DNA from: an uncultured Acidobacteriota bacterium
Lineage (GTDB): Bacteria; Acidobacteriota; Terriglobia; UBA7540
Length of the DNA stretch: 51,152 nucleotides
Assembly: GCA_964438685.1 (NCBI GenBank)
Contig: CAYTMD010000001.1
Span: 1-51,152, forward strand
Direction of reading: 5' to 3'
Shown here: positions 1 through 51,152 of the stretch, piece after piece
Layout of the letters: each line of letters opens with the position of its first letter
How positions within the stretch are numbered: position 1 is the first letter of the stretch
Position numbers and translations under genes: made by a program
The notes under the pieces: generated by a model
What the model was told of the DNA's origin: nothing
Database searches by the model: none
What the model saw: the letters and a program-made list of their open reading frames with translations, nothing else

Positions 1-237
1 CCCGATCGTGCTGATTACAACCTGCGGGGCCAGCTCGACCATCATGGGTGCGATTTGCAGGGTGAAATCCGCCGCGCCCCCGCTGACCTTCGGTTTGGGC
101 GGCATCGCCATCGGATTCTGCGGCGGTCGAGAAGCGTTTCCGAGCGCGAGCGACTCCGCGAATGCGGGCCGCAGCTCTCCCGCCCTCGCCCCGATCACAG
201 TGGCCCATCCAAGCCGCACAAAATCCCTTCGGTTCAT
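1..237 (-). CDS. Tat-signal secreted protein, N-terminal fragment (multicopper-oxidase-like); continues beyond left edge
   Basis: Absent from the ORF track because it runs off the window. Reverse-strand ATG at 237-235 reads MNRRDFVRLGWATVIGARAG...ADFTLQIAPMMVELAPQVVISTIG and stays open for 79 codons to position 1. RRDFV is a twin-arginine motif. Confidence 0.45.
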   Translation of the reverse strand, partial: MNRRDFVRLGWATVIGARAGELRPAFAESLALGNASRPPQNPMAMPPKPKVSGGAADFTLQIAPMMVELAPQVVISTIG

Positions 238-396
238 CTGATCCTCATCCCGCCCGCAAAGCCCGCCCAATGAGCACTGCCGTGATGAAAATGCCCTGGT
301 CGCCTTGCTATTGTTTACCCTTCAGCCTTGGGTTGAATGGTCGAGAAAGACCCACATTCTAACCGCTTCTAAGTTTCGTTTGTACTCCCAACATAC

Positions 397-448
397 AAAA
401 AAACGGCCACGCGGGCCTCTCTGAGCAGCATCTCTCTCCGAGGCCGCG
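397..448 (-). terminator. hairpin plus T-run, possible terminator downstream of the radical SAM gene
   Basis: Minus strand: CGCGGCCTC / GAGGCCCGCG stem (448-440, 419-410) followed by TGGCCG and TTTTTTT (403-397). It lies about 180 nt past the stop at 626, so the assignment is weak. Confidence 0.35.
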
Positions 449-625
449 TAATGAGCTGACCGAGATTTTGTACCATTCCCAGTGAGAGAGGTTATATCAA
501 AGCGGCGGCACGGCCCATCCAGAATTTCGGGCGAATAACGCCCGATTCGAAAGCTGTCCCACAGGGGCTCGCGGAGTAGTGCAGAATGCGCACAACTCCG
601 CGCTACCCCGCTTCTGTCGCCGGGG

Positions 626-1906
626 TTATCGGAGGGCGAACGCGTATGCCAAATTCAAGGGCAGAGTCCAAGACAGCTGGACGGGGGAGCGGGACAAGCG
701 CCTGCCTATGCTTTTCCACGAGTAGAATCGCCGGTTCGCATACTGGTATCCGGCCAAAAGTTCCTCTGGGGCCATCTGTCGGGGCCGGAAGACCACGTCA
801 GCCCGGCCGTTGTATTTGCTCCAGTCGCGCGTCAGAATCCGGCCCTCTGCTTCCAGACGTTGGTACAGCCGTGTCCCAGGAAAGGGAGTCAGGATATTGA
901 ACGTCGCATTCTGTACTCCTGCTGCCTCGAGGAAGTCCAACGTCTCGCCGAAGATCGCCCGTTTATCACTGTCGAAACCGAAGACGATTCCCGCCTGCAC
1001 CGCGATGCCATGGGAATGGATCCGCTCAATCGCGCGAACGTAGTCGGTCACACGATTGAACCCCTTCCGCACTTCATTCACGCTGGCTTGCGAGATTGAC
1101 TCCAGCCCAACGAATAGTTGCTTGCAGCCGCTTCTCGCGGCCAACTCAAGGAATTCGTCGTCCTGAGCAGCATGAATACTCGCTTGGCTGCTCCACCACT
1201 TGCGATGGGGAGCGAGAGCCTTGAACAAGGTCTTGGCGTACTCAATGTCGCTCGCGATGTTGTCATCCCACAGGATAATGACCTTGCCGGGGAAAGAGCC
1301 GAACTCTTCTGCGACAGTATCCACGCGCCGCTTGCGCACGCGGCTCTGATACATGACTGCCACCGTGCAGAAATCGCAACTGTAGGGGCAGCCGCGCGTG
1401 GCAAACAGGACTCCACCCGTATGGTCGCGCCGGTGAAACAGGTCTTTCCGCGACATCGGGGCATGTTCCAGAGTCGGGGGTTCAGTGGAACAGTACCGCT
1501 GGCCATGCCGCCCCGCGTCAAATTCGCGCATGAATTGCGGCCAGTTGGATTCCGCCTCCCCGACGAAGATCACGTCCGCGTGCGCCTGCGCCTCATCCGG
1601 CATCAGGGTTACATGCGGTCCACCCAGTGCCACCGGAATTCCCCGCTGCCGGAACCGGGCTGCCAAGGCATACGCGTGAGGCGCACTCGGGGTATGGAAG
1701 GTAATCGCCACCAGGTCCGCTTGCATCCCGAAATCGACCGGCCTAACCGCCTCATCGATGTGGAGCACCGTCCAATGTGGCGGTGCGAAGGCGGCAAGAT
1801 ACGGCATGGTGATCTGCTGGAAGTTCAGGACACGAGAACGCCGTATCCTCTGGATCTCCGGTGAGGAAGCAGTGATCAGAAGGAGGATTCGCGTGGCAGA
1901 GGACAT
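626..1906 (-). CDS. B12-binding-domain radical SAM protein
   Basis: 426 aa, ATG at 1906, TAA at 626. CxxxCxxC cluster motif GCPYSCDFC. N-terminal cobalamin-binding-like segment VALGGPHVTLMPDEA. Confidence 0.85.
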   Translation of the reverse strand: MSSATRILLLITASSPEIQRIRRSRVLNFQQITMPYLAAFAPPHWTVLHIDEAVRPVDFGMQADLVAITFHTPSAPHAYALAARFRQRGIPVALGGPHVTLMPDEAQAHADVIFVGEAESNWPQFMREFDAGRHGQRYCSTEPPTLEHAPMSRKDLFHRRDHTGGVLFATRGCPYSCDFCTVAVMYQSRVRKRRVDTVAEEFGSFPGKVIILWDDNIASDIEYAKTLFKALAPHRKWWSSQASIHAAQDDEFLELAARSGCKQLFVGLESISQASVNEVRKGFNRVTDYVRAIERIHSHGIAVQAGIVFGFDSDKRAIFGETLDFLEAAGVQNATFNILTPFPGTRLYQRLEAEGRILTRDWSKYNGRADVVFRPRQMAPEELLAGYQYANRRFYSWKSIGRRLSRSPVQLSWTLPLNLAYAFALR

Positions 1907-2275
1907 GTGCTCAGGGTCGTCTCCTGGTTGCAGCTAACAATGATTTGATTGATCCGTATAGTATCCGCAGCACCGGTTTCTGACCCTTATAACACGCCGT
2001 CGAATCGGTGCCTGCCGCAGAGGCGACACCGGAGTAATTTACGCGCCCGCTCAACGGCGTGCAAGGCCCAAAAGCCGCGGACCTTGTACCGCAGGTCCGC
2101 GCTACGATCCTTGCAAGGTCGCGTTTTCTTTAGAAACATCTTCATGTTGGAAGTGGCAATGTCGAGCGAGGAGACCCCTCCTCCGCTTCGTACCTCAGCA
2201 CCTACCCTCCGGGGAGAGGGTGTCCGTTGGGGTGGAATCCCTTTGGGGTTGCGGGCGGCCCGGGCGTCATTTCTC

Positions 2276-2304
2276 TTGACAATCTATAGGCTACCATGTA
2301 TGCT
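2276..2304 (+). promoter_or_regulatory. sigma70-like promoter candidate
   Basis: TTGACA (2276-2281), 17-nt spacer, TATGCT (2299-2304); about 30 nt upstream of the small ORF at 2334. Confidence 0.35.
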
Positions 2305-2333
2305 ACACAGGAAGGCTGGAAGGAAGCGCCGCC

Positions 2334-2459
2334 ATGTCCCTGGTAAAGCTCCGCGCCATGACACCCGCCCGTTGGGCCGCCAACCTCCACAACTCTCAAA
2401 AATCCACCGGCCTGCGCACAGGTGTTTCGCGACCCCGAGCGAAGCCTAGAAGCCATTGA
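2334..2459 (+). CDS. small hypothetical protein (41 aa)
   Basis: Below the ORF-track size cut-off. ATG at 2334 is preceded by GGAAGGAAG 7 nt upstream; TGA at 2457-2459. Product MSLVKLRAMTPARWAANLHNSQKSTGLRTGVSRPRAKPRSH. The AAN..N.QKSTG stretch resembles, from memory, an N-terminal motif of small uncharacterised proteins. Confidence 0.3.
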   Translation: MSLVKLRAMTPARWAANLHNSQKSTGLRTGVSRPRAKPRSH

Positions 2460-2725
2460 AAACAATAAGTAGAGCCAAAACAAGAATATTGTAAAGCTGG
2501 CATCTTATTGAAAGTAATAAACTTAAGCGATTTTCCCTTAATCTCATAGAAAATAAAGGTAGTTATATTCAAGCCAAGCAGCTTGGCGGGAACTCGATCT
2601 GCGATCAACACCGCTTGCGCCCATCCGATCCTTTCGACGCCCTGCTGATTCAAGCCCGTCTGCTCCCTGCAATCGTGCTAGAATCTGCCCCTGGCTTGGA
2701 AAAAATCCACATCTGGAGATGGCCG

Positions 2726-3337
2726 ATGAACATTCGCGTAGCCCTTGCGGCGCTTGTCCTCTTGTCGTTGATCCCTGCCCACGCACAACAATCCAAACCC
2801 ACCATCGTTGCTGAAGGCGGCCAGCCTGATGACCGTGCTTCCGCCCGCGTCCTGTATTGGAACATGGCGAAACACGGCGCGGCCGGGCAGTTTGCCATCG
2901 ATTACGGACGCCCCGCGTGGAAAAGCGTTTACGATGATCCGGTGAAATTTGACAAGATGACGAAGGGGAAAACCTGGCGGATGGGGAGCAATTTCTGGAC
3001 CGCCCTCGATACGTGTTTGCCCTTGAAGATTTCAGGCAAGGACGTTCCGGTGGGTTACTATTACCTCGGCCTGCACAGGTCGGAAGACGGATCTAACTGG
3101 AGCCTGGCGTTCATTGATCCGGCATCGGTCCGCGCGGCGCACATCGATGCCTTCGATATTGAAAAAGCCCCGATTGCGTTCGAGGTTCCCATGTCGACTG
3201 CCAAGGCTGCGACCAAGTCTGAAAAACTCACCATTGAGTTGTCCTATCCCAAGGACAACATGCACAGAGTTACTCTCAAGGTCGCGTGGGGAACCTTGGC
3301 GCTTACCGCTCCGATTGAAGTCACGGTCGAGGAGTGA
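2726..3337 (+). CDS. DUF2911-like secreted protein
   Basis: Start moved to ATG 2726 (GGAG at 2715-2718), giving signal peptide MNIRVALAALVLLSLIPAHA. The pattern YGRPAWK...GKTWRMGSNFWT...GYYYLGL recalls DUF2911. Confidence 0.6.
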   Translation: MNIRVALAALVLLSLIPAHAQQSKPTIVAEGGQPDDRASARVLYWNMAKHGAAGQFAIDYGRPAWKSVYDDPVKFDKMTKGKTWRMGSNFWTALDTCLPLKISGKDVPVGYYYLGLHRSEDGSNWSLAFIDPASVRAAHIDAFDIEKAPIAFEVPMSTAKAATKSEKLTIELSYPKDNMHRVTLKVAWGTLALTAPIEVTVEE

Positions 3338-3875
3338 CCGCCACTTTCCTGCGCGCGTCTTTTGTTCGCACACCCGTGCTTACGAAACGCGCTCGCTTGC
3401 GGTCTTTGCGTACACGGTCAATCGGGAAGACTTGATTGTGAATGACCAGGTACACCCCCGGGCGCAGCAAGCGCGCCGCCAGCAGGCTTTCCGTCAAATT
3501 CTGCAAACCATCGCTCTTCTCGAATCCTAATGGGGTCATGGCGCCGGTAAGGACTATGGGAAACTTCAGGCGCCGAAGACGCTTTTGCAGCAGCAAGCCT
3601 GTCTCCACCAGCGTATCCGTGCCATGGGTAATCACCACGGGGGCCGGGTGTTTCAATTTCTGTTCCACGATTTGCACCACGCGCTCGCGATCGGCGGAGG
3701 TCATCTCCAGGCTGTCTTTGTTCATGATGTGGGTTGCCTTGATCCTGAGGCCGGGGAGGCGCAGCATGCGAAGATACTGGTCAATCTTCGTGTCGAAATT
3801 GCCGACGGACCCAGTACCCTCCTGATAGACTTTTTCAATCGTCCCGCCGGTTGTAATCACGTAAAGCATTTGCAT
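3321..3875 (-). CDS. asparaginase-domain protein (single N-terminal-type domain, about 184 aa)
   Basis: TTGGTIEK and ITHGTDTLVETG threonine motifs of the L-asparaginase family. ATG at 3875 with AAGGTGG upstream. 17-nt tail-to-tail overlap with the preceding gene. Confidence 0.7.
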   Translation of the reverse strand: MQMLYVITTGGTIEKVYQEGTGSVGNFDTKIDQYLRMLRLPGLRIKATHIMNKDSLEMTSADRERVVQIVEQKLKHPAPVVITHGTDTLVETGLLLQKRLRRLKFPIVLTGAMTPLGFEKSDGLQNLTESLLAARLLRPGVYLVIHNQVFPIDRVRKDRKRARFVSTGVRTKDARRKVAVTPRP

Positions 3876-4081
3876 GCCCAATCCCACCTTTCCCTACGAC
3901 TCTCTAGGATGCGATTTTACTTCAAGATCGCGAATCTTTCTCAGGAGCCTTGGCCGCACGCTGTGCCGGATGCACGCCCGCCAATGTTGCAGGATTCTCC
4001 ATCAAATCCATTTACATTTGCCATGGAAGAAACTATAAGTACCACGCGTAGTTTCCATAACTCTATTCTTGAGGATTCATC

Positions 4082-4675
4082 ATGTACTGCCGCAATTGCG
4101 CTCGACAGCTTGCCGATACCGCCGAGTTCTGCGTGGACTGTGGACAACGCCCGATGGCGGGCACGCGCTTCTGCTCCCACTGCGGGAAGGAAATGGTTGC
4201 TAATGCAGAAATCTGCGCCCAATGCGGAGTTCGCGCTGTTGCCGGCGGTGGCGGCGGCAAAGACCTCGTCACGGCGACGGTGCTTTCCATGTTCCTTGGG
4301 GTCTTCGGCGTGGATCGTTTTTATCTTGGCTACACGGGATTGGGAATTTTGAAATTGGTTACCCTGGGAGGCTGTGGAATCTGGGCCTTTGTGGACATGT
4401 TCCTCATCATTCTCAAGAAACTACCCGACGCGCAGGGCAATCCCTTGCGGTTTGTTTCTCCCAGTCAACCCAGCGATAAAGACTGGGCCTCCGCACTGTT
4501 GCTCTCCATTTTTCTGGGATGGCTGGGCATCGACCGCTTCTATCTGGGTTATACCGGACTGGGAGTGCTGAAACTCGTCACCGGCGGGGCTTGCGGCATC
4601 TGGTGCCTGGTGGACTCCGTTTTGATTGCGGTGAACAAGCTGCCGGATGCGAGCGGCAAACCTCTCCGAATGTAG
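4082..4675 (+). CDS. double zinc-ribbon protein with two tandem TM2 domains
   Basis: CRNC..CVDC and CSHC..CAQC at the N-terminus. Two copies of the [27 protein letters not shown] motif. Confidence 0.8.
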
Positions 4676-4713
4676 GGAATGTGGCGCCGTTTTCCAAGGG
4701 AATATCGCGATTG

Positions 4714-5001
4714 ATGGTACTGTCACTCGGCCTTGCGGTTCTTGTGGCGGTCCCACCCCAGGTGCTGGCGCGGGGGCCTGACATCTGCTTGTGGAAGCAT
4801 CTGTTCCATCTTGCTGCCTGCCCCGCCTGTGGCAGCACTCGGGCGCTCGCCGCGTTTTTTCACGGACACCTCGCGGAGGCGCTGGCTTACAACCGCAATG
4901 TTTTGGTCACAGGGCCGTTGATGATTGGCCTTCTGATTCATGATGTCGCTTTGAGCCTTACCGGGCGGGGATCAGGGGGTCCTCCGAAGGGTAAAGTATA
5001 A
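4714..5001 (+). CDS. DUF2752-like small membrane protein
   Basis: ATG at 4714 inside the longer track ORF. CPACGSTRA (CPxCGxTR) motif followed by hydrophobic segments. Confidence 0.6.
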   Translation: MVLSLGLAVLVAVPPQVLARGPDICLWKHLFHLAACPACGSTRALAAFFHGHLAEALAYNRNVLVTGPLMIGLLIHDVALSLTGRGSGGPPKGKV

Positions 5002-5038
5002 AGGGTACGTAACTTCAGCCTTTACCCTTTATCCTTCC
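4987..5038. repeat. heptamer-based inverted repeat (AAGGGTA AAGTATA AAGGGTA / TACCCTTTAT)
   Basis: The left arm overlaps the last codons and stop (KGKV*) of the DUF2752 gene. The right arm CCTTTACCCTTTATCC follows about 15 nt later. The same AAAGGGTAAAG motif recurs at 29335-29346. Confidence 0.7.
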
Positions 5039-5119
5039 CTGCTTCCAGCCGCGGCGACGTGGTAGCTGGCCCGTGGTCTTGAATTCCTCCCCCAATTCCA
5101 ATAAAGTCTCAAGATCTCT

Positions 5120-6463
5120 GTGATTAGTGTTGAATACATCCTGGACCGGACGTGTGGCGACCTGCCGAGGCCCCCGCTTGCAAGATGGGCGGCTGTCCTC
5201 TTTACTCTATTTGTTCTGGCGCTCCAGATTTCGCTTGCCGCTTCTCAGGCTTTCCTGGCGGGCGCGGGACTCCTTTATGTGATTCACCTGTTGCGGGACC
5301 GGCCTAAGGTTTTCTTCCTGCCCGTAAAGCTCCCCCTTGCACTCTTTTGCATATTATCCATAGTTTCGATTTTCTGGGCGGCGAACCCTACGGCGGGGTG
5401 GTTTGCCATAAGGAAATTTGTACTTTTTCTCATCTGGCTGCTGGCAGTCAATCTTGTTGTCAGCGCGGACCAGTTGCGCCGGCTCCTGCTGAACTTCTTT
5501 CTTGTATCTTTCTTGACGAGCCTCGTGGGCATCGCGCAATTCATCATCCAGTATCGCGATGCGCGGGCGCATCATTCCGGGGAGCTTTACCATTACCTTA
5601 CGTCAGCGCGCATCCACGGGTTTATGGGACACTGGATGCACTTTGGCGGTCAGCAGATGATGGTCTTTGTTTTCCTGCTGGCATTCCTGCTGCTCGCGAG
5701 CGGTCGACACTCGAAAATCGAAATTCGAAACTCGGGACCTGAACGCCGAATTTCGAGTTCCGAGTTTCGAATTTCGGCCTTATGGTGGATGCTGCTCGCC
5801 CTCGTCACTGTTTCCATAATTCTGAGCTTCACCCGTGGAGTTTGGCTGGGTTGTTTCCTTGCCGGGGTCTATCTCCTGGCTCGATGGAAACCGAAGTGGC
5901 TCTTGGCAATGCCGATCCTGCTGGCATTGGCCTATGTAGGGGCGCCGTCGTTGCTGCGTGAGCGGGTCCATTTGGCGATGCATCCCACGCATGAACCCGC
6001 CCTGTCCATCCGCCTCGAAATGTGGCACGTCGCAATTAGGATGATCCGCGCGCACCCCTGGGTGGGAGTGGGCCCCAACAATATCGAAGAGGCTTACGAT
6101 CTTTACCTGCCGCCGGGGAAGACCCCGGAGGTGGGTTATCACAGCCACTTTCACAATGATTATCTTCAATTCGGTGCTGAGCGCGGATTGCCGTGCCTGG
6201 CTGCGTGGATGTGGCTCATGGCGGCCCTGGGCTGGTATACTTGGAGGCTTCGGCGAAGACTTTCCAGTCAAAGGTGGATCGCCGATGCTTCTCTGGCCGC
6301 TTGGCTGGCATTCCTGGCTGAGGGCTGTTTCGAATTCAACTTTGGTACCTCGCCGGTCCTCATGGTGTTTCTCTTTGTTACTTCTACCCCTTTTATAGCC
6401 GCAAGGGTTGTTCCTTCCGGAAAAGGCTCGGAGAATACAGACGACACCGCTCCGACGCGCTGA
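5120..6463 (+). CDS. O-antigen ligase / polymerase family membrane protein
   Basis: 447 aa, polytopic, GTG start. SFTRGVWLG and GYHSHFHNDYLQFGAERG segments are typical of the O-antigen ligase (Wzy_C) family. Confidence 0.75.
   Translation: MISVEYILDRTCGDLPRPPLARWAAVLFTLFVLALQISLAASQAFLAGAGLLYVIHLLRDRPKVFFLPVKLPLALFCILSIVSIFWAANPTAGWFAIRKFVLFLIWLLAVNLVVSADQLRRLLLNFFLVSFLTSLVGIAQFIIQYRDARAHHSGELYHYLTSARIHGFMGHWMHFGGQQMMVFVFLLAFLLLASGRHSKIEIRNSGPERRISSSEFRISALWWMLLALVTVSIILSFTRGVWLGCFLAGVYLLARWKPKWLLAMPILLALAYVGAPSLLRERVHLAMHPTHEPALSIRLEMWHVAIRMIRAHPWVGVGPNNIEEAYDLYLPPGKTPEVGYHSHFHNDYLQFGAERGLPCLAAWMWLMAALGWYTWRLRRRLSSQRWIADASLAAWLAFLAEGCFEFNFGTSPVLMVFLFVTSTPFIAARVVPSGKGSENTDDTAPTR
5711..5778. 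repeat. palindromic dispersed element lying in frame inside the ligase CDS
   Basis: Perfect 17-bp inverted repeat CGAAATTCGAAACTCGG (5719-5735) / CCGAGTTTCGAATTTCG (5760-5776). Translated as KIEIRNSGPERRISSSEFRIS. The 16-mer CGAAATTCGAAACTCG is identical at 9121-9136. Confidence 0.8.
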
Positions 6464-6529
6464 CCTTTTACAATTCTTAACAGCTATTTATAAGTGAATT
6501 GAGCCATTACAAGATACACTGTTTGCGAA

Positions 6530-8083
6530 ATGAACCCTAGACAGCAGATGTTGCGAAGTTCGGTGATTGTAGCGTTCTTTAACCTGCTGGGCGGGCTGAG
6601 CGGAATACTGGTGGAAACCAGTATCGCCGCAAATCTGGGGCTTTCGTTACGCTCTGACACGTTTTACGTCGCTTACACGATTCCTTACATCATCTCCAAC
6701 CTGCTTACGGCGACGAGCCAGTTTTCCCTGGTGCCATTCTTTGCTTCGCTCGAATCAGCCAAGGACGAAAACCAACTATGGCGCGGTTTCAGTTACGTCA
6801 CCAACATCCTTTTTCTTGGATTGGGGGCGATTGCCGTGGTGGGTGCGGTGACGGCGCCGTGGATTATTCACGCCATCGCTCCAGGGTTCTCGCCCCAACA
6901 CGTTGAAGTCGCCGCGCAACTCTCACGCTGGCTCTTTCTCATCATCATTCCCGCAGGGATAGGGGAAGTGCTGCGCTCATTTCTTCTCAGCCGGCACTAT
7001 TTCGCGATCTCAACGGCATCGGGCTTTATTCGCAACGTCGCCTCAATTTTGGTAATTCTCCTGGGATTTCACCGTTACGGCGCCCAGAGCATCTTCCTGG
7101 GGTATTTAGCCGGATACCTGTTGCAGTTGGTGGTTCTGGGTTCACAGATCCTGGTGTCCTCTCGCCCCCGCTATAGCATGACTCTGACCGGCAGTGGCAA
7201 GTCCTTCACCAACTTGCGCGGCGCGGGAACGGCGCAGTTGGCGGGGGCATTAGGCTGGCAGGGTGTGGTGGTGGTGGAACGCATCATTGCTTCATTTCTC
7301 CCCGCCGGGACGTTAACTGCCTTGAATTATGGCTTCCGCATACTCGGTACACTCGCCGAACTCCTTGGCGGTAGCGTTGGAACCGCTTCTTTACCGAGTC
7401 TTTCACGTGCCGTGGCGGCGGGTGACCATGACAAGGAACACAAAACTTTTCGTGACACACTGGAAATCAGCCTCTTACTTCTCTCTCCGATGGTGGTCTA
7501 TTGCCTGACGCTCAGTCACAACATCATCCGGCTGGTTTTCCAACGGGGCAACTTCACCGCTGAAGCCACCAGCCTGATGGCTTCAGTGTTTTTCTATTAC
7601 AGCCTCAGCTTGATCTTCTTCGCGCTCATTCGCTTACTGAGTTTTTATCTCTTTGCGCGCCTTGAGCCCGGAATATATTTCCGTTTGTCACTCTTCCAAT
7701 ACGTCGTAAACATAGTCTTTGATTTAATCTATGTGGGGGTTTTTCACCTCGGCGCAAAAGGGATTCCGCTCGGTTTTCTAACCAGCCTGGTAGTAGCCTG
7801 CGCTGTGGCTTATTGGCGGAATCTCGCCAGCTTTCAGCTCGTTGTTGACCGTACGCTTACCGCCTTTACCGGAAAGGCCGTTCTCGCCAGCGGGTTGGCA
7901 GCTTTGGTAATGCTGGGTCTGCGCGCCGCTTATGGCAATCCTCCCACCAACCCGGCGAATTTCGTTTACTTGTGCGTCATGTGCTCAACGGGTGGGCTGG
8001 TGTTCTTCGCCAGCATGGCCCTTTCCGGGGCGATTCGGATGGCGGACTTCTCCATCCTCTGGCGGCGCCCGGGAAACGCGTGA
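6530..8083 (+). CDS. MurJ/MviN-family (MOP superfamily) lipid-linked glycan flippase
   Basis: 517 aa, many TM helices. The N-terminal pattern (SDTFYVAYTIPYIISNLL) and the overall layout resemble MurJ/MviN. Confidence 0.75.
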   Translation: MNPRQQMLRSSVIVAFFNLLGGLSGILVETSIAANLGLSLRSDTFYVAYTIPYIISNLLTATSQFSLVPFFASLESAKDENQLWRGFSYVTNILFLGLGAIAVVGAVTAPWIIHAIAPGFSPQHVEVAAQLSRWLFLIIIPAGIGEVLRSFLLSRHYFAISTASGFIRNVASILVILLGFHRYGAQSIFLGYLAGYLLQLVVLGSQILVSSRPRYSMTLTGSGKSFTNLRGAGTAQLAGALGWQGVVVVERIIASFLPAGTLTALNYGFRILGTLAELLGGSVGTASLPSLSRAVAAGDHDKEHKTFRDTLEISLLLLSPMVVYCLTLSHNIIRLVFQRGNFTAEATSLMASVFFYYSLSLIFFALIRLLSFYLFARLEPGIYFRLSLFQYVVNIVFDLIYVGVFHLGAKGIPLGFLTSLVVACAVAYWRNLASFQLVVDRTLTAFTGKAVLASGLAALVMLGLRAAYGNPPTNPANFVYLCVMCSTGGLVFFASMALSGAIRMADFSILWRRPGNA

Positions 8084-8104
8084 AAGACCTTCGTTGCAAC
8101 CTAC

Positions 8105-9091
8105 ATGGAAATGGCCACTTACCGTGTTTTAGTGGTAACGAATCTTTGGCCTACGGAAGCTGACCCGGGATACGGCAGCTTTGTGAAGGCGCAGATGGAG
8201 TCGCTCCGCCCACTGGGAGTGGAGTTTGACGTTCTCTTCATTAATGGGCGCGAATCCAAATGGAATTACCTGCGCGGCATTTCCCAGGTCCGCCGGCAAT
8301 TGCGGGCGAAGCCATACGATCTGATCCATGCGCACTTTGGTCTTGCCGGGTGGGTGGCGCGTTTTCAGGACCGCGTGCCGGTGGTGGTTTCGTTCATGGG
8401 CGACGACGTTTTGGGCCGGCCCACACGCAGCGGACGGATTACCCTTGCCGGCCATTTCCTGCGAATCTCGGGATTCATTCTGGCGCGCTTGGCCACCTCC
8501 GTGATTGTGAAATCGCGGCAGATGGCTGCCAAGCTGTGCCTGCCCTCTGCGCACGTCATTCCCAACGGGGTTGACCTGAATCTATTCCACCCCACGCCAC
8601 AGAAGGAGGCACGCCAGACGCTGGGCCTCGAAGCCGGGAAAAAGTTTGTATTGTTTCCTTATAATCCTGACGAAGCTCGCAAGCGTTATGACCTGATCCA
8701 GGCCGCCGCTTCCCTGGCGCGCGCACAGGTGTCCAACCTCGAACTGGTGGTGGCTCGCGGCGTGCGGCAGGAACAGATTGCGCTCTACATGAACGCCGCC
8801 GATGTTATGGTGATGGCGTCCATTTTTGAAGGGTCGCCCAATGCGGTCAAGGAAGCCATGGCCACAAACCTTCCAGTGATTACCGTGGATGTCGGCGACG
8901 CCGCTGAATTGATCGGCCCCACCGACGGATGCCACCTGGTTCTGCGTGAGGCGCCTGCAATTGCGGAGAAGATCGTCGAAGTTTGCCGTCGCGGCGGACG
9001 CACGAACGGCCGCGAGTGGATTCGCAAACTGTCCATGGAAGCCGTGGCGCAGCAAATTGTTGATGTATACGCCGCGACTTTGCGGCGATGA
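8105..9091 (+). CDS. glycosyltransferase family 4
   Basis: 328 aa. C-terminal FEGSPNAVKEAMATNLPVI (EX7E-type) motif of GT-B retaining transferases. Confidence 0.8.
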   Translation: MEMATYRVLVVTNLWPTEADPGYGSFVKAQMESLRPLGVEFDVLFINGRESKWNYLRGISQVRRQLRAKPYDLIHAHFGLAGWVARFQDRVPVVVSFMGDDVLGRPTRSGRITLAGHFLRISGFILARLATSVIVKSRQMAAKLCLPSAHVIPNGVDLNLFHPTPQKEARQTLGLEAGKKFVLFPYNPDEARKRYDLIQAAASLARAQVSNLELVVARGVRQEQIALYMNAADVMVMASIFEGSPNAVKEAMATNLPVITVDVGDAAELIGPTDGCHLVLREAPAIAEKIVEVCRRGGRTNGREWIRKLSMEAVAQQIVDVYAATLRR

Positions 9092-9104
9092 TCCGACGAC
9101 GCGA

Positions 9105-9153
9105 GACGAAAATCGAAGCTCGAAATTCGAAACTCGCCACGAATTTCGATTGG
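9105..9153. repeat. copy of the CGAAATTCGAAACTCG dispersed element
   Basis: GACGAAAATCGAAGCTCGAAATTCGAAACTCGCCACGAATTTCGATTGG, directly after the GT4 stop. Confidence 0.75.
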
Positions 9154-9218
9154 TAAGACAGCCAGATTTCACAGATAGAGAATCCGTGTACTCTGCGTAA
9201 TCTTTGGACCTGATTAAA

Positions 9219-10391
9219 ATGCCAACGGACCAGGAACTGACCCGCGCCGCCGAGCGCCTTCATGCGCACCTGCTGAAACGCCATTGCTCTCAGGGATTGG
9301 TTCATGGCCCTGACGCCGGGGTTCGCTTCCAACTGCGGCTCTGGAGGTTTTTCAAGGCAGCCTTGGATTTTGTGCCGTGGAATGACGATTACGTCTTCAT
9401 GCAGTCGCACGGCTATTGGATCCTGTCCAACTGGATGCTTCACGAAGCGACGGGAGACCCGAAGTATCGCGCGCTTGCCCTGGAGAGTACGGAGGCCACG
9501 CTGCGGCTGCAGCAACCCGGCGGTTATTGGCTTTACCCGTTGCCTGAGCGCAAGCATCTTGTGGCCACCGTGGAGGGAAATTGGGGAGCCATCGGACTTC
9601 TGGCCACTTACGCCCGCGAACCCAGAAAAGAATTCATCGAGGCCGCGGTTCGTTGGTACGATTATCTGGTGGGAAGGATCGGCTTTCAAGCCCACACGTC
9701 CGGTAAGGCCATTAACTACTTTGATAAACCCCGCGGAAAGATTCCCAACAATTCCGTGGAGGCTGCATGGCTTTTTTTGCGCCTTTGGAAGGCGACCGGT
9801 GATGCGCGCTTTGTTGAGCACGTGGATGGGATGCTGGAATTCCTGGTGAATACACAGCTTCCCTCGGGGGAGTTACCTTACATCGTGGATGGCCCGTATG
9901 AAAAGGGGCGAACTCATTACCTCTGTTACCAGTACAATGCCTTTCAGTTTCTCAAGCTGGCCTGGGCGGCCTCGCTGCGACCTGATCCCCGGACACAACG
10001 CATCCTCCCGGCGCTTGCAGGCTTCCTTGCCAGGGGCATTACTCCCTCCGGCGCCAGCGCGGCTGATTGCTTTCACAGCAAACCGGAGACGGATTATTAC
10101 ACCGCCGTCCTGGCTGCGGCGCTCTACGAGGCACAGAAATTGCCGATTTTGGCCAAGGGTCAATCCTCATTCGTCAATCTTCTATCGGAAGCGCGGGAGG
10201 GAAGTGAGCGGTGTTATGCCCGCCTGCTCCAAAGGCAACGGCCCGACGGGAGCTTCGCCTATACCACTGGTGATTACGGCTTCCTGCGCGACGGCCGATC
10301 GTACCCCCGGCCGCAGGTCATGACGCTTTTCCACCTGCTCTGTCCAGAATGTGGAAACGGATTTGAAAGGATCGTGACGAATGACATGTGA
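9219..10391 (+). CDS. hypothetical protein, possibly an alpha/alpha-toroid polysaccharide-modifying enzyme
   Basis: The track ORF starts at TTG 9204; the first ATG is 9219. Repeated QPGGYW / QLPSGELPY / QRPDGSFAY segments suggest toroid-type repeats. The function call is a guess. Confidence 0.5.
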   Translation: MPTDQELTRAAERLHAHLLKRHCSQGLVHGPDAGVRFQLRLWRFFKAALDFVPWNDDYVFMQSHGYWILSNWMLHEATGDPKYRALALESTEATLRLQQPGGYWLYPLPERKHLVATVEGNWGAIGLLATYAREPRKEFIEAAVRWYDYLVGRIGFQAHTSGKAINYFDKPRGKIPNNSVEAAWLFLRLWKATGDARFVEHVDGMLEFLVNTQLPSGELPYIVDGPYEKGRTHYLCYQYNAFQFLKLAWAASLRPDPRTQRILPALAGFLARGITPSGASAADCFHSKPETDYYTAVLAAALYEAQKLPILAKGQSSFVNLLSEAREGSERCYARLLQRQRPDGSFAYTTGDYGFLRDGRSYPRPQVMTLFHLLCPECGNGFERIVTNDM

Positions 10392-10514
10392 CGAGTGACA
10401 AGCAAGCAAAACAAGGAGGCGAGTGTGCTCGACATAGGTAACTCGCCGCTTGGTACTTGCCACGCCTGTTGGATGCGAAACCCGTAATCTTGCTTGTCAC
10501 TTGTCACATGTCAC
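10374..10514. repeat. GTGACNA heptamer inverted-repeat pair
   Basis: Left arm GTGACGA ATGACAT GTGACGA GTGACAA GCAAG (10374-10405) overlaps the upstream stop (VTNDM*). Right arm CTTGCTTGTCACTTGTCACATGTCAC (10489-10514) ends 7 nt before the asnB ATG. About 24 of 26 positions are complementary. Confidence 0.85.
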
Positions 10515-10521
10515 TGCTCTT

Positions 10522-12378
10522 ATGTGCGGAATCTGTGGAGTTTTCAATTTCGGTACGGGCGAACCTGCTGATCCGGTGGCGCTGAAGCGTGCTACGGATG
10601 CCATGGCGCATCGTGGACCTGACGATGGGGGCTTCCACCTTGACGGCGCGGTGGGTCTCGGAAACCGGCGCCTGAGCATCATTGATTTGCCGGGCGGTCA
10701 TCAGCCCATCGCCAATGAGGATGAGTCCATCTGGATTACCTTCAACGGCGAAATTTATAACTATCAGGATCTGCGCCCGGACCTCATCAAACGCGGCCAC
10801 AAGTTCCGGACAAACAGTGACACGGAAACCATCCTGCACCTTTACGAAGAGTACGACTTCAGCTTCCTTGACCATTTGCGCGGCATGTTCGCATTTGCGA
10901 TTTGGGATAGCCGCAAGCGGCGGCTGTTGCTGGCGCGTGATCGACTGGGAGTCAAACCCCTCTTTTTCTGTGCAGACGGCGGCCGACTGGCGTTTGCTTC
11001 GGAATTACGCACGTTGCGCGAACTGCTGCCGCGGCCGCCGGAGATCGACCCGCAATCGATTTACGACTTTTTTGGATTTCGCTACGTCCCCGCCCCAAGA
11101 ACCTTCTACCGTGGCGTGGAAAAACTCCTGCCCGGCCATTTCCTGGTGGCTGACTCGACGGGCGTGCACAGCCACGCTTATTGGGACATTCCACCGGAGG
11201 AAGAGACCACGAAGTCACCCAACGAAATTGGGGCCGAAATTGTTGAGCAACTTCGCGAAGCCGTGCGGTTGCGGCTGATTGCCGACGTGCCGCTGGGAGT
11301 TTTTCTCAGTGGAGGGACGGATTCCAGCGCGGTCGTGGCGCTTATGGCTGAGCTCGGCGCGCGTCCGCTGCGCACCTTTTCCGTGGGATTTAACGAACCC
11401 GAATATAGTGAGTTGCCGTTCGCGCGCTCCGTGGCCACCCGGTATGCCACGGAGCATCAGGAACTTGTCGTTACGCCGGAGGACCTGAGCAGCGAACTGC
11501 CGCGACTGGTGGCGTTCCGCGATGAGCCTATCGCCGAACCCACCGACGTGGCGCTTTACCTGATGTCGCGATTGGCGGCGAAAAGCGTGAAGGTTGTCTT
11601 GGCAGGTGAAGGCAGCGACGAGTTGTTCGCCGGTTACCCCAAGTATTCCGCTGACCGGCTGGCAGGCTTGGTTTCGGCGTTGCCGCATGTCGTCACGCGC
11701 GCCCTCATCCGCCTGCTGCCTTATCGCCAGCACCGGGTGAAAACCGCGCTCGAGGCGCTTTCCATTCGCGATGAAGCGGAGCGGTCGGTGACGTGGTTTG
11801 CCTCCTTTTCGCGCCAGGAGCGGGAAAGCCTTTTTGCACCCGAATTTCTGGCGCAAGTTGACCCCGCGCATCCCGCCCGCGTCATTGAAGGCTATCTCGA
11901 AAAGGTGCGTGACCGCTCGCCGCTTAAACGGATGCTTTACGCCGACTTGAAGGTGTGGTTGCCGGATAACCTGCTCTTGCGCGGCGACCAGATGACCATG
12001 GCCGCGTCCATTGAAGAACGCGGACCGTTCCTCGATCACCGATTGGTGGAGATGGCGGCGCGACTTCCCACACGTCTGCTTACGCGCGGCTTCCAGACCA
12101 AAGCGTTGCTGAAAGACGCGCTGCGCCCCTTCGTGCCAGAGGAAGCGCTGTTCCGGCGCAAAGTCGGGTTCCGCGTGCCGGTAGGTGAATGGTTCCGGAA
12201 GCCCCTGCGTTCTTTGGTTGGAGACCTGCTCCTCTCTCCCGAAGCGAAGACGCGTGGGTATTTCAACGCTCACAGCATAGATAGCTTTGTTCGCGAGCAT
12301 TTTGATGGCGTTCGCGATCGCCAAAAACAACTGTGGGCTTTAATCAATTTTGAATTGTGGTGCCGACATGCCAAATGA
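10522..12378 (+). CDS. asnB: asparagine synthase (glutamine-hydrolysing) family amidotransferase
   Basis: Start reset to ATG 10522, giving MCGICGVFNF (Cys2 nucleophile). SGGTDSS PP-loop. Confidence 0.9.
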   Translation: MCGICGVFNFGTGEPADPVALKRATDAMAHRGPDDGGFHLDGAVGLGNRRLSIIDLPGGHQPIANEDESIWITFNGEIYNYQDLRPDLIKRGHKFRTNSDTETILHLYEEYDFSFLDHLRGMFAFAIWDSRKRRLLLARDRLGVKPLFFCADGGRLAFASELRTLRELLPRPPEIDPQSIYDFFGFRYVPAPRTFYRGVEKLLPGHFLVADSTGVHSHAYWDIPPEEETTKSPNEIGAEIVEQLREAVRLRLIADVPLGVFLSGGTDSSAVVALMAELGARPLRTFSVGFNEPEYSELPFARSVATRYATEHQELVVTPEDLSSELPRLVAFRDEPIAEPTDVALYLMSRLAAKSVKVVLAGEGSDELFAGYPKYSADRLAGLVSALPHVVTRALIRLLPYRQHRVKTALEALSIRDEAERSVTWFASFSRQERESLFAPEFLAQVDPAHPARVIEGYLEKVRDRSPLKRMLYADLKVWLPDNLLLRGDQMTMAASIEERGPFLDHRLVEMAARLPTRLLTRGFQTKALLKDALRPFVPEEALFRRKVGFRVPVGEWFRKPLRSLVGDLLLSPEAKTRGYFNAHSIDSFVREHFDGVRDRQKQLWALINFELWCRHAK

Positions 12379-13558
12379 ACGGCCCGGTGTGTGCATTGTT
12401 GTCGAGAACCTCCCTGTCCCGCTCGACCGGCGAGTGTGGCAGGAAGGACTCGCGCTGCGCGACGCCGGATATCGTGTTTCCATCATCTGCCCGAAGGGCT
12501 CCGGATTCCATAAGAGTCGCGAAACCCTGGAAGGCATAGAAATTTACCGGCACTGGCTCTGGGAGGCCTCCGGGCCGCTGGGTTATCTCCTCGAGTATTC
12601 CTGGGCGCTGACGGCCCAATTCTTCCTTGCCCTGCGGATATACGCGCGAACCCGGTTCCGTGTGCTCCAGGCGTGCAATCCGCCCGACACGATTTTCCTC
12701 ATCGCGCTCTTCTTCAAGCTTTTCGGCGTCCGATTCATATTCGATCACCATGATCTGAACCCCGAGCTTTACGAGACGAAATTCCAGCGACATGATTTGG
12801 GGTACAAGCTGGTTTGCTGGGCGGAGCGGCTCACGTTTCTCACCGCGAAGGTTTCAATTGCCACCAATGAATCTTACCGGGAAGTTGCCATGAATCGCGG
12901 CGGCATGTCCCGCGACCGGACTTTCGTGGTCCGGAGTTGCCCGGACATGGCCAGAATCCGAATACGCCCCCCGCAACCCGAGCTTAAGGAAGGCCGGAGC
13001 CATCTGGTGGTGTATCTCGGCGTCATGGCTCATCAGGATGGATTGGATCTACTCCTCGAGTCGATTGCCTTCCTCGCAAAATTGCGGAACTGCGATGACA
13101 CGCTGTTTGTCCTGATCGGCTCAGGTCCTGAACTTCCTCAGCTTAAAGTATTGGCGAGCCAGAAGGGGCTCGATAACCTGGTGAAATTCACCGGGAGACT
13201 GCCTGACGAGGATGTTGCGGCCTATTTTTCCACTGCACAGTTCGGCGTCGCCCCCGACCGGGCTACTCCCATGAACGATAAGTCAACCATGAACAAGATT
13301 TTGGAGTACATGGCGTTCGGACTTCCCGTGGTGCTTTACAACCTCACGGAAGGCCTTCGTTCAGCGGGTGACGCCGCCCTCTACGCGCGCAATGATGACC
13401 CGGAAGACTTCGCCCGAAAAATCCAGACCATGCTGGATTCCGAGAGCTTGCGTAAGGAAATGGGGGCGCGCGGACGTAAACGCATTGAAGAAGAATTGAA
13501 TTGGGAAAACGAGAAGCGAGCCTTGCTTGCGGCCTACGCGACGGCACTGGGAAGCTAA
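12368..13558 (+). CDS. glycosyltransferase family 4
   Basis: ATG at 12368 overlaps the asnB stop by 11 nt. VCIVVENLPVPLDRRVWQE at the N-terminus. NKILEYMAFGLPVV (EX7E-type) motif. Confidence 0.85.
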   Translation: MPNERPGVCIVVENLPVPLDRRVWQEGLALRDAGYRVSIICPKGSGFHKSRETLEGIEIYRHWLWEASGPLGYLLEYSWALTAQFFLALRIYARTRFRVLQACNPPDTIFLIALFFKLFGVRFIFDHHDLNPELYETKFQRHDLGYKLVCWAERLTFLTAKVSIATNESYREVAMNRGGMSRDRTFVVRSCPDMARIRIRPPQPELKEGRSHLVVYLGVMAHQDGLDLLLESIAFLAKLRNCDDTLFVLIGSGPELPQLKVLASQKGLDNLVKFTGRLPDEDVAAYFSTAQFGVAPDRATPMNDKSTMNKILEYMAFGLPVVLYNLTEGLRSAGDAALYARNDDPEDFARKIQTMLDSESLRKEMGARGRKRIEEELNWENEKRALLAAYATALGS

Positions 13559-13608
13559 GAGGCCGGTGCTATTACAGGAAGACTCGTAAGTGCTGTCATG
13601 AGGTACTG

Positions 13609-13663
13609 GGGAAAAATCGAAACTCGAAACCCGTGAACCAGACGCCGAATTTCCAGTTGCGAG
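13609..13663. repeat. copy of the dispersed palindromic element
   Basis: GGAAAAATCGAAACTCGAAACCCGTGAACCAGACGCCGAATTTCCAGTTGCGAG aligns along its length with 5713-5765. Confidence 0.7.
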
Positions 13664-13730
13664 CCCTTTTTAGCATTTCCCTGCTGTCACTCTTGCTCCG
13701 CGTCTCAGCGCCTCCGCGGTGAGATGAGCC

Positions 13731-15149
13731 TCAGCTCGCGCCGCGGCCCACCAGAACGATGGGAATCGTTCTAAGGATGATCTTCCAGTCGAGCATCATC
13801 GACCAGTGATCAATATATTCCAGGTCTAACTCCATCCAGCGCCGGAAGCTAAGTTTGCTACGCCCTTCCAGTGCCCACAGGCATGTTAGTCCGGGGTGCA
13901 TGCGTAACCGGCGGCGCTGCCAGCGCTCGTACTTTTCCACTTCCTCGGGAAGGGGCGGACGCGGACCCACAAAAGACATGTCTCCCTTGATGATGTTGAC
14001 CAACTGCGGGAGTTCGTCCAGGCTGAATTTGCGCATGAAGCGTCCAATGGGTGTACAGCGCGGATCATTCGTGATCTTAAACACCGGCCCATCCACTTCG
14101 TTCAGCGCTTCCAACTCCTCGCGAAGCAGGTCGGCGTCCGCGCGCATCGACCGGAACTTGTGCAGAGTAAACCTCCGACCACCGAGCCCGCAGCGCGTTT
14201 GGGAGAAAAAAACAGGCCCGGGTGAGGTGAGTTTGACCAGCGCCGCTAATATGAGGAGGAGCGGGGAAAGAGCCACCAGAGCCGTGAGCGCCATGATGAA
14301 ATCAAGGCCCCGCTTGATGAGCAGGGAATCGTCTTCGGGCGTGGCGGAGAAGGTCAGCAGGGGCGTTGTGCCCAGGCGCTCGAGATAAACTTTGGAGATG
14401 ATTTGCGGGAAGAAACTGAGGAGTACGCGCGTCTTCACTCCCTCTTCTTCGCAAATCAGAAACGCGTCGCGGAGCTTTTCCAGTTCATCCTTGGCGACGG
14501 CAAAGATCACCTCGTCGATCACCTGGCGGCGCAGCAGTTCCGGCAACTCGGGAAGTGTGACCGTGGGATATGACTTGTGGAGGCCGGTTGGCAGCGCCTC
14601 GGCAGGTCCATTTTGGATGCGAACAAAACCATATAAGCGCATGCCGTGATCTTCATTCGCTTCGAGCGTCCGCGCGATTTCCGCCAACTCCGGACCATCA
14701 CCCACCAGCAGGAAGTTGCGGAATCCCGCCACTCTTCTTCGCAAGGGTGCGGCAAATCGCCACGCCGCCAGGCGGAAGCCGATCATCAACAGCAAATCGA
14801 TTAGCGCATAGATCCCCAGCAGGAGACGGCTGGTGAATTCCAGCTTCAACGCGAAAGTTGCGGCGAAAAGGACGACGGTGGAGACGAGACCGACCTTAAT
14901 TGGGTCAGCGAAGACCCGGCGTAAATCCTCCTCACGGACCTCACGGTAGATTCCTGCGGCCACCCCAACGGCCACCCATAAGACGAGGGTCAGGGAAATG
15001 AACAAGGGGTAATTCGAAAGCGGGTAAAAAGGCCGTGCACCCGGCAGGTGAGAGCGGATTTCCAGCGCCAACCCAAAACTCGCCAGCACCAGAAGGACAT
15101 CTGCAATAAGGAAGATGATGCCAATTAACCGATTGTGGCGCGCAAACAT
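13731..15149 (-). CDS. polyprenyl-phosphate sugar phosphotransferase (Bac_transf, WbaP/EpsB-type priming enzyme)
   Basis: Start reset to ATG 15149 (GAGGGGG upstream). PGPVFFSQTRCGLGGRRFTLHKFRSM and DELPQLVNIIKGDMSFVGPRP motifs. Confidence 0.85.
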   Translation of the reverse strand: MFARHNRLIGIIFLIADVLLVLASFGLALEIRSHLPGARPFYPLSNYPLFISLTLVLWVAVGVAAGIYREVREEDLRRVFADPIKVGLVSTVVLFAATFALKLEFTSRLLLGIYALIDLLLMIGFRLAAWRFAAPLRRRVAGFRNFLLVGDGPELAEIARTLEANEDHGMRLYGFVRIQNGPAEALPTGLHKSYPTVTLPELPELLRRQVIDEVIFAVAKDELEKLRDAFLICEEEGVKTRVLLSFFPQIISKVYLERLGTTPLLTFSATPEDDSLLIKRGLDFIMALTALVALSPLLLILAALVKLTSPGPVFFSQTRCGLGGRRFTLHKFRSMRADADLLREELEALNEVDGPVFKITNDPRCTPIGRFMRKFSLDELPQLVNIIKGDMSFVGPRPPLPEEVEKYERWQRRRLRMHPGLTCLWALEGRSKLSFRRWMELDLEYIDHWSMMLDWKIILRTIPIVLVGRGAS

Positions 15150-15324
15150 AGAACTGCCCCCTCGGGGCACGTAGACCGCAACTATCTTAGCAGAATCTGG
15201 CGCCGCTACCGCATCGGAGCGCCGTGACCGGTCCGCATCAGGCGATTGCGGCTGTATCGTTATGTTAAACTCGCCATCGGTTGGGCTTTTCACCATAACT
15301 TCATCCTGCGGCAGGAATTTGCTG

Positions 15325-16536
15325 ATGCTTTGGGCCGTGAAAACCTTCTATGTGGCGGGCGCGTTATTATTGCTGCAAAGCGCCTGGGCGTTCGTCGATG
15401 GGCTCCGCTTCTTAAGTTTAGTCCGAAAGAGGCGAAGTGGTCCGCAAGGAAACTACACGCCATTCGCCGCCGTGGTGATTCCTTGCAAGGGCATGGATGC
15501 GGAGTTTGACGCGAACGTCGAGGGCTTCCTCAATCAGGATTACCCGGACCACCAAGTGGTCTTCGTCGTCGCCACCCTGGAGGATTTGGCTTATCAAAAA
15601 CTGCATGAACGCCTGGAGGCGCGGAACGCGTCCGGTGCAAACCACAATCCCCAAGTATTATTGGTAGCGGCGGGCATCTCGGATGTTCGCGGAGAAAAGG
15701 TCAACAACCTGTTGCACGGAACCGCGGCTGCAAACGCGGCCGTGCAGGTGCTGGCCTTTGCCGATATCGATGCGTCTCCCCGCCGCGATTGGCTGCGGTC
15801 ATTGGTGGCGCCGCTCGCCGATCCCCAAAATACTGTCAGTACCGGTTTCCGATGGTATCTGCCGGGGCAGGGCTTTGTCTCGCGACTGCGTGCCGCATGG
15901 GACACCTCAATCGCCACCATGATGGGCGACCACAATCACAACTTCGCGTGGGGCGGGTCGATGGCCATCCGCGCCGACGATTTCCGGAGGCTCAAAATTG
16001 CGGAACGATACTGGGCCAGCACGGTAAGTGACGACTATGCGGTGACGCACGCAGTTCGCGAAGCCGGGGGAAAGATTGCCTTCGAGCCCCACTGCCTGGT
16101 GGCATCAGGGGAAGAATTGAGCCTGCGGGATTTTCTGCACTGGTCGACTCGCCAAATCATTATTACGCGGGTTTATGCGGCACATTTGTGGACGTTGGGA
16201 ATTGCCGCATACTTCTTCTATTGTGGCACTGTCGCGTTGGGACTGGCCGCGTTGGTGCTGCCTGCGGATACGGCCTACCAGCGCCTCGCCGTAGCGTTCA
16301 CTTTGCTGGTTATACTGTTTCTCGGGGCGGCCAAAGGCTATATACGCTCCGTTGTCACAAGAGAGGTTTTTGCCTCGGAAACTGGCCGTCGCACCTCCTG
16401 CTATTGGCAATTATCGCCGCTGGTTCCATGGATCATGCTGGGGAATTTTGTTGTGGCGGGGTTCACCCGGCGAATCAAATGGCGAGGGACCGAGTACGAG
16501 TTGGTCTCCCCAGACAAAGTCCGCGTCACGGGCTGA
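15325..16536 (+). CDS. glycosyltransferase family 2 (GT21 ceramide-glucosyltransferase-like)
   Basis: ATG at 15325 with AGGA upstream. VVIPCKGMD and FADIDASP (DxD) motifs. C-terminal TM helices. Confidence 0.7.
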   Translation: MLWAVKTFYVAGALLLLQSAWAFVDGLRFLSLVRKRRSGPQGNYTPFAAVVIPCKGMDAEFDANVEGFLNQDYPDHQVVFVVATLEDLAYQKLHERLEARNASGANHNPQVLLVAAGISDVRGEKVNNLLHGTAAANAAVQVLAFADIDASPRRDWLRSLVAPLADPQNTVSTGFRWYLPGQGFVSRLRAAWDTSIATMMGDHNHNFAWGGSMAIRADDFRRLKIAERYWASTVSDDYAVTHAVREAGGKIAFEPHCLVASGEELSLRDFLHWSTRQIIITRVYAAHLWTLGIAAYFFYCGTVALGLAALVLPADTAYQRLAVAFTLLVILFLGAAKGYIRSVVTREVFASETGRRTSCYWQLSPLVPWIMLGNFVVAGFTRRIKWRGTEYELVSPDKVRVTG

Positions 16537-16559
16537 TCGGCGTTCTGAGAGTGGGGCTT

Positions 16560-16925
16560 TTAGCGCTTGCCGCGCGGAGGCCGGATGGCATGCCGGGTGA
16601 TATAGCGGGCGGGAGTTGCCACACTCTTTTTCCTTACGGGCTCGGGGGCTTCTTCCGGCTCCGCAGGGGATTCCTCTGGAGCGGGCTCCGGTTCGGAGGG
16701 CGCCACCTTGGCAAGTACCTGATCCATTAATGTGGCGCGAGGTCCGGATTTCTTTTTGGGTGGGACCTCGGCGTTCTTGTATGGATGCTCGGTATGGCAG
16801 GTCTGGCAAACCACTTTCACCACGGTGCTCCCCACCATGCTCGCCACCGCATGGTTGAGCAGCAATTTACATCGCGGACAATAATCGTCGATTTCATCAC
16901 CCAGTCGTAACAACGAAGCGGTCAT
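16560..16925 (-). CDS. hypothetical zinc-ribbon protein with Pro/Glu-rich tail
   Basis: ATG at 16925 with GAGGA upstream. CPRC...CQTC pair, then the low-complexity stretch PSEPEPAPEESPAEPEEAPEP. Confidence 0.5.
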   Translation of the reverse strand: MTASLLRLGDEIDDYCPRCKLLLNHAVASMVGSTVVKVVCQTCHTEHPYKNAEVPPKKKSGPRATLMDQVLAKVAPSEPEPAPEESPAEPEEAPEPVRKKSVATPARYITRHAIRPPRGKR

Positions 16926-17028
16926 TGGGCGGATCCTCTGCAACGCGTATCTCTTCTACGGAAACGAAAGCGCCGCCATTATAGCGCGAGCGCCGCAAAA
17001 ACAAAACCATTTGGCTGATGTGCGTGAT

Positions 17029-17057
17029 TTGACACCCCCTGCAATTGCAGCTATTCT
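17029..17057 (+). promoter_or_regulatory. sigma70-like promoter candidate for the DUF1385-prfA-prmC genes
   Basis: TTGACA (17029-17034), 17-nt spacer, TATTCT (17052-17057). Confidence 0.4.
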
Positions 17058-17174
17058 GAGCAATAGGCTTGGGGTGCGGGAGCGTCTCTGTGTCGCCACC
17101 AGGACGCTGAGTTAAAACCTCGAAAACACTGCGGTGTGATGCTCCCCCTCGCGGGCAGACGGAACTCTTTCGCC

Positions 17175-18188
17175 ATGATTTCCATATTAACTGCTTTGGA
17201 AAGGACGGCACGCCAGGCACTTCGCATTATTGCCTTGCCCATTCTTCAAGCCCCGGAAGAGGCTCTGATGGGCGGCCAGGCGGTCATCGAAGGCGTCATG
17301 ATGCGTTCGCCGCACTCCTATGCCGTGGCGGTGCGGCAGCTCAGTGGTTCACTGGCGGTGAAGCAGGCGTACCTTGACCAGCCTGCGGAGAAGCACCCCT
17401 GGCTGAAGTATCCTGTTTTACGTGGGCTGGGCGTGCTTGGGCAGGCGCTGGTGTTGGGAATGCGTGCCCTGCGCTACTCCGCCGAGCAGGCGCTTGAGGA
17501 ACCCGCGGCGGAGGGGGCAGACCCCGCAGAATCAAAGAAGCCAACGGAGCTGAGCGGCTGGATGCTGGCGGCCAACATTGCTTTCTCCCTGGTTTTTTTC
17601 ATTGTTCTCTACAAGCTTGTTCCGCTTTATCTGGCCACGGTTATAACCCATCGGTATCCGCATACCGACAATAACCTGACATTCAATTTGATGGATGGGA
17701 CAATTCGGATCGCCTTGTTCCTCGGGTTCCTGCTCCTGATTTCGCAGTGGAAGGAAATCCAACGAGTGTTTGAGTATCATGGGGCCGAACACAAGGTGGT
17801 GTGGGCCTTTGAAAAACGAGGTCCCATTGACGTGGCCACGGCGCGCACTTGCACGCGATTCCATCCCCGTTGTGGTACAAGTTTTCTGCTGGTCGTGATG
17901 GGCATCGCCATGGTCCTCTACATGTTCTTGCCTTTTCATACTTTTTGGCTGCGATTTCTCGGGCGCATTGTTTTGCTGCCGGTAATCGCCGGGGTCTCCT
18001 ACGAGTTCATCCGCTTTGCCGCGAAATCGAAGGGAAGGTTGTGGCAATGGTCGTCGCAGCCCGGCCTCTGGCTGCAGCGCATCACCACTCGCGAGCCTGA
18101 CGACAGCCAACTGGAGACCGCAATCAAGGCCTTGGAAACGGCGATGGTGCTGGAGCAAAATCGCGGCGGCGAACTGATTGTGGCGTAA
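17175..18188 (+). CDS. DUF1385 membrane protein
   Basis: GGQAVIEGVMMRSP signature. Position upstream of prfA-prmC is typical for this family. ATG 17175 chosen; the start is uncertain. Confidence 0.8.
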   Translation: MISILTALERTARQALRIIALPILQAPEEALMGGQAVIEGVMMRSPHSYAVAVRQLSGSLAVKQAYLDQPAEKHPWLKYPVLRGLGVLGQALVLGMRALRYSAEQALEEPAAEGADPAESKKPTELSGWMLAANIAFSLVFFIVLYKLVPLYLATVITHRYPHTDNNLTFNLMDGTIRIALFLGFLLLISQWKEIQRVFEYHGAEHKVVWAFEKRGPIDVATARTCTRFHPRCGTSFLLVVMGIAMVLYMFLPFHTFWLRFLGRIVLLPVIAGVSYEFIRFAAKSKGRLWQWSSQPGLWLQRITTREPDDSQLETAIKALETAMVLEQNRGGELIVA

Positions 18189-18192
18189 GAAA

Positions 18193-18267
18193 GTAGACAG
18201 CATACGGTAGACGGTAGACACGAGGCGGAGTCTAACCTGTATACTGCACGCCGTATGCTGTATTCTG
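18193..18267. repeat. heptamer inverted repeat (GTAGACA GCATACG GTAGACG GTAGACA)
   Basis: CAGCATACGG (18199-18208) is perfectly complementary to CCGTATGCTG (18251-18260). It fills most of the DUF1385-prfA spacer. Confidence 0.7.
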
Positions 18268-18273
18268 GTTTCT

Positions 18274-19395
18274 ATGCATTATTTGAACAAACTTGCGGAA
18301 ATCGAATCGAAGTACGAAGGTCTGACCGAGCAACTCGGCAGGGCCGAAGTGTTGGCGGATCCCAACGTCTACCAGAAGACGGCCAAGGCGCGCGCGGACC
18401 TTACGGAAATTGTGGAGAAATATCAAGAGTGGAAAACCATCAGCAAATCGGTGAAGGACACCAAGGCGCTGGTGGACGAGTCCTCCTCCGATCCCGAAAT
18501 GAAAGCCATGGCGCATGAGGAACTTATGGCGCTGGAAAAGCGCCTGGAAAAGGTGGAGCAGGAATTGAACGTTCTGCTCCTGCCCCGGGATCCCAACGAC
18601 GAGAAGAACGTGGTGCTGGAAATCCGCGCCGGTACGGGGGGAGACGAAGCCTCCCTGTTTGCGCAGGATATCTTCCGCATGTATACACGCTTTGCGGAAT
18701 CGCAACACTGGCGCGTTGAAGTGCTTTCCAGCAGCATGTCGGGAGTGGGCGGGCTCAAGGAAGTCATTGCCTTGGTGGAAGGCAAGAAAGTTTACAGCAA
18801 GCTCAAATATGAGAGTGGCGTCCACCGCGTGCAGCGTGTTCCGGCCACCGAGCAGCAAGGGCGAATTCACACCTCGGCCATCACCGTGGCAGTGCTGCCG
18901 GAAGCGGACGAAGTGGAAATCCAAATCGATCCCAAGGACATTCGGATTGACACGTTCTGTTCCTCGGGGCCGGGCGGGCAGTCAGTGAATACAACCTATT
19001 CCGCTGTGCGCCTCACCCATATTCCGACGGGAACGATCGTCTCCTGCCAGGATGAGAAGTCGCAGATCAAGAATCGGGCCAAGGGAATGCGAGTCCTGCG
19101 CTCCCGGCTCTACGAACTTGAGTTGCAGAACCAGCAGAAGCAGATCATCGAGGAACGGCGCTCCATGATTGGCTCGGGCGACCGCAGCGAAAAGATAAGG
19201 ACTTACAACTACCCGCAGAATCGCGTCTCGGATCATCGCATCGGGCTCACGCTGCATCAACTGGATCGGATTATGGACGGGAAAATGGATGACATCATCG
19301 ACGCCCTTATTGCCCATTACCAGGCAGCGAAATTGATGCAACCGCCCAAGAGTGAGGGGGGCGTGGACGAAGCACCCTCAGCCCTCGCCGGGTAG
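18274..19395 (+). CDS. prfA: peptide chain release factor 1
   Basis: GGQSVN (GGQ) and [14 protein letters not shown] (PxT) motifs; 373 aa. Confidence 0.95.
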
Positions 19396-19407
19396 GCTTA
19401 TATTGAA

Positions 19408-19570
19408 GATTTTCGATTGCCGATTGTCGATTGAACCGCAGCATCATCTCCGTTTTAGATCTTAAGCAATGGCCTCTACCGGCGATTGATGGTTGGTAAT
19501 TGGCGACGTTCAATCGGCAATCGAAAATCGTCAATTGGCAATTGCATGTCGGCAATCGAAAATTGGCAAT
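19408..19570. repeat. heptamer inverted repeat (CGATTGC/CGATTGT ... CAATCGG/CAATCGA/AAATCGT x9)
   Basis: 18-bp perfect complement: ATTTTCGATTGCCGATTG (19409-19426) vs CAATCGGCAATCGAAAAT (19511-19528). The right arm runs into the prmC ATG. Confidence 0.85.
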
Positions 19571-20444
19571 GGCACAGCTCCGCGCCACACTTCGGCAAGG
19601 ACTCCAAACACTTCTCGCCCATCAGGTGCCCTCAGCGCACCTCGCCGCAGAATTGCTGCTGATGCACGTTCTGGGACGCGATCGCGCCTACCTTTACACT
19701 CATCCTGAAGAGGAACTGCCGCCGCCGGACCTTGAGCGGTATGCCCGACTTATCGCCGAACGGGCCACGGGCAAACCCTCGCAATACATCACCGGCCATC
19801 AGGAGTTTTGGGGGTTGGAGTTCGAAGTGACTCCCGATGTTCTGATCCCACGACCCGAGACGGAGCACATGGTGGAACGTGTGCTGGAACTGGCGCAACG
19901 GCAGGGTCAGGCAAAGGACGCACGCCTGCGGATTGTGGACGTGGGCACGGGCTCCGGATGCATTGCGCTGGCTCTGGCGTCGGAATTCCCCCGGGCGATT
20001 ATCTTCGGCGTGGATATTTCGCGCGCGGCGCTCGTGGTGGCCTCGCGCAACGCCGTGCATCTCAACATGCCGGAGCGCGTCAAGTTTCTGGAAAGCGATC
20101 TCCTGACGCGCCTGCTGGAGCCTGACTTTGCGGGAACGTTTGACTTCGTCCTTTCCAATCCTCCCTATGTGGGCAAACGGGAAGTTGACAAGGTTCAGCG
20201 CGAGGTGCGCGATTTTGAGCCGCGACTGGCCTGGGGCGGCGACCTTGTGCGCGGAGATGAAGTCTATGCGCGGCTGTTCCCACAAGCGCTGCTCGCGCTC
20301 AGGCCGGGCGGGTACGTTGTTGTCGAGATTGGCTACAATATGCGCGAGCAAGTCCTGGCGCTGCTGGGTGAGGGATGGGGTGAGATTCAAGTCACACCGG
20401 ATTTGGCCGGAATTCCCCGGGTAGTGAGTGCGAGGAAATTATGA
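19569..20444 (+). CDS. prmC: release-factor glutamine N5-methyltransferase
   Basis: Start reset to ATG 19569. VDVGTGSGCIALALA SAM site and NPPYV motif. Confidence 0.9.
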   Translation: MAQLRATLRQGLQTLLAHQVPSAHLAAELLLMHVLGRDRAYLYTHPEEELPPPDLERYARLIAERATGKPSQYITGHQEFWGLEFEVTPDVLIPRPETEHMVERVLELAQRQGQAKDARLRIVDVGTGSGCIALALASEFPRAIIFGVDISRAALVVASRNAVHLNMPERVKFLESDLLTRLLEPDFAGTFDFVLSNPPYVGKREVDKVQREVRDFEPRLAWGGDLVRGDEVYARLFPQALLALRPGGYVVVEIGYNMREQVLALLGEGWGEIQVTPDLAGIPRVVSARKL

Positions 20445-20537
20445 ATTCTGAATTGCGAAAGCACCCCCCCGTGGGCTTGGTCTCGCGCGAATGGGATTTC
20501 GCCTTATTCGGCATTCAGAATTCATAATTCAGAATTT
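20437..20537. repeat. heptamer inverted repeat (ATGAATT CTGAATT / CATTCAG AATTCAT AATTCAG)
   Basis: 16-bp perfect complement 20438-20453 / 20513-20528 around a GC-rich 59-nt centre. The left arm overlaps the prmC stop. Confidence 0.8.
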
Positions 20538-20578
20538 GTTTATTCCAGCACCCGGTCCCTTGTATCATCCAGGCAAGC

Positions 20579-21787
20579 ATGTTGCGTCAAATCCTCCACG
20601 TCGACATGGACGCCTTCTTCGTATCGGTGGAGGAGCTTGAGAATCCTTCTCTCAAGGGGAAAGCGGTCATTGTGGGAGCGGACCCCGACGGCCGCGGGGT
20701 CGTGGCGGCGGCGAGTTACGCGGCTCGCAAATTTGGTGTGCATTCAGCCATGCCGATTGGGATGGCGAAAAAGCTCTGCCCCCATGCAATTTTCCTGCGC
20801 GGCCAGCATAGCAAGTATGGCGAGTATTCGCGCCAGATTCACCGGATCTTTGAAGAGTTCAGTCCTATCGTGGAGATGGTTTCAATCGACGAGGCTTACC
20901 TTGATTTCACCGGGTGCGAGCGCCTGCACTGTTCGTCATATCGCGGCGCTGACCGGTTGATCCGCACCGTCAAGGAGCGCACGGACCTGAACTGCTCGAT
21001 CGGCCTCTCTTCTTCCCACCTCGTTTCAAAAATTGCTTCCGACCAGGCAAAACCGCACGGACTTCTTTACATCTTGCCGGGCTGCGAGTCGCGGTTTCTT
21101 GCGCCGCTGCCCATTCGGCGCATGCCCGGCATTGGAAAAGTAACCGAGCCGCAGTTGCGCTCACTGGGTATTGTGACCATCGGCGACCTGCAGCAGATGG
21201 GGCGGCAAAAGCTGCGGGAGCGCTTTGGGAAGTTCGGCGAGTGGCTGTACACCAAGTCGTGTGGGCTCGATATCGAAGCGTATCAGTACGAAGAAGAGCC
21301 CAAATCGATCAGCCATGAAACCACTTTTGACGCTGACATCAACGATATGGAAGAAGTGGAGCGAACGCTTTCCTATTTGGCTCAACTTGTGGGCCGGCGC
21401 CTGCGCGACCATCGCCTTTTCGCGCGCACCGTTGGGCTGAAGCTGCGCTTCGCCCCTTTCAAGACGCTGACCCGTGACGCGACACTCGATGAGCCCACCA
21501 ACCTTGATGCCGTTATATTCTCGAACGTTCTGCGATTGCTCGAAGACGCCTGGGACGGCAAGCAGAAAATTCGCCTGGTGGGAGTGCGCACGTCGAACCT
21601 GGACCGCACGGTGTTTCAGCGGAGTTTGATCGACGCGGCGCAGCATGACAAGCTCGACAAAGTACTCAAAGCCGCGGATAAGCTCCGCGAAAAGTTCGGA
21701 TTTGATGCCGTGCAGCTGGCGCGCTCAGTCGAAACTGGTAAGCAGGCGAAGCCCCGCAAACGACGCGAATTCCTGGGGCGGGAATAA
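20579..21787 (+). CDS. dinB: DNA polymerase IV
   Basis: ILHVDMDAFFVSVEE N-terminus; Y-family layout; 402 aa. Confidence 0.92.
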   Translation: MLRQILHVDMDAFFVSVEELENPSLKGKAVIVGADPDGRGVVAAASYAARKFGVHSAMPIGMAKKLCPHAIFLRGQHSKYGEYSRQIHRIFEEFSPIVEMVSIDEAYLDFTGCERLHCSSYRGADRLIRTVKERTDLNCSIGLSSSHLVSKIASDQAKPHGLLYILPGCESRFLAPLPIRRMPGIGKVTEPQLRSLGIVTIGDLQQMGRQKLRERFGKFGEWLYTKSCGLDIEAYQYEEEPKSISHETTFDADINDMEEVERTLSYLAQLVGRRLRDHRLFARTVGLKLRFAPFKTLTRDATLDEPTNLDAVIFSNVLRLLEDAWDGKQKIRLVGVRTSNLDRTVFQRSLIDAAQHDKLDKVLKAADKLREKFGFDAVQLARSVETGKQAKPRKRREFLGRE

Positions 21788-21805
21788 AAACGTCGCAACG
21801 AACTG

Positions 21806-21840
21806 TTGAGAAATCTAAAGTTGTATTTTAGATTACTCAA
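21806..21840. repeat. AT-rich 35-bp palindrome, copy 1
   Basis: TTGAGAAATCTAAAGTTGTATTTTAGATTACTCAA. 14-bp arms with one mismatch. Confidence 0.8.
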
Positions 21841-21918
21841 ATTGATGTAGCTGATTGCAGGTGGCTCATAAAGGGCCCGCGAGGACGGCGGGGGGGACCC
21901 GGAGGCCGAAGTTTGCTG

Positions 21919-21953
21919 TTGAGAAATTTAAAATTGTAGTTTAGATTTCTCAA
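21919..21953. repeat. AT-rich 35-bp palindrome, copy 2
   Basis: TTGAGAAATTTAAAATTGTAGTTTAGATTTCTCAA. 31 of 35 positions identical to copy 1. Ends on the base before the ATPase ATG (21954). Confidence 0.8.
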
Positions 21954-23135
21954 ATGCGATATATCCCCAGGCAGATGGAACCGCTGGTTTTGCGGGCGTC
22001 CCGCCATTTCCCCGCGGTCGTGCTGACCGGGCCGCGTCGGGCGGGGAAGACAACACTGTTACGCCACCTGTTCCCGCGTGCCCACTATGTCGTGCTGGAG
22101 GATCCTGATATCCAGGCCCGAGTGCGCAGCGATGTGCGCAGCTTCCTTGACGGACTACCCCGGCCCACGTTGTTCGACGAGATCCAAAACACCCCAGAGC
22201 TGCTGAATTACGTCCGCACCCGGATTGACGAGAAACCGTCGCAAAGGGGCCAGTGGTTCTTTACCGGATCGCAGGAAGCCCCCCTAATGCAGGGCATCAC
22301 AGAATCCATGGCAGGGCGCGCTGCCGTGCTGCAACTGCTGCCGTTTAGTGTGATGGAAACTCCCAAGGTAAGTCTGCTGACGGGCGGCTTCCCGGAAGTC
22401 CTGGCTCATTCCCAGGCGCGCAGTTTGTGGTTCAACTCCTATGTGCAAACTTATCTGGAGCGTGACGTTCGGACCATTACGAATGTGCGCGACTTGGTGA
22501 CCTTTCGCCGGTTTCTGTCGCTGCTGGCCAGCCGGCACGGGCAGATCCTGAACAAGACGGACCTCGCGGCGCCGCTGGGAGTTTCTGTGCCGACCATCGG
22601 TGCCTGGCTGCATGTGCTCGAAATGACGGGCCAGATCATCCTGGTGGCGCCCTATTTCGAGAACTTCGGCAAGCGGCTCATCAAATCACCCAAGGTCTAT
22701 TGGGAGGATTCGGGGCTTGCTTGCCATCTGCTGGGAATCACCTCTCAGTCGGAACTGGAGCGATCTCCATTCCTGGGAGCGATCTTTGAAGGCTTCGTGG
22801 CGGCGGAAATACTGAAGAGTCAAACGAATCTCGGCGGCCGCAAGGAGCTTTACTACTTTCGCGATCAACAGGGTTTGGAGGTCGATTTTCTTGTTCCCCG
22901 AGGCAATGGAGAAGTCTGGTTGGTGGAGGCGAAAGCGACCCAGACTCCGAGGCCGGCGATGGCAGGGCCGCTTTTATCGCTCGCTCACTCCTTGCCGAAA
23001 CGCGGAGGCCGCCAGATCCTCGTTCATCGTAAGTCGCGCTCGGCGGTTGTCACATCGGCTCTTGCACCTGGAGTGCAGGCTCTTGATGTCGAACAGTTTG
23101 TTGCCGCGCTTCGGGAAGGTGTGCGTCACCCCTGA
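21954..23135 (+). CDS. AAA+ ATPase (AAA_14 / DUF4143 type)
   Basis: Walker A GPRRAGKTTLL and Walker B LFDEIQ. The C-terminal half resembles DUF4143. Confidence 0.85.
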   Translation: MRYIPRQMEPLVLRASRHFPAVVLTGPRRAGKTTLLRHLFPRAHYVVLEDPDIQARVRSDVRSFLDGLPRPTLFDEIQNTPELLNYVRTRIDEKPSQRGQWFFTGSQEAPLMQGITESMAGRAAVLQLLPFSVMETPKVSLLTGGFPEVLAHSQARSLWFNSYVQTYLERDVRTITNVRDLVTFRRFLSLLASRHGQILNKTDLAAPLGVSVPTIGAWLHVLEMTGQIILVAPYFENFGKRLIKSPKVYWEDSGLACHLLGITSQSELERSPFLGAIFEGFVAAEILKSQTNLGGRKELYYFRDQQGLEVDFLVPRGNGEVWLVEAKATQTPRPAMAGPLLSLAHSLPKRGGRQILVHRKSRSAVVTSALAPGVQALDVEQFVAALREGVRHP

Positions 23136-23195
23136 AGCTTTTGGTGCGCCCGCGCCCAGTCGTTTTGCGGAAATCCTCGGGCAAGAAGGGAAACC

Positions 23196-23744
23196 ATGAA
23201 AACCGCTTACCTCGACATTGAAACTAGCTACGTCGGCACGTTCACGGACCAGCGGCTGTTCAAGGATTATAAGAACCATCGGATCACGGTGATCGGGATA
23301 AGAGTTGTGGACGGGGAGAAAGACTCGTTCATCCAATTACTCGGCAAGGACGCGACGCGGGCCAATTTGATGCTGGTGCTTGCAGGCGTGGAGCGGCTGG
23401 TGACCTACAACGGGCGTTCGATTCCCGACAAGGTGAAGGGTTATGTGGGATTTGACTTTCCCGTGATCGCGGCTCAACTGGGAGTGATGCTTGACCAGGA
23501 GTTTGCGCACGTGGATTTGTGCCCGGAATGCTGGAGGAAAGGCCTGTGGGGTGGATTGAAGACGGTGGAGCAAATCCTGGGGCTCAAGCGAAAACTCCCC
23601 GGAAAAGATGGCAAATGGGCCGACGAAATGTGGAAGAAATACGAAACCACCCATGATGAGGCTATCAAGAATGAAGTGCTCGCCTATAACCAGGAAGACG
23701 TCATGATGCTGCGGTGCGTTGAAGAGGCGCTACAGAATCGGTAG
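23196..23744 (+). CDS. RNase H-like-fold 3'-5' exonuclease domain protein (YprB / RNase_H_2 type)
   Basis: YLDIETS, YNGRSIPD...FDFPV, AHVDL and YNQEDV motifs (DEDD-like arrangement). Confidence 0.7.
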   Translation: MKTAYLDIETSYVGTFTDQRLFKDYKNHRITVIGIRVVDGEKDSFIQLLGKDATRANLMLVLAGVERLVTYNGRSIPDKVKGYVGFDFPVIAAQLGVMLDQEFAHVDLCPECWRKGLWGGLKTVEQILGLKRKLPGKDGKWADEMWKKYETTHDEAIKNEVLAYNQEDVMMLRCVEEALQNR

Positions 23745-23798
23745 GACCTCAATTCCCGCTTGCGCTCGAGCTGGCGGGCGGATGAAAATAATTTGACC

Positions 23799-24473
23799 AT
23801 GCCGCGTCCAATCGATCCCGCCACACTCCACTGCACCCGCCAACTGGAATCGCTAGCCTGGCGCGAGGGATGCCGGTTCGTTGCCGGTTGCGACGAAGCC
23901 GGGCGTGGGGCTCTGCTGGGGCCGCTTTATGCCGCAGCAGTCATTCTGGACCCCACCATTGTGATTCCTGGCATCAACGATTCCAAAAAGCTCACCCCCA
24001 AGCGGCGTGAAGTGCTGGCGAAAGAGATTCGCGCCAAGGCGCTGGCGTGGCAGGTGGTAGCCATTACCGCGGAGGAGGTGGACACGCTGAATGTTTACGA
24101 AGCCTCGCGGCAAGGCATGATGCGGGCTATCCGGGCGCTCAGCCCCGCACCCGATTTTATCCTGACGGATGCCATGCCGCTGCGCGAAGCCGGCGGAGAC
24201 TTCAGCATTCCCCACCGTGCCGTTATTCACGGCGACGCGCTTTCCGTGTCCATTGCCGCAGCATCGATCTTGGCCAAGGTGGCACGTGACGAACATCTAA
24301 GAAGACTGGACGGCGTGTTCCCGCAATACGGCCTTGCCCAGAATAAAGGTTACGGCACGCGCGATCACATGAACGCGCTCGCCAGATTCGGCCCCTGTGC
24401 GGAGCACCGCAAAACCTACCAACCGGTGAAGGACTGCCTGCTGCCGATGTTCCCCAAGATGCTGCCGGTTTAA
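23799..24473 (+). CDS. rnhB: ribonuclease HII
   Basis: Start reset to ATG 23799. GCDEAGRGALLGPL and DSKKL motifs. Confidence 0.9.
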   Translation: MPRPIDPATLHCTRQLESLAWREGCRFVAGCDEAGRGALLGPLYAAAVILDPTIVIPGINDSKKLTPKRREVLAKEIRAKALAWQVVAITAEEVDTLNVYEASRQGMMRAIRALSPAPDFILTDAMPLREAGGDFSIPHRAVIHGDALSVSIAAASILAKVARDEHLRRLDGVFPQYGLAQNKGYGTRDHMNALARFGPCAEHRKTYQPVKDCLLPMFPKMLPV

Positions 24474-24495
24474 GAGCCCCGTGCTTTTCCAACGC

Positions 24496-24526
24496 GCATA
24501 ATATTCGATGCAATCGAATATTACGC
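24496..24526. repeat. AT-rich hairpin / palindrome after rnhB
   Basis: TAATATTCGAT gca ATCGAATATTA: 11 contiguous pairs with a 3-nt loop and no T-run. Confidence 0.5.
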
Positions 24527-24920
24527 AATACCCATGCTTCGAGGGGTTGCCACGGTCAGTGCAGTCCTGGCCGTGGGTTCTTCCGGCGGTGGTCAAGTTA
24601 CAACAAGCTTGCCCTGGACAAGGCAACGGTAGCTGCCTGCCCCATGTCAGTTGATTGTGTGTGGTATCGTGCGTGAGAAAAGCCCACGGTCAGAAAATCA
24701 CTGACCCGCTCGACCTGTTCATTGCCAGACAATGAGAAAGGGCCGCGGAGGAATTCGGCTCGGAGCCAAATACCTCCGCGCTACCAGCCTCGTCCGCCGA
24801 TTGAACTAGGTCGCTCAAGCCCATCTGCCCACTGCGGAATTCCTGCTTTATTGACCGGCGGCCATGCATGTAAAATATCAAGCGGGCCCAATCCATTAAA
24901 TCAAAAGGAGAAACCGAGCC

Positions 24921-25877
24921 ATGCCACTGACTACGGACGATAAACTGTTGACCCTTAGCCATGACATTATCCGAGGATTTGACAAAGCCGATGGTGGTAT
25001 TCATCCCGGGTTCAGACCCGCTCACGCGAAAGGCATCCTGCTGACGGGCGTGTTCACGCCCTCAAAGGAAGCTGCTTCGCTGACGCGCGCACCGCATATC
25101 CAGCGGAATTCCACTCCGGTGACGGTGCGCTTCTCGGACTTCGCGGGAATTCCGACTGTTCCCGACAACGACCCTCAGGGTGCGAGCCCTCGCGGTTGCG
25201 CGATTCGCTTCCACCTTGCGGAGCATGTTCACACCGACATTGTCGCTCACTCTGTTGACGACTTCCCAGCGCGCACGGCGGAAGAATTCCTGGACTTCCT
25301 CAACGCGCTGATTTCGACCGATCCTGCGGGGCCGCACCCGAATGCCATTGAGCGGTTCCTGGGAGCGCATCCGGCGGCTTTGACATTTGTGCAAATTCCC
25401 AAGCCGATCCCGACCAGCTTTGCCAGGGAGTCGTTTTTCGCGGTGTCTGCATTCAAGTTTACCAACGCGGATGGCGTGAGCCGCTACGGGCGCTACCGGA
25501 TGCAGCCGGCAGCCGGCAATGAATATCTGGACGAGGCCGGAGCGGCCGCGCAGAGTCCAAACTTCCTCTTCGACGAGATTAAGGAGCGGGTCGCCAAGGA
25601 ACCGGTCAGGTTTCGTATCAAAGTGCAGTTGGCTGAGGACGGCGATACGCTTGATAATGCCACTGTCCGCTGGCCTGAGAATCGTCCTCAGCTCACGTTC
25701 GGCGAAATCAGTTTGAAGGAGATTGCGCCGAACAACGCCAGCGAGCAGCAGCACATCATCTTTGATCCCATTCCGCGAGTGGATGGCATCGAGACCTCGG
25801 CCGATCCTCTCTTTGAGCCGAGGGCGAATATCTATCTGATGACCGGGAGACGGCGCAGAGCAGCCGCGAAACAATAG
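24921..25877 (+). CDS. catalase-related haem protein (small catalase-family peroxidase)
   Basis: FRPAHAKGILLTGVFTP motif; about 318 aa, shorter than canonical catalases. GGAG 9 nt upstream of the ATG. Confidence 0.75.
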   Translation: MPLTTDDKLLTLSHDIIRGFDKADGGIHPGFRPAHAKGILLTGVFTPSKEAASLTRAPHIQRNSTPVTVRFSDFAGIPTVPDNDPQGASPRGCAIRFHLAEHVHTDIVAHSVDDFPARTAEEFLDFLNALISTDPAGPHPNAIERFLGAHPAALTFVQIPKPIPTSFARESFFAVSAFKFTNADGVSRYGRYRMQPAAGNEYLDEAGAAAQSPNFLFDEIKERVAKEPVRFRIKVQLAEDGDTLDNATVRWPENRPQLTFGEISLKEIAPNNASEQQHIIFDPIPRVDGIETSADPLFEPRANIYLMTGRRRRAAAKQ

Positions 25878-26176
25878 GCACTGGGCAATATCTCTGGACA
25901 ATCTGAACCGCGGATAACGTCGAGCAAGCAAGTAACGCGGACCTGCTGTACAAGATCCACGGCTTTTGATCTGGAATTATGTGATCAGGTTCAAATCCGC
26001 GTGAGCGCATCAAAGCCGTAGGTCGGTTGGCCCAATACGAGCTCAGCTCTGTTATTCACCTCTCGGGCCATGCCTGGCGATGTTCATTTTGCCGAATTGT
26101 GCACGCCATGGAGTTATTCCATGCGCCGCTTGCGGATTGTGCGCGATCGTGGCACGATGGGCTTCAGGAAGAATTC

Positions 26177-26524
26177 ATGAGCGCAGCAGACGCCAAATTG
26201 GTAAAAGCCGAAAACCGACCAGTCGTGGTCGGCACGGGACAGGAACTGGTTCTGGTCAAGCGTCCCTCGCGCGCCAGATTTGCCATCGCCTTCGGTGTGG
26301 CTGCGATCTCGGATTTCTTATCCATGTGGACGGAGTTCGTTCCGCCGGTCCAGTGGGCGATTGACCTGGGAACGGCAGGCCTGCTGTTCCTGATTCTAGG
26401 TCGAAGGTGGGCCCTGTTGCCCGGTCTGATCGTTGAAGCCATTCCGGGAATGGGAGTCTTTCCCGTGTGGGTTCTCGTCGTGATGTCGCTGATCGTTTAC
26501 GACGAGATCAAAGCGCACCGGTAA
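26177..26524 (+). CDS. hypothetical small membrane protein
   Basis: ATG at 26177 with AGGAAG upstream. Three hydrophobic segments. No recognised family. Confidence 0.45.
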   Translation: MSAADAKLVKAENRPVVVGTGQELVLVKRPSRARFAIAFGVAAISDFLSMWTEFVPPVQWAIDLGTAGLLFLILGRRWALLPGLIVEAIPGMGVFPVWVLVVMSLIVYDEIKAHR

Positions 26525-26678
26525 ACGTAGCGTGTGTGCTTTGTTGGTCTGCGGCTTTTCTCTGCTTATTGATATGAGTGTCACCGCCATTTTCCCGCCC
26601 TCCAACTTTGTAAATATAATGTAGGTGGATTTTATGAACACGTGAGGCTCTTCGTGTGCCAGGGTGCGGTTCCGTCGC

Positions 26679-27401
26679 TCACATTTTCACGGCGGCTCCA
26701 CAACACTTCTTGTACTTCTTACCGCTGCCGCAGGGGCAAAGAGCGTTGCGACGGACCTTCGAGCTTCCACCCAGACGAAATGAATCCGGGACCAGGCCAG
26801 GTGGTCTCTTCTCGCGGACGGTTTGCCAGTAGGCGTGTATACCCTGCACGGCCGTTGGCAGAAGGGCAATTAGATCCTCCCGAGCCTCATCCGAATTAGG
26901 TCCCTCGATGATCTCGTTCCCGGCGGCTTCCAGAGAGAAAGTAGCGATGGGTGCAAGCAATAGTGTGAATTCCTTGTTCGCAATGAGCGGCTCCCAGTCT
27001 TTCGATCGCAGGTGAACGCCCAGACTGAATCCGACGCACCACTCCTCGGCGGAAATCGTCGGCTCTTCCCCATGCTTATCTTCATACTCGTACAAGTACG
27101 GCAGGAACTGCTCCGGCGCCTCCATAAAGGTTAGAACGATCTCGTTATAGTAGCGGACGACCAGGTCTAGAATACGCTGAGCGTGTTCGAGCGAGTCAAA
27201 CGCCGGCTCACCTGCATCGCCCCAGACTCGGGGAAGCCATTCGCTGGGCAGCAGAGTGACCGGCCCGATGGCGATGGCGGTCAGATAGCCGTGGAGCATG
27301 CAGATATCCATTGAATCTTCGGGGACGAGGTCGGAATCAAGGAAGTCTGCCAGTTCGTCCTGTTCAGTTTCGGAAAGAGGTTGATTGAGAACCATGTCCA
27401 T
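26679..27401 (-). CDS. UPF0149/YecA-like protein with C-terminal SEC-C zinc motif
   Basis: CPCGSGKKYKKCCG at the C-terminus. The track start 27473 is TTG; the first ATG (27401) is preferred. Confidence 0.75.
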   Translation of the reverse strand: MDMVLNQPLSETEQDELADFLDSDLVPEDSMDICMLHGYLTAIAIGPVTLLPSEWLPRVWGDAGEPAFDSLEHAQRILDLVVRYYNEIVLTFMEAPEQFLPYLYEYEDKHGEEPTISAEEWCVGFSLGVHLRSKDWEPLIANKEFTLLLAPIATFSLEAAGNEIIEGPNSDEAREDLIALLPTAVQGIHAYWQTVREKRPPGLVPDSFRLGGSSKVRRNALCPCGSGKKYKKCCGAAVKM

Positions 27402-27501
27402 CAGTCTAACGCAATCCCGCAACGATTGATTTCGTTTTTGTGCCAACCTCAATATAATGTCTTCGGCTTGCAAAAACCGTCACCACAATGGAGAGAATAT
27501 A

Positions 27502-28191
27502 ATGGAACCACTGGAACCTGCAGTGCTCGATTGTTTGCGGAAATACAACACGCCAACCATCGCCAATGCCATTGAAGTTTTTGACGTGCGTCCTCGCAAT
27601 GAAGGGTTCATGCGCCCGGAGATTCGCTGCATATTCCCCAGTTTGGGAGTCATGGTGGGCTATGCCGTGACCCTGAAGATCCAATCCATTTCGCCTCCTG
27701 GTAAAGGTGCAGCCGTTCTACCTCCCACCCATTGGGAAGACGTTATGAAGGTCTCCGCGCCGCGGGTGATTGTGGTAGAAGATCTCGACGAACCCGCCGG
27801 CTTGGGCTCCCTTTGGGGAGAAGTCAACGCCAACATGCACAAGGCCATGGGATGCGTAGGCGCCATCACCAACGGTTCCGTGCGCGATCTTGACGAAGTT
27901 GAGCCCCTGGGTTTCCATTTCTTCGCCCAACACATCGCGGTTTCGCACTCTTACGTTCACATTGTGGAGGTTGGAACCCCGGTGCGCGTGGGGGGGCTCA
28001 CGGTGAGGCCCGGCGACCTGATGCACGCAGATCGCCATGGCGTAACGAATATTCCGCTCGATTTGGCCGCCAGGATTCCCGAGGGTGTGAAGACCGTGGA
28101 TATCATGGAGCGCCAGATCATTAACTATTCCCAATCGCCTGATTTTACCGTCGAGGGGCTTACCGCTCTTTGGACCCGCTTGCGGCCGTAG
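27502..28191 (+). CDS. RraA-family protein (RNase E inhibitor / HMG-aldolase-like)
   Basis: ATG at 27502 with GGAGAG upstream. GEVNANMHKAMGCVGAITNGSVRDLDE motif. Confidence 0.8.
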   Translation: MEPLEPAVLDCLRKYNTPTIANAIEVFDVRPRNEGFMRPEIRCIFPSLGVMVGYAVTLKIQSISPPGKGAAVLPPTHWEDVMKVSAPRVIVVEDLDEPAGLGSLWGEVNANMHKAMGCVGAITNGSVRDLDEVEPLGFHFFAQHIAVSHSYVHIVEVGTPVRVGGLTVRPGDLMHADRHGVTNIPLDLAARIPEGVKTVDIMERQIINYSQSPDFTVEGLTALWTRLRP

Positions 28192-28192
28192 C

Positions 28193-28267
28193 GCTGACCT
28201 TGGGGTCAGCATATGTCTTGTTGGGCCCAGCGGCGTTCGGCCTCTGAGTGCCGACCGCAAGGTCGGC
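28193..28267 (+). terminator. two tandem GC hairpins downstream of the RraA-like gene
   Basis: GCTGACC ttgg GGTCAGC (28193-28210) and GCCGACC gcaa GGTCGGC (28250-28267). T-runs are poor. Confidence 0.3.
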
Positions 28268-28489
28268 GCCACATGCGCTTCAATACTGCCAGCCGCACCA
28301 TTGGAAAAGGCACGCTCCAAAAACAAGGTTCCATCGCCGGTAGAGCGGAGTACAATAGCGACGCTCGTGCAGACTGGATGGCGTAAAAATGCGACTTCGG
28401 CTTCCGTAGCGATTGTTGGCTGTCCGGGTATTGGCGCGCTGTCTGGTTTCGGGGCGACTTTATTTACTTGTCTGAAGGGAGAAGAAACG

Positions 28490-29293
28490 ATGCGAAGAGC
28501 ATTCTTATTGGCGGGCAGTTGTGTGGGACTCGCCATGCTTTTGACCGTCATGATAACCACGCAACCGTTTGCTGCCGCGCAGACGACACAGCAACAATGG
28601 GGTCCCAACGACCGCAACCGGCCGGAGCCGCCCATCATCACGCCCGGAACGGCCAGCACGCAGGCGGATCCGGGGACTCCTCCCTCGGACGCGGTGGTAC
28701 TCTTTGACGGCAAGGATTTGTCCAAATGGGAGAGCATCAAGGGAGGTCCGGCGAAGTGGACCGTGGGTGACGGCTATTTCGCCACCGTACCGGGCACGGG
28801 TTTCATTCAGACCAAAGCCGCCTTTGGTGATTGCCAGTTGCACATTGAATGGGCTGCGCCCAACCCGCCCCACGGCACAGACCAGGACCGCGGCAACAGT
28901 GGAGTTTTCCTGCACGGGCTCTACGAAATCCAGGTCCTTGATTCTTACGATAACGTGACCTATGCTGACGGGGAAGCTGCCGCCGTCTACGGGCAGTATC
29001 CCCCGCTGGTCAACGCGGCGCGGAAGCCCGGTGAATGGCAGACGTACGACATCGTTTTTCACGGGCCGCGCTTCGATGCCAGTGGAAAGTTATTGCGGCA
29101 TGCCAACGTCACCGTGATCTTCAACGGCGTGCTGGTGCAAGATCACGTGGAAATTATGGGGCCCACGGCGCATCACCAGCGTCCACCCTATACCCCGACA
29201 CCGGAAAAGCTTCCCCTGGCATTGCAGGACCACAATCACCCTGTGCGCTATCGCAACATCTGGATTCGAGAGCTCAAAGAGGGGCAGCAGTAA
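28490..29293 (+). CDS. DUF1080 (3-keto-disaccharide hydrolase-like) secreted protein
   Basis: ATG at 28490 after GGGAGAAG. Signal peptide MRRAFLLAGSCVGLAMLL. GNSGVFLHGLYEIQVLDSY and YRNIWIREL motifs. Confidence 0.8.
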   Translation: MRRAFLLAGSCVGLAMLLTVMITTQPFAAAQTTQQQWGPNDRNRPEPPIITPGTASTQADPGTPPSDAVVLFDGKDLSKWESIKGGPAKWTVGDGYFATVPGTGFIQTKAAFGDCQLHIEWAAPNPPHGTDQDRGNSGVFLHGLYEIQVLDSYDNVTYADGEAAAVYGQYPPLVNAARKPGEWQTYDIVFHGPRFDASGKLLRHANVTVIFNGVLVQDHVEIMGPTAHHQRPPYTPTPEKLPLALQDHNHPVRYRNIWIRELKEGQQ

Positions 29294-29320
29294 CGCGCTT
29301 GTGCGTGCTGGGCTTGGGAG

Positions 29321-29417
29321 TAAAGTTTAACGGCTAAAGGGTAAAGGATGAAATCCTAGGGGGTAAAGTCGGGAGCAACGCAGGGTGGCACTTTACCCTT
29401 TAACCTTGACGATTTAC
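29321..29417. repeat. heptamer inverted repeat (TAAAGTT TAACGGC TAAAGGG TAAAGGA ...)
   Basis: TAAAGGGTAAAG (29335-29346) is perfectly complementary to CTTTACCCTTTA (29391-29402). Shares its motif with 4987-5038. Confidence 0.75.
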
Positions 29418-29427
29418 ACTTTTCTTG

Positions 29428-29946
29428 ATGCCTGCAGGTGAAAAATACTCGTTGTGGTTCATGCCAACGGGTGATGTGTTCGCCCGCCTGTCGGAGATTC
29501 TCCAACGCTTGAGTGCCAGGTATGGCGCGCCGAAATTTCCCCCGCACGTAACCCTGCTGGGGGGCTGCGTGGGTCCCCGTTGTGAGCTGATTCGCAAGTC
29601 CGCACAAGTTGCCGCCGGCATTCGGCCCTTTACCATCCGACTGGGCGAAATTCATTGTCTCGACGAATACTTTCGCTGTCTTTTCGTTCGCGCGGCGCTT
29701 ACCAGGCCGCTTCAGAATGCGAATCTTGCCGCCCGCCAGGCGTTCGACAGCAGACGCGAGCCTGAATTCATGCCTCACTTAAGCCTTCTTTACGGAAATT
29801 TCCCTCAGTGCCTCAAGGAAAGCGCTATTGCGGAGATAGGTCCAAGGCTCGACGTTCAGTTCAAGGTCCGAACCCTTCATCTTTATCGGACTCATGGTGC
29901 GCCCGGCCAGTGGCTGCGAGTGGCAAGTTTTGGCCTAACGATTTAG
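29428..29946 (+). CDS. 2H phosphoesterase superfamily protein (cyclic phosphodiesterase / 2'-5' RNA ligase-like)
   Basis: Two HxT/S motifs: PPHVTLLGG and MPHLSLLYG. Confidence 0.7.
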   Translation: MPAGEKYSLWFMPTGDVFARLSEILQRLSARYGAPKFPPHVTLLGGCVGPRCELIRKSAQVAAGIRPFTIRLGEIHCLDEYFRCLFVRAALTRPLQNANLAARQAFDSRREPEFMPHLSLLYGNFPQCLKESAIAEIGPRLDVQFKVRTLHLYRTHGAPGQWLRVASFGLTI

Positions 29947-29957
29947 GGGGGTGACTC

Positions 29958-30263
29958 ATGCTCATCGTTCATGTCTTCGTGAAAGTAAAGCCCGACTGCG
30001 TTGACGCCTTTAAGGAAGCCACCATTGCGAACGCGTGCCAGAGCTTGAAAGAACCGGGCATCGCGCGCTTCGACGTGATGCAGCAAGCCGACGATCCTAC
30101 ACGATTCGTCCTGGTCGAGGCCTATCGGAGCGTGGAGGCCACCGCCGCGCACAAGGCGACGGTGCATTACGCCGCGTGGCGCGACCGGATGGAGTCCCTG
30201 ATGGCAGAGCCGCGCTCCAGTGTGAAATACTCCAATGTATTTCCGGGCGAGAAGGGCTGGTGA
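29958..30263 (+). CDS. ABM-domain (antibiotic biosynthesis monooxygenase-like) protein
   Basis: 101 aa. The pattern VHVFVKVKP...FDVMQQADDPTRFVLVEAYRS is typical of ABM ferredoxin-like fold proteins. Confidence 0.75.
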   Translation: MLIVHVFVKVKPDCVDAFKEATIANACQSLKEPGIARFDVMQQADDPTRFVLVEAYRSVEATAAHKATVHYAAWRDRMESLMAEPRSSVKYSNVFPGEKGW

Positions 30264-30270
30264 AGCGCTG

Positions 30271-31440
30271 ATGCAATTTGAGTTCGCAACCGCAACACGC
30301 ATTATTTTTGGTGAGGGCACCGTAAGCCAGGTGGCGCCGGCAACAAAGCAATGGGGAAGCCGAATTCTACTGGTAACGGGCCATAACCCGGATCGAGCCC
30401 AGCGGCTGCGCGCGGACCTCGAAGGCGGAGGCGCAAGGTGTTTCACTTTCGCCGTTAAGGGCGAGCCCACCGTTGACTTGATTGGTCGAGGACTCGATCT
30501 GGCGCACGAACGGCAGTGCGATGTGGTCATCGCCATCGGCGGAGGCAGCGTCATCGACGCGGGAAAAGCCATTGCCGGGCTACTCACTAATCCCGGTGAT
30601 GTGATGGATTACCTGGAGGTGGTGGGCAAGGGGAATGCCCTGCAAAATCCAGCCGCGCCGTTCGTTGCCGTGCCCACCACGGCCGGAACGGGGTCAGAGG
30701 CTACGCGCAATGCGGTGTTGGGCGTGCCCGAACGGCAAGTCAAGGTCAGCCTGCGCAGCCCACATCTTCTGCCCCGCCTCGCGGTGGTTGACCCGGAATT
30801 AACTCTCGGCCTGCCGCCGGCGGTCACCGCCAGCACTGGCCTCGACGCCCTGACGCAGTTGATTGAGGCCTATGTTTCGGTTCGTGCAAACCCCTTGAGC
30901 GACGGATTCTGCGTGCGGGGTATCCCGCTTGCCGCACGGTCGCTGCGCCGGGCGTTTCATCACGGCCATGAATTGGAAGCCCGACACGATATGTCGCTCG
31001 CGGCGCTGCTCAGTGGGATGGCCCTTGCCAACGCCGGCCTGGGAGTCGTGCACGGATTCGCCGCTCCTCTCGGCGGCAGGTTCACAGCACCGCATGGAGC
31101 AATATGCGCAGCCATCCTGCCCTACGGGATAGAAATCAACTTGCGTGCCCTGCGTGCCCGCGACCCACAAAGCGTCGCGCTGCGCCGGTACCAGGAGGTG
31201 GGGCGCATGCTCACCGGCTGGCCCGGCGCCACCGCTGAGAACGCAATTGCGTGGACGTGGGAGATTTGCCACGAACTTGAAATCCCCCCTCTGAAGGCTT
31301 ACGGAGTCGGCGAGCAGGATATTCCGACGCTGGTCGCGGAAGCTGCCAAGTCAAGCAGCATGAAAGGGAATCCGCTGGCGCTTACGGCGGAAGAATTGAA
31401 CGAAATCCTGACACGGGCGGTTAAAGGCAGTGACAAGTGA
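30271..31440 (+). CDS. iron-containing alcohol dehydrogenase
   Basis: Start reset to ATG 30271. AIGGGSVIDAGKAIA motif and conserved His-rich C-terminal half. Confidence 0.9.
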   Translation: MQFEFATATRIIFGEGTVSQVAPATKQWGSRILLVTGHNPDRAQRLRADLEGGGARCFTFAVKGEPTVDLIGRGLDLAHERQCDVVIAIGGGSVIDAGKAIAGLLTNPGDVMDYLEVVGKGNALQNPAAPFVAVPTTAGTGSEATRNAVLGVPERQVKVSLRSPHLLPRLAVVDPELTLGLPPAVTASTGLDALTQLIEAYVSVRANPLSDGFCVRGIPLAARSLRRAFHHGHELEARHDMSLAALLSGMALANAGLGVVHGFAAPLGGRFTAPHGAICAAILPYGIEINLRALRARDPQSVALRRYQEVGRMLTGWPGATAENAIAWTWEICHELEIPPLKAYGVGEQDIPTLVAEAAKSSSMKGNPLALTAEELNEILTRAVKGSDK

Positions 31441-31592
31441 CGAGTGACAAGTGACGAGCAAGGGGCACGAGCCACTTCGGCTTTGCCACTGCTGCCATTG
31501 AGATGCGTCGGTGCTTGCAAGAACAATCGGGACGACGAATAAATAAGCTGTCCCGCTCCACATATTGCTTGTCACTCGTCACTTGTCACTGC
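31429..31592. repeat. GTGACAA/GTGACGA heptamer inverted-repeat pair
   Basis: Left arm GTGACAA GTGACGA GTGACAA GTGACGA (31430-31457) and right arm CTTGTCACTCGTCACTTGTCAC (31568-31589). The arms contain the stops of the two convergent genes. Confidence 0.85.
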
Positions 31593-32558
31593 CTCTTCCA
31601 AATTCCTCACCACTTCTGGCTCAGTTCGCGCATCCAAGGCGCGTTGCAGGGCGGTAAGAGTCGGGCTGAGCTGCCGGCCTTTTGCCAGGTAAAGCTGGTA
31701 CATCAGCAAATAGTACTTCGTGTAGGTTTCATCAAAGGCCAATCCGGCATTGTTGTTGGCGGGTAAACACCTGTTGAACGATTTCGGGCTGGGGTTAATG
31801 TCCATGCACTGCTGACGAAATCCCTCCAAAGCCCGCTGTTTTTGCCCCAGGGCGTCGTGCTCGGGGATTTCACCGGATCGGGCGGCGGCGTAAAGCTGTC
31901 GCATTTGGGCATGAAAGCGATTCACGATTTCAGCTTTGCGGGCGAAGAGATCCGGCTCGCGCTGAAGGTTTTGAAAGACCTCTGAATTCTCGCCAAACTT
32001 CTGCCGCGCCACTTCACTGGCGGTGAGAAATCCGATTAACGTTGCCGATGCTTCGCCGAGAGTCGCCGGCAGTTTGCGTAACTCCTTGTTCGCGTGAAAG
32101 TCTTCGTGGGGGACAACCACCAGAAGACGTTCCACCGACTCGTGTTCCAAGGTGGCGGAAAGCGGCGTCTTCCCGCTGGCGGCGGCGTCCAGGGCGTAAA
32201 AGAACACATCGTATTTTTGGGTGTCGACCGTGCAGCCGGCCTTGGTTCCCGGAACCAATTGCAGGCCGCCGTAAGAATCGGGCAACTCCAGCTTGCCGGT
32301 ATAATAGCAGCGATAATCCACGGCGGATTCCGTCGACTGCTTGTTGAAGTTCTTCGTCCGGCGGAAGCCCAGTTTCTTTTCCAGGTGCTTTACCGCGCTG
32401 AGCAGATCTTTTCGGCTGGCGGCTTCTGAATTGGGAGGAGAGTCGGAGGCGCCCGCGCCCGATACAAATAGCCCCACAAGCACGAGGGTCAATAGCCATA
32501 GGCTTGGCGCGGAGTTCGCCGGTCGAAATGCGGGGGGATCAATCCGGGTTGAGTTCAC
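31572..32558 (-). CDS. secreted putative zinc peptidase (HExxH; DUF2265 aminopeptidase-like)
   Basis: GTG start, hydrophobic N-terminal segment and HEDFH motif. The family call is from memory and is tentative. Confidence 0.5.
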   Translation of the reverse strand: MNSTRIDPPAFRPANSAPSLWLLTLVLVGLFVSGAGASDSPPNSEAASRKDLLSAVKHLEKKLGFRRTKNFNKQSTESAVDYRCYYTGKLELPDSYGGLQLVPGTKAGCTVDTQKYDVFFYALDAAASGKTPLSATLEHESVERLLVVVPHEDFHANKELRKLPATLGEASATLIGFLTASEVARQKFGENSEVFQNLQREPDLFARKAEIVNRFHAQMRQLYAAARSGEIPEHDALGQKQRALEGFRQQCMDINPSPKSFNRCLPANNNAGLAFDETYTKYYLLMYQLYLAKGRQLSPTLTALQRALDARTEPEVVRNLEEAVTSDE

Positions 32559-32588
32559 AGAATCATTGTAAACGCATTTTCCGTGCGG

Positions 32589-33089
32589 CTACTTGATATG
32601 ACAACTTGCCATGCCGCGCTTTTCCAAATACTGCTGGTGATATTCCTCTGCCCGCCAAAATTCCGCAGCCGGAGTGATTTCCGTGACAATGGGCCTGTGG
32701 AACTTTCCCGACCGCTCGAGTTCTTCCTTCGACGCGCGGGCCGCAGCTTCCTGCTCGGGCGAGTGGAAAAATATTGCCGTGCGATATTGCTTGCCGTAGT
32801 CGGGCCCCTGACGGTTGAACTGGGTGGGATCATGATTTTCCCAGAAGACCTTAAGGATGTCCGCATAGGAAACTTTGGCGGGGTCGAAGGTGACCTCCAC
32901 AACTTCCGCGTGCCCGGTCTGGTCGGTGCACACGTCCTTATAAGTGGGATTCTTCAGATGTCCGCCCATATATCCCACGGCGGTGGCGGTGACTCCGTGA
33001 ACCTGGCGGAAGGCCGCCTCCACTCCCCAGAAACAGCCCGCTCCAAATGTCGCTTTTTCTGTTGCCACGTTCGTCGCCTCCTTTTCCAA
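32589..33089 (-). CDS. msrA: peptide methionine (S)-sulfoxide reductase
   Basis: [12 protein letters not shown] catalytic motif; 166 aa. Confidence 0.92.
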
Positions 33090-33335
33090 TGGGGTTGCCC
33101 GGTAAGATTTTATGCCGCCTTAGGCGCTTTTTCCAGTGGTTCTCGCTTTCAAGGTTGGCGAACCCCTGCGGTAATGCCGGGATCTCGCCCGCGTTACGCT
33201 CCGTACCGCCCTGCATTGGTGATGGAGGGCTAGCTGGTAGGCTATCTAAATCTGGAGACTGCCTTGTCCGCCGCGAAATGGGCACTTCCGGCCAGATCTG
33301 AAACCTCAGGCGCCTTTCTGCCACAATTGCGTTGG

Positions 33336-34619
33336 CTAGCCTCGGCCGCCCAATTGCCTTTCTATGAGATCAATCGCTGTCGCCACGCCATTCTCCTCTG
33401 CCATTCGTCGACCCAGCGCGGTGGCGCGGTAAGCGATGTTCGGGTTTTCCAACACCTGGGCAACAGCGGCGGCGAGTTGCCTTGGTTTCAGTCCTCTCCT
33501 TTTGAGCGTTTTACCGCCCACACCAAGCCTCGCGAGTTCAGCACCCCAGAAGAATTGGTCTGATACGTGTGCGACAATGATCGATGGTCGTCCGGCGAGC
33601 AGCGCGGATTGTGTTGTCCCGGCGCCGCCATGGTGTACCACCGCTGCACATCGGGGAAATACCTTTTTGTAGGGAGTCCGCATAACCTTGAAAAACCGAT
33701 TGTCGGTGTCAAACACGGAGGTATTGTCCCAAGGGAGCTGAAGGATCGCCCGACACCTGAGGCGGTGGACGGCCTCAATCCAAATCGCCGCCGTTTCTCT
33801 CATGTATTCGAAGCTATCGGGCATCATGCTTCCAAAGGTGAAGTAGACCGGGGGATCCCCTGCTGACAGGAAGTCATCCAAGTCTCTCGGCAGATCGTCC
33901 GTTGCCAAGTCGGTGGGTGGGTTTAGAAAGCCGCAAACCCGGTGCCGGGCTTCCCAATCTGGGGGCGCCTGACAGATCTGTGGACTCACCGCGATCAAAT
34001 TAAGCCGGTCGGCAGCCCAGGTCTGGGTCATGACGTCGGTGTCGGGTCGAAGCCCTTCGCGGACGCGAAGGGCGTTTACGCGGGGAAGGAAGATGCGGTT
34101 TACCATCATGCGGACTATTCGCCATCCCAAGGGGTACGACCATCTCCCCAAATCAGGGAAACCTGGCGGGCAAATCTCGGCCGAGGGTAGACAGTTGTGG
34201 ACGATATTGAGCGTTCCTACAGGAACTCCGGTCTTCTCAGCAGCCACTCGAAGAGGGTAGACGAAGAAATGGCCAAGGACAACATCATTCGCCGCACACA
34301 AGTTCTGGGCGGCCGCATACATGTGCTCCATGACAGGATCAAAGCCATGTCGCATCACGAGTTCAGCCTGTTGGATTGGGTTGCCGAGGTCGATAATCTT
34401 CCGCCAGACTGTCTCAACCTCTTCTTTCGAGGGCGTTTGCGGGTTCGGGACGGCTATGAGGCGGTAGCGATAACGATCGGCCAATGCGCTGTAATCCCGG
34501 CCAATATTGTCTGTAACGACGAGCGTAACTTCGTGGCCCGCCTTCACGAGTCCGGCCGCCAATGCCGTGAAGGGTCGAATATCGCCTTCACTGCCCCATG
34601 CCTGCAACCCGATCCTCAT
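33336..34619 (-). CDS. glycosyltransferase family 1 (MGT / UDP-glycosyltransferase type)
   Basis: MRIGLQAWGSEGDIRPF N-terminus. HHGGAGTTQSALLAGRPSI...DQFFW nucleotide-sugar signature. Confidence 0.85.
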   Translation of the reverse strand: MRIGLQAWGSEGDIRPFTALAAGLVKAGHEVTLVVTDNIGRDYSALADRYRYRLIAVPNPQTPSKEEVETVWRKIIDLGNPIQQAELVMRHGFDPVMEHMYAAAQNLCAANDVVLGHFFVYPLRVAAEKTGVPVGTLNIVHNCLPSAEICPPGFPDLGRWSYPLGWRIVRMMVNRIFLPRVNALRVREGLRPDTDVMTQTWAADRLNLIAVSPQICQAPPDWEARHRVCGFLNPPTDLATDDLPRDLDDFLSAGDPPVYFTFGSMMPDSFEYMRETAAIWIEAVHRLRCRAILQLPWDNTSVFDTDNRFFKVMRTPYKKVFPRCAAVVHHGGAGTTQSALLAGRPSIIVAHVSDQFFWGAELARLGVGGKTLKRRGLKPRQLAAAVAQVLENPNIAYRATALGRRMAEENGVATAIDLIERQLGGRG

Positions 34620-34635
34620 GTCTGCTTCTCCTATA

Positions 34636-35301
34636 TTACTTTGGCTTTACCCCGGAGCAGATCACGGCAGTACTCGACAGGGGAATGGGCAGAGGATCTG
34701 GCCACTCCAGGCCGCAACCAATGCTCGAAAGGACCGCAGTTTGGGGCTGCGTGAGCCACAAGAGGAGGTTCCCCCCAGAATTAAGACACCGTGCTGCCAG
34801 GGGGACCAGCACTTCCAAGTTTCCGACTGCCCGCATGGTGGCAAAATCGAAGGTTGGGGCAGGAGTAGTGGAAACCAAATCTTCCAAGCGCTCGCCACGC
34901 ACTTGAACTTGATTGAATCCACAAGCGCGCGCGGCTTCCTTTAGAAAGGCTCGCTTCTTGGCGACGGGCTCGAGCAGGGTGACCGAGAGTTCCGGGAAGG
35001 CAATCTTGAGGGCCAACCCGGGGAAACCAGCGCCGCTACCGATATCGAGAAGGCTGCCGTGAAGGTCAACGTGGCTGGCAATGAAGAGGCTTTCGCCGAA
35101 ATGGCGGGTTACACACTCCTCCTCATTGCGGATGGCGGTAAGATTGATTTTCTGATTCCAGCGGAGGAGCAGGTGGAAATAGGTAAGGACTTGGTTCGCC
35201 TGGAGCGGCGAGAGGTTCAAGCCAAAGGGTTCAAGGAGTTGCCGAAGGTGCGTTTCATCGAGCACGGGTTGAATTGTAAATAGTTTCAGTCGTGGGGGCA
35301 A
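34636..35301 (-). CDS. rsmG: 16S rRNA (guanine527-N7)-methyltransferase
   Basis: LLLRWNQKINLTAI and LLDIGSGAGFPGLALKI motifs. The track start is TTG 35301; GTG 35265 is an alternative. Confidence 0.88.
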   Translation of the reverse strand: MPPRLKLFTIQPVLDETHLRQLLEPFGLNLSPLQANQVLTYFHLLLRWNQKINLTAIRNEEECVTRHFGESLFIASHVDLHGSLLDIGSGAGFPGLALKIAFPELSVTLLEPVAKKRAFLKEAARACGFNQVQVRGERLEDLVSTTPAPTFDFATMRAVGNLEVLVPLAARCLNSGGNLLLWLTQPQTAVLSSIGCGLEWPDPLPIPLSSTAVICSGVKPK

Positions 35302-35342
35302 GCCCGGTGGCTACTCTTTATGGGTTGGGTGGCGATTGAATA

Positions 35343-35358
35343 TGTTTCACGTGGAACA
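35343..35358. promoter_or_regulatory. parS: parS centromere-like site 1
   Basis: TGTTTCACGTGGAACA is the reverse complement of the canonical TGTTCCACGTGAAACA. Confidence 0.8.
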
Positions 35359-35519
35359 TTCATATTGCGGATCAGGTCTCCTCGCCGGGTGCAAATCCTC
35401 CAAGGCCCCCAATTTACGTATTTTCCGGCCAATCACAATTTGCAGCACCTGCCGAAGATCGAGGGATGGCAACAAAGTGACGACGTCTTTCCTGGCCCCG
35501 CGGTTCGGACTACCAAAGA

Positions 35520-35535
35520 TGTTTCACGTGAAACA
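35520..35535. promoter_or_regulatory. parS: parS centromere-like site 2
   Basis: TGTTTCACGTGAAACA is a perfect 16-bp palindrome matching TGTTNCACGTGAAACA. With flanking bases, ATGTTTCACGTGAAACAT is an 18-bp palindrome. Confidence 0.85.
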
Positions 35536-35799
35536 TATCACCCCCACCGCATAAGAACCGAGACTCACATCCCCTGCCAAAGCACCTTGGTCCCCGAATA
35601 TCGACCCGAGACCCGGCTGAAAGGGCGGATACAACATCCTTCCAACGCTCGAAGTATCTAACTTTGACCTGACAGGCACGCCCACGAATCCCAACATCAT
35701 GTATGGGACCGAATTACTAGCCCCACATCTCGCGGCGCATTAAGGGCAACACAACCTGTCAGCCAATCATCGGAGAGCCACCGGCGCTGGGTAGTGTCC

Positions 35800-35829
35800 T
35801 AAAAGTGTGTTGCTGGTTGATGGCAGCAA
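35800..35829 (-). terminator. possible terminator after the two-gene ORFan operon
   Basis: Minus strand: TTGCTG ccatcaac CAGCAA, then cacac and TTTT. Confidence 0.35.
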
Positions 35830-35832
35830 AGA

Positions 35833-36360
35833 TTAGAGTTCTTCGTCCATTTCTGGTAGCTGGGAGGGGTCAAGGCGGCGGATAAGGAATTTCAAGAGTT
35901 CTTCTGCAAGTCCGTACGGAGAGAATGGCTCATTGAAGTAATATGCCACGACCTGACCGCCGATAGAAGCAGCGAGGAGGATTTTCAGGGCTTCTTCCCC
36001 CTCCGTCCTTTGTGGCGGAGTTCTGTAGAGGATAATCAGTCTTTCACCTTTGCGGTAAGACAACCGCAGGTAGGCATCTATGACGGTGGGTGAGTCTCTA
36101 ACAGCGGTAACGCGTAGGCAGGATGCCTCTTTACCCCTCGGATCAGGAACGAATTTGGAGCATATCGACACTCCAAGATGCGCACAGTCTTTCCCTTGAA
36201 CTTGTAATTCTCGGCACAATTCCTGCCAGAAGTCCAGGCCTTTACACTGGACGAGGATTGCATCGGCATCCTCGCGGGCCTTTCGCGCTTCCTGGCGCAG
36301 CCTATCGGAATCATTCCGGGCAATGACTGTCTTTATCCATGGTGTCGATACGGTGCTCAC
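35833..36360 (-). CDS. hypothetical protein (no recognisable family)
   Basis: 175-aa ORF, 11 nt downstream of the preceding minus-strand ORF, in the AT-richer islet. Confidence 0.5.
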   Translation of the reverse strand: MSTVSTPWIKTVIARNDSDRLRQEARKAREDADAILVQCKGLDFWQELCRELQVQGKDCAHLGVSICSKFVPDPRGKEASCLRVTAVRDSPTVIDAYLRLSYRKGERLIILYRTPPQRTEGEEALKILLAASIGGQVVAYYFNEPFSPYGLAEELLKFLIRRLDPSQLPEMDEEL

Positions 36361-36371
36361 GGCGCGAAATC

Positions 36372-36776
36372 CTACGCTCGGTCCTTGAAATCGTCAAGGC
36401 TTCTTAGCGATCCCGCGCAATCCTCGGCGCGGTCGCGTATTTGGTCGATTACAGAAGAGAACTCTCTCCCTGTCTCTAAAACTTTCTCTAACCCCTTGCG
36501 AATAGTCACCAATTCGGTTCGGGAGTCCTGGGTTAAACCTTCGATTGCGATCAACTCTTTGCGAGTGGATATTTCCCGAAGTGCAGAGCGGATTTCACCG
36601 AGCAGGGCGGCGATATCCCGGCAGTCGCTTGACAGGTGATCCTGAGATTTTTTGGTCTCCGAGTTGATTTGTTTGAGTTCATAGAGAAGGTGTTCTCCGA
36701 GATTGAAGGAGGCGCCCAAAACTAAGAAAATTAAAAGCAAAAGGGCAACTCCCACGTATGCGGCGTAGGTCAGCAT
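36372..36776 (-). CDS. hypothetical membrane-anchored coiled-coil protein
   Basis: ATG at 36776 with GGAGG 7 nt upstream. N-terminal TM (AAYVGVALLLLIFLVLG), then a heptad-rich helical region. Confidence 0.5.
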   Translation of the reverse strand: MLTYAAYVGVALLLLIFLVLGASFNLGEHLLYELKQINSETKKSQDHLSSDCRDIAALLGEIRSALREISTRKELIAIEGLTQDSRTELVTIRKGLEKVLETGREFSSVIDQIRDRAEDCAGSLRSLDDFKDRA

Positions 36777-36837
36777 TGGGAACCTCCGGTTTGACAGTGG
36801 TGATAGCATACCAGAAATCCAAAAACACTGGCCGGCC

Positions 36838-37218
36838 ATGAGCGAAGAACGCAAACGCAGGGCGCAAGACACGGGGATTACGAAAACGGACTACGAAGGA
36901 GCGCTCTGGATGGCCCACATGGAAAGACTCCGCGCAAACATAGCGTATTGCCGCGAGCCGGGGGAGGAGATCCCCGACCCCAGTGAGTATCTTGAGCCTT
37001 GCGAGAGCGGTGATTCTTTTGACGAAGAAATGAAGAAGCTGATTGCGGCTGCGGACCGGGCGTTTCACGATGCATCTCTGCGGGTGCAGAAGCGGGTTGA
37101 GGCTTGGAACAAGCTGCAAAAGGAAACTGAAAGACAGGCGCGAAAAACCGCGCTGACTGCGCCAGAAGGCTGGGATTCGAATGGTCAAGGTTTGTTGTTT
37201 AAGCAGAAGCCAGACTAG
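36838..37218 (+). CDS. hypothetical protein
   Basis: 126-aa ORF, divergent from 36776 across a 61-nt spacer. Charged and helical. No family recognised. Confidence 0.45.
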   Translation: MSEERKRRAQDTGITKTDYEGALWMAHMERLRANIAYCREPGEEIPDPSEYLEPCESGDSFDEEMKKLIAAADRAFHDASLRVQKRVEAWNKLQKETERQARKTALTAPEGWDSNGQGLLFKQKPD

Positions 37219-37355
37219 CGCAGTACTTTTCCTTGGTGGTAGGATACCAGAAAAAGCAAAGCCCCGGGTGGCTTCGGGGCTCGAAGTGCGGGTATTTCAC
37301 GTACCGCATTCCATTGTAGGATGTGGTCCGTGGAAATCAACAAAGAATGTTCCCT

Positions 37356-37667
37356 TCAGCGCTCCTTTGTCGAAAGTAAGACAGAGTGTCCACCTTCAAA
37401 TCGAACAACGAGAACCCAATCTTCAGGGGAAGATTGGGTGAACGCAAAAGATTCTGCTCCCGATAAATTAACCGAGCGTTCTTTGCTGGAATCTACCTCG
37501 CGAAGCAGCATTGTGGAGGAATCCGGCGTCACCTCAACGACGGTCGCATCAAATAAATACGGAACGCGGCCTATTCCCCAATCAACGGAAAGTGGTCTTC
37601 CTGGAGGGTTTTCGGCAGCGCTACATCCCCTTAGTAGTGATATTACATCGACAAAGGATATCGTCAT
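37356..37667 (-). CDS. hypothetical protein
   Basis: ATG at 37667 preceded by AGGAGG. Its composition is more protein-like than the overlapping Ser/Thr-rich plus-strand ORF 37321-37833. Confidence 0.3.
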   Translation of the reverse strand: MTISFVDVISLLRGCSAAENPPGRPLSVDWGIGRVPYLFDATVVEVTPDSSTMLLREVDSSKERSVNLSGAESFAFTQSSPEDWVLVVRFEGGHSVLLSTKER

Positions 37668-37834
37668 GTTCCTCCTGATGGTGCGAAGGTTTGGACTCGA
37701 CAAGGCGATTTCTTTAATTTGTGAGTTAGATCAACCGCTACCTCACCATCTCCGGCTTGCCATCGATATTTATGTGAATTCTCCGAGCCATTGTGCGAAT
37801 AGTACTCCTGATCTCCCACTGCAGAAATCCTAAT

Positions 37835-37987
37835 TTACGCGGCTTCAAGCAACTCTGGAAGCGCCCAAACGTGATCGCTTAACCCCGCTTCCATATACGG
37901 AAACTATATCGATCCCATACCAGCATATTTTCCCTTGCGTGGTGGCGACCGGCAATGTAGATTAGACACCTCGGGCGTTCTTTTCAT
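37835..37987 (-). pseudogene. relic of a DDE transposase C-terminus
   Basis: Minus strand reads MKRTPEVSNLHCRSPPRKGKYAGMGSI*FPYMEAGLSDHVWALPELLEAA*. The P.M.AGLSDHVW..ELL tail resembles, from memory, the conserved end (..TPAMAAG[IL][ST]D[HR].W...EL.) of IS1/IS1595-type transposases. There is an in-frame stop and no N-terminal body. Confidence 0.4.
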
Positions 37988-38004
37988 AGGGGACCTCGAA
38001 TTGG

Positions 38005-38075
38005 TGGTGGAGCTGAGGGGATTTGCACCCCTGCCGGACAGGTTGTCAAGGCCCCCGGCGCGCTAAGCCAGCCCC
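38005..38075 (-). ncRNA. tRNA-Ala / tmRNA-like acceptor plus T-arm mini-gene (possibly a degenerate ssrA remnant)
   Basis: Minus strand: GGGGCTG...AGGGG TGCAAAT CCCCT CAGCTCC A CCA. It has a 7-bp acceptor stem with a G3:U wobble, an A discriminator, an encoded CCA and a 5-bp T stem. The 36-nt interior forms only a GCCGG/CCGGC stem, with no D or anticodon arm. Confidence 0.45.
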
Positions 38076-38085
38076 AAATTTGCTG

Positions 38086-38133
38086 ACCGCCCGCTTTGGC
38101 TCATACCTAAGCGGGCGGTTTCGTATTTATTTC
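38086..38133 (+). terminator. rho-independent-type hairpin
   Basis: ACCGCCCGCTT (38086-38096) / AAGCGGGCGGT (38109-38119) followed by TTCGTATTTATTT. No obvious plus-strand gene lies upstream. Confidence 0.4.
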
Positions 38134-38163
38134 CATTCCTCCTGCTCCAATAGAACCGGGAAA

Positions 38164-38239
38164 CTAAAAAAGCCCCGCATTGGAAAAACCGAGACAGGCT
38201 TACTTTATGCCTGCCTTGACCTTTGCCAATACGGGGCTT
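38164..38239 (-). terminator. long hairpin plus T-run after the small basic protein gene
   Basis: AAGCCCCGCATTGG (38170-38183) pairs with CCAATACGGGGCTT (38226-38239) at 13 of 14 positions. On the minus strand it is followed by TTTTTAG. Confidence 0.5.
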
Positions 38240-38290
38240 GTTTACTTCTTCAGCTTCCCGCAATTCTTGCGCTAGTTTCCGCCGAAAATC

Positions 38291-38482
38291 CTAGACTGCA
38301 TCCTTTGCACTGTCAAGCACAGATTTATATAGAGTATTCTCTTCCTTCGGAGGGCGGCCACCCTTGCGGGCCTTGCGTTTTGCCTGGAGTTCTCTAAAAT
38401 AATCGGGGCCGCGCTCGGCGATGGCCTTGCCCCCGATCCGCCCCAAAGCGACAGCAGCGGGGTTCTTTTTGGGTTTTTCCAT
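38291..38482 (-). CDS. small basic protein (KNPAAVALGR.GG motif)
   Basis: 63 aa: MEKPKKNPAAVALGRIGGKAIAERG...KRKARKGGRPPK. The motif recalls widespread small uncharacterised proteins. Confidence 0.5.
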   Translation of the reverse strand: MEKPKKNPAAVALGRIGGKAIAERGPDYFRELQAKRKARKGGRPPKEENTLYKSVLDSAKDAV

Positions 38483-38750
38483 GCGCCAATATTCCTAAGG
38501 GCGCTCGTTGTTAGTCAAGGGCAAAGTCAGCGCCAGCAACACACAATTAGGACACTACCCGGCGCTGCTTCCGCATAACCAGCGATTCCTGACCGCCCCC
38601 TATTCCCACCTTCTGCCCCACGATTATGGCGACCAAACTCCGTTCCAAGTGATTCAAATGCCTCGAACTCGACGTCCATCAAGGCATAAACCCGTGATCC
38701 CCGGATTTGCTTGCCGTTTTACCTTTGCGCTGTGTAGGATGACTTCTTGA

Positions 38751-39851
38751 GTGCGCACCGGCTCGCTTGAAGCCGGGGTGACAAGGCAGACATCCAAGCT
38801 CCCGACATCTAAGAAAGGTCACTCAGAATTGACGGGCACGAACCCCAGTCTCAGTACACGCGTCGGAGTGGTGTTATTTCAATTGGGCGGACCCGACTCA
38901 CTCGACGCCATCGAACCCTTTCTCTACAACCTGTTTTGCGACCCTGACATCATCGACTTCCCCTTTGCCCGGCTGGCGCGCCAACCCCTGGCGCGGCTGA
39001 TTTCATCGCGCCGCGCTGGAAAAGTCCGCAAGCACTACGCGGAAATTGGCGGCAAATCGCCCATTGGTGAGGTTACGGCGCGGCAGGCGCGGGCGCTGGA
39101 GGCTGAACTCAACAAATCGCTCGTGGCCCGCGTGCTGGTGGCCATGCGTTATTGGCATCCGCTGACCGATGCCGCCATTAGCGAGCTTACCGCCTTTGCC
39201 CCGGAAGAAATTGTCCTGCTGCCGCTCTACCCACAGTATTCCCGTACCACCACGGGCAGCAGTCTGAACGAGTGGAACCGCCGCTTCCCCAAACAGCAAG
39301 CGGCGAGGGTTCATCTCGTTCGCGAATTCCACAATGAGCCGCTGTATCTTGACGCCCTGGTGGAGCGCATTCAGCAGGGGTTGGAACGTTTTCGCCGCTC
39401 CAATGGCCACGCCGCGCGCGCGCCCTCGGATGTCCACCTGCTATTTAGCGCCCACAGCATCCCCATCAACGTGATTCACGGCGGTGATCCCTATCAGGCA
39501 CAGATTGAGGCTACGGTAAAGGCGGTGATGGAGCGTGGACGCTGGGCCAACCCGCACTCATTGTGCTACCAGAGCCGCTCCGGCCCCGGACGCTGGCTGC
39601 AACCGTTCATTCATGAAGCCCTGCAGGAAATTACCCGGAGTGGATCGGAGCGCGTGCTGGTGGTTCCCATCGCCTTTGTCTCCGATCACGTTGAGACGCT
39701 GCACGAAATCAACATCGAAGCGCGTGAACACGCGGAATCCCTCGGTATTCAACAATTTGAAACCATGGAAGGCCTGAACGATTCTCCTGCTTTCATCACT
39801 GCCCTCGCGGATATGGTGCTGCGCAAGGTTACACTAAAGGTATCGGACTAG
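38751..39851 (+). CDS. hemH: ferrochelatase
   Basis: LLFSAHSIP and FVSDHVETLHEI motifs. The GTG start at 38751 is uncertain because the N-terminal ~35 aa are atypical. Confidence 0.9.
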   Translation: MRTGSLEAGVTRQTSKLPTSKKGHSELTGTNPSLSTRVGVVLFQLGGPDSLDAIEPFLYNLFCDPDIIDFPFARLARQPLARLISSRRAGKVRKHYAEIGGKSPIGEVTARQARALEAELNKSLVARVLVAMRYWHPLTDAAISELTAFAPEEIVLLPLYPQYSRTTTGSSLNEWNRRFPKQQAARVHLVREFHNEPLYLDALVERIQQGLERFRRSNGHAARAPSDVHLLFSAHSIPINVIHGGDPYQAQIEATVKAVMERGRWANPHSLCYQSRSGPGRWLQPFIHEALQEITRSGSERVLVVPIAFVSDHVETLHEINIEAREHAESLGIQQFETMEGLNDSPAFITALADMVLRKVTLKVSD

Positions 39852-40013
39852 GAGCCTCTTGGAGATGGGTTTGACCGTATATAGAATCAATTACTTAGCG
39901 ACCTTTTAATGGCTGTAAGTTACTGATTCTTAATGGACAATCTTCTATCTCCGACGGCCTGCTAGGCCGCACTTTGCCCCGCGCGATTCGTACCGAAGAT
40001 CTAGGATTCAACC

Positions 40014-40042
40014 TTGACAGACGTCATCAAACCGCTTATACT
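40014..40042 (+). promoter_or_regulatory. near-consensus sigma70 promoter for the RHH-PIN cassette
   Basis: TTGACA (40014-40019), 17-nt spacer, TATACT (40037-40042). Confidence 0.5.
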
Positions 40043-40063
40043 CATAACCGGATATATGCTTAT

Positions 40064-40351
40064 ATGACTAACCTGGCCATGAATGAACCAGAAACTACCC
40101 GATTGACGATTACTTGGTCCAAACAAGTCGATCTTGCCTTGCGCTCCTTCCTCGGTGCCCGCGGAATGAAGAAAGGCGATATTTCGAAATTCATTGAGCA
40201 AGCTGTCCAGTGGCGCATTTTCCACCAGACCGTCAACGCCACCCGCGGAGCTTTCGCCGAGGTTCCTCCCGACGAACTTCAGAAGATGATCGACGAAGCC
40301 GTCGATGACGTCCGTGCCAGTCGCTACCGGGAAAGCGCAAAGCGGCCCTGA
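40064..40351 (+). CDS. ribbon-helix-helix antitoxin
   Basis: The TRLTITWSKQVDLALRSFL beta-strand and helix pattern is typical of RHH/CopG. The stop overlaps the PIN ATG (TGATG). Start is 40064 or 40079; the longer track ORF is an artefact of a fused gene relic. Confidence 0.6.
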   Translation: MTNLAMNEPETTRLTITWSKQVDLALRSFLGARGMKKGDISKFIEQAVQWRIFHQTVNATRGAFAEVPPDELQKMIDEAVDDVRASRYRESAKRP

Positions 40352-40791
40352 TGCGAATTATCCTGGACACCAACGCCCTGCTTTCCGCCCTGCTTTCGCC
40401 TAACGGCGCGACGACGACCCTTCTCGACGCCTGGGAGCGTGAGGCATTTACGCTCGTCACCTGCGAGGAGCTCATTGCGGAACTGCGTGACGTCGCGAGC
40501 CGGCTGTTTTTCCGGGCCAGACTCCGCGGCAGTGCCGTCGAATTGCTCGCGGTGGGCCTTCAGGACTTTTCTTCTTATTGTGGCGATCTGGCCTCAGGAC
40601 GAGCCACGCCGAACCGCAAGGACAGTTACCTGCTTGCGCTGGCTGAAGCAGGCCAAGCAGAGTTCATCGTGACTGGCGACAAAGAACTCCTCTCCTCGAA
40701 AGAATACAAATCCACTCGGCTTATTACTCCCGCCGCGATGATCGAGCTCTTGCAGGAAGCTGAGAGCGGAAAACAAGTGAAGGAGAAGTGA
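40351..40791 (+). CDS. PIN-domain toxin
   Basis: RIILDTNALLSALLSPNG N-terminus with acidic residues in PIN-like spacing; 146 aa. Confidence 0.85.
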   Translation: MRIILDTNALLSALLSPNGATTTLLDAWEREAFTLVTCEELIAELRDVASRLFFRARLRGSAVELLAVGLQDFSSYCGDLASGRATPNRKDSYLLALAEAGQAEFIVTGDKELLSSKEYKSTRLITPAAMIELLQEAESGKQVKEK

Positions 40792-40795
40792 CGTA

Positions 40796-41221
40796 TTGGC
40801 CAAAGATCTCATTGCGTCGGCCGCCGATATTCTGAACACCCCCGCGTATCAGGGGTTGCTCGGCCGAACTTTGCCCCGCGTGATTCGCACGGAGGCCGAA
40901 AACCAACACTACCTTGACCTCCTCTCCCAGCTTGACGCTCACAGCAATGATTTGACTCCTCCGGAGAAGGACCTGGCAGATCGTCTGACTCTGTTAATCG
41001 AGCGCTTTGAGGAGCAGGTCAACGCCTTGAAGACCATTTCTCCCCTTGAAGTGCTGCACGAGTCGCCGCGAACCAACAGCCTTAACCAAAGAGACCTGCT
41101 GGACGCGTTCGGAACGGGGATTATTGCGTCGGAAGATTCCAATGACAAGCCCCGCTTCGCTACAGACCATAATCGCAAGCTCAACCAACGCTTCCTTGTC
41201 TCGCCGGAACTCTTTTTGTAA
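40796..41221 (+). CDS. HigA-type (COG5499-like) HTH antitoxin-like protein
   Basis: TTG start after AAGGAGAAG. IRTEAENQHYLDLLSQL...LLIERFEE...RKLNQRFLVSPELFL matches the layout of HigA-family antitoxins. The HTH segment looks divergent. Confidence 0.5.
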   Translation: MAKDLIASAADILNTPAYQGLLGRTLPRVIRTEAENQHYLDLLSQLDAHSNDLTPPEKDLADRLTLLIERFEEQVNALKTISPLEVLHESPRTNSLNQRDLLDAFGTGIIASEDSNDKPRFATDHNRKLNQRFLVSPELFL

Positions 41222-41359
41222 TCGCTACAGTACTGCCTTGAACCCACGACCCATGTCATTCCCCCTCTTTCAGTCGGAATGAACTCTGCTGCCATCCACC
41301 CGCTGAGTTGGTATCACATCACCCTTGCACTTTGTGTCCTCTTGCGCTTTTATAGGGGC

Positions 41360-42535
41360 ATGAAAAACCTAATCCGATACGCTCTCCTGCTCACCACAAT
41401 CTTCGCCGCAAGCGTCATTTCGGTGGACGCGTGGGGACCCGAAAGGCCGCACACTATGAGCGACTACTTTGTTTACATCGGCTCCTACACGGGGCCGAAG
41501 AGCCGGGGCATTTATGTTTACAAGCTTGCCTCCGCCACTGGAAAGCTTACGCCGCTCGGTTTGGCGGTGGAAACCACCAGCCCGGCATTCCTCGCCGTTC
41601 ATCCCAACCACCGGTACCTTTATGCGGTAAATGAGGTCTCCAAATTTGATGGGCAGAAGACCGGCAGTGTCAGCGCGTTTTCCATTGATCGCAGTACAGG
41701 CAAACTTACATCGTTGAACGCCGTATCCTCCGGCGGTCCAGGCCCCTGTCACCTTACCGTTGATCACACTGGCAAGTATCTGCTGGTAGCCAATTATGGA
41801 GTGGGCAGTGTGGCGATGTTTCCGATTCTTGCCAACGGCGGCTTGGCAAAGGCCACGGTTATTCTGCCGCACAAAGGTCACAGCATTGACCCCAAGCGCC
41901 AGGAAGGTCCGCACGCGCATTCCATTTACGTGTCGGCCGACAATCGTTTTGTGGTCTCTGCGGATTTGGGAACGGACCAGGTTTACGTATATCGTTTTGA
42001 CGCCACCAAGGGAACACTGACACCGAATGATCCGCCGTCCGCAGCGGTTCCCCCGGGCACTGGCCCCCGCCACTTTACATTTCATCCCAACGCAAAGTTT
42101 GCCTATGTCATTGAAGAAATGGGTTCCAGCCTTACCTCTTTTTCCTATGACGCCGCGCGTGGCGTGCTGCATCCCCTTGAAACCATCAGGACCACGCCCA
42201 GTGATTACAAGGGTTACAATGACTGCGCGGAGTTGTATATTCACCCGACAGGCAAGTTTCTTTATGGCTCGAATCGCGGCCACGATAGCATTACGGTTTT
42301 TTCCATTGACTCAATTAAGGGAACACCTACGCCCATCGAATACGTTCCCACCGGGGGAAAGACGCCGCGCGGATTCGGCATCGACCCCACGGGTACTTAC
42401 CTGATTGCCGGGAACCAGGATTCCAATACTCTGGCGGTGTTTCGCATCGATGCTAAAACTGGCCGACTAACACCCACGGGGCAAAAGGAGGATGTTCAGC
42501 AACCGGTCTGCGTGGTGTTTGAACCCGTCGAATAA
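41360..42535 (+). CDS. 7-bladed beta-propeller lactonase (6-phosphogluconolactonase-like), secreted
   Basis: ATG at 41360 gives signal peptide MKNLIRYALLLTTIFAASVISVDA. GPCHLTVDHTGKYLLVANYGVGSV motif. Confidence 0.8.
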   Translation: MKNLIRYALLLTTIFAASVISVDAWGPERPHTMSDYFVYIGSYTGPKSRGIYVYKLASATGKLTPLGLAVETTSPAFLAVHPNHRYLYAVNEVSKFDGQKTGSVSAFSIDRSTGKLTSLNAVSSGGPGPCHLTVDHTGKYLLVANYGVGSVAMFPILANGGLAKATVILPHKGHSIDPKRQEGPHAHSIYVSADNRFVVSADLGTDQVYVYRFDATKGTLTPNDPPSAAVPPGTGPRHFTFHPNAKFAYVIEEMGSSLTSFSYDAARGVLHPLETIRTTPSDYKGYNDCAELYIHPTGKFLYGSNRGHDSITVFSIDSIKGTPTPIEYVPTGGKTPRGFGIDPTGTYLIAGNQDSNTLAVFRIDAKTGRLTPTGQKEDVQQPVCVVFEPVE

Positions 42536-42649
42536 TCGGGGCATTCTCTTCCTACGAAATTCCCGGCGCACCACAACAAGGCTTGGGTATGTAAAATTGA
42601 TGGCAATCAAGACACAGAAAAATTTTTTATAATTTACATCGACGAAATA

Positions 42650-42678
42650 TTGACAGAATTACCGACCTTCAATATAGT
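42650..42678 (+). promoter_or_regulatory. sigma70-like promoter candidate for the Rieske/cytochrome b operon
   Basis: TTGACA (42650-42655), 17-nt spacer, TATAGT (42673-42678), in an AT-rich spacer. Confidence 0.45.
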
Positions 42679-42746
42679 TTTGATTTCAGGGCATTCAGGA
42701 ATTCTTCTACACGTAATAAAGATAGCCAGCCAACGAGGTTTCGGTT

Positions 42747-43361
42747 ATGGCGAATGTGAGTGATCCAGCCACTCCTACTCCTGCCCCGGCCCCTGCGTCT
42801 ACGGCACCGGCAGCGGCTCCCGTCAAAGCCGCGCCCAGGGCTACGTCCGCGAAAGGCAAGCCTCCGGTCGAAGAAGTTTCTCCTTCCACCAAAATGCGGC
42901 GCCGAATCATCTGGAGCTGCGTGTGGGGCTTTCTCGCCGCCAATCTTCTGATGTTCCTCCGCTTTTTTTATCCTCGCGCACTTTTCGAACCCAGCACTGT
43001 TTTCAAAATTGGTTACCCATCGGATTTCCAGCCGGGTGTGGACGAGCGCTTCAAGGCTCAGGATCGCATCTGGGTGGTTCGCGAAGGCGACCGCATCTTC
43101 GTGATCTTTGGGCGCTGCACCCATCTGGGCTGCACGCCTGATTGGAAGCCGGCAGAGCACAAGTTCAAGTGCCCCTGCCACGGCAGCGGGTACACCCCGG
43201 AAGGAATTAACTTTGAGGGACCGGCTCCCCGGCCCATGGACCGCGCACACGTGGAACTGGACGCGACGGGTCAGATTGTTGTGGATACCAGTCGCCTTTA
43301 CTCCTGGCCCAAAGGGGGCGTGGATCATTTCGATGATCCCGGCTCCTTCGTTAATGTTTAG
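42747..43361 (+). CDS. Rieske 2Fe-2S subunit of a cytochrome bc-type complex
   Basis: CTHLGC...CPCHGS cluster-binding boxes. N-terminal Ala/Pro-rich region plus a TM helix. Confidence 0.9.
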   Translation: MANVSDPATPTPAPAPASTAPAAAPVKAAPRATSAKGKPPVEEVSPSTKMRRRIIWSCVWGFLAANLLMFLRFFYPRALFEPSTVFKIGYPSDFQPGVDERFKAQDRIWVVREGDRIFVIFGRCTHLGCTPDWKPAEHKFKCPCHGSGYTPEGINFEGPAPRPMDRAHVELDATGQIVVDTSRLYSWPKGGVDHFDDPGSFVNV

Positions 43362-43488
43362 ACGGGCTTGATGAGTACCCGACAATCGGGTGATCGCGTG
43401 ATCGGATGAACAAAAAGCCCACTCCGGCGGCATGTTGCCTTGTTCACCCGATCGTCGGATCACCGGATCACCCGATGGAGAAGAATTG

Positions 43489-44448
43489 ATGGCTGACGAG
43501 CACAGCGGAACTCCCCCCAAAGAAGGGCCGAAGGAAACGCCCTCGAAGAAAGGGTTCGACGCAATCCTGGGAGAGGTCCGCCAGACTGCTGAAGTTCTCA
43601 AAGACAAGGCGAAAGAGGATCTCCAGAGCTTGAAGCAGCCTGAGAAGACAACGCTCTTCAAGTCCATCTTCCGCGTCAAGCACGACGAGAGTCCCCGCAA
43701 CCGCGCTTTGAGCGTGCTTTCCAATGTCTTCCTACACCTGCACCCATCCAAAATTAATCGTGACGCGGTCCGCTACAGTTATACCTGGGGCATGGGCGGA
43801 ATCACTTTTTACCTGTTCATTGTCCTCACCCTCACTGGTGTGCTGCTGATGTATTACTACCACCCCACCAAAGGGCAAGCCTACCGCGACATTATCTATC
43901 TGATGAGCGATGTGCCCTTCGGATCGCTGCTCCGCAATATGCACCGATGGGCGGCGCACCTGATGATTATTACGGTGTGGCTGCACATGTTTCGCGTTTT
44001 TCTGACGGGATCGTATAAGAAGCCGCGTGAGTTTAATTGGTGTGTGGGCGTAATTCTGTTGGTCCTCACCATGTTGCTCTCCTTCACCGGCTATTTGCTG
44101 CCTGACGATCAACTGGGATTCTGGGCGGTAACCGTGGGGACCAATATGGCGCGCGCAACGCCCTTCCTGGGGAATGAAGGACCTGGGGGGCCGCAGCTCG
44201 GCATGACTCCATACAACGACGTGCGTTTCGCGCTGCTCGGCGGATCCATTGTTGACGCCAACGCCCTCTTGCGCGCTTATATCTGGCACTGCATCGCCAT
44301 CCCCCTGATTGGCGGCGTCTTTATGGGTGTGCATTTCTGGCGGGTAAGAAAAGACGGTGGCATCTCTGGTCCCGCTCCCGTCGTGCTGGAACAGGAAGCA
44401 TTGAAGGCGAAGGTGCTGCCGTACGTTATACCGCAGCATACGGAGTGA
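43489..44448 (+). CDS. cytochrome b, N-terminal (b6-like) subunit
   Basis: ATG at 43489 after GGAGAAG. RNMHRWAAHLMIITVWLHMFRVFLTGSYKKPRE haem-ligand region. Confidence 0.9.
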   Translation: MADEHSGTPPKEGPKETPSKKGFDAILGEVRQTAEVLKDKAKEDLQSLKQPEKTTLFKSIFRVKHDESPRNRALSVLSNVFLHLHPSKINRDAVRYSYTWGMGGITFYLFIVLTLTGVLLMYYYHPTKGQAYRDIIYLMSDVPFGSLLRNMHRWAAHLMIITVWLHMFRVFLTGSYKKPREFNWCVGVILLVLTMLLSFTGYLLPDDQLGFWAVTVGTNMARATPFLGNEGPGGPQLGMTPYNDVRFALLGGSIVDANALLRAYIWHCIAIPLIGGVFMGVHFWRVRKDGGISGPAPVVLEQEALKAKVLPYVIPQHTE

Positions 44449-44452
44449 CAAC

Positions 44453-44550
44453 CTGCTGTCAGCAATCAGCTATCAGCAGTCAGCTAAGGCACTACCTCAT
44501 AGCTGACCGGCGGTAGCTGAAGGCTGATAGCTGAAAGCTGATAGCTGAAA
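44453..44550. repeat. heptamer inverted repeat (CAGCTAT CAGCAGT / GCTGAAG GCTGATA GCTGAAA GCTGATA GCTGAAA)
   Basis: ATCAGCTATCAGC (44465-44477) is complementary to GCTGATAGCTGA(T) at 44523-44534 and again at 44538-44549. It occupies essentially the whole spacer between the two cytochrome b genes. Confidence 0.8.
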
Positions 44551-45486
44551 ATGGACTGGCATCAACTCTGGGAAATTACCTCCGCTCCCGATAACGTTCC
44601 CATTGTGGCGTTGATCGGCCTGGTGCCTTTCTACACGTGGTACGGGATTCGGCAGGCGCTGGCCAATGACCGCCTCATTGCGCAACTTGAGGCCGACCCG
44701 CAACTCGCCAAGACGCATCACCGCAAGACGCTGCCCTGGAAGCCTGGCTGGACCAAGGAAGTTCCGGTTTGGCCTTTCCTCCTGCGGATTGAGTTCCTGG
44801 CCGCCATTGTCGTGACCGTCATCCTGATGATTTGGGCCATCACGCTCAACGCACCACTGGAAGAACTGGCGAACCCCAACCTGACGATGAATCCTGCCAA
44901 AGCGCCGTGGTACTTCCTGGGACTTCAGGAGATGCTGGTCTACTTCGATCCCTGGATGGCGGGCGTGGTGATGCCCACACTGATCATCATCGGATTGATG
45001 GTCATTCCTTACATTGACGCCAACCCGCTCGGCTCCGGGTACTACACGTGGAAGCAGCGGCGTTTCGCCATTGGGACATTCTGCTTCGGCTTCATGCTGC
45101 TTTGGCTGTTGATGGTGGTCATCGGCACCTTCATTCGTGGGCCGGGCTGGATGTGGTTCTGGCCGGGACAGACGTGGGACCCCAACCGCCAGGTGTTCGA
45201 GGTGAACCGCGATTTGCCGGATATGTTCTTCATCACTTCTGCCTGGGGAAAAACCATTTTTGGCGCACTGGTCATGGGCATCTACTTTGCTGTGGCGGGC
45301 GGAGCGGTCCATGTGCTCATCACCTGGAATGATTTCAACAAGAAGATTTACCAGAAAATGAGCTTCTTGCAGTACATGACGATGCAAGCGTTTGTGACGA
45401 TTATGATGCTGCTGCCGATCAAAATACTGATCCGGCACTTGTTAAGAATTAAGTACATCTGGGTAACGCCCTGGTTCAATCTTTGA
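44551..45486 (+). CDS. cytochrome b C-terminal / subunit IV-like membrane subunit
   Basis: PAKAPWYFLGLQEML (PEWY-type) motif; polytopic, 311 aa. Confidence 0.8.
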   Translation: MDWHQLWEITSAPDNVPIVALIGLVPFYTWYGIRQALANDRLIAQLEADPQLAKTHHRKTLPWKPGWTKEVPVWPFLLRIEFLAAIVVTVILMIWAITLNAPLEELANPNLTMNPAKAPWYFLGLQEMLVYFDPWMAGVVMPTLIIIGLMVIPYIDANPLGSGYYTWKQRRFAIGTFCFGFMLLWLLMVVIGTFIRGPGWMWFWPGQTWDPNRQVFEVNRDLPDMFFITSAWGKTIFGALVMGIYFAVAGGAVHVLITWNDFNKKIYQKMSFLQYMTMQAFVTIMMLLPIKILIRHLLRIKYIWVTPWFNL

Positions 45487-45490
45487 AAAG

Positions 45491-45619
45491 CAGTGACAAG
45501 TGACGAGTGACAAGTGACAAGTAAATACGAAGCTCGAATTTGAAACTGGTGACGATTTTCTGATTTCGACAGTAAAGGGAACAGGCCGCTTGTCACTTTT
45601 CACTTGTCACTCGTCACTG
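45491..45619. repeat. GTGACAA/GTGACGA heptamer inverted-repeat pair with a nested dispersed-element copy
   Basis: Left arm GTGACAA GTGACGA GTGACAA GTGACAA (45493-45520) and right arm CTTGTCACTTTTCACTTGTCACTCGTCAC (45589-45617). The loop contains ACGAAGCTCGAATTTGAAACTGG, related to 9113-9136. Confidence 0.85.
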
Positions 45620-45635
45620 TTCTTGGGGGTTCCGG

Positions 45636-48600
45636 TTGCCTGAGGAAAAAGATCCCGTCACGACATCATCGCTTGCCACGCTTTTGGTGATCTCGTCCGT
45701 GCTCTTGACGCTGACACTGGTATGGGCGCTCTACAATGAGTTTTTCGGCCTGCGCCCGTGGAAGGTCTATCAGCGCGATTTTGCCAGCCGCTACCAGACC
45801 TTCCTGAAGAAACAGATTCCCAAGCAAAAGGCCGCGGAAAAGGAAATCCTGGCATCGGCGGAATATCAGCAACTCAATCAACAGCTTGAGGCGCTGGAAG
45901 CTGACGTGAAGGGAAAGTCCGAGGAGGCCGACAAGCAGATCGCCATCCTGGACGCCCGGTTCTCAGCCCTCACCGATACCTTTACCACGGCGCGCGCCTA
46001 TGTGGCCGAGCAGGTTTACCACATCGAGCACACCTCGGTGAGCGGGCAGCCTTCATTGCAAAAACAATTGACCAAGTATGAGGCTGGTCCGTTCGAGCTT
46101 TCTCTACCCACGCTTCCCGACGGGGCACGCGTCAAAGGCACCTACACCTTCCAGCAATTGCAGGAGGAGTTTAATCGGGTTCAGCTCGACAAAGCGAAAA
46201 TGCTGGAAGAGAAGTCGGCAATGCTTCGTCCGGTTTCCGAGTTGCGCAAGAAGCGTGACTCCTACCTTGCTGATCATCTTGATGGCCTGACCGCCGATCA
46301 ATTACGCGGATTGCTGAAAAAGTCAGAGGACGCCGCGGTGGAGATCCGGCAAATCAATAATCCGGATGCGGAAATTGTGGACCGTTGCGAGTCCTGCCAC
46401 GCCGGCATTCGCGAACCGGTCGCCATCACTGCCAAGGATATGGGTGGAAAGGCAGTTTTTGTTAGCCACCCTGACCCGGAATTGTTGAAGCTTCACGACC
46501 CGGAAAAGTTCGGCTGCTCGCCTTGCCACGGCGGCGATGGTATGGCGGTGGAGAGTGTTGAAAGGGCGCACGGTAAGTATGAACACTGGCTGTGGCCGCT
46601 CCACCCGAAGGAGAACGTTGAGGCCGGCTGCCAGCAATGCCACGCCATGGATATGGTGGTGAATCGCGCCCCAGTGCTGAGTTACGGCAAGGAACTGTTT
46701 CAACGCCGCGGCTGCGTGGGCTGTCACCGCTTCCAGAACTACGATCCAGAGCCGGAAGAAATGGCGGCCGTGCAGCAACAGGTTATTCAGCTTGAAAACC
46801 AGCGTCACGACGCGCAACACGACATTGAGCATGACATTCAGTTGGGCGATGCCGCACCTGACAACGAATCAGCGCGCAAGTATTACACCCAGGCAGACAT
46901 GCTTCGGGTTTCCATCAGCGACATTGACGGCCGCCTGGAGCAGTTCGACCGGCGCTCCAAGGATCTGCTCCGTGACATGAAGAAAGTAGGCCCGGACCTT
47001 AAAGAAGTGCGCGTGAAGATCCACCCCGATTGGATCCCAGTATGGATTTCCAATCCCCACACCTGGCGGCCCGGCACACGTATGCCGCGTTTCCGGTTGG
47101 CCGACGACGAAGTCAAAGCGATTGCAGCCTTCGTTTGGCAGAGTGGAATCGACGGTTCGCTGCCCCAGCAGCAACCCGGCGATCCCGTAAAGGGTAAGGA
47201 AAGCTTTGAAACCCGCGGCTGTATGGGCTGCCATTCCCTTGACGAAAACAATCCTGGCTTCGCCGCCAACCTCTCGCGAGTGGGAGAAAAGGACAACTAC
47301 GATTACCTGGTGCGTTGGGTTCACAATCCCCGCGAGCGCACACGCCCCTACTGCGCGTTTGAAAAGCGCGACCTGACGGAAGATGATTACAAGCGCCACG
47401 GATTGCCCTACGTCTTCGACCTTGACCACACCAAGTGCCCGAATGACGGCCACGAGTTGCAGGTGGAGCAGGAAACCATCATGCCCAACCTGCGACTGTC
47501 GCTGCAGGAAGCCCGCGATATCGCCAGTTACCTGATGACCCTGAAACAGCAGGAACCCTCATCATATGCGCACGCTGACTACTTGAACGATCCCAGCCTC
47601 AAGGTCAAAGGCCACGCCCTGGTGCAGCGATACGGGTGCGCGGGTTGCCACGAAATTTCCGGCATGGAAGAAGAAGGCCGGATCGGCACCGAACTTACCA
47701 AGGAAGGCTCCAAGCCGATCGAGCAGATTGATTTTGCCCTGCTCACAGCAAAGGCGCGCCAACAGGGCTGGTATGACCATAAGGGATTCTTCGAACATAA
47801 GCTCGAGAAGCCGGAAGTCTATGACACCGGCCGCGATTGGAAGGACCGCGATCCCAACGAGCGCCTGCGCATGCCCGACTTTGAAATGAAGCCGCAGGAA
47901 ATCTCCTCCCTCACCACGTTCCTGATGGGAGCGGTGGAATCGCAAGTGCCGCCGCGTTACTGGGACGCTCCCGAAGACCAGCGGCGCGATATCCAGGAAG
48001 GTTGGTGGGTGGTCAAGAAATACAACTGCATGGGTTGCCATCAATTCACGGTGGGGCAGTCAAGCCGGCTGATGACCCTAGATCGCTATCAAACGCCGGA
48101 GTGGAAAGACCAATTGCCGCCCAAGCTGATGGGCGAAGGCGCGCGGGCCAATCCCGACTGGATGCTGAAATTCCTGAATAACCCGGCGATGGACGCCAAG
48201 GACACGGACCGCAACGGTGTGCGGCCTTACCTGAAGGTACGAATGCCCACGTTCTTCTTCTCGCCCATTGAGATCCGCAAACTCGTGCGATTCTTCCAGG
48301 CGCTTTCGGGCCAGCCCATGCCCTATATCCCGCCCAAGCTCGATCCGCTGAGCGACCAGGAAATCGCCATGGCAAGGGCACTGTTCACCAGCAAAGCCGC
48401 GCCCTGCCTGAAATGCCATGCCACGGGCGAAGCCTCGCACGACAAGTTTGCCACTGCGCCCAATTTCCTTCTGGCGCGCGACCGGCTGAAGCCCGGGTGG
48501 GCCCGCCGGTGGATGCTCGATCCATCCATGATCAGCCCCGGCACCGCCATGCCTTCCGGCTTGTTCAAACCGGTCGCCGACCACTACGTCTTTGCCGGTC

Positions 48601-48827
48601 CCACGCCTGATATCTTCAAGGGTTACGACGGCGACCAGCCTGAACTACTGGTGCGCTATCTGTTCGAGATTACGCCGGAGGAGCAGCACCGATTGGTGGG
48701 CATGAGCGCGGGCGCGGTGAAAACGACTGAAATCAGGCGTCAGAAGTCAGGAGTCAGGAGCCAGAATCAAAGGCCACGTGGCCCCCTTGCTGCTAGGATG
48801 GAACTTGGTATCGGCATCGAACGCTAA
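45636..48827 (+). CDS. membrane-anchored octahaem c-type cytochrome (1063 aa)
   Basis: Eight CxxCH motifs: CESCH, CSPCH, CQQCH, CVGCH, CMGCH, CAGCH, CMGCH, CLKCH. N-terminal TM helix, then a ~200-aa coiled-coil-like region. TTG start at 45636 with no early in-frame ATG. Confidence 0.85.
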   Translation: MPEEKDPVTTSSLATLLVISSVLLTLTLVWALYNEFFGLRPWKVYQRDFASRYQTFLKKQIPKQKAAEKEILASAEYQQLNQQLEALEADVKGKSEEADKQIAILDARFSALTDTFTTARAYVAEQVYHIEHTSVSGQPSLQKQLTKYEAGPFELSLPTLPDGARVKGTYTFQQLQEEFNRVQLDKAKMLEEKSAMLRPVSELRKKRDSYLADHLDGLTADQLRGLLKKSEDAAVEIRQINNPDAEIVDRCESCHAGIREPVAITAKDMGGKAVFVSHPDPELLKLHDPEKFGCSPCHGGDGMAVESVERAHGKYEHWLWPLHPKENVEAGCQQCHAMDMVVNRAPVLSYGKELFQRRGCVGCHRFQNYDPEPEEMAAVQQQVIQLENQRHDAQHDIEHDIQLGDAAPDNESARKYYTQADMLRVSISDIDGRLEQFDRRSKDLLRDMKKVGPDLKEVRVKIHPDWIPVWISNPHTWRPGTRMPRFRLADDEVKAIAAFVWQSGIDGSLPQQQPGDPVKGKESFETRGCMGCHSLDENNPGFAANLSRVGEKDNYDYLVRWVHNPRERTRPYCAFEKRDLTEDDYKRHGLPYVFDLDHTKCPNDGHELQVEQETIMPNLRLSLQEARDIASYLMTLKQQEPSSYAHADYLNDPSLKVKGHALVQRYGCAGCHEISGMEEEGRIGTELTKEGSKPIEQIDFALLTAKARQQGWYDHKGFFEHKLEKPEVYDTGRDWKDRDPNERLRMPDFEMKPQEISSLTTFLMGAVESQVPPRYWDAPEDQRRDIQEGWWVVKKYNCMGCHQFTVGQSSRLMTLDRYQTPEWKDQLPPKLMGEGARANPDWMLKFLNNPAMDAKDTDRNGVRPYLKVRMPTFFFSPIEIRKLVRFFQALSGQPMPYIPPKLDPLSDQEIAMARALFTSKAAPCLKCHATGEASHDKFATAPNFLLARDRLKPGWARRWMLDPSMISPGTAMPSGLFKPVADHYVFAGPTPDIFKGYDGDQPELLVRYLFEITPEEQHRLVGMSAGAVKTTEIRRQKSGVRSQNQRPRGPLAARMELGIGIER

Positions 48828-48995
48828 GACTAGGGAAACCAGGCGACAGGAGTCAGAAGTCAGGAGTCAGAATGGAAGGCTGGGTGGCCCCTTCGACATC
48901 GAACCGTAACACCGGAGGCACGGGGGAAACAGGAGCTAGATGTAAAACATCAGGCTCGAGGTGCTTTTTGTTCTGACTCCTGTCTCCTGACTCCT
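48731..48995. repeat. CAGGAGT/CAGAAGT heptamer element: two tandem direct copies plus one inverted arm
   Basis: Copy A 48731-48835 (inside the cytochrome 3' end), copy B 48838-48912, inverted arm TTCTGACTCCTGTCTCCTGACTCCT 48971-48995. Confidence 0.8.
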
Positions 48996-49018
48996 ATTTT
49001 GAAAGGAAGGTTCTTCCG

Positions 49019-49798
49019 ATGAACAACCGAAAATGGATGTGGCTGTTTGCAAGTGTGGTGGTTCTGGCTTTGGTGGGATGCAGCAAGAAGGAAGAAACTC
49101 CCACGGAAGCGCCAACGGAAACCACCACTCAAGCGCCCACGCCGATTGACCAATCGACGGTGGGCCAGGTAACGGGCAAGATTTCCTTCGAGGGCGCCAA
49201 GCCCTCGCCCAAACAGATCATGATGGACCAGGATCCGGTTTGCGTGCAGAAGCACAGCGGCAAAGTCTTTGCTGAGGACGGCACAGTGAATGGCGATGGC
49301 ACATTGTCCAACGCGTTCATCTACGTCAAAGCAGGAGCCGAGAAGTACACCTTTGCTCCGCCGGCTGACTCCGTTACGCTTGATCAGGACGGTTGCATGT
49401 ATAAACCCCATGTACTGGGCATCATGACCGGCCAAATCCTGAAGATTGTTTCCAGCGACGCCACGACGCACAACATTCATCCCATGCCCAAGGACAATCG
49501 CGAGTGGAATATGTCGCAGGCCCCGGGCGCCGCGCCCATTGAACAAAAGTTCGCGCGGCCGGAAATCATGGTGCCGGTAAAGTGCAACCAGCACCCCTGG
49601 ATGCGCGCGTGGATCGGTGTAACCTCAAACCCCTTCTTTGCCGTGTCGGGCAGCGACGGTACATTCACCATCACAGGGCTGCCCCCGGGGGATTACACCA
49701 TCGAAGCTTGGACAGCGACCTTCGGCACGCAGGAACAGAAAGTGACCGTGGGAGCGAAAGAAACCAAGACCGTCGATTTCAAGTTCAAAGCATCGTAA
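49019..49798 (+). CDS. lipoprotein with cupredoxin (type-1 copper) and CarboxypepD_reg-like domains
   Basis: Lipobox LVGC. THNIH...CNQHPWM ligand spacing resembles amicyanin (CTPHPFM). C-terminal GTFTITGLPPGDYTIEAW. Confidence 0.6.
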   Translation: MNNRKWMWLFASVVVLALVGCSKKEETPTEAPTETTTQAPTPIDQSTVGQVTGKISFEGAKPSPKQIMMDQDPVCVQKHSGKVFAEDGTVNGDGTLSNAFIYVKAGAEKYTFAPPADSVTLDQDGCMYKPHVLGIMTGQILKIVSSDATTHNIHPMPKDNREWNMSQAPGAAPIEQKFARPEIMVPVKCNQHPWMRAWIGVTSNPFFAVSGSDGTFTITGLPPGDYTIEAWTATFGTQEQKVTVGAKETKTVDFKFKAS

Positions 49799-49800
49799 GA

Positions 49801-49870
49801 AACAGGAGTCAGAAGTCAGGAGCCAGGAGTCAGAATGCGGACAAGCGGCGCGCGTGGGGCGCGCCGCATC
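49801..49870. repeat. fourth copy of the CAGGAGT/CAGAAGT element
   Basis: AACAGGAGTCAGAAGTCAGGAGCCAGGAGTCAGAATG, followed by the GGCGCGC gtggg GCGCGCC hairpin. Confidence 0.75.
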
Positions 49871-50044
49871 TTGCAGGCACGAGAGTCGGTTCAGGGCGAT
49901 ACGGTTAATTACAAGCGAACATAAGTGAAAGCGCGCTCGGCTGCGCATCGGCGGGAGTGCCCGTCTACTTCGATTCACATTCCTCGCCCCCTTGCCCGGA
50001 TTATTCATTAGAGGACAAGCGGAGGGACGGCTTTAAGAATGTTT

Positions 50045-50166
50045 CACACGGAGTCCACGGAGTGTTTTATGGATCGAATTACGGAAGCGTTTGACCACAG
50101 AGTGCACAGAGAACATCTCGGGACCTCTCTGTGGTCTCTGTGCCTTAACTCTGTGACCTCTGTGCG
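50045..50166. repeat. CACAGAG / CTCTGTG motif inverted repeat cluster
   Basis: CCACAGAGTGCACAGAG (left) against four CTCTGTG copies on the right. The spacing is 9-13 nt, so it is not strictly 7-periodic. Confidence 0.6.
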
Positions 50167-50280
50167 AAATTCTTTGCCGCCCTCCATCGCTGCAAGAAGT
50201 TCATGAATAATCCGGGCCTTGGGAGAGCGGGAAGATGAATCCCTGGTTTTGGTGCTGTATTGGAGCGGTCCGTTAAGGCT

Positions 50281-50316
50281 TTGAGCTGATCGCTGAAAGC
50301 TGAGAGCTGACAGCTT
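50281..50316. repeat. single arm of GCTGA-type heptamers
   Basis: GAGCTGA TCGCTGA AAGCTGA GAGCTGA CAGCTTG. Related to the units at 44516-44550. No partner arm was seen. Confidence 0.6.
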
Positions 50317-50347
50317 GAACCCAGCCTCGGATGGGAAAGGATGCCTT

Positions 50348-51151
50348 ATGGGTCTGGCGATTGCGCTGGTGGTGGTCATCATCACCCTGCTTTCCGGATA
50401 CTTCTTTTGGGCGCACACCTGGTGGTTCCCCATCGACATTTCCAAGCATGGCGCGGCGATTGACCACCAATTCATGCTGACCCTGATCATCACGGGGATC
50501 ATCTTTGTGGCGGCGCAGTTCTCCCTGGCGTACGCAGTTTGGAAGTATCGCGCGCGCAAGGGTGACGCCGGCGCGGCCACCTACTCGCACGGCAACAACA
50601 CCATGGAATTCACCTGGACGCTTGCCGCCACCATCCTGTTTGTCGGCCTCAACTTGATGGGTTACAAGACCTGGGCAAACATCCATTTCGTAGGCGCGCA
50701 ACCCGGCGCCATGCAAATTGAAGTCTGGGGACAGCAATTCGCATGGTATTTCCGCTATCCCGGCCCCGACGGCAAGTTTGGTCCGGTGCATGTGGAAAAA
50801 GTGGATGACTCCATGGGGAATTTTCTGGGACTCGACCGCGACCACGACGCCGACTCCAAGGATGACATCGTCACCGCCACTCTGGCGATTCCCGTTAATC
50901 GCGAAGTCCAGATCATTCTCCGCTCCAAAGATGTGACGCATTCCTTCTTTGTTCGCGAATTACGCATGAAGCAGGATTTGGTTCCGGGAATGGAAATTCC
51001 CATTCATTTTACCGCCACCAAAACTGGCCGCTACGAACTTGCCTGCGCGGAGTTGTGCGGCCTGGGCCACTACAAAATGCGAGCCTTCGTCCAGGTGATG
51101 ACCGACGACGATTTCCAGAAATGGCTCCAGAACATGGCGGCGGCACAGTGA
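50348..51151 (+). CDS. coxB: cytochrome c oxidase subunit II
   Basis: ATG at 50348 after GGAAAGGA. Two N-terminal TM helices. CuA site HSFF...CAELCGLGHYKM. TGA at 51149-51151. Confidence 0.9.
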   Translation: MGLAIALVVVIITLLSGYFFWAHTWWFPIDISKHGAAIDHQFMLTLIITGIIFVAAQFSLAYAVWKYRARKGDAGAATYSHGNNTMEFTWTLAATILFVGLNLMGYKTWANIHFVGAQPGAMQIEVWGQQFAWYFRYPGPDGKFGPVHVEKVDDSMGNFLGLDRDHDADSKDDIVTATLAIPVNREVQIILRSKDVTHSFFVRELRMKQDLVPGMEIPIHFTATKTGRYELACAELCGLGHYKMRAFVQVMTDDDFQKWLQNMAAAQ

Positions 51152-51152
51152 G

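Follow-up and report, generated by a model that had tools for sequence, protein, structure and literature searches.

Heptamer-repeat palindromes at gene junctions in a clade of uncultured Terriglobia

The 51-kb stretch of DNA analysed here (the window) comes from a soil acidobacterium of an uncultured Terriglobia (Acidobacteriota) lineage. In the window and its close relatives, gaps between neighbouring genes are often occupied by fast-changing DNA palindromes, each arm of which is built from tandem 7-nt units, often two alternating variants that give a 14-nt period. What are these elements, and how do they come to fill the spacers?

Heptamer arrays in the window

Arrays were detected by scoring stretches of 18 lag-p comparisons, with a threshold of at least 15 matches. 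The window contained 15 segments at lag 7, 10 at lag 14, one at lag 8 and none at the other lags from 4 to 16, while 30 dinucleotide shuffles gave no lag-7 segment at all. The period-7 arrays are real and far above chance. With the lag-7 detector, arrays were 18-fold denser in non-coding DNA (44.8 nt/kb) than in coding DNA (2.46 nt/kb), the intergenic enrichment for which the initial annotation had asked.

That annotation described paired inverted arms of heptamers at about ten loci. TRF found period-7, often also period-14, arrays at all of them, and together with an inverted-repeat scan it confirmed every cited pair. The longest perfect cores of the arm pairs were 10-26 nt, and the two cores named before (19409-19426 with 19511-19528; 20438-20453 with 20513-20528) are exact reverse complements. 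Fold z-scores against shuffles ranged from -2.8 to -8.5 across all loci. The list was incomplete, missing elements at 5696-5799, 9105-9150, 13605-13665 and 43385-43476. The features are as follows; only Hairpin B is assigned a strand, I numbers denote inverted repeats, and 'pair' gives the arm pair from the inverted-repeat scan with its identity.

Hairpin A, 4985..5040: AAGGGTA/AAGTATA units and their complement; RNAfold -20.1 kcal/mol, z -4.2; perfect core 10 nt; left arm contains the upstream stop codon (4999-5001); copy in related contig L161 nearly identical.
Hairpin B, 5696..5799, + strand: TCGAAAN units and their complement; TRF; I1/I14; fold -55 kcal/mol, z -8.5; in frame within the O-antigen-ligase-like gene 5120-6463 (translation ..SKIEIRNS..RISSSEFRIS..).
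Single TCGAAAN arm, 9105..9150: 4-5 units, then a 10-nt complementary stub, CGAATTTCGA; TRF periods 7 and 14; identical in L161.
Hairpin C, 10374..10514: GTGACRA arms; TRF; I9, pair 10382/10489, 96%; fold -65.3 kcal/mol, z -7.6; final six codons and stop (10389-10391) of gene 9204-10391 fall in the left arm; 8 nt separate the right arm from the asnB-like ATG at 10522.
Decayed short TCGAAAN hairpin, 13605..13665: in a convergent-gene spacer; lag-7 detector 13613-13633.
Hairpin D, 18192..18266: GTAGACN/GCATACG arms; TRF; I16, pair 18192/18238, 72%; fold -28.9 kcal/mol, z -3.3; in the spacer that leads from the stop of 17136-18188 to the prfA ATG (18274).
Hairpin E, 19402..19571: CGATTGN / NCAATCG arms; I4, I8, I19, pair 19402/19511, 96%; 19-nt perfect core; fold -61.7 kcal/mol, z -4.1; in the prfA-prmC junction (prfA stop 19393-19395, prmC ATG 19569); extra right-arm copy at 19549-19570 and a decayed inner hairpin in the centre.
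Hairpin F, 20437..20537: ATGAATT/CTGAATT arms; TRF; I17, pair 20437/20507, 91%; 17-nt core; z -3.7; left arm contains the prmC stop codon (20442-20444).
Hairpin G, 29320..29417: AAGGGTA-type arms; I13, pair 29320/29391, 78%; fold -30.2 kcal/mol, z -3.0; right end ~8 nt upstream of the next start codon.
Hairpin H, 31425..31594: GGCAGTGACAAGTGACGAGTGACAAG arms; I5, pair 31425/31568, 100% (27/27 complementary); TRF period 14 at 100%; fold -87.4 kcal/mol, z -8.3; in a convergent-gene spacer, the arms containing both stop codons (31438-31440 and 31572-31574).
8-nt-unit hairpin, 43385..43476: GTGATCGN units and their complement; TRF period 8; I18, 84%; fold -44.4 kcal/mol, z -4.6; architecture as in the heptamer hairpins; upstream of the cytochrome b gene 43432-44448.
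Hairpin J, 44455..44550: TCAGCNA / GCTGANA arms; TRF; I6, I21, pair 44455/44514, 84%; fold -55.1 kcal/mol, z -7.6; right arm adjoins the ATG at 44551.
Hairpin K, 45486..45624: GTGACRA arms; TRF; I2, I10, pair 45486/45589, 86%; fold -57.1 kcal/mol, z -6.2; between the stop 45484-45486 and the Shine-Dalgarno/TTG start of 45636; TCGAAAN-pair remnants in the centre.
Composite L, 48730..49000: TRF; I7, I11, I12, I23, pair 48848/48971, 92%; fold -102 kcal/mol, z -2.8; two CAGGAGT/CAGAAGT arms in direct orientation (48730-48766, 48845-48872), with a related ~75-nt centre after each, then one inverted arm (48971-48998); ORF 45636-48827 continues through the first of the arms.
Unpaired CAGGAGT/CAGAAGT array, 49803..49833: TRF; directly 3' of the stop codon of 49019-49798.
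Unpaired GCTGANA array, 50285..50316: TRF; right end on the TTG start (50315) of the COX2-like gene.

The last two had been called single arms and are truly unpaired; the 516-nt spacer that holds the 49803-49833 array contains no complementary partner for it. Unit sequence was said to differ between most loci. There are indeed many families, but five units recur: GTGACRA at 10374, 31425 and 45486; TCGAAAN at 5696, 9105 and 13605; CAGGAGT at 48730-49000 and 49803; GCTGANA at 44455 and 50285; and AAGGGTA at 4985 and 29320. CRISPR, classical REP/BIME and a canonical intrinsic terminator were rejected as identities for the hairpins, as they had been before: a terminator scan of the window flagged none of the hairpin loci, and an Rfam search returned no match for them.

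Position at gene junctions and possible RNA selection

The elements lie at gene 3' ends and in very short intra-operon junctions, and their stems sometimes overrun coding tails. Over 85 spacers the median distance was 1 nt from the stop codon to the stem and 9 nt from the stem to the following start, and the stem spanned 91% of the spacer. Arrays were found in 85 of 304 co-directional spacers but in only 3 of 50 divergent (promoter) spacers. At prfA-prmC, where the ATG at 19569 had already been placed inside an arm (the right arm of Hairpin E), the right arm extends into the start codon in the majority of window-clade orthologues that bear the CGATTGN hairpin. Shine-Dalgarno-like motifs were rarer before starts in array-bearing spacers (13/62 vs 44/114).

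This geometry is what would be expected if the hairpins were selected RNA elements that punctuate operons, with the stop at the 5' base and the start at the 3' base of the stem. A terminating ribosome would melt the base or cross it, giving coupled translation; alternatively, the near-perfect stems would be RNase III sites or blocks to 3'-exonucleases that set cistron stoichiometry. Equal roles have been proposed for cyanobacterial hairpins (PMC2670836). Two further observations favour selection on the RNA. Arms were conserved at 80% and centres at 64%, and the arms covary, a comparison between relatives that the initial annotation had called for: in Hairpin B, which is coding and whose orthology is certain, the orthologue alignment contained ten pairs changed on both sides, and 75.9% of cells were paired, compared with 25-50% when the partner columns were slid. 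The Hairpin B peptide is kept in homologues down to ~62% identity, while the orthologue DNA keeps the hairpin through compensatory changes.

We nevertheless consider RNA punctuation rather unlikely. Mismatches within stems showed no bias of G·U over A·C (36 vs 29, p = 0.46, in a low-power test; 26 vs 25 in a cruder count), and the excess of sense over antisense stability was equal with and without arrays in the spacer. Hairpins are present in convergent-gene spacers and within a coding sequence too, single arms are frequent (30/88), and the hairpin can be missing from the same junction in close relatives or have its units swapped wholesale at 94-97% identity.

Turnover, copying and in-place growth

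Eight orthologous gene junctions were compared across ~170 related contigs. Relatives at or above 72-75% amino acid identity had 1.9-3.7 arrays per 10 kb and those below it 0.2-0.6; the arrays are restricted to a single clade of uncultured Terriglobia. Within it, gain, loss, nesting and family swaps far outpace the divergence of the flanking genes. The prfA-prmC junction is 3 nt long in L030 and carries CGATTGN, CAGTTGT, GAAGGCA or CAGAAGC hairpins in other relatives; nine distant relatives have just 6 nt at prmC-dinB, the site of Hairpin F. At the Hairpin K junction, L090 and L092-L096 have an empty spacer (~30 nt), and different units are present in L081 and L083-L086. Spacers orthologous to that of Hairpin D have GTAGACN/GCATACG or other units. 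Among contigs with a flanking protein 71-97% identical to that of the window, at least 8 unit families occur at one of the two cytochrome b junctions and at least 5 at the other, counts that are pseudo-replicated across related genomes, as are all the junction counts. Several of these families are present already at 90-97% flanking-protein identity, the range over which the repeat unit is swapped between genomes and in which spacers orthologous to that of Hairpin J have other units. Even in L161, 95% identical to the window in nucleotide sequence, three loci are unchanged and 10374-10514 holds AAGTCCG rather than GTGACRA arms. A single junction can show at least 15 unrelated unit sequences, and there are dozens of families overall. 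Because the ancestral junctions are only 3-30 nt long, any insert fills the spacer, which explains why the stem brackets the whole of it.

Such turnover could reflect REPIN/MITE-like non-autonomous elements, compact palindromes copied by an enzyme encoded elsewhere (e.g. a Y1/HUH single-strand transposase), with later loop insertions producing nesting and locus-specific centres. Identical 21-mers, with variant order kept, are shared by loci that are not orthologous and by several genomes; over ~30 nt the left arm at 31425 is almost the same as that at 45486; the termini GGCAGT...ACTGCC are common to several or many families; compact forms with 4-15-nt loops exist in L016, L019 and L086; and hairpins are nested in one another at some junctions. 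Comparison of filled and empty orthologous sites revealed no target-site duplication, as IS200/IS605-type transposition predicts. Against this, no transposase was found among the ORFs of the window, dozens of unit families are present rather than one to three, the individual arms lack the palindromic structure of REP units, centres of the same family look unrelated (by eye, unaligned) and the insertion points share no constant target sequence. Mobility of this kind is therefore judged unlikely.

The arrays also evolve in place. Between contigs 94-96% identical, 8 of 18 indels in or near arrays were multiples of 7, and one Hairpin B orthologue is exactly 21 nt longer; the arrays change in one-unit steps. 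Arms stay complementary despite unit replacement between genomes, the median alignment score of the left arm against the reverse-complemented right arm being 15 within a genome and 6 across genomes.

Our preferred reading, tentative at a probability of about 0.45, is that these are STRR-like palindromic repeat DNA, growing by one-unit slippage, kept symmetrical at the DNA level and tolerated since the hairpin re-joins stop and start. It draws on the lag-7 and non-coding enrichment, the clade limit, the turnover at orthologous junctions, the arm matching and compensatory change, the one-unit steps, the position of the stems, and the lack of an RNA-strand, mobile-element or RNA-family signature. 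Replication slippage would make the arrays grow and homogenise, a DNA-level process such as intrastrand template switching, or gene conversion acting in the quasi-palindrome, may keep the arms mirror-symmetrical, and copying or recombination would carry seeds from locus to locus. Once transcribed, the long hairpin would place the upstream stop beside the downstream start again, and insertions into tightly coupled operon junctions would therefore be tolerated. Any benefit would be generic (3'-end protection, processing, preserved coupling) rather than gene-specific regulation. Two sets of observations pull against slippage with DNA-level symmetry. The shared 21-mers and termini point to inter-locus copying, possibly by a dedicated mobilising enzyme. 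Depletion from divergent spacers, the higher conservation of arms than centres and persistence of the coding hairpin to ~62% amino acid identity are as compatible with selection for structure as with tolerance.

The arms are rich in purines on the 5' side and in pyrimidines on the 3' side, a feature that slippage and symmetry leave without explanation; the period of 7 itself is explained by none of the readings offered here.

Comparison with known heptamer repeats

Heptamer direct repeats ending one to a few nt before start codons have been described in Beggiatoaceae (TAACTGA; MacGregor 2015, PMC4679880), in a paper noting that CspB binds one heptamer per protein. The right arms in the window likewise adjoin start codons. 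The arrays could be platforms for a protein reading ~7 nt per domain (e.g. a cold-shock/S1-type OB-fold) and define a post-transcriptional regulon, as has been suggested for the TAACTGA repeats. This is very improbable: no single sequence-specific reader fits the diversity of units at one junction, most arrays are paired and hence would be double-stranded, and the genes downstream of arrays (window ORFs) share no common function.

The closer comparison is with the STRR heptamers of cyanobacteria, which the initial annotation had correctly drawn, although its statement that matched inverted arms were undescribed was too strong; its interpretation is partly supported. Devine et al. 2009 (PMC2670836) called hairpin-forming STRR 7-bp repeats 'not unusual in filamentous cyanobacteria', citing hairpins between hupS and hupL in four strains, for which a part in stabilising the transcript or in coupling translation has been proposed, and Table 3 of PMC2408588 lists ttgtcagttgtcagttgtca plus ccactgactactgac within one Nostoc spacer. 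No description of heptamer hairpins for Acidobacteria was found in the literature. The two systems are alike in having heptamer hairpins in spacers and differ in host, here a Terriglobia acidobacterium. Because such hairpins have already been described in cyanobacterial spacers, the acidobacterial ones are a new lineage of an already known kind of element and the architecture itself is not new; the cyanobacterial elements have long been known and are still unexplained.

Heptamer arrays in the window

Tandem Repeats Finder (TRF) returned tandem repeats of period 7 at every locus listed in the initial annotation, often with period 14 scoring higher, and an inverted-repeat scan found 72-100% complementarity between the arms of the paired loci, including 27/27 complementary positions between 31425-31451 and 31568-31594. 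The two perfect cores quoted in that annotation are exact reverse complements, and the ATG at 19569 does lie within the right arm. A lag-specific detector, which calls a segment when 15 or more of 18 comparisons match, gave 15 segments for lag 7, 10 for lag 14, 1 for lag 8 and none for the other lags from 4 to 16 in the window, while 30 dinucleotide-preserving shuffles of the window gave no lag-7 segments. Enrichment between genes was pronounced: on a curated gene map (85% coding), arrays occupied 44.8 nt/kb of non-coding and 2.46 nt/kb of coding DNA, an 18-fold difference. The 16 loci of the 51-kb window are dispersed and mainly non-coding. Every locus folded far better than its shuffles, with z between -2.8 and -8.5. 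Four loci are additional to those originally listed (5696-5799, 9105-9150, 13605-13665 and 43385-43476), and the last of these has a longer unit:

43385-43476: inverted-arm locus with 8-nt units (GTGATCGN), same architecture as the heptamer hairpins

Lags 8 and 9 also account for a minority of the arrays in relatives. The array-making process is therefore not strictly heptameric.

The window contains at least 8 unit families, and many arrays are 14-nt repeats in which two heptamer variants alternate. Single arms do not fold on themselves, pairing only with the opposite arm in the inverted-repeat scan and in folding. Across the array-bearing spacers of the window and relatives, the 5' arm is purine- and G-rich (mean purine fraction 0.60) and the 3' arm pyrimidine-rich (0.43); 46/67 of the 5' arms exceed 50% purine, compared with 19/67 of the 3' arms (p = 5e-8). 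We rejected the purine-rich 5' arm as a sign of transcription polarity. It is a property of palindromes, which read alike on both strands, and is thus uninformative on gene direction; the polarity check on minus-strand operons comprised one case only.

The arms bracket whole spacers, as had been claimed. Over 85 spacers with arrays, the outermost helix begins at a median distance of 1 nt past the stop codon (IQR -16 to 13), stops a median of 9 nt short of the start codon (IQR 2 to 19) and takes up 91% of the spacer. The stems fill the spacers because the ancestral junctions are a few nt long, so that whatever lands there takes the whole spacer. Arrays were present in 28% of co-directional, 15% of convergent and 6% of divergent spacers (Fisher p = 0.001, on counts that are pseudo-replicated across related genomes). 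Shine-Dalgarno-like motifs were fewer in array-bearing spacers (13/62 vs 44/114).

Clade distribution and turnover at orthologous junctions

The genes of the window are ordinary chromosomal ones: an exopolysaccharide/PEP-CTERM-type cluster, prfA-prmC-dinB, RNase HII, ferrochelatase, a split cytochrome b with a multihaem cytochrome, and COX2. PrmC matched uncultured Terriglobia/Acidobacteriota MAGs only (best 87% identity), and the cytochrome b subunit matched contigs from peat and soil metagenomes (up to 97% identity). Judged by these relatives, the window is acidobacterial, not cyanobacterial. Across 80 species, the 1.22 Mb surrounding prmC gave 105 segments at lag 7 and at most 20 at any other lag. 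Array density near prmC was 1.9-2.0 per 10 kb at PrmC identities of at least 72% and 0.2 below that, and around the cytochrome gene it went from 3.7 (at least 90% identity) to 0.6 (69-74%); close relatives have 2-4 per 10 kb. The arrays are limited to the clade.

Other features of the window were recorded alongside. Two near-identical palindromes, 35341-35358 (ATGTTTCACGTGGAACAT) and 35520-35537 (ATGTTTCACGTGAAACAT), lie directly beside rsmG/gidB (34636-35301, Pfam GidB) and match the parS consensus (TGTTNCACGTGAAACA). The adjoining of parS-like palindromes and rsmG/gidB suggests that the window is near the replication origin. The segment 35300-38400 (GC 0.51 vs 0.57 for the window, with several ORFs lacking a Pfam match) may be an acquired island beside the parS-like sites. 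A 35-nt AT-rich palindromic sequence occurs as two direct copies, 21806-21840 and 21919-21953 (TTGAGAAATCTAAA...TTTAGATTTCTCAA), which flank a GC-rich centre immediately 5' of a DUF4143/AAA_14 ATPase gene (21954-23135) present in three relatives only (L001, L002, L004); the copies look like a candidate operator pair for this accessory gene. A ribbon-helix-helix/PIN-domain pair at 39974-40791 is a putative type II toxin-antitoxin module. Within 50040-50170, CACAGAG and CTCTGTG motifs about 9-10 nt apart form a different inverted repeat, also found in spacers of four related contigs (L012, L037, L116 and L136), which is probably a second repeat family of the clade.

At the prfA-prmC junction (19402-19571 in the window), the window's clade has CGATTGN / NCAATCG arms, and several of its spacers hold a second TCAGTTN / NAACTGA hairpin nested in the centre. 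A sister clade has the CAGTT hairpin alone, arms of GAAGGCA or CAGAAGC units, or one lone arm of 12 units, are found in other genomes, and the spacer is reduced to 3 nt (TGACCATG) in the related contig L030 and is short in several other relatives. The inner hairpin and the sister clade's sole hairpin have a common loop, AGGCATT[T/A]ACTGA, suggesting that the outer arms may have been added later. Another related contig, L091, shows the opposite nesting, with decayed GTGAC arms outside fresh AAGTCCG arms. We therefore dropped a single order in which the outer arms are always the later ones.

The prmC-dinB junction (20437-20537) consists of TGAnnnnnnATG in nine distant relatives, and in the clade it is occupied by hairpins of four different families or by inserted genes. 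It appears to be a hot spot for several kinds of insertions. The extra small gene seen there in relatives, replacing or adjoining the hairpin, lies at 1804-2199 in L001, about 430-550 nt after prmC in L016, L018 and L019, and at about 530-660 nt in L005, L011 and L020.

The two cytochrome b junctions (44455-44550 and 45486-45624) were compared among contigs sharing 71-97% flanking-protein identity with the window. The upstream junction holds at least 8 unit families (with units AGCTGAT, CATTGAG, GTGACAA, AGTCGAA, AAGGGTA, CTGTCAA, GGGAACA and CTGAGTC) and the downstream junction at least 5, several of these families being found at 90-97% flanking-protein identity. Empty junctions read TAACATG or TGATATG, or span about 30 nt that include a GGAGG Shine-Dalgarno motif.

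Over eight junctions, a strict detector gave 88 array-bearing spacers, 58 with paired and 30 with single arrays, and 4-15 distinct units per junction. A contig with 95% nucleotide identity to the window (L161) has three repeat loci in common with it, almost unchanged, and carries AAGTCCG arms at 10374-10514, where the window has GTGACRA arms. Between contigs that are 94-96% identical, 8/18 indels in or near arrays were multiples of 7, mostly of one unit (for example ACTGACG, CTGACAA, TAGGGGT and TTTGCCC), and many unalignable blocks were array-bearing spacers, so that one-unit slippage and wholesale replacement are both ongoing. Orthologous hairpins of the same family had arms 80% identical and centres 64% identical, although their repetitiveness flatters the figure for the arms. 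In every genome the tail of gene 9204-10391 after its conserved CGNGFER motif is encoded by the local left arm, and no relative has the same tail as the window. The multihaem cytochrome ORF (45636-48827) continues through the first CAGGAGT arm to a stop about 60 nt on, inside the hairpin centre, its last ~30 residues being repeat-encoded.

Arm co-variation and candidate mechanisms

Arms co-varied between relatives, as the initial annotation required: the left arm matched its own reverse-complemented right arm with a median score of 15, compared with 6 for that of the orthologous spacer in another genome, and left arms of different genomes aligned to each other with scores of 6-9. The cleanest test is the coding hairpin in the O-antigen-ligase-like gene (5696-5799), where orthology is fixed by the reading frame. 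The peptide encoded by the hairpin remains conserved at identities as low as ~62%, and 6/7 of the orthologous DNAs examined still fold as a heptamer hairpin. In the alignment 75.9% of cells pair, compared with 25-50% when the partner columns are slid, and ten pairs are altered on both sides (shuffle mean 5.6; at least 10 in 6/500 shuffles). Exactly 21 extra nt, equivalent to three heptamers or seven codons, are present in one orthologue. The direct repeat TGCTGCTCGC flanking this hairpin was considered as a target-site duplication and rejected, since the insert is ancient and conserved; it is better described as two Leu-rich codon runs.

If the stems were kept for an RNA function, sense-strand G·U mismatches should exceed A·C mismatches. 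No such excess was seen in crude ungapped arm alignments (26 vs 25) or among 1x1 mismatches inside Watson-Crick helices (36 vs 29, p = 0.46). The sense fold was more stable than the antisense fold in spacers with arrays (60 vs 27), but the same bias in array-free spacers (125 vs 56) makes this comparison uninformative as a measure of RNA selection. Paired changes can also arise in DNA. In quasi-palindrome template switching (the Ripley model; E. coli, T4), one arm of an imperfect inverted repeat is copied onto the other, which predicts paired "compensatory" changes without RNA selection and with no G·U bias. This process is known for point mutations in short quasi-palindromes; we know of no case where it maintains arm-length repeat arrays.

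A DNA-level element that is largely neutral or selfish, and tolerated where it is least harmful, is consistent with the frequent absence in close relatives, the presence in convergent spacers and within a gene, and the overrun protein tails. The best supported reading, to which we tentatively give a probability of roughly 45%, is a joint mechanism: arrays would grow by slippage, DNA-level templating would hold the two arms mirrored, and operon junctions would tolerate the element because the mRNA hairpin would re-join stop and start.

Room is left for a transcript role or a mobilising enzyme by two groups of observations: the depletion of arrays from promoter spacers, the stop-to-start geometry and the scarcity of Shine-Dalgarno-like motifs; and the recurrence of identical 21-mers at unrelated loci, with GGCAGT...ACTGCC ends shared by many unit families. 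A hairpin selected as operon punctuation would draw on the first group and would have to accommodate the even G·U and A·C counts; we consider it doubtful. A stronger version makes the hairpins a working part of gene expression, in which a terminating ribosome would re-initiate across 100-270 nt on stems supplied by a DNA process that writes mirrored heptamers. The stop codon would sit in the 5' base of the stem and a start codon lacking a Shine-Dalgarno motif in its 3' base, re-initiation across the stem would be the bacterial counterpart to hairpin shunting, and a clade-specific process "writing" mirrored arrays would keep supplying such stems. We regard this as improbable, but if true it would give one mechanistic explanation for the cyanobacterial, Beggiatoaceae, Bacteroidetes and Acidobacteria heptamers. 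That the hairpins serve as a protein-binding platform is very improbable.

The elements were also set against known repeat and hairpin classes. Like intrinsic terminators, the elements place a stable stem directly 3' of a stop codon, with short T-rich tails at a few loci (18267, 29417, 48995). Such terminators have a short GC-rich stem and a loop of 3-8 nt, followed by a U-tract. The elements differ in their loops of 15-190 nt, in their stems of 25-35 bp, in the lack of a T-run at most loci (at least 7 T within 15 nt downstream at 3/10 only), and in their position, which for most is within an operon just ahead of the following start codon. A terminator consensus scan of 9000-22000 flagged 0/5 hairpins, with a total at shuffle level, in keeping with the original view that these are not ordinary terminators. 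Nor are they CRISPR, in which direct repeats of 24-48 nt alternate with unique spacers of similar length, since the 7-nt units run head-to-tail in inverted pairs and no spaced direct-repeat array was found by TRF or the inverted-repeat scan. Rfam 15 gave no match at gathering score on either strand of the whole window, and ARAGORN found no tRNA or tmRNA there.

MITEs (e.g. cyanobacterial Nezha) have terminal inverted repeats, a target-site duplication and an internal sequence that is conserved from copy to copy. A MITE was rejected because filled and empty orthologous sites (prfA-prmC and cytochrome b junctions) showed no target-site duplication. Inspection by eye of the unaligned centres at the window's three GTGACRA loci suggested no relationship among them. 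NCBIfam and Pfam scans of 50 window ORFs found no transposase. The elements resemble the REP/BIME/REPIN of Proteobacteria in being extragenic hairpins at gene 3' ends and within operons, with no target-site duplication. REP elements have generic effects on mRNA stability, which the elements here may share. A REP unit is an imperfect palindrome of 20-40 nt headed by a conserved GTAG/CGTC, and a genome has one to three families that are each tied to a RAYT, whereas the arms here are non-palindromic tandem heptamers of many families (at least 8 in the window, 4-15 per junction), and the earlier exclusion of REP/BIME stands. Like the elements here, REPINs are inverted doublets with a spacer between (PMC3116915). 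The recurrent 21-mers and common ends would suit a REPIN-like element mobilised in trans; no RAYT (Y1 transposase) gene was found among the window ORFs, and we consider such an element unlikely.

Comparison with STRR and other heptamer repeats

Heptamer repeats (STRR) have been known in cyanobacteria since 1990, with no accepted origin or function. That such elements also occur in an uncultured phylum of soil and peat, unrelated to cyanobacteria, means that they are not a cyanobacterial peculiarity. With many closely related metagenome contigs of the clade, the evolution of the element can be watched: empty and filled junctions, one-unit slippage, unit replacement at 90-97% flanking-protein identity, nesting, arms staying complementary, and the invasion of protein C-termini and one coding loop. 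A descriptive puzzle thereby becomes open to comparative and experimental tests of DNA-level templating against RNA-level selection, and of whether translational coupling is preserved. For annotation, gene ends and short C-terminal tails in these genomes are repeatedly rewritten by repeats.

The classical STRR units are reportedly CCCCAGT, TTGGTCA and CAACAGT, as attributed to Mazel and colleagues in 1990. None of these occurs as a tandem dimer in 866 kb of clade DNA, nor were exact tandem dimers of TTGTCAG found in the 866 kb or of TAACTGA in clade DNA, although related TCAGTTN/NAACTGA units do occur in the 866 kb. Like STRR, the elements consist of tandem heptanucleotide units of several families, dispersed at high copy number and mainly intergenic in the 51-kb window and relatives. 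By host (Acidobacteriota/Terriglobia, not heterocystous or filamentous cyanobacteria) and by the STRR1-3 units, they fall outside STRR in the strict sense. They nevertheless work like STRR hairpins.

The initial annotation had drawn the STRR comparison, which holds, but knew of no description of matched inverted arms, though some exist: its observation is confirmed and extended, its interpretation only in part. Some cyanobacterial arrays already let the spacer fold into a hairpin (PMC2670836; PMC2408588). Hairpins of 7-bp STRR are "not unusual in filamentous cyanobacteria" (Devine et al. 2009, PMC2670836); the hupS-hupL spacers of four strains have them, with transcript stability or translational coupling proposed (PMC2670836), and one Nostoc spacer is listed as holding both ttgtcag repeats and their complement (PMC2408588 Table 3). 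Known cyanobacterial cases include the hupS-hupL and hoxW-upstream spacers. The pairing of inverted arms is the rule here (58/88 spacers) and occasional in STRR. A literature search found no description of such elements in Acidobacteria, nor of cross-genome turnover and arm co-variation as seen here. The architecture itself is thus not new; its acidobacterial occurrence, cross-genome turnover and arm co-variation are newly documented, as we have not found them described.

TAACTGA heptamer arrays in Beggiatoaceae, Cyanobacteria and Bacteroidetes end beside start codons and are missing from relatives (MacGregor 2015, PMC4679880), and heptamers overlap start codons in Nostoc (bioRxiv 10.1101/2022.06.06.494920). 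The elements resemble such heptamers (Beggiatoaceae, Microcystis, some Bacteroidetes) in arrays that are almost wholly intergenic and end near or over the start codon, in repeat-free relatives with shorter spacers, in patchiness across phyla, and in NAACTGA-type units, which this clade also has. Beggiatoaceae have one dominant unit as direct repeats, with one inverted case in 170 sets (PMC4679880), whereas here dozens of units occur, mostly as inverted pairs. The elements are a new, acidobacterial member of the STRR-like heptamer repeats.

Follow-up and report, generated by a model that had tools for sequence, protein, structure and literature searches.

A 71-nt element on the minus strand of the 51,152-nucleotide stretch of Acidobacteriota DNA analysed here (the window) is probably a functional gene for a small, tRNA-shaped and non-decoding RNA, which we call class W; the element is carried as a passenger of an IS1-like, transposase-less cassette between rsmG and hemH. 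Homologues of the element share a conserved, covarying tRNA-shaped fold with alanine determinants, and class W genes are mobile, as cargo of both transposons and phages. The family is apparently undescribed, although it extends from soil bacteria to ultra-small bacteria and phages; in the limited library searched, the literature held no description of such bacterial or transposon-borne RNAs. Charged but non-decoding tRNA-like RNAs are rare and informative, tmRNA being the main example, and here a compact, structurally supported family with an alanine identity set escapes both ARAGORN and Rfam while spanning very distant lineages.

The element reads, from 38075 down to 38005, exactly as an earlier note on this DNA had written it: GGGGCUG, 36 nt, AGGGG-UGCAAAU-CCCCU and CAGCUCC-A-CCA (its parts are listed in Table 1). 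That note had allowed the interior a 5-bp stem with a 17-nt loop and nothing else. The 5-bp stem is there, but it is preceded by a 9-nt mini D-hairpin (GC-UUAGC-GC) and, past a 2-nt bulge, continued by 3 bp that close a loop of 9 nt, and both interior features, the mini D-hairpin and the long arm, are backed by covariation among homologues. The single-sequence folding of the element is cloverleaf-like, yet no more stable than that of shuffled sequences (z -0.34).

Standard gene finders pass over this locus. ARAGORN called 0 tRNA or tmRNA genes anywhere in the window, no Rfam family matched the element at its gathering threshold, and the same searches on 13 homologous loci called nothing at the class W elements. 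At a permissive threshold the Rfam tmRNA model (RF00023) aligned both ends of the element locally, with 28.5 bits against a gathering score of 47 and with 328 model positions deleted, and the best Rfam family by bits was mascRNA (RF01684), with 31.5 bits against 42.5. These results below threshold mean that the earlier description was accurate, but that the standard detectors neither confirm nor explain the element. A permuted two-piece tmRNA (RF04321, E 0.037) was rejected as well, because GGGAUCG, which it puts forward as the 5′ strand, and CAGCUCC are not complementary. Annotated plasmids and phages, searched with BLAST, yielded partial matches to the 3′ end only, without annotation. The covariance-model check that had been proposed for the element succeeded with a model of its own relatives: R2, built from ten homologues of other genomes with the window sequence left out, matches the element at 76 bits (E 3.7e-15), while the runner-up in the whole window reaches 12.8 bits, and this match to a model of the other members places the element in class W. 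A canonical tRNA, taken here as a cloverleaf whose D-stem has 3-4 bp and D-loop 7-11 nt, whose anticodon loop of 7 nt is closed by 5 bp and which includes a variable loop, it is not: ARAGORN is negative, no Rfam tRNA appears at gathering, and the fold differs from the standard cloverleaf. Reading the loop of the long arm as an anticodon was also rejected, since the would-be anticodon varies and the loop of the window copy is not closed as a 7-nt loop.

Table 1. Features of the class W gene, its flanks and the surrounding cassette, in window coordinates.
Feature	Position	Strand	Evidence or remark
tRNA-like mini RNA gene (class W), 71 nt	38005..38075	-	model R2 and covariation in 16 homologues
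Acceptor 5′ strand GGGGCUG	38075-38069	-	
Mini D-hairpin GCUUAGCGC	38068-38060	-	
Long bulged arm GCCGG-GGG-CCUUGACAA-CCU-GU-CCGGC	38059-38033	-	
T arm AGGGG UGCAAAU CCCCU	38032-38016	-	
Acceptor 3′ strand CAGCUCC	38015-38009	-	
A73 and CCA	38008-38005	-	
Stable hairpin (CCGCCCGCUU...AAGCGGGCGG), 11 nt upstream of G1, no U-run	38087..38118	-	-26.4 kcal/mol, z -5.8
Flank directly 3′ of CCA, core 37941-37978	37928..38004	-	85-90% identical in several unrelated peat-metagenome contigs
Non-autonomous transposon (mobile insertion cassette), 2,770 bp, rsmG-hemH intergenic	35790..38559	.	insertion seen by BLAST, inverted repeats at both ends, duplicated target site
Left terminal inverted repeat GGTAGTGTCCTAAAAGTGTGTTGCTGG	35790..35816	+	
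Right terminal inverted repeat GGTAGTGTCCTAATTGTGTGTTGCTGG	38533..38559	-	
8-bp target-site duplication CGGCGCTG, left copy	35782..35789	.	
8-bp target-site duplication CGGCGCTG, right copy	38560..38567	.	
Cassette ORFan genes	35833-36360, 36372-36872, 36838-37218, 37356-37703	-, -, +, -	
Gene E, 63-aa basic protein, neighbour of the inverted repeat that is conserved across this cassette family	38291..38482	-	
Long hairpin and U-run, intrinsic terminator of gene E	38165..38239	-	sequence; hairpin folded by F6/MIR161 local matches

The family came to light through a scan of one genome per species with the pattern GGTGCAAATCC-N6-CTCCACCA, which returned at least 119 loci; at least 13 of them are short elements not called by ARAGORN, in each of which the 3′ strand has a pairing partner of the form GGGGNNN, 32-39 nt upstream. 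A narrower metagenome scan contributed L123 and L124, which are closely related to the window element and show compensatory changes, and a further member (L208) came from viral contigs. The 16 aligned members belong to Acidobacteriota, a gammaproteobacterium, Patescibacteria (Saccharibacteria, Doudna- and Uhrbacteria), unclassified metagenome-assembled genomes (MAGs) and two viral contigs, and they share one fold, composed of a 7-bp acceptor, a mini D-hairpin, a bulged arm, a T arm and A73. The mini D-hairpin has 9-12 nt, takes the form G-N-[..NAG..]-N-C and consists of 2-4 bp closing an NAG or GG loop; the long arm, of 8-9 bp in all, is built of an outer stem (4-6 bp, mostly 5-6), an inner one of about 3 bp, a 3′ bulge of 1-2 nt and a loop of 7-11 nt. 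The T arm directly abuts this long arm and is followed by the acceptor 3′ strand and ACCA.

Across the 16 members, 94.3% of the cells of this model are paired, against 68.9% in shuffles, and both sides change in 16 of the 22 pairs, including all 8 of the long arm and both of the mini D-hairpin, in an alignment that was itself fitted to the model. The covariation score is 0.628, against 0.139 for shuffles (0 of 500 reach 0.628) and at most 0.112 for slid registers. Two members (L014 and L096) hold the RNA at the same trxB/efp locus despite very different interior sequences, and these genes, like those of the Patescibacteria, sit in housekeeping neighbourhoods. A conserved protein partner was sought among the neighbours of class W genes and none was found, these being trxB/efp, ksgA, ileS, an ABC transporter, a methylase, MazF, transposases and ORFans; tblastx of the islet in the window against all loci gave no match. 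One Saccharibacteria contig (L015:32-2603, +) has its class W RNA antisense inside an open, repetitive, surface-protein-like frame of 857 codons, which may be a read-through of several genes.

These data bear on the alternative that the element is a decaying pseudogene or an assembly artefact, a functionless deletion derivative of the host ssrA or tRNA-Ala gene. Gene finders do miss it, and the DNA around it is ORFan and low in G+C. Against this, independent assemblies of at least 7 metagenome runs, belonging to 4 studies, contain the same 71-nt sequence, homologues in distant phyla hold length and fold through compensatory changes, and the element lies within a transposon that a gammaproteobacterial homologue also uses, all of which makes decay or artefact highly improbable. 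Of the three origins offered by the earlier note, a small tRNA-like RNA is the one that finds support, as a member of a conserved covarying family; the other two, a collapsed ssrA gene and a mobile-element attachment relic, are not supported, as described below.

The alanine character that had been read into the acceptor is borne out by the sequence of the window element, which combines G3:U70, A73, G1-C72, G2-C71 and G4-C69 with an encoded CCA. The G3:U70 wobble is present in 16 of 16 members and never replaced by A-U. The way in which the family was collected limits what such conservation tells: the scans were biased toward the UGCAAAU T-loop and CUCCACCA, and 15 of the 16 members were found by patterns requiring CUCCACCA, so that the constancy of U70, C71, C72, A73 and CCA in them is ascertainment. 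Free of this bias are only G1-G4, which the genome scan did not impose, and the viral member L253, which was retrieved through its transposon repeat and not through a tRNA pattern. The latter has a GGGGCAG/CUGCUCC acceptor, A73, a standard UUCAAAU T-loop and a GG D-loop, and its class W RNA is without an encoded CCA. Since AlaRS charges any acceptor helix bearing G3:U70, class W RNA would be expected to be alanylated.

With tRNA-Ala, or an alanine minihelix, class W has in common the acceptor stem, the discriminator base, the T arm, the elbow contact and a length of about 71 nt, from which it differs in a D-stem cut to 2-4 bp with a loop of 3-5 nt, in having no variable loop, and in an ‘anticodon’ arm of 8-9 bp, bulged and with a 7-11 nt loop, where the would-be anticodon is UGA, UAU, UGC, UAC or others. 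Anticodon-less look-alikes of alanine-type tRNA with a different build were also encountered, one on an Acidimicrobiales chromosome (OZ257146.1, L077:6204-6273, -) and one in a Dehalococcoidia (OZ220672.1, L072:3039-3099, -); the former has a normal D-arm, but in place of the anticodon arm it carries 4 bp capped by a GCAA tetraloop.

The T-loop of the element has a G where a second U is expected, as had been pointed out; this is no anomaly, UGCAAAU being the regular T-loop of many genuine tmRNAs. The scan pattern often coincided with the 3′ end of a normal tmRNA called by ARAGORN (in Elusimicrobiota, Acidobacteriota, Patescibacteria, Desulfosporosinus and Mollicutes), while its matches in viral contigs were mostly permuted two-piece tmRNAs. 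Of these genuine tmRNAs, 12 of 13 have UAG in place of the classical UGG in the D-loop analogue; likewise, the class W members with a UGCAAAU T-loop show NAG in the D-loop, and L253, with UUCAAAU, shows GG. Resting on the established tertiary pairs of tRNA, this pattern looks like covariation of the 18:55 elbow contact. Arrays of tRNA genes in metagenomes (L121/L125, L122) include tRNA-Ala(CGC)-like genes with the UGCAAAU T-loop, and the G55 variant thus occurs in full tRNAs too.

The resemblance to tmRNA calls for a closer comparison. The element shares with the tRNA-like domain (TLD) of tmRNA (RF00023), and with the TLD-only tmRNAs of jakobid and oomycete mitochondria, the GGGG...CUCC acceptor, G3:U70, A73, CCA and a T arm; like them, class W has no decoding anticodon, and the UGCAAAU T-loop with an xAG D-loop is found in many genuine tmRNAs. 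Unlike them, class W lacks the UUCGAC analogue, the GGAC and G-A junction, the geometry of helix P2, the tag frame and the pseudoknots, and the window element is borne by a transposon and is not the ssrA locus of its genome. That no tag ORF or pseudoknot region lies between the acceptor strand and the T arm had been seen correctly, there being only 36 nt. The proposal that the element is an ssrA gene collapsed to its tRNA-like domain finds no support in the two signatures that such a domain would keep: the D-loop analogue, xxUAG or UGGxUUCGAC, and the GGAC before the T arm are both missing. The acceptor with G3:U70, discriminator A and (A)CCA is that of a tmRNA, whereas U(G/A)GxUUCGAC after the acceptor and GGAC before the T stem are absent from the window element and from all class W members; the UUCGAC analogue and GGAC are both present in 12 of 13 genuine tmRNAs and in TLD-only minis. 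With this signature missing, class W is tRNA-like with alanine identity and not demonstrably a tmRNA domain.

One could still suppose a reduced ssrA, as in jakobid mitochondria, whose product would work with SmpB and EF-Tu to gain access to stalled ribosomes, where it would contribute one alanine but no tag. In its favour count the acceptor stem, A73 and CCA, which match tmRNA and tRNA-Ala, the alignment of the Rfam tmRNA model to both ends of the element, and the T-loop and D-loop combination of genuine tmRNAs. Furthermore, unmistakable TLD-only minis exist, in an Ekhidna MAG (L044) and in at least 8 viral contigs, among them L136, L176, L197, L167 and L230, with the form GGGGGAA-ACUUAGAUUCGAC-short hairpin-GGAC-T arm-ACCA. 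Yet these true minis keep xxUAGAUUCGAC after the acceptor, a short P2 stub and GGAC before the T arm, none of which is found in the window element and its 15 relatives, which have a mini D-hairpin instead and whose long arm directly adjoins the T arm; ARAGORN is negative, and the Rfam score lies 18 bits under gathering. A mini-tmRNA is therefore an improbable reading of the element.

The TLD-only minis deserve a description of their own. They measure 67 nt in L044 (2563-2629) and 69-70 nt in the viral copies (L136:995-1064, L176:2450-2519, L197:5043-5112, L230:1121-1190 and L167, 3151-3219, -), have xxUAGAUUCGAC after the acceptor and neither tag nor pseudoknots, and are called in no case by ARAGORN; longer forms of this type occur in L162, L241 and L244. 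In the viral contigs synteny is conserved, the RNA lying between a protein of about 190 aa, with a below-cutoff HTH_23 match in the one tested (L197), and one of about 75 aa, followed by a protein of about 500-550 aa, and the Ekhidna copy adjoins a tRNA-Gly gene.

As to its genomic setting, the element lies within an insertion. Homologues of hemH assign the organism to the class Terriglobia of the Acidobacteriota. The nearest relative (L126, hemH 96% identical) has rsmG and hemH 785 nt apart, without such an RNA and with a single copy (GGCGCCG) of the target duplication at the empty site, and BLAST comparison with it places a 2.77-kb insertion in the window. Its ends are 27-bp repeats, identical at 25 of 27 positions and of the form GGTAGTGTCCTAA(AA/TT)GTGTGTTGCTGG, which match twice in the window against 0.00 expected. 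Inverted repeats at both ends, a duplicated target and a relative with the site unoccupied mark it as an IS1-like mobile insertion cassette; its repeats start with GGTAGTG, and the ends of IS1 are GGnnnTG. The cassette is lower in G+C (0.51-0.53), and at least positions 36423-38521 recur almost unchanged in a strain with 3-5% divergence in the flanking genes. Its ORFs match no Pfam or NCBIfam family (the one at 37356-37703 is an ORFan), and transposase and integrase domains, sought in them, were not found. Gene E has 45 homologues, in Acidobacteriota/Terriglobia.

Such a cassette is hardly the place for an attachment-site relic of an integrase-type island targeting ssrA or a tRNA gene. It is true that the 3′ ends of ssrA are common integration sites, with real cases at hand (L002, L042 and L080, on JBKPNQ010000034), and that the element lies in an inserted islet. 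That islet, however, ends in inverted repeats and an 8-bp duplication, 458-484 nt from the element on one side and about 2.2 kb on the other; the duplicated bases, CGGCGCTG, are not tRNA sequence, there is no integrase domain, the element retains both acceptor strands, and its 3′ half has no direct repeat. The 11-nt match to the T arm that had been noticed at 35388, and that could pass for a second copy, is due to chance, such a match occurring in 88% of simulated windows: it actually measures 12 nt (GGGTGCAAATCC, 35387-35398), lies outside the cassette, scores 9.5 bits (E 3.4) with the model, and is already there in the empty-site genome L126, which is without the element. Inverted repeats, target duplication, empty site and chance match together refute the relic, to which we give practically no credence. 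What such a relic looks like can be seen on the Acidobacteriota MAG contig JBKPNQ010000034.1, where three copies of a tmRNA 3′ end mark islands integrated in tandem into ssrA in the classical manner, a positive control (L076, L054 and L109 belong to the same group of loci); two of the three are preceded by a conserved ‘cagcagtttgaccagaa...’ segment.

The chance match falls between two parS-type palindromes, TGTTTCACGTGGAACA and TGTTTCACGTGAAACA, at 35343-35358 and 35520-35535 (35342-35359 and 35519-35536 with the flanking A/T), in the rsmG-hemH intergenic region. They are conserved in the relatives L126-L129, which suggests an origin-proximal partition site, and the same intergenic region is also an insertion hotspot for cassettes.

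The repeat family of this cassette is not confined to the window. In a gammaproteobacterium (L017), the same repeats with 8-bp duplications bound an IS1-family transposase, a MazF-like gene and a class W RNA; the transposase matches NF033558 with an E of 1e-19 and 71 bits, below the curated NCBIfam cut-off of 100. In the viral contig L253 they enclose a methylase, an odd tRNA-Gly and a class W RNA, and in an unclassified MAG (L106, G+C 0.64) a left-end repeat only lies 1.1 kb from a class W RNA, with no right end within the fetched sequence. Cassettes of the same family without a class W RNA (L130, L370, L373) mean that the RNA is optional cargo, not needed for transposition. More than 10 further pairs of these repeats show perfect 8-bp duplications, many of them MITE-sized. 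Gene E adjoins the inverted repeat in L370 and L373, and it is followed by an IS1-like DDE gene, a faint match, in L374-376; a search for inverted repeats flanking the IS1-like genes in L374 and L375 gave none. The window cassette thus resembles IS1-family elements and mobile insertion cassettes in its terminal inverted repeats, 8-bp target duplication, passenger genes and lack of a transposase, and differs in that the window holds no autonomous partner and the L017 transposase match is below the NCBIfam cut-off. To our knowledge, a tRNA-like RNA has not been reported as cargo of IS1-type or mobile insertion cassettes.

Viral contigs (L253, L267, L268, L284, L294, L297, L327, L342, L359 and others) carry a large family of MITE- and cassette-sized elements, of 220 bp to 5 kb, with GGTAGTGTCCTAATTTGA terminal inverted repeats and perfect 8-bp target duplications, nested in the case of L327. 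The cargo of the repeat family includes, besides the DNA methylase of L253, an ImmA/IrrE-HTH protein and an adjacent ORF of about 158 aa without family match in L130, a toxin-antitoxin-like pair.

The flanks of the element raise a further alternative, in which the tRNA-like fold would act in cis as a processing signal, cut out by RNase P and a 3′ nuclease, so as to separate or insulate the transcripts of the cassette from read-through, the RNA itself being a by-product. Precedents for such processing are mascRNA at the 3′ end of MALAT1 and the tRNA punctuation of mitochondria. The architecture of the element is like that of mascRNA, the best but below-gathering Rfam match given above; the L017 class W RNA ends 16 nt before the ATG of the transposase, and in L106 the RNA is separated by 3 nt from the stop codon of the 399-aa ORF that precedes it. 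Hairpins without U-runs also precede the RNA in four mobile copies: that of the window is the probable 5′-leader hairpin of a precursor (Table 1), and in L123, L208 and L017 a comparable hairpin precedes the RNA at a distance of 3-16 nt. Speaking against a cis signal, the chromosomal members stand alone with their own -10 boxes, 10-16 nt upstream of G1; a strong terminator separates the window element from the gene upstream; and RNase P needs no G3:U70, A73 or encoded CCA, yet the wobble is kept in 16 of 16 members. We consider a purely cis-acting role unlikely on these grounds.

mascRNA and MEN-beta RNA (RF01684) are indeed like class W in being miniature cloverleaves with a D-arm of 2-3 bp and a non-decoding, anticodon-like arm, and RNAs of this type are released by RNase P. 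mascRNA is, however, a by-product of a eukaryotic nuclear lncRNA, without the G3:U70 alanine identity and with CCA added afterwards, and the match, below the gathering score, is an analogy and not homology. A bacterial comparison is offered by tRNA-Other of Bacillus cereus, a pseudo-tRNA next to a genomic island (PMC3399842), which is likewise a non-translating tRNA-like RNA associated with mobile DNA, but which has a full cloverleaf with an anticodon arm, a different identity and no sequence relation to class W.

To return to the reading that we favour, a functional gene for a non-decoding RNA carried by the cassette, its product may be pictured as follows. The RNA would be transcribed with a 5′ leader, hairpin-bearing in the window copy, and cut by RNase P at G1, to leave a molecule ending in CCA that AlaRS would charge with alanine. 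The loop of the mini D-hairpin would contact the T-loop, and the bulged arm of 8-9 bp takes the place of D-stem and anticodon stem; with no anticodon loop of tRNA geometry, the RNA should not decode. The charged form would probably be bound by EF-Tu. Its action would most likely pass through the tRNA-handling machinery of the host, either as a decoy or sponge for enzymes directed at acceptor ends, T-loops or aminoacyl-tRNA in genetic conflicts, or as an alanine donor or rescue factor outside normal decoding. Among the possible roles we rank a trans-acting decoy or alanine donor highest, ahead of a cis signal for processing or insulation, and place SmpB-dependent rescue last of the three.

More tentatively, as something possible rather than probable, class W could be an unrecognised class of tRNA mimics that move horizontally, are charged with alanine and have no anticodon, disseminated by IS1-like cassettes and phages, fixed in the chromosomes of Patescibacteria and acting in trans, be it as decoys that shield the tRNA pool from toxins and from defence or counter-defence enzymes aimed at acceptor ends, T-loops or aminoacyl-tRNAs, or as template-independent, tagless alanine donors on stalled ribosomes. 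If this were true, these mimics would form, together with the TLD-only mini-tmRNAs of phages, a hidden layer of tRNA-end mimicry in microbial conflicts. An RNA that is charged and abundant could affect AlaRS, EF-Tu, RNase P, the CCA-adding enzyme and tRNA-targeting toxins, and would open a new way to see how the translation apparatus is manipulated by mobile elements. In any case, class W genes are at present left unannotated and can be mistaken for tmRNA fragments or integration scars, which a covariance model would fix.

Some observations on the surroundings of these genes remain. Among RNA sequencing runs none contained the window locus, and three metatranscriptomes of the same study were empty over 10 kb there; no RNA run matched the L017 locus either. 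A TTGACA-like hexamer lies 5-20 nt past the CCA in 9 of 9 chromosomal class W genes (L014, L015, L034, L047, L058, L096, L099, L116 and L117), as exact TTGACA in seven, TTTGACA in L047 and TTGACT in L116, and is possibly the -35 box of the next transcription unit. The peat-metagenome contigs that share the 3′ flank of the window element have depths of 40-60x; in one of them a different tRNA-like 3′ end (GAGGG UUCAACU CCCUC UAGGUCC ACCA) directly precedes the shared flank, and in another the core of the flank resembles a TTGACC-N17-TAGATT promoter on the opposite strand.
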